NCBI GenBank assembly: GCA_002633005.1
Contig: NMRA01001051.1
Location: forward strand, 1 to 54,864
DNA from: Phoronis australis
Lineage: Eukaryota; Animalia; Phoronida
Direction of reading: 5' to 3'
Length of the DNA: 54,864 nt
The first letter of the stretch is position 1; every line of letters begins with the position of its first letter. The notes below the pieces were generated by a model, which worked only from the letters and a program-made list of their open reading frames with translations, searched no databases and had not been told where the DNA came from. Positions 1 to 54,864 of this stretch are shown piece after piece. The position numbers were made by a program, and so were the translations under genes.

Positions 1-884
1 GCTTGATCCCAGACCGCCCCGAGATGCTCCAGCAGCCAACTCGGGGCGGTCTCTCACGAGGGTTTAGCGTTATGACAACATTGTACACTTCGGGCTCGGA
101 ACACCCCATGTTCAGTTCAGTATCAGTTTGATTGTCAACGAGTCACCCTTTCAGGCAATGTGCACAGTAAGTCCTTGGAAGCTATTCTCTGAATCGTGTT
201 TGCACGTTGACAAAAAGAGGCGAAAACAACAAATTAAAGAGGGCCCGCTATCGGATTTCTCACTCTTATATATGGAGCAGAATCATTGAAAGCTAATGAA
301 TTGTTATGGAAAACGCAATGGCGCCTAACGATGCCGCTAATATAGCCAAACTCGTCGAGATTGCGCGTGACTACATATGTGCCACTAAGGACCAGTTCAG
401 ACGAATATCTGCAAGCTGATCCGTCGTCCCCTCACCTCATTCCATAGCTCGACAAGAATTACCCGCACACAGTATAATCGGCACTTGATACAAAATAGGA
501 CAGCAATTTGTGGAAGTCCATCAATTCCACGAAGAAATGTGGTGTAGCAGTACTTCATATATCACCATTTGTCCAACGAACCACTTCAGTTGTGTACCCT
601 CGGCAAAAAGCACAATTCTGGTGGTTTTCTCAAAATGGACGCTCCACTGTACATGTATTTGAACCTCCTCCCGATATGCGAATCAAAGAAGGCACTCAAG
701 ATGCGAGCAGTTTAGCTAAGCACTATAATGAATTCGAAGTTGAACTTGAGACCGATAACAGAAAGTTTCTTGATTGAATGGATTTTGATAAGAAGAAGAA
801 ATATTCCCGAAAGAGATGACACCGCTGCTTTTCCGTAAAAATAAACCCTGGAGCCCAATAGTTTCGTTTTGGTCGGAAAGCAGC

Positions 885-1326
885 CAGTGCCTTATTGCAT
901 GAAACAGTCCCAAATAGGAACTCAACTAAGGTCCCTAAATCTAATGCATGCTTGTGTACTTGTCAAAACACTGAATGTCTTTTCTTATACTGTTTTAGTT
1001 TCATTACTAAGTAAGTTTTGGCTTTGATACAAAACGAGAGTGAATTCTACATGTGCGTTGAATTCTCAATATCATTGTAAACCAGTATCGATCTTTTCAT
1101 GCAGCACTCCTTATTTAAGGACTAAGTCCGTGTTTTTTTCAATGAATAAAGGGTTCAGATTTTAGATATATTATTAGAAAATGTCATTAGCCAAAGAGGA
1201 GCTCATAATAAGATAAAATGACAGAAACATTTTACATCTGGGAGTAAAGAAGGACATAAATATGCAAAAGATTTCGGGACCTTACTTGAGTCCCTAATAG
1301 AAACTGTTTCATGCAGCCGGACACAG
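885..1326. mobile_element. MITE with about 50-60-bp imperfect TIRs
   Basis: tgcatgaaacagtcccaaataggaactcaactaaggtccctaaatct pairs with agatttcgggaccttacttgagtccctaatagaaactgtttcatgca; a truncated relative lies at about 19926-20250. Confidence 0.75.
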
Positions 1327-1964
1327 GACTCTTAATGACAACCAGAGGTGGGGTCACATCCAGTTACAGTATCTACATTAGAGTGAAGTTCTTGAGTGTG
1401 GAGCCACAGAGGTTTCTCCCCTTTTCCTAGCTATCAACAAGGAAGTACAACACCGGGCAGTAATCGAGATACATAAACTCAAAATGGCGAACGTCTACTG
1501 TGCTTGACATATCTGCAGTGTTTTCGCGAGGTCCATATCCCTACCACCGTCGTGGGCGGCGCACGATACCGGACTGGGGGTTATAGCACTCCACTTACAT
1601 GTATTTCAGTGCTGGGCCGCCCATTGGCATGGTCGGCGCGCACCATTGGGAGCTGCGGGGGCTAAAGAGCCCCCCCCCCCCACACACACACACCTTTATT
1701 TCAATGCTGCGCTGCCCATACACGTACATGTACTGTACATGTACATGTGCAATAGCCGGTCATAGCAATGCTGACCCTTGGGAAACTCACGTCTGTTGCG
1801 ACGTACTTGATCTCGATCCCGCAGATGTTGCGTATCAGTTTTGCTCCTGAGTGTTAGAGTTACTTTCCGGACTCCACGGTAACAAAACTGACACGTTTTC
1901 AAGACAAGCGGTAAGCAAACCACTAGTACCGTACATGTACATGTGAATAATGTTGTTGTCTCAC

Positions 1965-2132
1965 CTGGGCAATTCCCCCAACGCCTGTCATTGTCGTAAT
2001 TAGAAGTGATAGAACACCACGGTTGACTGTGGTCGGCCCCAGTGCATTCACTATACGCGACACCTTTGTATATAAACGGGAACTTGCATGATGAACCACC
2101 GCCATTCCCTCCGTATGTTGGTAGGTTAGTTT
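1965..2132 (-). CDS. Gene B exon: fibronectin type II domain (different frame from the ORF track)
   Basis: ttgcag|[56 protein letters not shown]|gtgaga; 42/55 aa identical to gene A FN2. Confidence 0.93.
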
Positions 2133-5100
2133 CTGCAAATGAAATGACGTAAAAAAGAACTGACCACCTAGAAGTTTCTCTATGACTTGTGACCTCCCAG
2201 TGAAATTCTTTGAAAAAAGGTAATAATTCTTAACACAAAATTAATCGTGAAATTTGGCAAATACAATGTATGTCAAATTATAAAGTATCCATGATAAAGA
2301 GCCTAAAAGTTGTGTGTAGAGATATTCAATCACTTTAACACATAGTAATTGCGACCAGGTAACAGTCACCTTTTAAGCAACAAATTTCAAACCAATAGAA
2401 AGCGTTTGAAAATTCCTTACTATGTTTGAAACAGCGGGATAATTTACGGCTTTGGGTAGAAACCGCTGAGCTACACGACTAACTTCGTAAGGTCGAACAC
2501 GATTTTTGATCAATGTTGCTAAACACTTTCTAATAGCAGAGCACACACACTGTAAGTAGCTTTAAGTATATTCACCGAAATCGCCCGTTCGCGTTCCCGT
2601 GAAAGGCCCGGAGACATTCGCTAAATATAAAAATGCAAAATGCTATCAACAAGACGTCATCTTTCTGCACACTCACCGAATGACCGCCTGAGATCGTTTT
2701 CCTCAACCGTTATGGAAGCACCCATATTATTACCCCATCCCGTATAGGAATCTGGCACACCATATCCGGAGCATCCACCCACGTTGAACTTGATGACTAT
2801 GTCCCCAGTTTGTTGCAGATCGCAAATGCCGTCCACTGAAATGGATAGACGAAATTTCAAGCTCCGTTCTTTTGAGATTTGAAAGGTGAAAGACTGTGCT
2901 TGCTCAATGGATCTCTGTTAGGCTGTCAGATTTTTTAATAAACGCGTCCCACTAGTGGCTGTTCGTGTCAATCTATGCTATTAAGTCCTAGCATATGCTT
3001 CAAGTAGTCGTTGTGTACATGTAAGTGGTTCACTTTGTCCTACGAGTCTGTAAAAGATCACATTTAATGACAAAGTCCGGCCTTATAATGACATAGTCTC
3101 ACTGAGCACTTCGGTATTCGACGAGATTCGGAATAACGCCACCTTATGCCGGCATTGCTCAAAATGAGAAGGTAGGAAGTGGCGCCAATCTCTCCTTAAT
3201 CTCTATACCAAAACACGCCACCAACATGTCATTATAAAGTTTGTCCGCAGCACATTTCTTTGAGACTTTTAGAAACTCTCCCCCCTCCAAGAGCAGAATA
3301 GATTCACCAGTGAATAATGAAAGCATTGGTGGTTTCCGTGGCACTGGACATTTATTTATTCTCCTAATATACACTGGTACGGTCGCGAAGTTAATAGCGA
3401 GAAATTAGCCACTCAAGCTCAAAAGATATCAATATGAAAGGGACGCAGTACTCTTCAAAATAGTTCTCACCTTGGCCTGGACGATAATCATCTCGCCCCG
3501 TGCCTTTGTACCACGCTAACTCTATTTTGCCTGGAGAGGAACACTCTTGGTCGTTAAAAGTAAAGTACCATCGGGAGCAACATCCGCCGCAGTTGTAACT
3601 CGAGCGAACGACGCCTCGGAATCTGACCCTCAATGATGTGTAAGCATACTGCTTCTTGAAGGTCTTCGTCTGAAACATTGCCATTGTTTTTCACAATTAG
3701 CACATCACCCGGAACACCTCGGTTATTTTCGTAACCTTAAACTCCCCTTTAAGGTGAACGGTTCAAGCTATGCGATGTCAATCATACGGTAAGTTACAGT
3801 GTATTTCACTAACAAGCTGGAGACAGTTTGGTCTCAGGGATGACGTTTGCACATGCGCAGATAACGTTTACCTTGGGAAATTTCAGGTTCCCTTGCGTTC
3901 CAAATGTTCATTTACATGTACAACAGGGCGTTATTTATGGATTTTCAATATGTCCTTAAGTTTCATTATCCTGCTCATTGTTTTACTTGTCTTTTCTGTT
4001 TAGAAAAAAATCTTCTTGTGGCATCAATACAATAACTATCTCCGTATCAAAGCTATTTATTCAGAGCCACAGACAACTATAACGTGAAAACTAATCAATT
4101 CAAATAACCCCGTTAACATCGAAAGCTTGTTCGTGTTTGCTATTACAATTTTCTGTTTCATGGTTTGGATATATGCTTATCAGCGGACGGATGGGAGTTA
4201 TAAAACAACGTTGGACGATTTGTCCCTTGAAATGTTTTCAGAGTTGAGAAACACGAAGGACATGCGGCGAGACACATTAGCTGGGGCAACGAAAGCAGTG
4301 CATTTTACCCAGTAATTCCACAATTCAAACTTACCGAGCAACCACTCATTACATTTCCATTTTACCGCGCTACGCTAAATAGAACAAGAGCATAAGCCTA
4401 CTTTCGAAACACCCTGGTACTGTACGTCAGAATGATTTTTAGAAACATGCGTTCTGATAAAATTGGCAGGCTAGGTTAGGATTAAAGTGTGAAGTTTTAG
4501 GATTGCTCGCGAAACGGTATTGCAAACCACACTGCCTTGTATGTTATGGACCCAGAAAGACGGAGAGCGCAGCTGAATACGAAGTGCGGAAGGAATTGTA
4601 CATATTTTGTCTTTGGTCTGAACTTACATGTACAAGGGATTGTCCTACCAAACATTGAACTGGACAGTATACAAACTAAGCATTATCAGGGCAGTAATTC
4701 ATTCGATTGTAGATCGAAGCATTCATTTTCGTGACTCAAACCAGGCAAATGAAACCTAATCCTGATTTCCATAAGGGCTTAGGTGTGTTTCTATCGGAAA
4801 TTTTACGACAAAAGGGTAGCCAGAGCGTCCCTTTATATAACAAACCCTGAAACCGCAAGGAGATTCTGTTAATCATTTTAAAGAAAAAAACACAATTCGC
4901 TCGATACTCAAATCTACAGCACCTTGCTTTGTATTCTCCAACGTGTGCTTCGTCAGCGTTTCCATATAATACCTGAGGGTACATGTATATGAATATGTTC
5001 TTGACGATAAACCAACAAAATTTCCTGAAAACACGGCATACGCACACATGAACGTAGCACCGAAATCATGAATACAGCTTCGGGCAATGACCTGTAAAGT

Positions 5101-8100
5101 ACGTTCACTGACGCTTGAAAACAGTCTCGCAATCACAAAATAAGGTTTAGACACCCAAACAGAATGTCTCCTGGACTCCTGTGATTAAGATTCATGTACA
5201 TGGCTCCGCGAAGAGCCCATACAGTGTAAGTCTTGATTGCAGTTGCCAAAACTCTGATTGCATCCAAGGAGCCGCGCTTTTAGAGTGCGTAATCGTGGTG
5301 CTCTTCAAAGTCTGTGTGATGGGTTTTCAGGTCAGTGAGCCTTCATAATAAGAGCTGACACGTTCATGTATGTCCATAGGCGCTTGCATCGTGTTGTTTC
5401 GGTAGCCTGAGCATACATGTATTCGTAAAATTCTCTCTCAAGACGGCCTTTCCCGAATTACAGGGTCAACACAAAAATCATGGGTGTCAACGCGTATTTC
5501 GATTTCAACTAAACACAAATGGTCGTCTGCCTCGTAAACCAACACTTGTGCATTATGTTCTTTAGTCCCCCTCATATTACCTCATATATAACCGGAAATG
5601 GTATTTTCAAACGAAAAAGTGAGACGTGATTTTGTAATATTGGGCATCTTTAAGTAATTATACCAAGCTACAACCTCTACTTTTTATTTCTCTAATATAT
5701 CGTCCCTTTGCCGAACTTATTTTCAGCGTCAACTTACTCGACGTTTAAGATATCGCCATCTGATGACTCGCCAAAAGACCTCAAACTATCGATGAGTTGT
5801 ATGTTAAAAGTAAATTTGATTTCCATCAGTCGTTCGAATAACGGGATGGGTAAAGAACCCGTGCTATTTTTGAACCCTGAATCTTCGTCAACAGTAAATC
5901 TCAAATAATTCGAGAACCGCAAGTCGAAGCAAAAAAACTTCATCCAGTAATCTGATACCACTAAATGAGGTCTACTAACGCACAAAATTTCAAAAAGATT
6001 TGTTGAAAGAAGTCAAGAGGACACGAGCAGTCACATAAAAATTGCAGGCATCGAAAAATCTCTATTGACTTAAAAACAGTAGGACTTTGAGAGATACATG
6101 GATGACACGACGATTCAAAGATGGCATCCAAACGCCACCATCGGTACTAATCCCGCCCCCTAAATAATGTAACCAATTAACAAAGGCGCTCTGATGGAGA
6201 GAACCTTGACGAGACGACTGAAGAAGGGAGTGGGATGAAAAAGTCAAAGACTGAAATTATTTTACGTAATATTCACATTGGAACTGTGCTCATGTTGCAA
6301 TCTAAAAACGCTGACATACTCACGCGACTGTTTAAACGTGCCAGATTCTAAATGGAGCATAGGGAAAATAGGGATTTTCTAAACGTACCGTATTGTTTCA
6401 GAAAGTTTATTTACCATTAGGTTTCCGTTGTCGGTTCCGCTTGCGTAGTTCGTGTAATAATAGTGTCGGATATTGGCAACCGGAACTTCGTCACATTCTT
6501 TAAAGGGAGCTGTATTTGAAAAGAAAACTGTTAGTGGAATGATGCCATTCGTTGAGATGCCACGAGTTGGTTTAAACAGTTGAACGATATAAGATATTAC
6601 TAAGGGACATTCTAACTGGTTTCTAATAAAAAGTCATCCCACTGCTGTTATATAGAAGCGTGATTTCTTAGTCTGACCGAAGAGTCACTCCCTCGAATCC
6701 GCCTATGGTACATGTAGCCTACATGTTAATTTACCTTAGGGCCTGTATCTTACCCACACAGACACCTGCGTTGTTGGTGCAGTCTTTCATGCAGGCGTGG
6801 TCTCCATCCGCGCAGTTGGTGTTGCTACATTCGGTGCTGGAATCCGCCTTGTTATTGGTGTTTCCCTGAGAACAACGAAGTTTTGACGCTACAATGTATG
6901 TGAATGTAATCAAACCACTTTAAATCAAACTTGAATTAAACTTCTTACCCTCTCTCGACACACTCACCGTCTCTCCGATTTTGTATGCAGCTTTAGAGGC
7001 TGGGGGATATTCTCCCACCGACTTCCTCAAAATTCGTAGGCAAACCTATACCTAAGCGGATTTTCCATCAAAAATGTGGTTTCCACTCCACAACATCCTT
7101 GCTAAAACAGTGTCTTAACGGACAGTGTGTTTACGTTTCCGAAACACTTAAGGACAAAATGAGGACATGGACAAAGCCCATGGGACGATGAAAAAACGTT
7201 TTCACAAATGCAAATTGCAATTAATTAGTGGCATATAAAGCGAAGAGCCCACTGCAGGTTGATAAGTTTCAGGAATGGTAATGCTCAAATATCTAAAAAA
7301 GAGATACCAAAAAATTAAAACACACCTAGTGTAAGCACGGTTTACACTAGCAAACGCTTCGTTTGCAAAAACGACTCGTGCCAGATCGAAATAAATTGGC
7401 AACAAAAAATGCCAAACCCGACAAACTGGTTTGCTAATTTGAAAACTACAGATTTTGGTAAGAAACCCAATGAACAAACAGCTAAAAATAGTGTGACAGC
7501 ACGTATAAAAATGGCAGCCTCCATGAGAGACTAGGGCTTAGATGCGAAACAGATCCTTATTCGAGAATCCGAGAATGCGAGAAACATCAAAATCTGCACA
7601 ACTCTCATCACCTGAGGCAAGCATGTTGCAGATTATGTTACAGTTCGTTTTTCCCCATACAATTGGCAATATCTGGCTTTTTAATCAATAAAAATAATTG
7701 CAATAATTGTCAAAAACACAACAATGGGTACACTTTAATAACTTCTTCGTTATCTCTTTGTTTACAATCTCTAAAGTTCCTAATAAAATATTACTATTAT
7801 TCTCGTTATATTTATCGGCACTCCTACACGTAATTCTGATGTTTAGTGATGGCGTGTCATGGCCGTAGATGGCGCAATTTGGACCCGGAAATAAGTATAG
7901 ACATGCTCTCGCGCTGGGTTCAAAATGTCATGATGATCTCAAAATGGGATGCTATATATTCCTATATCGTTCACATAATCGCTGTCGTCAAAATCATTAA
8001 CATTTTAATTAATTATTCTTGTGACTTATTCCTGTTAATTTTACACTTAGTACCTACGCTATATATAATAGTGATATGTAATTCCCACAGGGCAGATAAG

Positions 8101-8932
8101 CCAACGCTATTCCTTGGTTTACTTTTAAATCAGTTTGTAGTTTTTCCCAATCAGGTAATGAGCTGATGTTTATGAAGTTAAAACAATCAAGCTAAACCAG
8201 CAAAGTATTCCAAACTTTAGGTAGCAAGCCTAAGTCCGTTTGATGCTGTTTGGCTAAGTTTACGACTGGTTGCAACTTATATAGTAATAACACCAGAGAA
8301 CACAGTGCGATGAGTTTTCGAGTGTCAATTGAGATGCGTCATTTTTATGTTGGAAGATACATTCTCTAAAGGGTAAAAATGCGTCAAAACTTATTTATAC
8401 GAAATACCAATATTCTACATTTCTTTGAATCTTGAAACATTTTTTCATCGGATAACACGTGGTCACCTGCATGTTCTCATATCTGAGCAATGGCTGCAAA
8501 TATTTGGAGACCGATACAATCTCGATATAATAATTTCCAAGTACATACTCTGTCGGATTCAAATTTGCCTATTCGGATAGTGTTTCTAATATTTCCTCCC
8601 ATGGCAACACCATTTCCTCGAGACTCCATCTGGTGATAGCTTTCCTGGGACAAGTAACATAAACCATTATCTTCTTCGTAATAAGCAGAGACGCAAACTG
8701 TATTTCTCCTGCAGTACACAGCACATTCTAACTGGCTTCTAATACCAGTTAGTTTCCCATAGAATGACGGTGAAAACGAACCCGAAATATTCGCCACACT
8801 AGCGATAAATCCGGGCCTCAACACAGCGCATGTTTTGATTCTTTCTCCAAACAATGTTCCGGACCCAGAACCAAAAAATAGACAAGTGAAAACAGCTGCG
8901 GCACGAAGAGGCATGGTGGTACGTGCCGCCAT
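1965..8932 (-). CDS. Gene B (spliced, 6 exons seen, probably runs off the left edge): paralogue of gene A
   Basis: Exons 8932-8549, 6865-6754, 6509-6415, 3669-3471, 2835-2677, 2132-1965 join in frame with GT-AG introns (phases 0,1,0,1,1) and keep the gene A order. Confidence 0.9.
2677..2835 (-). CDS. Gene B exon: CTHRC1-like domain 1, last part
   Basis: [53 protein letters not shown]|gtgagt; one codon longer than the gene A exon. Confidence 0.9.
3471..3669 (-). CDS. Gene B exon: CTHRC1-like domain 1, middle part
   Basis: [50 protein letters not shown]...; 199 nt like gene A; 52/66 aa identical. Confidence 0.92.
6415..6509 (-). CDS. Gene B linker exon: N-terminal strand of CTHRC1-like domain 1 (not in ORF track)
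   Basis: ttttcaaatacag|A-PFKECDEVPVANIRHYYYTNYASGTDNGNLM|gtaaat; phase 1 to 0 bridges the neighbours; N.......G.DNG motif as in exons 26144-26226 and 21784-21890. Confidence 0.85.
6754..6865 (-). CDS. Gene B exon: short Cys-rich module
   Basis: tctcag|[38 protein letters not shown]|gtaaga; same length (112 nt) as the gene A exon. Confidence 0.9.
8549..8932 (-). CDS. Gene B exon 1: signal peptide plus PAN/Apple-like domain
   Basis: MAARTTMPLRAAAVFTCLFFGSGSG (hydrophobic leader) ...ECAVYCRRNTVCVSAYYEEDNGLCYLS...IRIGKFESDR|gtatgt. Confidence 0.85.
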
Positions 8933-10733
8933 AGTACTCTCGGAAACGCAAATGCGATTGGGGTCTCTGTGAAATTATTCAACTTAACTTTTGTCGATAT
9001 ACATTGCAGTGTGGTTATTCAAGTGCCAGTGGATCGATATCTGCATTTATTGTGTCAATAATTCATAACATCTTCATGTTATCCGAAAGACATCGACCGT
9101 GCGATGAATGTGGGGTCGCAATTTGTCTTGAAGTAATTATTGGTTCTTTGTTTTGGCTGCTTGTGTAGAACACTGTTGCGATATTTGTGATCAAGTGCTA
9201 TGTGCGGGTATCGATTAGACAAGGAATTCGGCATTGTAACCCGCTGGAAGCATTAATTTTCACCCGATACATGATCTCCCCAATTACAAGTCTACAAAGA
9301 TGTTGAACCTATTAACAACAATCATTAAGTTTATGCACGACCTTGTCGACAAGTCTTTGCATAGTCCAGCCCTTACAATAGACTTTAACACAGTGAAAGT
9401 ATATATTTTCTCAAACAAGAAAACATGTAAAATTTGAAATTTATTTTTTCCAAACGGCCATTCAGTGGGCCTCGTGACAATCATCCGTTTTAAATCGCTC
9501 AACAAAAAGGTGCATTGCTTGCAAAATACCGATTTTTTTGTTGCATGAACAATTTATTTTCGCGTGACATGAATGTTTACGACAGAACCCCAAAAACGTT
9601 GTCACTGTTTTCCTAATTGGCCAATAGCTAATGTTACATGTACATGCAATTTTTACGGTTTTTTTCTCAGGAAGACCATACAAGGCTTATTCTTGAGTAG
9701 GCCCTTCTCATGCAAAAGTGGAGGCGTAAAATACAATTCTGAACAGTGTTTGAGAGAGACAGCATATATCTTAGGGCAATTTTCCACTAATTTTTCCGTG
9801 TAATAATTGCTAAAATAGTCGTTTTCGCATTTTTCAATGTCCGACTACCTTTATGCAAACAAAGCGAGTTACAGCAAATGAAGTTTTATGGCAAGTACAC
9901 ACTACAACCCCTGTTATTAATGAACTAAGGCGCTCCAGATGTTTATCTTTGTGAAGAAGTTTACCAAAATATAATCTTACTTGGCGGCCATATTGTGTTA
10001 AGTAAGTGAATAATTGCCGTAGTATACATGTACCTACCTGGAAGTTTTGTGTGAATCCTTTCAAAGTTTTCTGATATACATGTATGATAGTCCGAAGTAA
10101 GCCAAATTAGGACATTTTTATAGGGTACTACAAAAGCTTAACATTGAGTTTTGATGTCAGTTTTACAAAACATTGCAAGTCGTTACCACTGGCCCACGTT
10201 CCGGTCGCCTGACAATAGAGCCGTCTGGAAATACCGCAGCAAAACTTTCACGTTTCAGTATTTACCTTTGTACAATGCAACACAGGTGTCGTTACTCGTC
10301 CTGCTTCTTAACGTGTAGTTTTCTCTTTCTAGTTACAGTAGTCATATAATTGATGCAGCAATAAGCCTGCCTCTCTGTCGAAGGAACTATATTTTGTTTG
10401 AGTTAACGGTACCAAATTACTCTTAGCTTGCCGAACCCATTTGAGAAGATAATTTTGTTAGTGCAAAGAATTGACAGTTCGTTATTCCTCAATATCATGT
10501 TTGTCGAAAAGCAAATCAAGCTTTAGAACTTGTTATCAAGCAAAAATTAGCTGTCAGAAACTTCTCAAATAGGGTCATGTTCTGTGAGGCTCACAGGTCA
10601 AGTTTTAAGAAACCAGAAGGAAAAACGTTTAAAGGGACACTATTGACAATGTACTTTCTTTCTGAGATCAGTCAAACGATTAGTAGAACTCATAACCTCA
10701 GCGGACGCAGTCCAACGTTTTTGCTGGCAGAGT

Positions 10734-11475
10734 TTAAGAGGAATGGAACGCGAAAGCTCGTAAAAAATGACTTTTAAACCATTCCTGACGAACGTACATG
10801 TACCATCTAGTGACATGTACATGTGTGCAACAAGCTTTACTTATTCTCTTCCCCTGCCAAGAAATTCCCGCAAAAACCATAAAGTTCACGATTTTGAAAT
10901 AAGCCCCAAAAGAAAAAAACTCTGTAGTCACTATAGAGTTCCTAATCTCCTTCCCACTTATGATAAACGCATGCATGTACTCAGTCATTCGACAAACAAC
11001 TGACTATCGGATGGATATTAACGGCTGACTATATGTGACTGTGATGGGACTCAGATCTGAGATCGATAGCACTGTATGAGACAAGCCAGTGAAGCAAACA
11101 ACTTTCCAGTATTTAAGAATATATTTGAATACCACGATACCATTATAACTAATTTTAACCAGTTAGGACTTATATCAATTGCCTCTCAATCACACTAGCA
11201 GCTGTTTGAATTAAGTCGAAATTGTTTTGTTCACACTAAAGTTCAAAGGTCACATTTTTATTTAAGGACAACAAGCAACGTCTATGTCTTGCCATACTCA
11301 AGAAGGAAACTTGCTCTACCATGAAGGAGAAATTTTGAGGATGTGACAAGCAGTTTGACATCAACAGAAATTCAAAATATTTACAAACAAACCGTAAACG
11401 AAACCTGTTTCAGTGGCAGAAAACTACTTTGAATAATTCAATTTAGTCTGCTTTTCGCGATCGAGGCCTCTTTAA
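10734..11475. mobile_element. TTAA-flanked MITE (Kolobok- or piggyBac-like), copy 1
   Basis: Ends ttaagaggaatggaacgcgaaa and tttcgcgatcgaggcctctttaa; colinear with 32644-33387 over about 740 bp. Confidence 0.75.
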
Positions 11476-11690
11476 GCTCCAACCGAGAAACAAAAGAGAT
11501 GACCTTTAACCAGGAAAGTCACCAGTCTTGATTTCTCCGAATTGCTGTGTCAACGCAAATAATAGGCAATACTTAATCACAAAGACATGACGGAATTTGT
11601 CGTTTGATCGTTCTGGTCTAACCATTTCATGTACATCCAACAATAACCTTAATTATCCGCTTTCGACCGTAAAATCAATCATGCCCTTTA

Positions 11691-11931
11691 CATGCGCGCA
11701 CCCAGGGGGCTCGGGGGACATTTCACGAAGCGGGCAAGAAGGTCTGCACCTGAGAGACAAAAAGTCCAAGAAAATGGGACTAAATAATCGCAAACGCTGA
11801 CTTCACAGTGGTGTTCCCGTTTTTTTTTGTTTTTTTTTTTTTTAATCCGCCCGCTCTTTTGTTAGCAAATGGTCCACAACGTCAGGAATTCGACCCCCCC
11901 CCCCCCATATTGAAGGCTGGGTGCGCGCATG
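11691..11931. mobile_element. Small element with perfect 15-bp TIR (CATGCGCGCACCCAG)
   Basis: catgcgcgcacccag ... ctgggtgcgcgcatg with internal G, T and C runs; no clean TSD seen. Confidence 0.6.
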
Positions 11932-14586
11932 CTTTAATACACACCCTCGTGATTTCCATGGTGAATTACAGCAAAATGAATGATGCAACTGTGTTTACAA
12001 ATAAAATTCTGCATTGACTGCAATCAACACTATATCACCTTGATTCTACACATCCATCTTTTCGTTTGCATTCGCCGTAACTTGAACGTGCAGCGACAAA
12101 CTGTTCTCGGTTCCTTAAGTAGGCTTATTGGAGTGTGTAGCGTTAAAGCGTTTGTAATAGCATATCTGACAATTTGAATTCTTATTTTAGATGATAGTTC
12201 TGTGTATACTACTTTCATCTATGTACTGTCTACAACCCAGATACAATGCTTCGTGATTTCTGGGTTTGTCGTTATTTCACTTGTATGATCTGTGTATGTT
12301 TGAGTAAATAAATATCACTGGGAAATATCTTGAGATCTGTTACACAAAAAAGGACTTAAGTTTTACAGAGAAAATTGGTTTTGAGCTCCGAACAACCATT
12401 TCAGAAATTATATTTAAACATCATTTGGATATGTAAATGCAAATTAATCCTAATTTAGAGGAATTCGAAAACTGTACTGAAGAAAGGACATGAAACTCCA
12501 AAAAACATACAATTGGTGGCATCAGCTACTTGTTTTAACCTGTAGTCAGGTACATGTATTGTGACCCGTAGGAGCCCATCACCCAACCCAACGAAATTTC
12601 AGGTCTTTTCTGAGAAACGTCAACGCGAAGTTCGAATCTACCTAAGGCTCAACCGGGATAAAACATTATAGCTAATACTAAAGAAAATGAAACGTAGAAG
12701 GCTATCGGCACGGGGAATAGAAAAATTGGTGATGACCGGGGCGTGGTGAGCAAAGTGAACCAATACACAATTTCGCACCAACCCTTAAGGATAGCTGTCC
12801 ACGGACGGTTGTCTACAGACATTGTGCACAGGATAACCACCTTCACTTAAAAGTGAAGCTTAGGCCCACAAATCTAAGTGCGAAAAATACAAATTACCGA
12901 TCTTAAAAGAGGCCTGAACTACATGTTTCAGCATATTAATATGAATTTGAAAGTATAAAGGTTGGTTACTGGCATTCACATATTCCTAAATGGTGCCCCA
13001 CTGCAAGCGCTGTTTTTTCTTGACGTCACTGGGGCTGTACAGCATAAAGATATATCTATATACCTATAGCATGTCGTGAACACATCCACTAAAACAAGAA
13101 ACTGTAGGAACACCGCATTTATCCACCTTCACTCTTATCAGGCTTCTATTGTGAGTCAGCATGCGTGAATAATTGGCTGATAAGCCACCTCTGGAACTAC
13201 TTTGGGCTGAATGGATGACCAGGCCATAAAATGATAGTTAGCCAAGACCAGTTACTATAATGCAACAAAGAACAAGTAATAATGTCTTGCATCACCTAGC
13301 CTTGGTGGAAAGCTGTATACTGTATTGGCTCAAACAAACGCTTAGAAAAATTCATTTCACGGGGAGGGGACGCTTATTGTAGTGAGCCTACGGCAGTTGA
13401 AACCCGGTTTCCCAAACGGGTAAAATCGGAAGCTAGGATTCATCAAATTTACGCTCTGTGACGTATTTGTAGCCTATGACAGCCTTTCTACAAAATTGTG
13501 GTGCATTGCTATCAACTTCCGTTGTTAAATTACGATAATTTTTCAAAAAATTGTGCTCATCACAGGGCGAAAACTTGCCGACTGATGCGTCGCTGAATCG
13601 CGATCGTCAATAGGAAAACTTGTACTCTTGAATAAAAATATAGTTTCGACTCAACAAATTACCTGAAATCTTCCTGATGTTTTACAATTTTTAAAGTTCC
13701 TGTGGAGTCCAGATTAATTGCGATTAAGTCCAAATGTGCGCTACATCGTACTCCACAACACGAGAAAAATCTCTGGATGAACACACATGTTGTTGTCACG
13801 TGACGTTTGTTTTGAAGGTCGTCTGCGTATGAGAGTGAGTGAGCGTGCGTGTGCGGGTCATCGACGATAGACTTTTTTGTTACAAAAGGCGGAGGATTAT
13901 GCAAGAAAATGGCGTTTACTAGATTGTTTTTCACTTAAACGGCTGTAACGTGCAAGGTGAGTGCGCTCGCAGAGTCACATCTCGGAAGTTTCCGGTTTGA
14001 CGGATGACAAAGAACGATCTCAATGAAATTACACAAAGTCGTTTTAGAGCTTGTAATAGCTATACAAAACGTATTTTGAGTATTAAAATGCATTTTTTCC
14101 AAAACCTAAATAACACACGGAGTAGTTCTACATTTATACAATCCTAACTTGGGTCCTATATTTTTGTATTCGTGCGCGCCGAATGAAAGTAATCGTGAGT
14201 GTTTCTGTGTTGCAAAATCTCTTATCCTGGGCCGATTTGAAAAATTCAAAGTTGTATTCGTATTTGTTTTCGCTCCTCTTTTCAAATATTACAGTAAAAA
14301 CTACGTAAAATTCTCTCCATAAAAAGTACAGTTGTTAGGCTAGACTGTAATCAGCTGATCATATCCGCATGAGCGAAGTCAATTATCCTCGCTCGTGACT
14401 CGATGAATAGAGCAGCTTGGCGGCATCCCTTTGACCATGAGCCGAGCGCGTCTCAGCCAAGGTGGATAAATACGGTCTAGTTCAATTTTCCATACCCCGC
14501 CGTTTACCTTAAACACCGGGGTTAGAACCAATTTTATTTAGTGGGAATGTTCATAGCATGGGTCATTTGCCGTGCGAGTACGGAGT

Positions 14587-15227
14587 GCAGAATGGTGAAT
14601 GTTGGCCAATTCCCCTTTTGTCCACTTACGTCACAAGCATACTGGCGCCCCCAGTAGCGGCCCTGAGAACTCGTAACTAAACCGAGTTCATGAACCCGGT
14701 AGTATCCAGCCTGGCAACGGCCGAGCCAAGCTGGCCGGCGAACGGACTTGTATTTATTGTGGGACGTTGAGTATCGTTTTTTTTTCTAAAAACATGATGC
14801 ATGGTATATAATAATGAATGGTATATAGTATCAATTAATTATGACTGAAAGATTCCTTTTTAGTCGAGCGTAAACGAGGCCGTTTCGCGTGGGGATAAAA
14901 CCGGGCTTTGCCGTGTGTAACAAAGAAAAAACCGGGCTTTGCCGTGTGTAACAAAGAAAACATTTGGATGGTGTTGAAGGATCGCGAGAATGAATATTCC
15001 AATTTTCTTAATTTATTGGAACAATATTAATTTTCTGAGAGGTATGACATGCAACATTATTTAAAAAACACACTAAAACATAGCGACTCTGGAAAAATCA
15101 TAAAAAATACTTTAACCGCAGTCACCAGCATGCTTCTTTACGAGTTCTCAGGGCCTCCACTGGGGGCGCCAGTATGCTTGTGACGTCAGTGGACAAAAGG
15201 GGAATTGGCCAACATTCACCATTCTGC
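14587..15227. mobile_element. MITE with about 90-bp TIRs and perfect 9-bp TSD (Mutator/MULE-like)
   Basis: GCAGAATGGTGAATGTTGGCC... pairs with ...GGCCAACATTCACCATTCTGC; GTACGGAGT directly flanks both ends (14578-14586, 15228-15236); internal tandem duplication of about 30 bp at 14897-14960. Confidence 0.9.
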
Positions 15228-18200
15228 GTACGGAGTACAGTCGACGGATCAACATGTGCATACTCACAACCTCTTTCGTTATTCTTTCCATGACTTTGAT
15301 TCATCCCAGCCAGCTAGCTGTATGAAAACATTCTTCAAAATACAACTAGGTACCAGTAGCACTGTGTGTCATTGTTGAGCTCCGTTAGACTCCGAGATTT
15401 CACATAGCCCGGGTAGTTCTGCTCGTCACCTCGTCGCTAAATTTATATCAACATGTAGAGCTCTAACCGGACAGGGAAGCGTGCAAAAATCTGGGTGTCA
15501 ACCGACACTCACCTTGCCCGCTGGAGCCATTTAAGTGAAAAACCATCCAGTAAGCGTTTCTTTATTTCATTATTCTCAGCCTTTTGTAGCAAAGAAAACG
15601 GTACATGTACGATCACTGACACACGCTATTTCCTAAAATTTTGCGACATCTGTCGGGAAATCATGACACCTTCGCAGAAGCAAAAATGTTTTCATGAAAT
15701 TCGGTTTCCTGGTATTAAATTACGAAAAATGACTTGTAAGGAAATGAAATCAGGTCTAGTGATTTGTTATGGCACGTACACAACTTCGAAGAACAGTTCC
15801 ATTGCTTGGAAGAGGAACAACTCGGGGAACGAAACTGTCCTTGAGGCAGCACGTGACGGCGCCTAGCCGACCCTAAAGAGCGCACACAAATTTTAGCAGC
15901 AGAGTGGACGGCAGAACGCCAATGTTTTCAACACCAGTCAATAATTTAGTATACTCAAAGAAGAGTGTAATTTTTAATGACCCTAATTTTGTGTCAGATT
16001 TTATTCGATCACTGAGTTTTACCCACGTCAGTGCAACGGCCGCTGTTTATTTACTATACAGCTTGCACCAAGGCAAGGCTACGCAGTCGGGGCTCTTTCC
16101 GGGCCCGTGCCGAGAATGGCATCAGTCAACACTACAAGACAGTACACTTGTATTATGAACTTTTGAGAGCCGAGATCGCACAGGAGTTATGCACATTAAC
16201 CACAGTTCTGTAGCCGAGAAGCATTCAACCAATGAGCTATATAATAAGCTTGATTTAACTTACTGCCTTCACCCACGTTACAGCCTCAACTGACGTCAAT
16301 AGTAATAAACATTGGAAAAACGCTTTTTTACAAAAATGTGAAAGAGTAACGAAGATGTGATTTCTGATATAGACTTCATTCATAAATTAAATTACATTAA
16401 AAATGCAAGGTATTGTACTTCAGGAACGTTTTAAATAGCAAGGTGCATGAATCTTAATGTGCCGAAGTTTCGCCCGAAGTCAAAATAACTGCGGCTCATC
16501 GGTTCCGAATATGAACTGTGTCAACTGACATCAGTTTTCAGACGGATTTGGTGCAATCGGCCCACCGTAATTAATATTTTCATTATTTTCAAATCATGTT
16601 ATTGGTGTCGGCCTCTTTATCTGCCACGTCGTTGGAAGGATCATTGTGAAATTCATTAGATGGCTTGTGTTTGCATTAAGATGAGCACAACTGACCGTGA
16701 CGGATGCATTTTTAAGGCGGCCCATAACCATCCTGATATGTTCTGTTTCGGCCTCATTAATTGCCAAGTTTTTGTAGGGTTTCCATGAAATTTGGTGTGT
16801 GTGTGTTTGTACTGAAGGGAGAACGGACATAGTTGTTTTTGGGTTTACGCCGATCCACTGTAGCGATCTCCAATTATAATTTAGGTTTTATTTACGTTTT
16901 CCTCATGAAATTAAACAATTACGTTCTTATGAGAGAGACGGAGGCACCTGCACAATTTCTATCGGGTTGAATCAAGTCTGCTCACTTTATTGGCCACTTT
17001 TATTATTTTTGGCGCCGGGATCCCTCTACGGCAAACTGTTTGAAGAATCATCATCAAGTTTGCTGGTGTTTCCCATTGAGGAAAACATGACCGACGTAAA
17101 TTTTGAAGAAATCCATGCAGAACATCCCAGCGGCAATTTAGGTGTAGCTTTCTCCGCGGGTTCTTAACCTATCTCTATGAAAATTGGCATGCTTGATAGT
17201 TGACAACAGAGACTATTGTTGAATTTCAGACAGATCCGGATACTATGGCGACACTGTGGTGCTAATTTTATGTCAATGCTTCTCTCAATACCCTTGACGG
17301 ATCTTTCATTAAATTTCTCGTCTGCGATTCGGTGCTCCCTTGTAATTGAATTGTGTTTGTCTCAACATATACCAATATTGTTCATGTACCTTCGTGAAAT
17401 TTAGCGTATGATCAGTGCCGATTGACTAACGCCCGAGTGGTGATGAATTTGAACTGATCTGACAGTAGTGACAAACTGACACTGTGTCTGCCTTGATATC
17501 AAGCAAATTATGGACAGGTGTCCATGAAAATTTTTCTTACCTTTTCTAGCATGTAGTAGCTCAATAGGAACTCTCAGCCAGTTTTTGACAAACATTGCTA
17601 TCTGTGTAAACACAAAGAAATTTTCAAGTGCATAATGATTATATTTACCAAAGGACCGTCATTGAATTACAAAATTTCTGCAATAGGATAGTTCACAGTA
17701 ATACAACTTATTTCAATTAGTCTTGTTAGCAGGCTAAGCTACCACACTATGACAAGTTTCCTCGACTTTGGTGATACTTGGCAGCAACAAAAACAATCCC
17801 AAGACATTACTTGGATATTTAAAAAAACTGAAAAAAAAATTTCGAAGAAAGCCCTCAAGTCTATCGAATACTGGCGCAGTTTTGACGACTAGATTTTAAA
17901 ACAATGCGGGTTGGTTGCAACATACATTAGATTATAAACAATAGATTCGCAACTTCGACAATTTCTTGCAAAATATCCTAGTGGAGGCGCCACAATATAA
18001 ACATAGCAAACTCAGCTTCCGGGTGGTGTATTGTGCCGCAAAATTCTTGCATCTAATTTACCAGCGGCGGATTTAAGGGGGTCAAGGGGGCCGTGGCCCC
18101 GTAAAATAGTCTCCCAGAATCACGTTGGCAGTTTGGGGATTGCGCATGACTGACGGGCAAAGTCCTGACTGATTTCGGCATTGAAAAATTAACCAAAATC

Positions 18201-18575
18201 TTCCAATATTAGAGTCAAGAAATTTTGAGCAGTGCCAGTGTGCATCGGAGCACGTAATCTGCTGTTGAAATGCGAGATAGATTTTGAGTGGGCCTGGTGG
18301 TTATTTCTGGAGTATTAATGTGAGCGTTATTTAAGAAGTTAACGTTTTACGAGCGTTCAATTTACTTAACCACGTACATGTATGTGAGTTTGGCAAAATC
18401 GCCGATTCAAATCCCGACGAAATTACCATTATTAGCAGACGACATACTTGGCAGAAGTAAAATGGGCTATCTCTGCCACTTATGCGTAAGATCACAGATT
18501 TCGTCCATTTATAAAATGCAGAGTTGACAGTTCATTTACGATAGTCTATGGGTGCAGCAAGTCACTGCATGGGCT

Positions 18576-18721
18576 CTAGTCGACGGGGAATACTTCGTTA
18601 ACCAACAAACGGCTAGTCGACTCCCAAGCTGTGTAAGCATCGTTGTAGCTATGTCCAGGACACGTCTGCAGGTATAATCTAATGTTATAGCTCCCTGCTG
18701 GAAGTTCGCAGTATCCGCCAA
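18576..18721 (-). CDS. Gene A terminal exon: CTHRC1-like domain 3, last part and stop
   Basis: ttacag|[48 protein letters not shown]; DA.T.W.S.SR...E motif, TAG stop. Confidence 0.9.
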
Positions 18722-21700
18722 CTGTAAAGGAAAGAATTAGAATATATTCATGATGGTTTATTTCAGAAAACATCTGAGGCCGCAACAAGAGCAGACTTCT
18801 ACCCACGCGGTTGGTCTGCGTTCCGTTGACTCAAAACACTAGCGAATCACTCTGTGACAAGAACTGTTGCCTTATGGAACTGAAGCACTGATTTGTAACC
18901 CATGGTCCATCATTCCAGTTTCAAAGGCCAGTCCCGTCACTGGACATCGTTTTCTACGGTACGCTATTAACTGAGTTACCAAATAAAATGCACTCGTTTT
19001 TCAATCGCGTAATTTTGTAGGAATTTGCTTAACCTTGTTTTTCTGACCGTTTTGCCTCTAGGGAATGCATCCCTGAGCTTTGCACTAGCCTAGGTCGGTT
19101 AGCGTAATCTGTGATAATTTTAATTTCCTAAATAAGCAGAGTGACCAATGACTTATTTATTGTTTAAACTTTTATAAAGAAGTCTGTTAAAATTGACACC
19201 TGTCGGTGTTCTACTGTCCTTAATAATAACAGTAATGCCAATACAGAGTGGCAGGAAATATCGTTTAAGAACTCTTTGCACTAAGTTTTATTGCTCCAAC
19301 AATCCGCTCTATCTGTTCACAGATGTTAAAATATCTGCAATTTTATTTCGGCTTATCTTAATAGGAGTTAGCATTTCTCTAATAGGAAATCACCCTCTTT
19401 AAACACAAGTACACAGCCTCGTCACGTGTGACAATAGTCTGTGAAAGCGTAGCAGCTTCGAGACAATACTCACAGATTGAAGCATGATGTTGATTATCGT
19501 CCACGTTGTCCGTCCTGTGGAACAATCTTTGATAAACTAGTGTTGAAATAGGTCCAGGTGTTGAACATTCGGCTCCGTTGAAGGTCACGTACCACCGGGA
19601 ACATCCGGGTGTGCTGTAGGACGATTCGTACTGCCGAAGATCTCCGCTGTACTGTACCGCTAGCATACTCTGTGATGACTTCTTGGTGTATGTGACCGAC
19701 TGCGGACAACATTGAATTGATGTGAAAATCTCACTGAATAAAAACATGAGCGTTATACCATAATATGAAAGTCATGCGATGTGCACCTGTTGGTCCTACT
19801 CAGATTGAGACCCCTACCTGTTTCAAATACAGCAGTTCGTATAACTAGCAAACACATTGGATGAGGTTTGCAACCCTAGGTTTGACCTATGTGCAAGTGC
19901 AATTAAGTATGCAGATACGGATTAAGGGGTCCAGTTTTCCGGTTGCAAAAGACAGTCCCAAATAGGCACTCAGCCAAGTTTCCAAAATCTACTGCGTATT
20001 TGCTGACTAGTGAAAACACTGATTGTCCTATCTTATGCTGTTTGAGTATCATTACTTTGGCAATTTTGTTTCCATACAAATCGGGATTGAGCTCTACACT
20101 GAATTATCAATATTTTTGAAAATAATTGGTGATCATTTCATGCAAAGCCCCAAATTAAAGGACTACGTCCCTAAATATTTTGATTGACTGGAAGACTCAT
20201 TTTTGTTATATTAATAGAAAAGGCCATTAGTCAAAAAAGATAAAGATATATAAATATCATATCGGGGGGTGTCTCGGGGAGCTCAAACGAGCTCTGCGGA
20301 GCAGAATGAACACATTAATTAGCTCCACAGGCTTTAAAAAGGCAAAATTTGACTTAATAAGGGATTAAAAATTTATTGCGTCATGCTTCTATTACTAAAA
20401 TATCTTCATATCGTCGACATTCAGCTCGTAGGCTACAGTTCACTGCACTCCCACCCTCCTTCATTTGTGCAATGTTTTTTGGACTACTGTACAGGGGTAT
20501 TGCTTGTAAATTTTTGAAACTTTTTAAGATATGTTTTGTTTAATAATTGAAAATCAAAGTCAATTAGCATGTGAATAGTTTTCCAGTAAAGTGACAAATC
20601 GGGGAACTGCAGCCGTGTTCGAACACTAAGCAAAGGTCAATGACAATTCATGTTAGGAGCGCATTGTTGGGGATAAAAATGTTTTGTTTGTTGAAACGTG
20701 TATTTTTTATCTTTCAACAGCCAGTAAAGCCGGTTCCGATTTGCTGTCAAGTTACGGTACGAAATGCGCTGTGGGTAATCACACGGCAATTGCTCTTACT
20801 TTGCATTAGTTTCTCGATATGGCGCTGAAGAAAAGACATTTGCCGATCTAGAAAGGTTTTTCTACTAGTTCATTACCAGAAATGGTGCTGTTGTTGAAAT
20901 TTGACGTCCCATCGCGATGACTCAGGACACTCCAATAGTGTTGGCTGAGGGAGAGGCGGCGTATTCATAATTTGAACTTAGGATTGTATTAAATACCACT
21001 CGTCATTCATGTATGTAATGAACTGATAAAATGTGGACAAAAATAATCAGTTTCGTACAATAAGAGCCAGAACCAGAATCAAAAACAACCTAACAAAAGA
21101 ATGATGCGTACATGTATACACGCTCACGGTGATATCAATACGTTTTCAAGGACAACAAGGCCGTCTTTCAGGTATCGTTCCTTAACTGATGCCAAGGAAT
21201 TAACGTCACGAAAATATACGGAAATAGCCGATGACGTTTTTGATATCGGCCGAGGTACAAAATTGTGCTTAAAAAGGCTTTTAGTTTGATAACAGAGCAG
21301 ATGTAAACATTATAAAATGTTACATATTACTTTATCTCGTATAACTTTTAGAGTTTTTGAACTACAGTATATTAAGACTTTGAGATAAGGAATTTAATCA
21401 ATTTTGCTGTGTCACTTGGTCAGTTTGGTTTCCGTTTTGTCAAGACATCATGAAAGTAATAGCAAGAAATTGGCGTAACCTATCTTTCTATTTTGAAAAC
21501 CAGTTCAATCTATTGAGATTTTTAAATAATTAATTAAATACCATATTTAACAACGTTTGAACATGTCAAAAGTACCGTTGCTTGAACTGTCATTTTTGTA
21601 GTTTTCTCTTGACTCAACGCTTTTGAACAAATATCCAAGTCGGGTTAAATCATGTTGGTCAGACAGATCACGTGGTACACACTGTTAATCTTGAAAAAGC

Positions 21701-24700
21701 GAGGTTTTCGCGTAAGTTAGAAAGATACATGGATGCGCTTTAAGAGCAGGCAGATTCACCTTCCGACTAGACTATTTACTCACAAACGCTCCGACATGCC
21801 CACTGTCGATTCCGTTGTTCACTGCCCACCACCACCACTGGTGAAAGTTGTACTCGGGAAGTCGCTGGACACTACCGTCACGTGTCACAACTGTTGGAAA
21901 AAATAAAATACAGTGTGCTAGGCATTCCCTACAAGTCATAATAAAAAATCGTTGGAGCGTGACGACGTAACATACCAGATACCCTCATGCTTCTCATAAT
22001 AGTCTATGTATATACCCTGTAAGGCTCATAAATTAGGAAATCAAAAATTACTGTGTCAGTGCATGTTAGCATTTTGCAGTCCGTGACAAATTTTTGACTA
22101 CATGGTCTTATTAATGCCAAACACAGACAAAAGAGGTAAAAGTACCACCAAAACATGTACTTACAGAATTTAAAACTCGATTTCGTTTAAACATCTGTAC
22201 CTGCACTGATGTCAAGGTCATAACGAATCTCCTCCACGATGATTTTACTTCTGGAGTTCCAGCCCGTGTAGCCATCCATTGAACCTGACTTTCTGGCAAT
22301 GTGAATCTGAATCGATCTCCGTCCTGCTGCGATGTTATCGCACAAGCCTTCAACTGCCAGAACAAACAGAAATCATAAATTTTGGGATAAAACTGTTTTA
22401 TATGTTTCACGGTGTCTTTAGAGTTCCAGAAAGGTTAGAAATCCTGTTGTCTAGAGGCATCTCAAGTTAAACGGACCCTTAGTTTTCTTATATCTTAGAG
22501 TCCGGAAAGACCACAGCGGTGGATGCAATGTTACTCGACTGGTGAAAGACGTTATACCTTTTACGTCTGATCATCAAACGTCTAGGGAAAACGCCGAATA
22601 AAGGACGAATGCTTAGTACTTTAGCATTGCAGTAAAAGGATCGAAATATGGAAAGTTTTGAATAGACGTTTTGGCAGATTTCACGTCGTATTTCGTTGAA
22701 GACATTGCTGATTGTTGTAAAATATTTTCTGCATTAAGGACTTACCTTTACCGAATTGCTATGGTAATAAATCTTGTCACGGTAGTCTATATTTTAAGTT
22801 CTGACTAATCTCTGAAGAACACACTAAGGAAACCGTGAGAGAACCACTAAAGTCGGACACCATGTCGCCACTGGCAGGCTAACAATATAATGGCTGTCAA
22901 TTTCAGCAAGTTTACTTTAGTAAATTTGCTGTTAGAAAGTATCTCTATTTTTAATAAAATTATCAGAGAATGTAGTTTGTGTTTAAGGAATGCATTTCTA
23001 TCAATCAGACCAAAGCAATGCCACTGCAGGGTAAAATGGCTCTTTATTCTCTTGGCGTGTTGCTACATGTAGCAGGTGTGCTTCCTGGGTTTAAATTACT
23101 AGTTTCTAAAGAGAAATGAAAATGACACGGTTGTAGATTTTTATTTCATTCAGGTGTTTTCGTGATGAAGAAAGATTTCATGGCATCAACTGTTACATGT
23201 ATAATCCTATAATGCGATCGTTCATATTGGTCCCACTCGGGGATTTAAACTGCACCCTCTCTCGGTAAAATCAAAACGAAACAACACTACAGAAACGAGA
23301 TGGCACTAGAAGCTGAATGCATTGCAACGGAACGGACAGTCATGTGTTTCTCAGATTTTTTTTCAAGTAAGACTTGAGGAACTTCGGATTTTTCGGTACT
23401 GTCAGTGCTTAAAGGCGAAGGCAACATTTTTGTGTAATTTTTAGCAAAATTAGATTCGTTGATTTTCCCAGATATACTTTTCCCTTAATTACACCTTTTT
23501 AAAATTAAATCAATTACTCGTCCTTTACTCCGGAAGTGACGTTTTGGGAGACAATAATTTTGCGCCATTTTCTTTTCATATAGTCAGAATGTGAGAAATG
23601 AAAAAACTTTGCCTTTGCCTTTAAGAAATAACTTCATGATGAATGCAGGAATAAACAGAGAACGAAACCTAAGCCAAGCAAGACGTCAACATCAAATTTC
23701 CTATTGTTGAAACTGACAACAAAAACGATTTGGCACTTGGTATATAGTAACTGTCAACACGTGTTCAGTAGAGATCAATAATATTTAACTCGGCAGGGTG
23801 CAACGAGCCTGCATTCGGAGGTCTAAAGGACGGCAATTAGTGTTTGCCAGCATGCCTGCAAAAATCATCATCGAACGACAGCCATTGCGAGGTGTCCAGA
23901 AACCCTCCTTCAGACGTTCAGGAAGTTAGAAGACAAAACATTTTTAACGTAAGGTATATTCACGTCCACTTACTTCCTCCGGTTCCATCATAGGTGTGGT
24001 CAACAACGTTGCCGTCCCAGTGGGCGTAAATGCCATCTATGAGGCCAGGACTAGTACAATCGTGGCCGTCAAACCGAATAAAGTAGCGCAGGGCGCCTTG
24101 TTGGTACATGTAAATATTGGAATGAAATAGAACGCGAATGGCAGTGTCGGATGCTCTTTTGTAGTAGTGGTACGTCTGAAATACAGCCGGAGACTTTGTG
24201 AGGAAAACAAATATAGCAATGCAAGTTCAAAGTATAGGATTACGGTTATCCCAAAATGGCACCCTAGCCTTTGCTTCTTAAATATTTACTTCGAAATAAT
24301 TAACAGTAGTAAAGAATTCTTTTCAATACAAAACTATTGTGAGTAAATGACGTTTTTACCAAACTGGGAAATGGTAATGATCGTTCGCTGCCTTTTTTTT
24401 TGGGGGGGCTGTTTAAAATTCGCTTCAATAACACTTACAGGCAGGGAGAAAAGTTGTCAATCATTCCACTTTGTTCGTCACTAGAGATGCATGTTACTGA
24501 TATTATCTGTAGTTCCTGCCGTTAGTTCCTCAATGCTGTTTGGACTATTGGTATAAATGACATTCCAAATATCTTCGTGAATATACGTTAAGAGGACTCA
24601 AACCCAGGGCTGATGATCTACCATACAAATCCTTAAAAACTTAAACACAGTAAGATAAAAGTGTCTTTTAAGTTTTTGCTTCTTAATATTTTCAAGAGGT

Positions 24701-27700
24701 CTCTACTAAACGTGTAGACCACATGCGAAGGGGGTAAATAGCAACTACTTTGTAAAGGCGATGACAGATATTTTCATTTCAATTGTATGAAATTGCATAA
24801 ACTAAGAATGAAATGTCAGTAGGTGGTGAGTCGAAGTTGAAGTAGCGCTAGTGACGCAATGGGCTTACCCGAAGAAATGCAAACAGTCATGAGTCCCTTA
24901 TTGAACTAACGCCACCATGATGGTGAAGAAACCCTTTCTGCTCTCAATTTATTCAGATGTGTTAGCATCAACCTATTGAATGTCGAGATCGGCAAATGGA
25001 CAATCGATATTCAATGTGTGGTGCTCACACAGAACCATCACATTATAACATCTGAGTAGGTCAAGGGCATTTCTTATACTAGCGCCACTTCGTGACCCTC
25101 GAGTCTCCCTTACACCTGACCACGGTTTCGTCCAACATCTTAAATGCGTAGAGTGAAAAGACAACTTCACATCCGTTTCCCAAGAAAGTTGACGGGAGAG
25201 TAAGAGATACATGTATTCAAACATCGTCGACGGACATCGACTGGATTGTCTAAAGATTACTATGATGCCATTCGCTAGGTATTCAAAATTAATAAAATCT
25301 CTAGCAGGGCCACCTGTGGTCGATTTTGGAGATCAGTAAAAAATGCCGATGATTGTAATGTTAATCCGGTCATTTTCAAGGCCAGACATGTCCACAACCT
25401 GGTTACTGCGTATACTGTTTGTTAGCCCTCGTTACTAACAAAGAACTATTGCAAAGTCTTACCTCCATTGCAATTGCAAATTTTTGGTCTCTCACCCCGG
25501 CATCGTCTGACCAGCGACACCGCGATTTTTACGATAAAAAGAATTTTGTGTCCAAACAACCCACCAAACTAATATTCCATGCGGATGGCAGCAGCGTTCC
25601 TGTATTATCGAATGCTGTGTTCTCCATTTACTCGCTTTTTCAAGATCAACTTGCATTTGGTGGTCGGACTGAATAGATTGCAATGTCATGGCCGGCTTGT
25701 TCACTCTACCTAGTTTTCCACCTGGCGAGTGCACGTGCGCTGCGCATGCTTAACTCGTAACCGTAGACTTACGCATTGCAAGAGCTAGCGGCTAGTTCAG
25801 TCAACTGTTGACGTATTTCAATTGCGTGGCCTGAGTTGTCACCTCTGCTATTGTTCTATGGGTCGCGGAAAAGGCAAAAATTGTTAATACAAAAATCAAA
25901 TCTAATTCGTAATGTTACCCTTTCCGCGCACTTTGCTATATGCAGTTTGATTTTCCAAACGCGATTGATTTCTGTAAATTAGATTTAATTTTTATGAATT
26001 GGGATTGATTTTCCAAGCAGGATTGATTTTTACGAATTAGGTTTGATTCTTCTATTAACTATTTCTTGCCGTTTCCACAGACAATATCGTTCACTTGAAG
26101 CAGACATCTCAGCTCACAACTTTCCGTCTGCGGTGGTGCTTACATAGATATGACCGTTGTCTGCTCCATTCACACCAGTCCACGTGTATTGTTTGATGTT
26201 GAATCTGGATAATTTCGGACAAGTTCCTAAAATGAAAATTCACGTTATTCGATTAAAGTTTTAACTTAAAAGTTGTACGGAAACGTTGTTCTAAATGTGA
26301 ATGTATCAATCGTGAAATGCGAATTAAACTATGGTTAATTGCCTAAGCGCACTTAGACACGTACCTCACAAAGCGGGGTAAGCGGGATCAGGGGAGGCGG
26401 CGGGGCAAGAAATGTGGGGACGAGGGGAAACGGTAACGGGAATAGAAGGAGAGGGGCGAACGGAGAAGACACAGGGTGTGCGCTGTAAAACTTTGAGGTC
26501 TGCAATGTAAATGTACATAAAATTTGATGCAGCTACATGTAGCTGGAGGGTTAACCCACGGGTTGCTCTTGAAAAAATGGACGAAAACTGGATGAGATAA
26601 TTGTCCCCGTAAACCAACCCGCCTGTTTAGCGCGGAGATTCACAGTCAAAATACGAACAATAAGAAAAACAAGTGACCAAGAATGACTTTAAAATTAAAA
26701 AATAAAATAAAAAAATAATTGCAGGCGGTATGATACACGTTGTACCAGACGTGCGCAGGCCTCGCATGTGAGCCCATTTCACTGATCACCTGGAAATATT
26801 TTTATACTTTATTAATATATGGTTAAAAACGAGCTGAGGAGCTAGAAACCTGGCTCAAGGGTTTAGCAGTGTGACCTGGTGGGACTCGAACCCTAGACCT
26901 CGAGTAAAGAAAGCGGGCACGTATCAACCAGGCCACACTGCCTCCTCTAAAAAGTAAATAGTAGCAGCCTTTTAATTTTGAAAGTCAATGCATTATAAGA
27001 CAAATAAAAGAATAGGTTTTCTTCAGCATAACGGCTAAACCACGAGCATTAAAGTGTTAATCGATTGGAACCGGTTAGTTGCAGTGTGGCTTAGGCTCGC
27101 TTAGGCGTTGGGTTAACAAAACACCCTCATGGTGGTGTAGAAGTGTCTCATGCTACCAACCCTACCCTACATCGTAGCAAAATTTTGCCGTCAGTGAGGC
27201 TTTTGGTTGGCTTCAAGGTAATTCCTTCTACTCGTAAAACTGTGAAGTGTTCAGGCATTTATTGCCACACTAATGCGTGGGAGTTGCCCCGCACCACCCC
27301 TGATCTCCCCGCACTCCCCAACCTTGTGCTCTTCATTAGTGAGATCTCTCTCATTCCTCTAGCCGTCCCCCGATGGTTTGATATTGTCCGGCTACATCCT
27401 TTGTAGCGCCGTGACGTGTCTGGAGTGACGCTGCCACTTTCAACGCTATGAAAGCGGGAAGTTATGATGCGGACGCGATTAAGCATGACTTTGCGATGTC
27501 ACGAATAATGATGATGTACTGAAAGTTTTCATGCCGTGACGGTTGAGTGGCACCTTTATTAAACAGCATAGCCTGTTGCGCCAGATTGGAGTTGAGTGGA
27601 ATGTCCATGTGCTTGGACTTGCCATTTTAACCACTCTAGCTGAACAAGGCATCACACATGTAGATAACGAAATGTGCAGCAAAACATATAGCTCTAATCA

Positions 27701-30700
27701 ACGGTGTTGTTAAATGCTCCTTACCCGGGCACTGTCCCCATCTGCCATCGCTGTCGTAATTAGAAGTGGTCGCGCACCACGGTTGATTGTGATCCGCCTC
27801 AGTACACGTACTGTACGATATGCCTTTGTAAACGAAGGGGAACGTGCACGATGAACCGCCGGCATTTCCACCGTAAGTTGGCAGGTTAGTATCTGTGAAA
27901 AGTGATATGTCATTACGTTTGGTGAAGTACATTAAGGTGAAACGAGTTTTGACATAATTGGATTATTTACAATTAAATTGGCTAAGCTTGCATTGCAATC
28001 ACGTTTTTCCTGTTTGTTTTTGAATTGTTGAGTATCAGATCAGCTATGAGGAGAGCATTCATGAAGCAGAGCTCACTATCATGGTGTCACATATACATGT
28101 GAATGGTTGGTGTCGGTTCAAAACCGTTTTAGCCGGATGATGGCACGACAAGCACGCGAGCCCAGACCCGAACAATTTAATTAGACTCGCGTTTTTCAAC
28201 AATGATGATTTCCATTGGTCTTCGGGAGGTTTTAAAGACATGCTTCCCTGCTCTCCTTGTTTTAACGTTAACAGTAGCGGTACGTTTTACACATGGAGAA
28301 ATTGTTGGCAGCCACTTCGCGCTATTTGCTGTGAGTTCATACATGTACCACGTGACTGCGTTGTGCGACAAGGACAAGAGCCACTCACCGAAAGATCGTC
28401 TCAGGTCATTTTCTTCTACAGTCATGGACACACCGTTGCCACCCCAGCCCGTCTGACCATCCACCACATTGTATCCACTGCATGCACCGATACGGAACTT
28501 GACCACGATGTCGCCGGAGATTGGTAAATCACAGATACCATCAACTGAAATTGCGAAAGCAGACAGATAAAAGATGTAAAATACAGAACAATGGCTGCGT
28601 GGGTACCATTGTCTTACCGATCGAACTGTTGACGTAACGAGCTACAGGAGCTAACAATAATCCGTCCAAAATTCTTTCAGTTGCAACACAGATGCAAACA
28701 TATTAGACTCTTACCGTTGGCAGGGCGATAATCATCCCTTGCTACGCCTTTGTACCACACTATCTCAATCTTCCCGGGCGAGGAACATTCTTGATCGTTG
28801 AAAGTGAAGTACCAACGATTGCAGCAACCTCCGCAGTTATACCCGGCTCGAATGATACCTCGGAAACGAACCCTCAATGAGGTGAAAGAGTATTGTTTCT
28901 TGAAAGTTCTTGTCTGAAACATAGAGGTAGTACGTGTCCATAGTGCGCACAACAGCGGTAGCCTCAGGCAAGCTAGTTTTTCCCAACAGTGGGGGGCATT
29001 GGATTACACTTTTGACAGAGAGTCACTAGAACATCAGAATGCTAGTCCTCTTAAAAAGAGGCCCACTTGTAGCGAGCTTCCATGAAAATGTCCCGGATGA
29101 TAAGGTTTTATTTTCAAAAGATCATCTTTTTGTTAATTATACTTCTGGACAACGTCGAATTTCGTCATTCTTTCGGCGCAAAAAACATGTCTAAATTACC
29201 ATTTCTTTTCCACTAGAATCCGTTTCAGTTCTACTTAATCCGCGACTGGTGTTTGTGCACTACGGGTTGTCGAAATCTTGGCATTACTGTGCACACCCTG
29301 CAGTAAGCGGCTTCATGCAATAATGCCACGCTACTCTCTGATTAAAGTTGGACTGAAACACTATTTTGATCACATTTGTTTTAGACCAAAACAGAATTAG
29401 CTCGTACGTAAATAAAGATATGTTGATCTGACGTTTCGGTTTATAACTTTAAACCATTCTCAAGGCATCAGTTCACATACTCTAACAGGCTACACAGGTG
29501 CAAAACGTGACGCTTACCTGTGCAGTTTTTTAAACTGTGTCACCTGTTTAATTATGTGAACTGTTGCCTTGAGAATGGTTTAAAGTAATGAAAAGGAAGG
29601 AGACATCGGATCAACATGTCTTTATTTACGTACGCGCTAATTTTAAAGTTCGTGAAAGACTATATTATTGCACCGGCTTTTCGTCTAAACTTCCTGACAT
29701 TCCGACAAGAAGTTTATCCAAGCTTGGCATAATCCGACAAAGTTGTCTCGAGGTGTCTTCAGCTTAGTTTATTTTAAAAACTTCAGTAAGCTCCGCGGGG
29801 TTTTACGAACAACTGAATTTTAACTCATTAAGATCGAAGTAGTTAAACACACGCCATGTTGTCACAAATTAACAGAAGTTACAAAATAAATATTAAAAAC
29901 CTTCTGCAAAGTCATTCATAAAGAATTTGTTAAATGCACGACACTTTTCATTGTTTACAGTCTTTATTCCCTTACGTTCGTACCTTCGGAACAAAACTCT
30001 ACTCTCAACTGAACATAAATACAGTAACTGACATAGCGACATAATTAAAAGACACACGATATTTCGAAACATACTTGTCTCATTCTCAAGTGAAGATAAA
30101 ATGACGCAGTAATGCCACCACAGAGTATAAGCTGATGACACACACAGTGAAACACGGCGGGTGTGAAATACTGCAAAGAATGACTAATGAAGGGGGGTAA
30201 CAGGAAAGTCACGCAAACAAGTGTAACGTGCGGCGCGACCCTGTTTGCAGCTCATTGGCAAAACAGGCTTCTCAAAAGCAAGTAAAAGGGACTCTAATAC
30301 TTTCAAACGCAGCACATCTTGCTCCACGTAGCGAATTGACGTGTTTTCCACAATTTCTTGAGGGTGATTGATGCTCACACACGGAATTCCGTGTGTCCTT
30401 CATCATGTTTCCGCAAGACCACTTTTCAGTAGGTGGCTCTGTGTCAGAGGGTATTTATAGTACTGATCATTCGGGAATCACAGCTGTCCAATCAGCTATC
30501 AGCGGACCTCGGATTTCACAGATTAGATACGAGTGCCCAAACAAGGGGTGACCTTTCGTCATCCCGCCGCTTTGCAATTACATGTACTAGCCTTCCTCAA
30601 CGCACCAAAGTGTGTTTTTTCGAACTGACAAAGAGGCAAATTCAGGAACTGAAATAACTCCAGGTTCACTTTGTCGACTTAATGATGATATTTTGGGACG

Positions 30701-33700
30701 TTCAAGCCAATAAGGCGTGCAAGCCAATAAGGCGCACAAGCCAAAAAGGCGTGCAAGCCAATAAGGCGTGCAAGCCAATAAGGCGAGCAAGCCAATAAGG
30801 CGTGCAAGCCAATAAGTCAAACGGTTTGCCAAACACTTGGAGGGAAAGCATTGAGTACTCGGCTTCGCCAAAGGGAATAGGGAAAGGAATGTTTGACCAC
30901 GGTCCAGTATCAAATCTTTTTACTAGAAATCGAACTCGAGTTGCAATTTACGTTCTAATTGGATTCAAATTAAAATAACTATCTATTATTTGTGCTTAAG
31001 AATATTTTGGTTCACAGTGGCTGATTGATTGTGTAATAATTTTTGCACTTGGTGACTCCATTGAGAATTAAAGCCGTGAGTTGGATCTCGAACTCGAAAT
31101 CTGTAGTTTTTACTAGAAATCTAGAGATGGTACTCCGGCTCAGATCCTAGAATTATCAAGTACAAACTTGGGCTAGAAATTCATTTGCGTAATCCATAAT
31201 ATCTTCTAGCACAGAAATATAAACGCTTGCCTTGAGTTTGCACTGAAATGAGTAGTCAAATATACGAATTTTTAATTGTCAAATTCAAACTCAACCCAAT
31301 CAAGCATGTGAAAGAGAGAATATTGCGCAATCGGTGAACTCAATGATCGAGTCCCAATGTGAATTAAGAAAATCAACGAGACATTAAGTATCAGTCCACG
31401 GATCCACCGACCACTGTACAGCCAACAAGCGGCAAGGTGGGGGGTCAGCCATTCAGATCCATGTTTAGTCTGATAAATCACATTAGGGATGAGAGAAAAT
31501 GGGTGAAGTATGACACCACAAAGTTTGGTGGTTTAGGAGATACAAGGGAAGTGTTCTGGGGGGCAAAATGAGGCAATTTCTTGGTGTGGAATGAGTCATT
31601 TTTGACCAAAATTTCTACTCCAGTTTCTGCTTCAAACAGAATCGTTTCTGAANTAACGTAACCCGGTGAAAACTGAGGATAATTCCGACAAACGAGATTA
31701 GCCCACGCCTATCACAGTTACGGTTGCGGAAGTGCCACAAGGGAAAGGCCAATATGGTGGAAGTTATTTGCACGAGTACCATTGCAGCATATTCTTTGTG
31801 ATACAGGTGTACATGTACATGTAGGTGTAAATAATCGCACCACCGCTTATTACACCTAAAAACCTATCAAATCGCCCAACCTTTTATAAAGGTACCAATG
31901 CAACATGCGCGTCAAACAACCAAGAATATGTGAAATAAAAAACAGAATCACAAGCTTGAATACCACTGTTTATGAGCAATATCCGATGTCTGATTATTGG
32001 CAATACTATTTCGCGCTGCCATCCACGTCCATAGTATCAGGTTTGACTGTTGATTCATATTCATGCTATCAAATACAAGTTGTGAAGAAATAGCAATTGG
32101 TTAGTAACTTTCTTCTGTAAATAAAGCTTTTAAGTTTATAAAAGTGGGCTATTATTGGAACCAGTCTCTCCGACCCTCGCATTGCTACGGTGATGACCGA
32201 AGATGTGTTCCGTAGACGCATCATGTGAAACTCGCCAAACGTAAGATCACGCAGGCCTCCGCGAGACATTTCCACGTGCTACAAGCGAACCACCTAGTCA
32301 CTCTAGCTTTTCTCGCGAATGTCTTAGTACGTTTATGGAATGCAGACCTATTCTAGCAAGCTACATTTCGTTCTCGCTCGCTAGAACAGATAACCAACAT
32401 CACACAGGAGATAGGCTGCAAGTTAGCGACTGGGGGGGCATTAATTGCTTTACGCTGTGATGTTTTATGCATGGCTCCATACGAATAAGGTAACAAACAG
32501 TAATGTTGCTTACAAACAGGTCATTGTTAATCACGCAGGAAGCCAAAAGGTGGTGAACTGCTTTTTGTCTCCGACACATGAAGATGTTAAAAACAGGAGT
32601 CTATATTCATCAGCACCACCTACATTGTAGTAAACATAAAGTCTCAAAGAGACATGGAACGCGAAAGCTCGTCAAAAACAATTCCTGACGAAAGTATAGT
32701 CGCAACGTCTACTACAGGTTTATTCTCTCCCCATGTGCGGGAATTTCTAGAAAAATTTTAAAAAATCATGAATTTTGAAATACGCAATATGTATGGAAAA
32801 ACTCAGTAGTCACCACAGAGTTTCTTATCTCCCTCCCATTTATGATAAATCCACGTATGCGCTGACAGTCATTTGACAGCTGACGGACAAAATTGATATG
32901 AACGGCAGATTATCATGTCTAATCGCACTTCGAACCTGAGGTCGACACAACAATATGAGCCAAGCTAGTGAAGCATGGGATTTCCTAAAAATGGTTACGA
33001 GTGCATTTTAAAATATATTTGAATACTACATTACCTTTGAAACTAATTCCAAACAATTGGGACTTACATCAACTACCTCTTAATCGGACTGACTGCTGCT
33101 TGAAGTCTCCATTGTTTTGTTTCAAAGGTCAGAGGTCACATTTCCCATATACGGCAAATTTTCTACGCTTATATCTTGTCATATTAAATAAGGAGACGTG
33201 TTTTGCATTGTGGGGGAAAATCGACGAAGTGACGAACAGTTAGCAGATCAGATTTTTTTTGAAATTCGAAACTAAAACTTAAAAATTTTTACTGTAAACG
33301 GTGAACGGCTCGAATTCTGTTTCAGTGTCGGAGAACCACTTTGAATAATGCAATTTAGGCAGATTTTCGCGTTCCAGGCCTCTTTAAGGGCGTGTTGCTT
33401 ACATGAGGTATGAAAGACTTACCAACGCAGACTCCTACGTTGTTAGTGCAGTCTTTCACACAGGCGTGGCCTCCGTCTGCGCAATTGGCGTTCGTGCATT
33501 CAGTGCTTGAGTCAGCCTTGTTGTTGACGTTGTCCTGGAAAGAGAGACAGTACATGTATGTCTACCTCTGAAATTTTCATGCATGAATATTTTCTGTGAA
33601 CGCGTCAATCATGTTTATGACCTTTAAAAAAACTGTCACAATTCTCAGAGAACTGTAGTTGGTCGTTGCATATAGTATCATTCCCTTCGCATCTCAAAAC

Positions 33701-36700
33701 TCAGAGTGAGTGTAATATGTCAGAAGATAGCAAAGAAGTGCTTGAGGCACAGGTTCATTCAGCCGAGGTGTGGCCATTTTGTTGCAGAACCAACAAGTAA
33801 ACAAAGTCAAAGTTAAACACTAATGAGCTGAGATTCATTCATTTTCAGATGATACACCTGTACTTGTGTTTAGTTGAAAGATCACCATTTGCGAATACGT
33901 TTTGAATTAAAGGAAGTGGAAATGGTACGTGTTAGCAATTAAGGGTGTAGTGTACAATTTTAAATTATCCTTGGGTATGTCTAAATGTTTCATCTCTTGT
34001 ACTTTGGTCTTTGCCAGCTGCAAATTGAAAAATGTGGAGGTCACGTAATCATTATTCCGTTATAGCTGCCTAAAGCAGAGCACAAAAGTGAAATTCAAAT
34101 GGTTTGCTGAAAATCCACCAGTAAACCAAACAATGATATAAGAACTGTTGAAAACGAATTAATTTCGTTGAAAAATGTCGGAGTAATGTTTTTCGCTGCT
34201 TTAATTATATATCCCTGTTCACTGATTTTCTAACGAGGGTGCAAGTAAACGTTTTCCTTTCATGATTTTTAGGACATCTGTGCTCGAGAAAATTACGGTT
34301 TACGTTTTAACGTACATGTAAAATAAATATAGATTATTAAATGGCCATTTCGTTAACTCTCGTAAGCTAGAGCCCGAATGAATTTTGGAGAATTATCCCT
34401 CTCCGAGGGCAATAATTCTCCAAAGTCAACTCGGGGTCTAGAAAAATTGGATAACGACTGAGAATATGTAATAATCTATTGATACTACATACTAAAATCA
34501 TTGCCTATTCCAGGTTCGCGTCTGAACTGGACATTTCGAGTTATCACTCGGAATCTGAAGCTTTTTTGTCGAATCGTGAAACCATAAGATGACAACATGA
34601 AAAAGACAATATTCTGCGTAAATGTAATATCATTGAGTGAATATTCTGCGTAGATTGTAATATCATTGATTGTAGAATAAATATATGTCAAACAACACCA
34701 GATAAAATGGTTGGTGTTATCAGCCGAGGTTGCTGCGCCGAGTAAGTATTTTTACTCCGTCTTCGACCTCGTAAAAATGTTTACTGGAAGGAATTCGGAC
34801 AGCTAATGCAAAAGTGTCGCATTCAGCTTCCCAACAGTCTGCCTTACGATCGAATTATTCTTGGACTTTACGAGACGCATGATTTTCTTTTTAACACTTT
34901 GTTTCTAATAGCCAAACAGTACATGTAAATTTACAAGGAGAGATTTCACAAAAATATACCTAATTTTCACAGGTTTATTACATATACTTATGAGTACTAC
35001 AATGTTGAAAATTAATTGCATACAAAAACTTTTTTATATGACAGCTTCTCTGTGAAATGAGAAAATTTCGTTGTTCACGTTAACTACATGTAGCAGTTCT
35101 TTACTTTAAACGAGATACGAGAATGGTCTTTCCTGAGGTGTGCATGCGTGAATGAATGGATGTACTTATTTGTTTGTTTGTTTTTGTACTGTTTTATAAA
35201 TGATAATGAATTCTTAAAAAAAAGAATTTAAAGTCACGTCACCTTGTCATGACAAGCAACGGCAGTCGTGAAAGACTACGACCAGTGGCCAAATTTAATG
35301 TTGTTTAGCAATTCACATGTCATATAGATGACTGTCTTCGTCCTCATTCTCTTGAACAGCGTTATATTGAACACACGGTCTGTTCTCTATCGCGACGGAT
35401 GACCATGCGTTTGCAGGGGAGGGGTCCGTCCAAGATCACTTTGTACACCAAAATGGCCAAAAAATAACTACGCGGGAAATAGTAGACAATATCGTCATTC
35501 ACTATGTTGAAAATGACATTTTTCGGCTAAAGATTTTGTAGCCGCTATTGATTAGTCATGAAAAACCTGTGTTGAATGAATAGCTCACAGGTATTTGTAG
35601 CACGCTGGCTCTGCTTCGACAGAGTTTCTGGCTTTTTACCTTGTGTTGCATTCTCAAACTCTGATTCTACGCTGCCACGTGTAATTCACTGTTTATTTCG
35701 CTCTGTATATATTCATTCTACTCATTGCCTGTTGATGTGACATGAAGTCACGAATTTTTTTCCCATATGCGTTGAATCTTTCGAGGGAAATACAGCTATG
35801 TAATAATGTTTCCGTATTCACCTCCCGCACTACTTCAACAGTGACCTCTGACATCCAAGGTTCAAAAGGTACTGTAAGTCAATGTCGTCTCGACGTCGTT
35901 AGCCGGTTAGATCATCAAAGTTTCGGGAAATACCTTAATTAAAGTAATGCAATTCTAGCAATGTAAATACCACTCAACACGCAACCAGGTCTCAATCGTA
36001 TTGTCTGGCACAGGACTGTTAATTATACGACAGTTCTGTCTCAGTTTTCAGTTTCTATATATTTTATCGTATGCAACTCAGGCACCGACTTCAATATCAA
36101 TCATTGTTGACACTGGCCATGGCAGCACCCGATACTATAGGCGACAGTATTGCACGAGCAGCAACGACGACCGTCCCAGCAACACGTGAACTTATCCATG
36201 CTACAGAATCCGTATCCAGCCAGCTAGCTGCATGAACAGGCTGTCGTGTATTTAGTATACAGCTTTGTACCAAGGCTACAGAATCCGTAGAAATGCGACA
36301 ACATACCTGCAACAACACTACAACAGACATATTCGCGGTGGCACTTTTACAATGTTATAAATATTATTATTATTTATTTATACTCGCAATATGATACAGG
36401 TTCAATGCACAGTCGTTTTCACATTTTTATCAATTTCAAGTAATAAACCGTTACATTTAAAACTGTTTTCTTTTACTATATTAAGTTCGCAACATAACGC
36501 GCACGTACATACAAAACAGGTTGTGATTCGCCACGTAAACAGTCAGGGTGAAGTATTCTTAAATTGCCAAAAGAAAACAATAGAAACTCACGAATTCGAT
36601 GTGTGTGTGATAAATAACTCGACATTATTCCGCGTATCGACCTCGACCTTCGGTCTCGGTCGATACGCGGAATAATATCTCGCGGGATATTATTTCATGT

Positions 36701-39700
36701 ACGCCTCTCTCGATACGTTTTGTGTATATAGCTACTGTTTTTGTTTATTTTTTATGTCTCTTCCTTTGTTACTTCAGTCCTTCAGACCAGAAGAAAGGAA
36801 ACTTTTCTCAAATTACGAACTTACTAGTATCAAACTTGCTAACAAAATGTCTAGTCGTGTCGTGTGTAAACGAAGGCCTACTACCTAACAATACTGAATA
36901 TTGATATCTGGAGGTCATCCATAATTAATCTTATTGACTCCCAACAATCAGCAATTGCATAACAAATTAAATTGGACTCGTTTCATGATGCTTTTTGTAA
37001 AATGAATGAAAATGTTAAATTCATAGACTCTTCCACTAAACCTAGAAAGAAGTATAGAAATACAAAGTCTTACTGGAATAATGACCTAACACAAAATGGG
37101 AATCGTTGCATAATAATGAAAAGCTATTGTTAATAATTCAAGAGTAAGAGAATTCATAAAGTCTCAGATTTTTTGCTAAAGCATTAACAAAGGCACACGG
37201 AAGACAATCTGTGTTAAAGCTTTAAAATCTAAATACGGAAAATCAAAAAGAATTTGGAAACATTTAAAGAAACTTGGATCTCGTAATGATAACTCTATAC
37301 CACTTCCCGATAAAAGCGACGATGATACTTAAATATCCATGAAAAAAATTCGCAACAAGTGGAAAATGATTTCAGGTCATTATAAAATAAACCTGCTTCT
37401 ATTGGCCCGCATTTTGATCAGGTTTCCTATAGAACTCTGGTTAATTTAAAACAGAGTTTGAAAAATGATATGTATCAAAACTGCAAGGCAAAGAGCTTAA
37501 TGCTGAATTTGAAGTAAAACGGCTATTGATCATCTTAAAACAGGGAATGAAAGTGGGGTTGACAAAACTCCGAATGAAATTCTAAAATGATGTTTTAAAA
37601 GTTTATTTCAATTCTTTAATTTGTGCTAATCCTCGAGAATAGTCATTAGTATTTGATCTAAGACCATTATCACAACGATTCCAAAGAATGCTAATAAAGA
37701 TCCGTATACTTCTATTCATTGCAGAGGGATTAGTGTAATGCCAGGTGTATCTAAGTTACACTTTAGTTTAATCAATAATAAACTCATTAAATTCGCAGAA
37801 GGAAGCAATCATTTTGTGGAGGATTTTTCAAAAATAGATTCTGCATTGACAGTGTATTCACCTTATATACATTGTATACCCTCAGTCATTAGAAACAGAT
37901 AACACGATATGAAAATACATTTCCGCGTTTGGTAGACTTTGAACAAGCCTTCGATCGGATTGGCAGAGATCTTCTATTACTAAAACTGTTACAAAGAATG
38001 TTAGGGAAAATTTACAATGTCATGAATTTATCATTTCTTGGAAATACAGTTTGCATTAAGCTTAACACAAAAAATCTCCACTAATTGGTTCTCAACAACG
38101 AGCAGAGCTACAAAGGGTGGCGGGCTATCTCACACAATATTAACTATCTGCCTTATTGATCCTGCAATTTATATTAAAAATAGGTGCAACTTAATTCATC
38201 TATTTTGTTGCATGCAGATCGTCAAATTATGCTTAACCAAGTTTGGTTAGATGCCAAAATGGGAACTTTATATTAATGAAAGAAAAACAACTATTGAACA
38301 CTTGTATTGTCCTGTCTTTAACTGTTACGTTACTGTTGAAAATTTAAGTGGTGTTTACAAATCAAAGTACAAATACTAAGGTTTCCATTTTAGCGACTTT
38401 TTACATTATTAAGACACTGCTCAAATTTTGAGTGACTCTTGGTGGTATTACAATTTCTAAATTTCATAAACTGAGAGATATTGGCTATAAAACTTCCAAC
38501 TGTCGCTATTCCATCTGTTTAAAACCCATCATGGAGTATTCCTATGGAGTCTAGGGAATTCCAGACTTTCGTTGTTGTAACTTTGTACAAAACAGAGCTA
38601 CATGTATGAGGTATTTTTGGTGTCCAACGCTCAGCTCCTACAGTGTTGTTGCCATGAGAGGTGACATCGGGTGGATTTTCCCGAGATATAATCGTCGCAT
38701 GAATATGGTTCGTCTGTGTAATAGATTATTGGGTTTTATTTGTAGAAGACTTACCAGAAAAAAAATTTAAATGGTACTATAATCGAAACAATTTAAATTG
38801 GTCCTCCGAGATAAAAGTAAGTTTCAACTCTTGTCAGTTAATTCGTATAGCTGAATCTTAAACAAAATGCTTTATGACTGTTTTACAAACAGAACTTATT
38901 AGACTGTGGATGGCGGTGGGAAAAAATGTTGTTAAGAAATAATTGTTGGCGGTCGGATACACGCGCATGTGGGCCCATTGCATTGATCACCTGGAGCCAT
39001 ATTTATGCTCTATTTATACAAACATGTAGTTAAAATCGTGCTGAAGAGCTAGAAACCTGACTCAAGGGTTTAGCAGTTTGACCCAGTGGGACACGAACGC
39101 ACTATCTCGAGTAAGGAAAGAGGACACCTATCACACTAGGTCACACATCCGCCTCTAAAAAAACAAAAAATGTGGTTAAACAACCAAGTAATTTTTTAAA
39201 ATAGGTGGTTGATTAAAAGAACTTACATTTTTAAACGGAATTTTTAATGAGCACTACTTACGGTTCTGTTTGATCAGATATCGTAGACCACTTACATGTA
39301 TATTACAATTTCATTTTGGAATTTTCCCACCTCATATTGGAACTGGAAGGTTTTCTAACTGGTCGATCTCCGTTACGGATTTTGTTTTCCAGGTAGTTTT
39401 CACGTTGCTAAGGGTGAAATTCTTTTTTATTCTTTGCCACTGTCCTGTTAGAAAGATTTAAGAATTTTGTTGTCTTCAAATCACACTTATTCTAGGATTT
39501 CGATCTCTTAAGTTCTGAGGACAAACTTGCTATTGGATGTAATGAAGTTTGTAGTAATCTGGCAAATGGGCTGGGTTGCGTAAAACTTCAAAATTATCCG
39601 CTGGATAAGTTTGATTGTTGCATGACGCCAGGTGCATTGTTCAAAAAAAACAACGTGACTCGTGATAATGTTACGTCATTGTTGCTATACGACGTATATT

Positions 39701-40613
39701 TTTTATGCAACTGGGCCCTGTTCAAATAGTTTTGAGCTTCATATCAAATTGTGTGTGTATTGCTATCCTTCAATTTTGTTTAAAGTGACTAATAGCCCCG
39801 TGGGCTAGGTGTTCAAGTAACACTGGTCATAGTAATAATCATATCTTCTTTCATCTTCCATTATTCATTCAAAGTTATTTTTAAAAGTGGGCGGGTCTTC
39901 GTGCATGCCTTGTTACGTATTGCGACAGTGGTTTGAGTACCCATAATGCATGGGGCAGTTGCTACATGTACTTTCTACTAAGAATATTTTAAGTGGCTGC
40001 TCGCCACTAACACTAGACGTTAAACCAAAAAATAATATTTAATTCAGTTAACCTTGTTGTAGTGCTAAATGAGAGGCATATTCGGGCTTAAGTCTCGATG
40101 GAACGATCTTACCTCCAACGTCCTTTGATATACTGGGTAATTAAAATCAGGTAGACAGAGCCCCTTTAAGCACAAACTGTACAGTTTTGCCTGTCAAGTG
40201 GTCATCATAGTAGATTGCAAACACACCTGATTTACATTCTAACCTGATTTGATATGAAGTTGTCAATTCTTATCTTGCTTCCAAGATTTTCTCCCTCTTT
40301 CCCCGCTCTTCCCTGCGACTCCATATCGTGATAACTGCTCTGAGATAAGTAGCATAGTCCTGTATTGCCTTCGTAGTAAGCCGAGGTGCAATCTACCTGT
40401 CTCCTGCAGTAAAGCGCGCATTCCATTTCACTTCTCGTGCCAGTTCGTTTCGCAAAGTATGACGGTGAAAATGACGCAGTTGTATTTGTAACCGTACTCG
40501 TGAATCCTAGCGAAAGGGCAGAACATGTTTGAATTTCTTCTGAAAATTGCGTGTCTGACAGACAAAATTTAACGAGGCTTAAAAAAAAACGTTGTCCAAA
40601 TGGACAAAAACAT
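18576..40613 (-). CDS. Gene A (spliced, 11 exons found): secreted PAN/Apple - Cys-rich - CTHRC1_C - FN2 - CTHRC1_C - CTHRC1_C mosaic protein; frameshift in exon 1 and one linker exon not found
   Basis: Exons 40613-40244, 33534-33423, 28913-28715, 28544-28389, 27892-27725, 26226-26144, 24175-23974, 22353-22201, 21890-21784, 19699-19474, 18721-18576 have AG/GT boundaries. Phases are compatible throughout except 33423 to 28913. The first five exons have clear paralogues in gene B. Confidence 0.85.
19474..19699 (-). CDS. Gene A exon: CTHRC1-like domain 3, middle part
   Basis: ccgcag|[24 protein letters not shown]...[25 protein letters not shown]...NQHHASI|gtgagt; phase 0 to 1. Confidence 0.92.
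19926..20250. mobile_element. Truncated copy of the 885-1326 MITE family
   Basis: acagtcccaaataggcactcagccaagtttccaaaatctactgc... colinear with about 900-1220. Confidence 0.7.
21784..21890 (-). CDS. Gene A exon: N-terminal strand of CTHRC1-like domain 3
   Basis: caacag|[36 protein letters not shown]|gtgagt; N..Q..W...N.GID.G motif; phase 1 to 0. Confidence 0.85.
22201..22353 (-). CDS. Gene A exon: CTHRC1-like domain 2, last part
   Basis: ggcag|[51 protein letters not shown]|gtacag; EGLC and TGWNS.S.IIVEE motifs; phase 1 to 1. Confidence 0.88.
23409..23624. mobile_element. Short TTAA-flanked MITE
   Basis: ttaa-aggcgaaggcaacatttt ... aaaactttgcctttgcct-ttaa. Confidence 0.7.
23974..24175 (-). 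CDS. Gene A exon: CTHRC1-like domain 2, middle part (different frame from the ORF track)
   Basis: tttcag|[67 protein letters not shown]|gtaagt; phase 0 to 1. Confidence 0.85.
26144..26226 (-). CDS. Gene A exon: N-terminal strand of CTHRC1-like domain 2 (not in ORF track)
   Basis: ttttag|[28 protein letters not shown]|gtaagc; resembles CTHRC1 NWKQC.W..LN.G.D.G.I; phase 1 to 0. Confidence 0.85.
26700..26946 (-). mobile_element. tRNA-derived SINE-like repeat, copy 1
   Basis: Minus strand starts with A-box-like TGGCCTGGTTG and B-box GGTTCGAGTCC (26882-26892); the body aligns with 38935-39155. Confidence 0.75.
27725..27892 (-). CDS. Gene A exon: fibronectin type II domain
   Basis: [51 protein letters not shown]; classic FN2 C.FPF.Y.G..Y..CT......WCATT.NYD.D..WG.C; phase 1 to 1. 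Confidence 0.95.
28389..28544 (-). CDS. Gene A exon: CTHRC1 C-terminal-like domain 1, last part
   Basis: [52 protein letters not shown]; resembles CTHRC1 VEGLC...G.C...D..TGW...I.EE; phase 1 to 1, donor gtgagt. Confidence 0.9.
28715..28913 (-). CDS. Gene A exon: CTHRC1 C-terminal-like domain 1, middle part
   Basis: tttcag|[50 protein letters not shown]...|gtaaga; matches the CTHRC1 signature LRV.F.G.LR..C...CC.RWYFTFNG.EC..P..IE. Confidence 0.92.
29395..29642. repeat. About 250-bp foldback (inverted repeat), probably Penelope-like element termini
   Basis: aattagctcgtacgtaaataaagatatgttgatc...ctttaaaccattctcaaggca pairs with tgccttgagaatggtttaaag...gatcaacatgtctttatttacgtacgcgctaatt. Confidence 0.8.
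30703..30816. repeat. 17-bp minisatellite (CAAGCCAATAAGGCGTG) x about 6.7
   Basis: Direct head-to-tail units with few substitutions and no spacers. Confidence 0.95.
31653..31653. other. Single N (ambiguous base or collapsed assembly gap)
   Basis: Only N in the window. Confidence 0.95.
32644..33387. mobile_element. TTAA-flanked MITE, copy 2, about 35 bp from the gene A Cys-rich exon donor
   Basis: Ends tcaaagagacatggaacgcgaaa and tttcgcgttccaggcctctttaa are imperfect inverted repeats. Confidence 0.78.
33423..33534 (-). CDS. Gene A exon: short Cys-rich module
   Basis: ttccag|[38 protein letters not shown]|gtaagt; 112 nt, phase 0 to 1; 30/37 aa identical to exon 6754-6865. Confidence 0.9.
36624..36676. 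repeat. Perfect 19-bp stem hairpin capped by a C(TTCG)G loop
   Basis: attattccgcgtatcgacc-tcgaccttcggtctc-ggtcgatacgcggaataat. Confidence 0.85.
36900..39560 (+). mobile_element. Heavily decayed non-LTR retrotransposon RT region (CR1/L2- or RTE-X-like, clade uncertain) in intron 1 of gene A
   Basis: Fragments such as [21 protein letters not shown]....[47 protein letters not shown] and HIGTGRF occur in correct RT/C-terminal order. Boundaries are approximate. Confidence 0.8.
38935..39155 (-). mobile_element. tRNA-derived SINE-like repeat, copy 2, nested in the intronic LINE
   Basis: Shares cgcatgtg.gcccatt..a.tgatcacctgga and gagctagaaacctg.ctcaagggtttagcagt with copy 1; B box degenerate. Confidence 0.72.
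40244..40613 (-). CDS. Gene A exon 1: signal peptide plus PAN/Apple-like domain (frameshifted at A9, 40581-40589)
   Basis: Removing one base from the A9 run gives [37 protein letters not shown]...[27 protein letters not shown]...[10 protein letters not shown]. The C-x3-C-x5-C...C-Y-L pattern is PAN/Apple-like. Donor CAG|GTTAGA (phase 0) aligns with the gene B donor. Confidence 0.8.
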
Positions 40614-43600
40614 AATACGTGTGGTTATCTGCAAGGATATGGTACGACTGATAGCGTACTACGGGAAGTTTATCGGCCCATTCGTTTTTAGAAAATCAAT
40701 TTCAGAAATCCAATAAACGTAACACTCTTGATTTTGCTTCACAATTCAATAGTAGCAATCTGGTAAATTACTAATATTGAAAATCTATAGTACTAGATTT
40801 TAAATGCAATCGAATTTGATTTTCAGAAAACTAGGGGACGGTATTGCATATACCAATAATACAGGGATTATTACCACGCTCTTCCAATACAATAAGCAGG
40901 ACAAACGTCAACCATGACAGCATATAAACCTGAAAACTAAATATTATTGAACTTTAAAAATCGATGCATTACTTTATAACAGAAATTAGCGGATAGGTTT
41001 TCTTCAACAGCTCAGCTTAGTCACACGCAATAGTTTGAGAATCAATTAGGACCGGTACAATGTAAGTCACAGTCTGGCTTAAGCTAGCTTAGACATTTGG
41101 GTTACAAAATTCCTTAGTCTTAGCGTAGAAGTGGCCAGATGAACTACATGCACGTCTGGAATCTCTGAGTTTGTACACTTCACACTAAGGCACTCGCTGA
41201 TTGACTAAATTTTCTCAGTTCTCCTAGAACTGAATTCACGCTTGTTTCCATGACTACATATCAAACGAGCTTCGTTTTGACCATCCGGACAAATACATGT
41301 ACGCTTTTAATAATTTATCCTACATCAGGTTGGCTCGAGTGAAATGATCGATCACCATCAAGTATGAATAACATGAGATGAATTATTTGAATTTATCTCA
41401 GACAACACTTCAACGGGTTGTTCAGAGCTATTACATGGTAGTACTTGGTAAAGTGACAAATTCGCTGATCGTCACACATCAATAGCAAACGAACTGTAAT
41501 AGCAATCTTTACCTAGCCCAGCTCGGGCTTATTGTGCCCTTCTAAATTAAAAAAGAATGACTGATAAACCAGTTTGCAACTCATGTTTGAGACCTTCGTC
41601 ACAGTTCCGGCGGATCCGACTGTCGTTTTGTTGTTGTTATCGACGCGGTTTGAAACACCTCTTATGGATTGAATTTGCGGCTACGAAAATATCCGAGATG
41701 CCCCGGATGATTCGGTCTTGTCGGTTTTGCTGAAGACCTCCGAGTATCGTGTGGTTTTAGAGGGAAATTCAGACAGTTGGTTTTAAATAATAATGCTGCC
41801 AACTGACCGTATTCAATCGAAATAGTTGAGACTCTGTTAGGGGTTCAATCGGTTAATTATTCACAGACTGGCAACACCATAAATGTTCAAGACAATTTTA
41901 GGTTGACGCTTAAAAGCAATCTTTCAACTTCTCGTCACTTCCTCAGAAGTTTCCACACAAGGCAAATTGCGTTTCCTTATTTGGTATGGCATAGACATAA
42001 CACTTTTAGTGTCTTCATGTAGCAGCCAGTGCATCTTTCTTGAGCGCGTGCGCGCATATTAATTATCACGGACGTCGAATTTGAAAACTACATTGGGTTG
42101 AAATAGTTTAATTTCGTCTGTGTTTCAAAAATAGTGAATCTGACGATTTTTTATAGAAATTATTGCAAGATTCAAAGTGAATATGTTCCATGCTAGCAAC
42201 CCAAAGAAGTACATGTAGGTTCGCCACGATCCTGTAAAAGGTATTTTCTACGAGTTTCCGCGCTGCATACATCTTTAAAATCAGTCAAAATGTGAATGAA
42301 TGCCATGTGACTGACAAACCGAGGAATCTCAACATTTCTAGTGATGCAGTGCGAATATTCAACTCAACGGCAGCCCAGCACTCGGTTTCGTTTCAAAACG
42401 CCTTTTCTGCAGATGTTTAAACTCCTTCGGTGTGCAAGGGCACTTCGCCTTTTCTCTTACGCTCACTCAAGGGCTTTGCTCTTGGATATTTTCGCGCCCG
42501 TGTTGATCAGCTAATGTATACACACCGCCTGCGTTGGCCAATATTACAGCGCCTAGCAACCAAACATCCAATGCCCAATGAGGTAACATTCTCGGTTACA
42601 GTAGATTTCGATTGGAAGCTTCAGTCACAAGTAGCCGTTATATAATAAAACCAGAATAGAATTTGATATTATTTAACATCTCTGCCGAAAGTTACATAAC
42701 TCAAGAGGTAAATTCTCTTTAAAAATAACGCCCAAAATTGATTTTCAAGGTAAAATGGATTAGGTTCATTTGCACATTAATCCATGACTGTTCGGTAATT
42801 GACTACCTTTGTAAAGTCCGTTCACATTTCATCGAATAAAGCCATATGCTCCTATATTTTCTTCATTCAATATACATGTACGTGAACAATTTATTCTAAC
42901 AATGCCCCGTAATTGCTTATAGTCACGTGACTGTCATTTTGACATTATTGTTTTGATCGCTGACATTGTTTTGAAGGCAGCTTTTCGTAGTCTTATCTGT
43001 GTTATCTGAAAACAACGGCCATTTTTCCAAATAGCATGATGCGGAATTACGCCGCCTTTTATGCACTTGCCTTGAAATAAGCAATCGCTCTTCGTCTATG
43101 ATATCTTCGATTTGCCAATGACGAAGGACACTGTCCTAAAATTATACCTGGACTACAGGTATATATATTTTTAATTAACCATTAACGAAGCTCTTGGAAG
43201 AACTGTACACCATGTAAAATTCCTCGGGCGTATGCATAGTACGGAATTCTAGTACTAAAGTCGATGGAGCCTTTCACTTAATCAATTATTAATGAACAGT
43301 TCTCTAGATTGCATAACAAAACAAAAGTGTCTAGGTGCAAGTGTTTGAACATGTGAAAACAAATATTGGTTTACCGGTTTCATGGTGGTCAGACAACTGC
43401 ATTCGAGCTTTAAGTATTTATTGTGTGGTATACATTTATCATCGCGATTACATACTAAAGAAGGTTTTCAAAAAAAAAACAAAAAAGTCATTATTGCTGC
43501 CGATTTCTGAAACATCTAGGCTGGAGAGGGTTATAAAACTACTACTGTGACCATTTTGGATGGGGAGTGGAAATTATGTTTTTAAGTTTTTGGTTCTACA

Positions 43601-43789
43601 AACCACTTAAAACTATCCATATAATTAACTCTATTGAATATGATGTGATATAGTATGAGTGTTTTCAAGGCGTTTTACCAGTTGGCATAACACCAATCAA
43701 ACATTTAATTCACTGATAAACGTCAGCCTTTCCAATTAAACAAAATAGAACTAAATCGTACAATTTCAAGAGATAGCCAGTCACCGTTT

Positions 43790-46700
43790 TATCAAATTAG
43801 ACAGCAATTGCCACGTGTGGTTTTACCCTCCAAAAATAGACCATCGTCAAAGTTCGGAATACAAAGGATCATTGCAATGTTGATTTGACTTTCTTTTAAA
43901 AGAAATTGTAATGGCAACAATGCATGAAAAAGAACTCGTCTCTCATTCTCCAACCTCTTTATTCTCCCATCCAGCTGTTTCAATGACGATGCCTTCACAG
44001 CTAAAAGATACCTGTCTAGATGCTCTTCCACTGCCATGGTTACCGTGGTTCGTTAACAAATCCTATGTTCCCAACTCCAAGCTTGGTAATCCCACTATCC
44101 TTTAATTCAATGACTGTTCGACCTCTTGCTCTAAACCCGGTACATGAGCCCATATGCGCGAAAACTTGCACTTTCATCGGGGGTGTTTTGAAATGAGCAG
44201 TTACCTCGGCCGCAAAATTGAAATGTGCTTTGAGCAGAGAAATTTCTAGCAATAAACTGGGTCTCATGGCCCAACTGCGGTACCAGTGGCTGCATTAGTA
44301 TTACCAATAGCAGGTAAAACTGAAGAAAACTCCAGTTTGTTTCGCGTTGAGTTATTGCGAATTTCAGAAAGGCGATGGTCCTGAGACTAAGGAAGCCGTC
44401 ACTATGAAGTTCTACTTCTCCGGAGCAGAGAATTTTGTTTAAAAACTCAAACAAACATGTGATCAGAATACATGTACATGTTAATTAGCGAACGTAAAAG
44501 TTTTGATTTATCGACTTTAAGAGAACACTAGCAAAAAAACTCCCGATCCTCGGATAAAAGGAAAACTTGAAAAGACACCCAAATAAATAACCGCCACCAC
44601 TACCACTACCATTACTACTATAATTTAAGCACAAGTCACTTTAATGAACAAATCGACTAATTCTGCTGCAACAGCTGCTGCTTCTTCTTCTTCTGCTGCT
44701 GCTGCTGCTGCATGAATGCGTCTACGTTTTTTTCTCTAAAACAGTTTGAAAATCACACTAGCGCAACAATGTTACATTAAACATTAATTACGCTTCGACA
44801 AAATGCCCCCTCGGAACTATAAAATTTAGATTTTGTTAAAAAGAAGAAAGTCCAAATTTGGAAAACCCTGACAGAGTCCTGCCAATTAGTTGTTTTTAGC
44901 CATGGCCGAAGTGATGCCAGGGGTGTTGCCATCATATTTAATAGTAATTTTGAATTCAAAGTTCTATCTTTTACTTCGGATACTGAAGGAAAACTCTTAG
45001 TTTTAGAGCTTGAAGTAAATAATTGTCTCTCTATTGGGTTGGTGAAGGTTTATGGACCAAACAAAGATTTGTTTTTGGCGATTTTAATTTGATTCAAGAT
45101 TTTCACCCTGAAGGTCATAACTTGATGTTCATCATCCCTCAACGAAAAAGTTTACATGGTCCAGGACTAATGCGGTTAAAAACTAGGTTATATCATTTTC
45201 AGGTTATCCAATAATTACTCTCTCGTATCGAGAGTGTGAAAATAAAGTCGGGCTACCGATCGGACCATAACAACGTCAAATTAACTGTACAATTAAAAAC
45301 GTTCAAAAAGGACCGGGGTTTTGAAAATTTAATTACTCACTTCTAAAGACAAAGAATATATTAATCTCGTCAAGAATGAGATTCGAACAAAATTTAAGAA
45401 TTTGACTCTGATAATCTTCAGTTTTATATATCTGATCAATTGTTTTTGGAGACGTTATTGTTAAATATTGGAACGGAAACTATTCCATATTGTACATGTA
45501 TCTCTAAGAAAAAAGAAAAAATAGAAAAGGACAAGACTTCGAAGAGCAGATAATGTCCTTTCAAAATAGGTTTACTGTGGCGATCCTGGAATTGCCGTTC
45601 TATTGGAAAATAAGAAGTCAATATATGAGGATTATCGCTAAGTATACACGCATGGTGTAGTGGTCAGATCGAGAGCTAGCTGGGTTGAAAGTGGCGAGAA
45701 TCAACAAAATGTTTTTGTGCTTTAGAAAAACGAAATTTTGTGAACAAGAATGTCACTAAGCTAGTTAGCTTCAGTTATGATTTTATCAAGGAACAATCCG
45801 CTTTCGTCTCGGAGATCACCATTTATTATAAAAATTTACACTCCTGTAAAGGAAATTCATGAAAAACTGAAAGCTTTAAAAAACAACATAATTGCTGGCC
45901 AGATCTTAAATATTATTAGTTCCAGTCTTTTGAATATGTTATCTACACGGGAGAATTATCTGCAACGCAAAAACCCATTTTTATCTCAACAAAACTAAAA
46001 GAAATCAAACAAAGAGAATTCATCAAAATTGGAGGCAAATTGCACTATTAAATATTACATACAAAATTTTGGGTGGTTGTATTGCGCGACGCCTAAAAAG
46101 CGTCCACGGACCCCTTATTTATGAGGATCAATAAGGTTTCATGAAAGGCAGATATAGTGTGGAAAACATAAGAACTTTATATGATGCAATTCAATTTTTA
46201 GATTGTAAATCCTTTCCCGGAATCCTCTTAATGATCTATTTTGAAAAAGCTTTCGTTCGTTCTTTTACTTTGGCCCAAGGTTCATTGACACCGTCAAAAC
46301 TCTCTACAACAAATTCTGTTTTTGTGTTCTCCAACATGGATTTTTCTCTGAGTTTTTTTGAAAGGGAGAGTGGCTGTCGTCAAGGAGAAACCATATCTCC
46401 TTACATTTTTATTATGTGTAGAAATATTGGGTATTTTAATTCGACGAGATAGTGGAATCACTGGGGTCAGGATAGGTGTTTCTGAGTTTAAACTGATCCA
46501 GTACGCCGACGACATGTGAGCTGTTATGAAGTATCTCTTAGAACATTTGTGACTTTAATTGATCAATTTGCGAAATTGTTTGGTTTGAAGCCAAGTATCG
46601 AGAAAACAAGATGTGTTTGAATTGCTTCAACAAGACTCTGACGAAAAATTTTGCGTCATTGTAAACCTGTTATGGACTAACAAAGCTTTCTTTCTTTTTG

Positions 46701-48160
46701 GGAATTAACTTCTCCAATGGTTATTATACAATGTCAAATATTAACTATAGTAGCAGGCTTTTGGAAACTCTGAAAATGATGGGCTCTTGGTCAATAAGAT
46801 TTCTTATTGTTTTAGGTAAAATAACCGTGGTTAAGACACTTGTGTTGCCCAAGATTTTTCATTTGCTTCATTTCCTCCCTAGCCCCTCCACTGAGTCAAG
46901 AGTTAGAGCAAATATTTTTGGCTTCATTTGGAGTGGGAAGAATGACAGAGTTAGCCGAAATGAAATTATACAAAATCAGGATAATGGTGGTTTAAAAATG
47001 GTTCATGTTTATTATTTATCAAGTAAACTATTCACCTCAAATACCATATGTGACCTTGCAGAAGTAGTTTGGAGTTGCAAAATTGATAACTTTTTTAAAA
47101 TGGGAGACGCTTTCCTTAACGAAGTAGCTGAAGAACCGACAATCTGTTCTGGGAGGAAGTTTTAAGCGATGTTGTGCTCCTGTTTAAAATGTGTGACAAA
47201 AATGAAAATATTATTTACTCTCCCCTGTGATGTAATTCAATTGAAAGATTACTCTCGGTAGAAAATTTATTTTCTACAAGACCTGGCATGAAAGGGGATT
47301 TTATCGTGTGTGTGATTTGTTTAATGCTGAAGGTTCATTTATGTCATACGAAGAACTTTGTAAAAGTTATAACTTTCAACCTCCAATACTAGAATACTAT
47401 GGTTTAAGAAGTGCAATCTTTGCAGCGTACAGGGGTCTTAACAGACAAGACAATATCCTTTTACCAAATTTCCCTAGTTATATTTACAAAACTTTGCATA
47501 CTAAAGTCACAAGCGGTAAGTATTTATGACACCTTAAAACAGACACTTCAGACAGTTTGTAAATGTAAAAACAAGTGGTCATCTGAGAAAGATATATACG
47601 TTGTTATAGATAATGTAAATTTTAGCGACTCTGACACATGGTGGATAAAAGTAAATAAACTTCCCTTAAATTGTACAAAAGATATACAATTGCGTTGGTT
47701 TCAATACCGCTTAAGTCACAGAATATTGCCAACCAATAATTATTTGCATAAAATTACAATAAAAACAAGTAATTTATGCTCTTTCTGTGGTGAACACAGT
47801 GAAACTTTTCTCCATCTGCTTTGGGGATGTCGTCTTGTCTCCGGTTTCTGGCTCCTGTTTGCTGGATGGTTAAAACAAACACATCATGTAAATTTTCATG
47901 TAGACAAAATAACCGCTTTTTGGTTTTTGGAAATTACTCAGTCGGAAAATTGTAACAATGATTATATTAGCAAAAATTACGTATTTAGGGAAGGGTCTGT
48001 TAAAAAAGCTCAACTTCCGAATGTTCGTAAACTTTAAGTTACATCCTGAAGAAAATACGATACTTGTTGACTAGTGATTTAATGTTATTCTTTGTAAACG
48101 ATGTATATTGTATTGTTTTATGTGACATGTAAATATCATACTACAGCAAAACAAAAAATA
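43790..48160 (+). mobile_element. Decayed near-full-length L1/Tx1-like LINE (ORF1 remnant, APE endonuclease, RT, C-terminal zinc knuckle)
   Basis: About 44895-45065 reads FSHGRSDARGVAIIF...SDTEGK...KVYGPN (APE-like). Then NWRQIALLN, FEKAF, GCRQGETISPYIF, QYADD (about 46499-46513), GKITVVKTLVLPK, GGLK and RILPTN..L..I......CSFCG..SET..HL.WGC. Many stops and frameshifts. The ORF1 part (AHMRENL.., KLKKT) and both ends are approximate. Confidence 0.9.
44590..44712. repeat. Trinucleotide microsatellites (CCA/CTA and GCT/TCT)
   Basis: ccgccaccactaccactaccattactacta and gctgctgcttcttcttcttctgctgctgctgctgctg. Confidence 0.8.
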
Positions 48161-51100
48161 ACCTTAAAACTATTTTTAAATAACCGTGTCATCTTGAAAT
48201 TTCGTATTTTGCCTATCGGCGATTAGGACGTTGGTGGACATGGACAGGGGTTTAGCGCCACCTACAGATCCCACGTAATGCGGACATGAGGTTCAACCTA
48301 CTGGTACACGTGAATGCATTAACAGCTGCCTGGTATCATTATTCTGACAAATTTCTTCCCCTTAAGAAAAGGGGAACCTCTTGCAATACCAAAGGTGAAG
48401 GACATCATTCTCCACTGGGAAAAAGAATTGCGCAAATAAATGAACAAAGGCAATCGGGCGGTGACTGAACGAGATGGAGAAGTCTACCACCCGAAAGTAA
48501 ATTAGTGAAATTAATCTAATCAAAGAACAACAGGGTTAACAATGTAATTTACTGTTTTGTTTTAATACGATGTACCACTATGTACGTAGTAACTCAAAAG
48601 TCTCTGTCCACCGATTCTCAGCCGGTATATTTGAAGCGGGTGTCGCTTTCGCATTGCCCTTATTCTAGAGAGCGCCAATGATGAAAAGTCCGCTGTTCTG
48701 TCTAGTTTATTTGGTTTAGAAAACTACTGTACATGGCCATCGTACAATGTTGGATTTTCCCAGAATTAAAATCTACATTACTGATATCGATTTGCCACTG
48801 CCTAGTAACGCTGTGATGAATCCGGTCAAAAACAAAAAGTATTGCATGTGTTAATTCGTGAATTGTCTAGTTCGTGTTGTCTAGGTTTAAAGTATTTATT
48901 GTGCCGGTGTGATCAATTTTGCGTTTACCCGGTAAAGGTGTCTTTCATGGAATCGATTTCTTTAGAAACGTCCCAATGCTTGTTTAAATTGAAATCCACA
49001 GGTCTAACTATCTAATGTTTTCACACAATACGTAAACACGTAATCAACATTAGAACCTTTAAAAGTCGTCTCCTTGGCCCAGAATGACAACATCATGTAC
49101 AGCGAAACCTCCGAACTCAGACTGAACTCTGCATCGAACTCAAAACTTAATCTTCGCGTTGCATTAATCGAGTGCACTAGTTCAAAGTTGTATTTCGTCT
49201 TGTTAACTGGCTAAAAATCGAAAATTGGTTTAAGACTTTTACTCGCTTTAAATTGGTCCTAGCATTCCTTACAGTGGTACAAAACTACTTATGGGACCAA
49301 CAAAATCATCGAAACGATCAGTGACTCATAAATTGCTTCAAACTTTGTTGAGGTTGGCCACCGTTAAATTGTGAATTGGAAAACGATGCGTGTATGTATT
49401 GCCTGTGAGGGACTTCAGTTGGTAACAACAGTTGAGTTCTACCACGATCAAGTATTGATGGGGCCGATTCTGTGTGAATGAAAGGCATAATTCTTATCTT
49501 TAACCAACTCAATGAGACGAAATCCATCTTTCACCTCCGAAATTGCACGCTAATTCCTTAACTTTGTAATTCCTAACAGTAAAATTTGTTAGAAACACAA
49601 AATATAGCGTCGATGTGAATATGAAGTACATGTACGTTGAACATTGACAAATGTTTTTAAGAACGAGTTTTGTGGCAAAAATGATCCGCCGTAATTCACT
49701 GGACCGTGTCCATAACGTGGTGTTAGGGAATAACACTGCATGATGCGGGTTATACATGTATGAGCCTCCAAGGTACGTCAGTAGCATTGTCGTTTAGTTC
49801 ATGTTATACATCTGCATAGTTAGGAGCGTGTAAATTAAATATTCAAGTTTACTTGAAGCTTGACCTGCAAATAGAGATCTCTTATTAAATCGAGCGTCTA
49901 TTACAGAGATTAGACCTCGGTTCCTAATCAGAACACCATTCGGGTTTCTATGGGAATCTATTTACGGTACAAGTTGACCAGGTAAGCAAATTTGTACTAT
50001 TTCACGAGCAGATCGGTAAAATAAATTGATATTAACTATTTACTCGACCGAACATTCAACGATCTCACTTGCTGATACTTGTGTCTTGTTGGCCAAATAA
50101 TCAGATAGGTGCTATGTACAAGACTAATTTGTCAATGATTTCCTTGGCTCACACAACACCACATACATCCTTGATGGAAGAATAGTGATATTGTTCGTAT
50201 TCATCCCACAAACTTCCCGCAGTCTCATCGATTAGTAACATCAAAATCTTGGCGGCCAAATAGCACGATTTTTGCTATTTACTCGGTAAACTTGGCATCA
50301 TCAGCCAGCATCAACGCCGTTACACTTTGTCGGCAAAATAGATTTCTGCTATTCACGTGACAAATTGGCATGGGTCATAACGTCAGAATATTGTAGTACA
50401 GTATTTCCTAAATAATTAGGATACTTCTTTTTCGGCGGAATAATTTGAGGTTTTAGCAGCAAATTGGAATGGAAAATTATATTTGAAATTGGTTAGAGTT
50501 TGGTTTAATCTAATGAAATTTCCCAAGGTTTGTGCTTTGAAGACACGAACTAGGCATGATGATATTCAAAATGAAACCCATCGTATACATGTACGCCCTT
50601 CAATTACATGATTTCTATTGGATTTTCGTGAGCCTAAGTAAATAATGCAATTAATCTCGTAGCTGCGTTTTTCTTTCTTGGACTCCAATCAAATTAAGCA
50701 CAATTCTCTATAAATTGTCGGTTAAACCGTTCGAATTCAAGAACGTCGTTTGCTTCACTTAATCGTTCTTAGCACAGTAAAACTGATCGGTCATTTCATG
50801 CCATTCACGGTGACTCTGAAAATATTTTCTTAGTGAGACATCGGCCTTGTTCCGTAACCACTTCAAAGCGTAATGTTATGACATTACTTTGTCCAGTGAA
50901 TGGCAAAAATAATCTTACTTGATAGACAAGTTTGTTACGTCACAACCATTGACCAATGAGGTCGCCGATGACTTACAGGTACGTGTACGTCTGCCATGTG
51001 AATAACAAAAAGTCGGCGTAGCTGACCGACATGTCTTGTTTATTATCACTTTCTTCGCCGCAATATTATCTTAATCGATCAGATATGTGTGTTATTCGCG

Positions 51101-54100
51101 TGTGACGTTCAACTTGATTTTTTTAAGTTTCTGATCACCACTGACCTAGACCCTACACTTCTTTCCAAGTATTCAGATCAAAAGCTCTATCATGCAGTGC
51201 CGTATCATCCACATACAATCGCGTGAGAACTATGGTTGCGTACATATTGGACTCTATTGGTCATACGGTGTATTTAGCCAAATTTTTATAAACTATATAT
51301 TTTAATCACTAAAACATCATATTTTCGGAATGTAGAAAGCCTATCCGGTTTGGTATTGGCCTTTGTATCAATCTCATTCGGTCACCCATTTCTGAGACTA
51401 TAAAGCTCCGAAGTTTGCCAAATTTTTACGTCTTTCTATGATCCTACGTAACGTTAATATTTCTATGGATTCCGTTACTTAACAGTGACCTCTGGCGATT
51501 ACTCTGGGATAATATAAATGTCTCATGACTTTAGAGGTTTTGACGTGTATATGTAAAAGAACATATTAATCGCAGTGGTCGAATGCCATTGACGTTCTTT
51601 TCAACAGTACATACCAGAACTCCGAAATGTTATATTATTAAAACTGAGACACGGGTAGTAGTACATGCGCATTTGCTTACTTGAATACACCTCTGTGGCA
51701 TTCAACGTGGACGTGTACATGTAAATATCGTCTAATAGTAATCATAATTTTCGTTTCCGAATGTTCGTAAGTCGTTGCTCAGCTTGGAATTTTCCGCGGA
51801 AAGGCGGATTTCCACTTTTTTCAAATGTTCTGTCCGCGTATTTTATTATATTTCCGCGTAAAAAAATCTGTAATGTTCTTTTGACATTTTACGAATCTGA
51901 CAATAATTAGACAATATCCTTTTAGTAAAATGTGACAAAAACGAGAAAACAAATAACAAGCCGACGGTATCAATAACATTGTCAAAGTTCGTTTAATTCA
52001 CTTGTACAGTTGGAGGTGTTCAAGATGAAATATTGAAAGTGCTTTCTAAATCATCATTTTGTTTTATACAATTTTTGAGATTTTTTTCTGAAAATCATGA
52101 AACTCCAAGTTTAAAAACACTCCTGTAATTCATAGCATCTAAAAGTTTGGTACGGAACCGACTACCGACTTCAGAGACACGATGTTTTGGGGAAATTTTG
52201 ACGTTTTTATTGTCCTACTTATCCTCACAAAATATGAACTGTACATCTTGTTAACTCATCTGAGACACGGTCAATCGAAAACGTCAAAATTGCTACAACG
52301 TGGCACGAACAGTTACATAAAACTTTGATCGTTATTATTGATGAGGTCAATTTACTTATTTGCCAATGTCCAGGGAATGGCGGTTAACGTTCAATGACAA
52401 GGTGATTAATTTATTCACGGAAATTCATATTTTACCGAGTTCGGCAATATCGGTGAGACCTAATTGAATGTCAATTGCCCTTGGAAAAGTGTTGTGATAT
52501 TTATGTACCTAATTGAGTTGGTCAATGCGTTGACGCGGTGGTCAATAACAATCATTAACGTACAAGTGTGGTCTCACAACTAGTCCTCCAGGCAAGATAA
52601 CTGTCCAGGAACACAGGGTCAACGTAGTCTGTAAGATACACTTCTGGAATATTTGCAGAGACAAGGCTTTGCTTAAAAAAGAAAGGAAACCGTAAAGTTT
52701 CTTCCATAAAGCAACACTTCCCATGGCGTTCGCCAGTATTACACTCTCTGCCCGTAGAAGAGCTCTCGAGAGCAATGGCAGCTTGATTGATCCCAACAGA
52801 TGTGGTAGTAGTTCATTAATTTAAAAGATGAAGAGCTGATTCCACTGTCAGACCCTGCCATTGTTTCTTTAGTTTAAATTCACTAATCTAATTTAGCTTG
52901 CTGGCAACGGCTGGGATCGAAATTCCCACGCTTTATCAGCCGCAGCCTCCGTCAGAGTGGCTTTGTCGGCGGAGACTTCTCCGCAGTGGATGGTTTTGGT
53001 CGGCGTATACTACTCCGCAGTGGGAAATTTATGGAACGTGATGTCCTTGTTCATCCATTGATATTTCAGAAGAGTTGCCTTTTTTGTAAGCCAGAAGTAC
53101 ATGTACATCCGACGGCAGAGCATGGAAATTTGTAGGCCGGAAAGGTGTTGAAGCGCTGTTCATGACAGGTTGAAACCTCCCGTCCGCATTACTTGGAACC
53201 TGTAGGTGGCGTTAACGTTATGGCGACTAGAGTTAGTGAATTTCAATTTGGCTCGCCTGTTTCGAAAGCCAAATCTGCGTATTAAATTAAAGGACTAGAT
53301 TTTGAATCATGATAACAAAATGCCTGTAGAAAGAGAGTGTTAATTTTTTACCAATCTGCTATGAGTGGGATCATATGAACCTTTCTTTTTAGTAACTTTA
53401 GGAAAAAGGTACCCTGATTACAAAACAGTGGCAAATAAACTGATCAAATTTGATGACATGAATCAAGGTGAGATCTCGAAAATGCTGATACAATTATCTA
53501 AAATATTTTTTCGTTGAAAAATGATTTCATAAAAATCATGAAAGTCCAATGTTTTATAGCGCCTAATGCAAAAATGAAACATTTTAAAACCAATCCCCAA
53601 TACCGTTGGAAAACAGGTGCATATGAGCAATCTGAAACGTCCATGCGAATACGATCTCTCATTTCAGAAGTATGATGTTCCGAGGTTACCTAAATTTGGA
53701 CAATTTAGGGTGTTACATATTCATAACCTTAACCTCTTATTTATTGTTTCATGTGACAAACAAATATAACCAGCTGCGGCTATCAATGTGCCATGTAGCC
53801 GCAATTTTTCAGTACGTTAGTAGCACCAAAGACGTTAACAAGACCGCCGCCATTATTGTGTCGTGGACCGTGGCGACTTCTAGCGGGTGTGTGTGTATGC
53901 TCCAACGAAGTACGCGAGGCGTCGAGCTATCATAGCTGATTTAAGTTTGTCAAAATTAAAATTTTGAAGCGTATTTGTTTAAGATATTGAAAACAAAAAT
54001 ATGAGCAGTGTATAGGAAAATACATATAGGCAAAATCTAGAGAAAATTAAAGAAAACATTTTGGCTGCAAAGGCAATATAAATTACTAAAATTACATCAT

Positions 54101-54286
54101 AAGCAAAACAGTGATTGAGTAATCAGAGGAGAGCAGGTGGAAGTATTTGATTGGAAATAGCTTTCTGCCCCCCCCCCCCTCCAATATTCCAGGTGTTGAT
54201 TTCAATTAATTAACAGACTGCTTTGAAATAAAATTGAAAAGACAACAGACTCAAACGCTTCCTACGCCAATGTCCTTTTACGCCAT

Positions 54287-54619
54287 CAGTGGCGGATCTA
54301 CGGGGGGGTTCAGGGGGTTTAAACCCCCCCTCGGGCCAGGACCCAAAAATTAAAAAAACAAAAAACAAAACAAAAACGTCTCCAGCAAAACAAAAACGCC
54401 GACACCGCCAGCGTGTGTAAACCCCAAGTAAACCAACCTGGAAAAAAATGAGGGGGGGTTCACTCTGAAAATATATTTTTTGCATTGTGAATTGCTGTTA
54501 TGAAAATCAACGCGTTTCGAGTCTTCGTGGCTCATCGACAAAACCCCGGAGATCAATTGTGCGCGCGCTTCCGACGACACTTCTGAAGTAGCCAAGCATT
54601 TTAGATGGATCCACCGCTG
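54287..54619. mobile_element. Small hAT-like MITE (CAGTGGCGGATC termini)
   Basis: cagtggcggatct ... ggatccaccgctg with subterminal gggggttcagggggtttaaaccccc; a related terminal fragment lies at about 18062-18100. Confidence 0.6.
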
Positions 54620-54864
54620 AAAGAGCAGCTCTATAGCTGATTTCTTTAGATAACTAGCTTCTTTACTCTAAGATATGTTTTGATTTGATTAGGGAAATAC
54701 TGTGGTGCCCCAACCCTGATATTCAGGCGAATTGACGTGCAACGTTTTTACCTCATCTGTCATGCCGTGTCATCGTATTACACCCCACACGTTTGAAACT
54801 CGAATTTGAGTGGTGTACAGTAAAGTTGTCTTGCGCAATATCATACGGTGTACATGTACATGTA

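Follow-up and report, generated by a model that had tools for sequence, protein, structure and literature searches.

We found that two tandem paralogues of Phoronis australis, copy A and copy B, both on the minus strand of the analysed stretch of 54,864 nucleotides (the window), encode collagen-free, likely secreted proteins, and we tentatively favour, at a little below an even chance, a reading in which three unlike heads in one chain would form a C1q/TNF-type trimeric head with a lectin-like recognition surface. The head domain is the C-terminal domain of CTHRC1 (PF25815 by Pfam), a protein that has drawn extensive study in wound repair, fibrosis and cancer. Copy B has the order (signal peptide)-PAN-Cys module-CTHRC1_C-FN2-CTHRC1_C-CTHRC1_C, and the visible part of copy A runs signal peptide-PAN-Cys-CTHRC1_C-FN2 up to the window edge. 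A preliminary description had assembled this three-head architecture from minus-strand exons and proposed that it was duplicated in tandem. The exon model was supported by GT-AG exon ends and by Pfam matches to the domains exon by exon; of the duplication, the two paralogues stand, with three heads and the full architecture seen in copy B only.

Copy A begins with an exon at 8549..8932 (minus strand, like all exons below) that carries the ATG, a hydrophobic start resembling a signal peptide by eye, and a PAN/apple domain (PAN_1, 27.6 bits). The Cys-module exon (6754..6865, phase 0-1) is 81% identical to its counterpart in B and matches no Pfam family. Head 1 comprises a 95-nt first exon of phase 1-0 (6415..6509), which aligns with Lingula and with the relative P0016 at the same position and matches a Lingula profile weakly (E 0.085), followed by middle (3471..3669) and last (2677..2835) exons with CTHRC1_C scores of 48.8 and 27.8 bits. 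An FN2 exon of phase 1-1 (1965..2132; fn2, 65.2 bits) follows. Heads 2 and 3 of copy A are unseen because the model ends at the open phase-1 donor of this exon (1965) and no further family exon was found in positions 1-1960; the gene presumably continues past the window's left edge.

The PAN/apple exon of copy B (40244..40554; PAN_1, 27.4 bits; 53% identical to A) begins at 40554 without an ATG. Its signal peptide is represented by a candidate exon only (coding part 40875..40923, phase-1 donor), the more hydrophobic of two ATG-to-donor candidates, which lies 5' of the PAN exon with an acceptor-like site before it and falls outside the interval first described (1965..40613). The Cys-module exon (33423..33534) matches the Lingula profile. 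Head 1 is represented by its middle exon (28715..28913; CTHRC1_C, 50.1 bits) and its last exon (28389..28544; E 4.6e-4, under the cut-off, 73% identical to A), and an FN2 exon of phase 1-1 (27725..27892; fn2, 68.4 bits) separates heads 1 and 2. Head 2 consists of a first exon recognized by the Lingula profile (26144..26226) and a middle exon (23974..24175; CTHRC1_C, 29.2 bits), each flanked on either side by joints in RNA reads that resemble a paralogue, and a last exon (22201..22353; CTHRC1_C, 30.3 bits) whose first 30 nt form the loose end of six RNA reads at 23974. The linker and the start of head 3 share one exon (21784..21890; Lingula profile E 4.8e-6), which is followed by the middle exon (19474..19699; CTHRC1_C, 50.9 bits) and the last exon with the stop codon (18576..18721; CTHRC1_C, E 1.3e-5), ending where the Lingula proteins end. 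A phase-0 intron lies near the start of every head; it may or may not share its position with the conserved intron that Leclere et al. 2020 (PMC7058181) report close to where the Cthrc1 domain begins.

Above the curated Pfam cut-offs we recovered PAN_1 in 2/2 exons, fn2 in 2/2 and CTHRC1_C in six of eight half-domain exons, the remaining two scoring 20.9 and 25.9 bits (E 5e-4 and 1e-5). A profile made from four Lingula proteins only, searched against 3026 six-frame pieces of the window, placed in its top ranks exactly 15 modelled exons (E 3e-17 to 0.13; both FN2 exons and the signal-peptide candidate of B are not among these), with the next match at E 4.6 and no match at E≤5 in the reversed window. 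The profile matched no window exons beyond copies A and B. The FN2 exon of B finds its best PDB sequence matches in repeats of MMP-9, MMP-2 and fibronectin, which bind gelatin. Inspection by eye led us to reject a membrane anchor encoded by reading through the FN2 exon, since the two copies have unrelated tails there and each has a strong donor. The Cys module has five cysteines in its own exon; in copy A and the relatives, the following exon supplies a sixth at its beginning.

A counterpart of the 95-nt exon of A (6509-6415) was sought in the B intron 28914-33422 and not found, and joining the Cys exon of B directly to 28913 shifts the frame. The single N at 31653..31653, in the intron expected to hold this phase 1-0 exon, looks like a gap in the assembly to judge by the DNA contigs, of which 12 diverge from the window behind 31652 and another fits only from 31654. 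The short exon was probably lost in this gap. The sixth cysteine of B's Cys module would fall in the missing exon. Alternatively, copy B may be a pseudogene that truly lacks the exon, with working members elsewhere, which would be compatible with the other readings considered here and which we regard as improbable. The fruitless search of the intron and the scarcity of RNA reads closely matching B would fit such a pseudogene, but the gap sits in the very intron of the missing exon, the remaining eleven family exons all have open frames and undamaged splice sites, and pN lies far below pS against A (0.19 and 0.71 over the five shared exons, which are under purifying selection).

The longest Gly-X-Y run in either gene model spans two to three triplets. 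The six frames of the window contain only three runs of four triplets, all of them outside the modelled exons and their frames, and a hidden collagen exon was sought in these frames and not found. The collagen-free character asserted at the outset, which an unnoticed Gly-X-Y exon would have overturned, was thus upheld. Copy A is unbroken from ATG to FN2 without collagen; copy B sequence inside the assembly gap is unreadable.

Copy B is colinear with unnamed Lingula anatina proteins of the form PAN-Cys-CTHRC1_C x3, aligning with full-length Lingula-type members over 638-689 columns at 24-30% identity (E down to 3e-71). Its closest relatives are LOC106162620, LOC106178942, LOC106174493, LOC106180315, LOC106175114 and LOC106165752 of Lingula, together with P0016, an unnamed 611-aa protein from an intact single ORF on a 2632-nt contig. 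What they have in common with B is PAN, followed by three CTHRC1_C domains in tandem with conserved linkers, and the absence of collagen. They also have a signal peptide, for which B offers a candidate exon, and all except LOC106165752 have the six-Cys module; unlike B, they have no FN2, and no family name or function is assigned to them. PAN followed by the six-Cys module is present in the window genes, as in the Lingula family, by Pfam, alignments and profile, and the three tandem heads with conserved linkers and no collagen are found in copy B, heads 2-3 of A lying outside the view. B and the Lingula proteins have head 2-3 linkers of conserved length and sequence. The PAN-Cys-three CTHRC1_C core occurs at about ten Lingula loci, some partial, which are annotated but unnamed and two of which are adjacent on one contig, and family members are 24-50% identical. 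The architecture had been put forward as unrecognized and lineage-specific. It indeed stands under no named family, its Lingula counterparts being unnamed, whereas lineage specificity contracts to FN2, a local addition to a core also found in Lingula. The literature searched yielded one relevant paper, Leclere et al. 2020, and no description of the architecture; an account of Lingula immunity outside this search (Gerdol et al. 2018) may mention the genes. Collagen-free Cthrc1-domain proteins of Lingula and Phoronis appear in Leclere et al. 2020 in a table footnote only (PMC7058181, Table S3), and the same table gives eight collagen-bearing Cthrc1 genes for Lingula and at least three for Phoronis.

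From a library with one protein per 50% cluster, the best 150 of 917 matches were listed, and 33 of these 150, long or multi-domain ones, entered the Pfam scan. Collagen-free multi-domain proteins among the matches listed had three domains in 13/25 cases, two in 9/25 (several of them fragments) and five, eight or nine in one each, a count biased towards three because the search profile itself had three domains; proteins with a collagen run had a single CTHRC1 domain in 41 of 48. FN2 among tandem CTHRC1_C domains occurred elsewhere in 1/41 scanned proteins, Oscarella pearsei P0021 (collagen, two CTHRC1_C, FN2, two CTHRC1_C), which shares FN2 with B but keeps collagen, has four domains and lacks PAN. 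The pairing probably arose independently, since the P0021 domains fall outside the window-plus-Lingula group in the tree of heads. That tree separated the family from single domains with support of 100/96 and, as to the grouping by position that a shared triplication would leave, recovered a head 1 group (86/92) and B head 3 together with four Lingula head 3 domains (94/88), head 2 forming no clear group; a clade of window heads only was just rejected (p-AU 0.0445). Placement of the window head 1 was sensitive to sampling, as a smaller tree set it with canonical domains (92/87) and wider sampling moved it into the head-1 group. The heads of this family lie on long branches, and the outgroup knowingly contained no collagen-bearing lophophorate Cthrc1.

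The preliminary description gave no reason for exactly three domains; the likely reason, judging from predicted structures, is a single-chain trimer of C1q/TNF type. The proteins folded were the relatives P0016 and Lingula P0001, both without FN2, and not the window's own spliced protein. The AlphaFold2 model of P0016 (88-row alignment) had a pLDDT of 80.5 and a pTM of 0.79 (five models, 78.6-80.5), and the best five of 969 aligned chains were all engineered single-chain trimers: C1q (5hzf and 5hkj), adiponectin (4dou), Cbln1 (5kca) and APRIL-BAFF-BAFF (4zch), at Z 21.3-25.8 and rmsd 3.4-3.8 over 335-351 residues. The next match, at Z 7.7, paired the PAN part with apple domains of kallikrein and factor XI. 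The trimers, although the best structural match to the predicted three-domain head, are artificial constructs with 6-8% sequence identity. Foldseek gave TM scores by target of 0.54-0.57 for four of the five and 0.27 for 5kca, an 807-residue fusion, with other tandem jelly-roll chains (1a6c, 4ind, reelin) at 0.14-0.20, and the poorer P0001 model (pLDDT 55) returned the same kind of top matches. AlphaFold2 has seen C1q/TNF trimers, these single-chain constructs included, and the structural match may therefore be partly memory. PDB sequence searches gave a single match at E 0.54 and none with P0016, so that the CTHRC1 head found no solved counterpart by sequence, and the protein atlas offered no usable match to P0001. 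Folding the P0016 heads as three separate chains gave a score of 0.50 against 0.25 for the best control, rated as weak support, with at least 91% contact agreement between runs and partner pLDDT of at least 82; in the benchmark, the mark was reached by 51/78 solved complexes and 2/108 mismatched pairs, and passes at ≤0.60 comprised 5/78 solved complexes and all four mismatches that passed. Together, these models suggest that the three heads quite probably form a single-chain C1q/TNF-type trimer. Among single-domain structures, the TNF-like lectins PLTL and BC2L-C (Z 6.5-6.8) are some of the closest, but matches at Z <8 may reflect a common fold only.

If the heads form such a trimer, recognition has a slightly better than even chance of being their main role. 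Once the head had been tripled, with three heads held covalently in one chain, a collagen stalk would no longer be needed for trimerization, and each subunit would have been free to change, leaving three binding faces that are not equivalent. An N-terminal arm would be formed by PAN plus the Cys module. The FN2 exon appears to have entered the linker between heads 1 and 2 by exon shuffling and would anchor the protein on collagen or gelatin. In this way the protein would link collagenous matrix to a ligand, either glycan or protein, on microbes, mucus or cells. The earlier proposal of an extracellular recognition or matrix family holds as a reading, with a putative ligand, and fits the Lingula expansion and sequence divergence; about ten Lingula loci, at least three likely copies here and 24-50% identity make a recognition-like pattern.

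The Cthrc1 family (Leclere et al. 2020, PMC7058181; PF25815 with PF01391) has the same C-terminal domain, is likely secreted and shows lineage-specific tandem expansion. Copy B differs in having no collagen stalk, three domains rather than one, and PAN, Cys module and FN2 added, and the trimer predicted here lies within one chain, unlike that of Cthrc1. As described in PMC6835236 and PMC5519582, bivalve smultiC1q proteins (for example HcC1qDC6) are likewise secreted, mostly of three tandem jelly-rolls, collagen-free and clustered in tandem, and one member binds bacteria, LPS and peptidoglycan (PMC5519582). They are another sequence family, the Pfam C1q domain finding no match in the window exons or scanned relatives, and no mention of PAN or apple domains in them was found in the passages searched. 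By analogy, smultiC1q proteins may model how this CTHRC1-head family works. It is quite possible, though somewhat less likely than not, that lophophorates have evolved an undescribed, expanded family of natural single-chain CTHRC1-head heterotrimers in which covalent triplication replaced the collagen stalk, with asymmetric lectin-like heads parallel to bivalve three-domain C1q, to which exon shuffling (FN2) would add tethers.

The single-chain head could instead have a structural or assembly function in extracellular matrix, such as that of body wall, tube or shell, with FN2 binding collagen, the head binding other matrix proteins and no recognition of foreign surfaces. FN2 of MMP/fibronectin type suits such a role, as do the regulation of collagen deposition by vertebrate Cthrc1 and the modelling of its head on collagen VIII and X NC1 domains (PMC7058181). 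We consider it unlikely: FN2 is absent from most family members, expansion and fast divergence fit recognition at least equally, and the passages searched in a Lingula shell-proteome paper do not name the family, the term 'CTHRC1' being absent from its main text. A role in modulating signals, as in vertebrate CTHRC1, is rather doubtful; here the fixed trimeric head would stabilize Wnt-Frizzled-Ror complexes or act on TGF-beta signalling while PAN and FN2 localize the protein. The long-branched heads are unlike a conserved signalling ligand, and Lingula and Phoronis retain collagen-bearing Cthrc1 genes (eight and at least three), with which a signalling role could stay, even though the domain is a true PF25815 member with Wnt/PCP and TGF-beta links reviewed in PMC7058181. 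Least compatible with the models is trimerization between chains, like with like, into a cross-linked network or trimeric rod. The weak pass in the split-chain test and the 55-residue FN2 in one linker would allow it, but the pTM of 0.79, the rigid match over 335-351 residues to single-chain trimers and the conserved head 2-3 linker between B and Lingula make it very improbable.

Should the single-chain recognition head prove true, the family offers a collagen-free protein, monomeric by prediction, for structural and ligand work on the CTHRC1 head, and may illustrate one way for a collagen-dependent trimer to lose its collagen. The C1q-like assignment of that head rested on ab initio models (PMC7058181), and a natural three-head chain with a model that superposes on single-chain C1q/TNF trimers lends it support of a new kind. 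The analysis also defines an animal family present in databases only as 'uncharacterized'.

RNA reads support the proposed junctions in part. They contain the splice from FN2 to head 2 and another two of the predicted joints; among the 15 of 176 joints listed, copy B showed none linking PAN to the Cys module, the Cys module to head 1, head 1 to FN2 or head 2 to head 3. The reads with the FN2-head-2 splice apparently come from a further paralogue, not B itself. Reads at least 95% alike to the window numbered 0/55 in RNA set X5 and 5/34 in X6, at low depth; mean RNA depth in the PAN bin of B was 0-0.09, and 20-kb RNA mapping was dominated by repeats. That B is really two genes, one for its 5' and one for its 3' half, was disfavoured in view of the RNA splice from FN2 to head 2 and of the intact single ORFs of FN2-less family members. 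DNA depth on the head-2 exons was about 100-900, compared with mostly 30-120 in the intron, with up to eight contigs carrying variants, which hints at more copies but yields no copy number. The Phoronis australis genome likely holds at least three copies of the family.

The stretch is animal genomic DNA (39% G+C) with spliced genes and repeats, and it carries two paralogous minus-strand genes arranged head to tail. Copy A (8932 to 1965) has six exons whose in-frame splice yields 372 residues, comprising a hydrophobic N-terminus followed by PAN, a Cys module, a single CTHRC1 C-terminal domain (hereafter a head) split over three exons, and FN2. Its 3' end is an open phase-1 donor after FN2, and no family exons were found between its last exon and the window edge. 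Copy B (minus strand, 40554 to 18576) has eleven family exons, and the splice of the nine from 28913 onward gives 480 residues and a stop, spanning head 1 minus its first exon, FN2, head 2 and head 3. A candidate signal-peptide exon of copy B (40923–40875, minus strand) and its exons 26226–26144 and 21890–21784 were chosen among frame-compatible candidates, which makes their agreement in frame a product of the selection; the latter two short exons are backed by homology and RNA.

Several checks bear on these models. PAN_1, CTHRC1_C and fn2 were each detected exon by exon with Pfam, in which the Cys module matched no family. With a profile of four Lingula anatina proteins, the 15 expected exons ranked first among 3026 six-frame pieces of the window, and the reversed window gave zero matches at E≤5. 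In a blastn comparison of copies A and B, five exons and four repeat pieces aligned, and no other intron sequence did. Simple Nei–Gojobori counts gave pN 0.19 versus pS 0.71 between the copies, and dN 0.14 and dS 1.5 for the FN2 exon. The preliminary description of a tandem mosaic running SP-PAN-Cys-CTHRC1_C-FN2-CTHRC1_C-CTHRC1_C holds for the presence of two paralogues and, by Pfam and the Lingula profile, for the order in copy B (its SP exon being a candidate); copy A is visible only as far as FN2. Its statement that the proteins lack collagen stands, with no collagen run in either model. We conclude that the feature is real.

Head 1 of copy A opens with a 95-nt exon, the counterpart of which was not found in the 4.5-kb intron of copy B; omitting it shifts the frame there. 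The sole N of the window (31653) falls in that intron, and contigs from the DNA sequencing run X1 differ from the window on either side of it. Most likely, the missing exon sits in an assembly gap; the alternative is that copy B truly lost the opening exon of head 1.

The window genes belong to an unnamed family built from the CTHRC1 head, with named members here confined to lophophorates. When the four middle exons were used as a profile, its best matches were three L. anatina proteins of around 600 residues, and across searches Lingula contributed about ten loci, some partial, labelled 'uncharacterized' or 'CTHRC1-like'. Full-length Lingula relatives scanned with Pfam contain PAN_1 and three CTHRC1_C domains, and neither collagen nor FN2 was detected in the full-length relatives scanned. 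Copy B is colinear with the Lingula proteins over its whole length, and the match takes in the Cys module, the two short exons and the linker joining heads 2 and 3. Relative to them, FN2 is cleanly inserted after head 1 and before head 2; the FN2 exon is an addition in this lineage. P0016, an unnamed 611-residue relative, has the same layout in a single ORF on a 2632-nt contig, which, in a family rich in introns, suggests a spliced transcript. A bryozoan fragment (P0027) has two tandem domains. Judged by these relatives, the DNA probably comes from a lophophorate.

In a tree of 33 domains, which left out P0014, P0015, P0167, P0168, P0023, P0027, P0034 and most single domains, 22 family domains split off, at 100/96, from single domains and a sponge protein. 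Clustering by position had moderate support for heads 1 and for most heads 3, the branching of head 2 was not resolved, and independent triplication in this genome was just barely rejected (p-AU 0.0445). The metagenomic three-domain protein P0023 fell within the family group in a quick tree. The Lingula genes LOC106178941 (P0169) and LOC106178942 (P0002) have consecutive locus numbers and lie on a contig of identical length, so the family is probably tandem there too.

Three RNA runs compared over 21600–41500 gave low exon depth, and repeats dominated the joints (15 of 176 listed). A narrower comparison over 23900–26247 was clear. Most reads there fell within the two exons and had the orientation that a conventional stranded library gives for a minus-strand transcript. 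At acceptor 26226, 18 reads from run X5 and 8 from X6 ran on into sequence resembling the end of an FN2 exon; matched by hand, this extension agreed with copy B at 23/30 letters and copy A at 20/30, so these reads appear to derive from a third member of the family. The joint of 24175 with the exon upstream was crossed by two reads, whose 36 letters beyond it are precisely those predicted. Six reads ran past 23974, and the 30 letters that follow are the same as the first 30 of exon 22353. Of the predicted junctions, RNA covers FN2–head 2 and two head 2 joints; none was seen upstream of FN2 or downstream of head 2. Reads were mostly less than 95% alike to the window (55/55 in X5, 29/34 in X6), and X1 DNA contigs share some of the variants they carry, indicating splicing of the family rather than expression of copy B itself; a diverged population or sibling species is an alternative source.

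Structure models were made for two relatives standing in for the window proteins. That of P0001 from Lingula was weak (pLDDT 55, four alignment rows) and that of P0016 good (pLDDT 80.5, pTM 0.79), with an uneven alignment depth of 88 rows for head 3 and 16 and 9 for heads 1 and 2. Both retrieved engineered single-chain trimers first. Five of these aligned to the P0016 model with Z 21.3–25.8 and rmsd 3.4–3.8 over 335–351 residues (VIA-align), followed by apple domains on the PAN part (Z 7.7); single TNF-like domains (Pgp3 and the lectins PLTL and BC2L-C) reached Z 7.0. Modelled as three separate chains, the P0016 heads scored 0.50 versus 0.25 for the best control, with 91% contact agreement and partner pLDDT of at least 82, a result rated weak because only 5/78 solved complexes scored ≤0.60, a range that also contained every one of the 4 mismatched pairs that passed. 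Such models know C1q/TNF trimers well, so memory may contribute to the match.

C1q/TNF trimers have both termini at the base; a position below the head would follow for PAN, for the Cys module and for the inserted FN2, leaving the binding faces free. With three heads in one chain, a collagen stalk is predicted to be dispensable and the subunits free to diverge. Three-domain proteins made up 13/25 collagen-free matches, a count biased by the three-domain query, and this excess fits the predicted stalk replacement. Our tentative leading reading is a putative lectin-like recognition protein tethered by FN2 to collagenous matrix. A plain matrix component is a less probable role, a putative Wnt or TGF-beta modulator is improbable, and assembly between chains more improbable still.

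In Leclere et al. 2020 (PMC7058181), Cthrc1 is defined by collagen plus a C-terminal domain modelled on C1q, with three chains gathered by a short collagen helix; the window proteins share this head yet fall outside that definition. Bivalve three-domain C1q proteins (PMC6835236, PMC10672478, PMC5519582) are a functional parallel from a different sequence family. A literature search, with subscription papers beyond reach, found no description of PAN combined with three CTHRC1 heads, whether FN2 is present or absent.

Other proteins combine the head differently. P0021 from the sponge Oscarella pearsei has collagen, two CTHRC1_C, FN2 and two further CTHRC1_C, a second pairing of FN2 with tandem heads that probably arose independently. 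The unnamed P0037 has a RING and a TRAF zinc finger followed by CTHRC1_C where TRAF proteins have their trimeric domain, and P0028 (Branchiostoma floridae), with five folate-receptor domains and two CTHRC1_C, may be a fused gene model. Unnamed metagenomic proteins without animal context carry nine (P0165), eight (P0018) or three (P0023 and P0026) CTHRC1_C-like domains in tandem.

A LINE-type retroelement with broken ORFs occupies 46665–48034 (plus strand), its second piece matching zf-RVT, and a 17-nt tandem repeat (at least seven overlapping copies listed) lies at 30682–30834 inside a copy B intron. Nested inverted repeats with arms of 43–91 nt (13873–15596, between the genes, and 29395–29642, within) are probably non-autonomous transposons. 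Three dispersed repeat pairs (10736–11476 and 32647–33388; 895–1195 and 19943–20235; 26763–26926 and 38964–39133) are 68–82% alike, and several dispersed repeats had high depth in both DNA and RNA reads.
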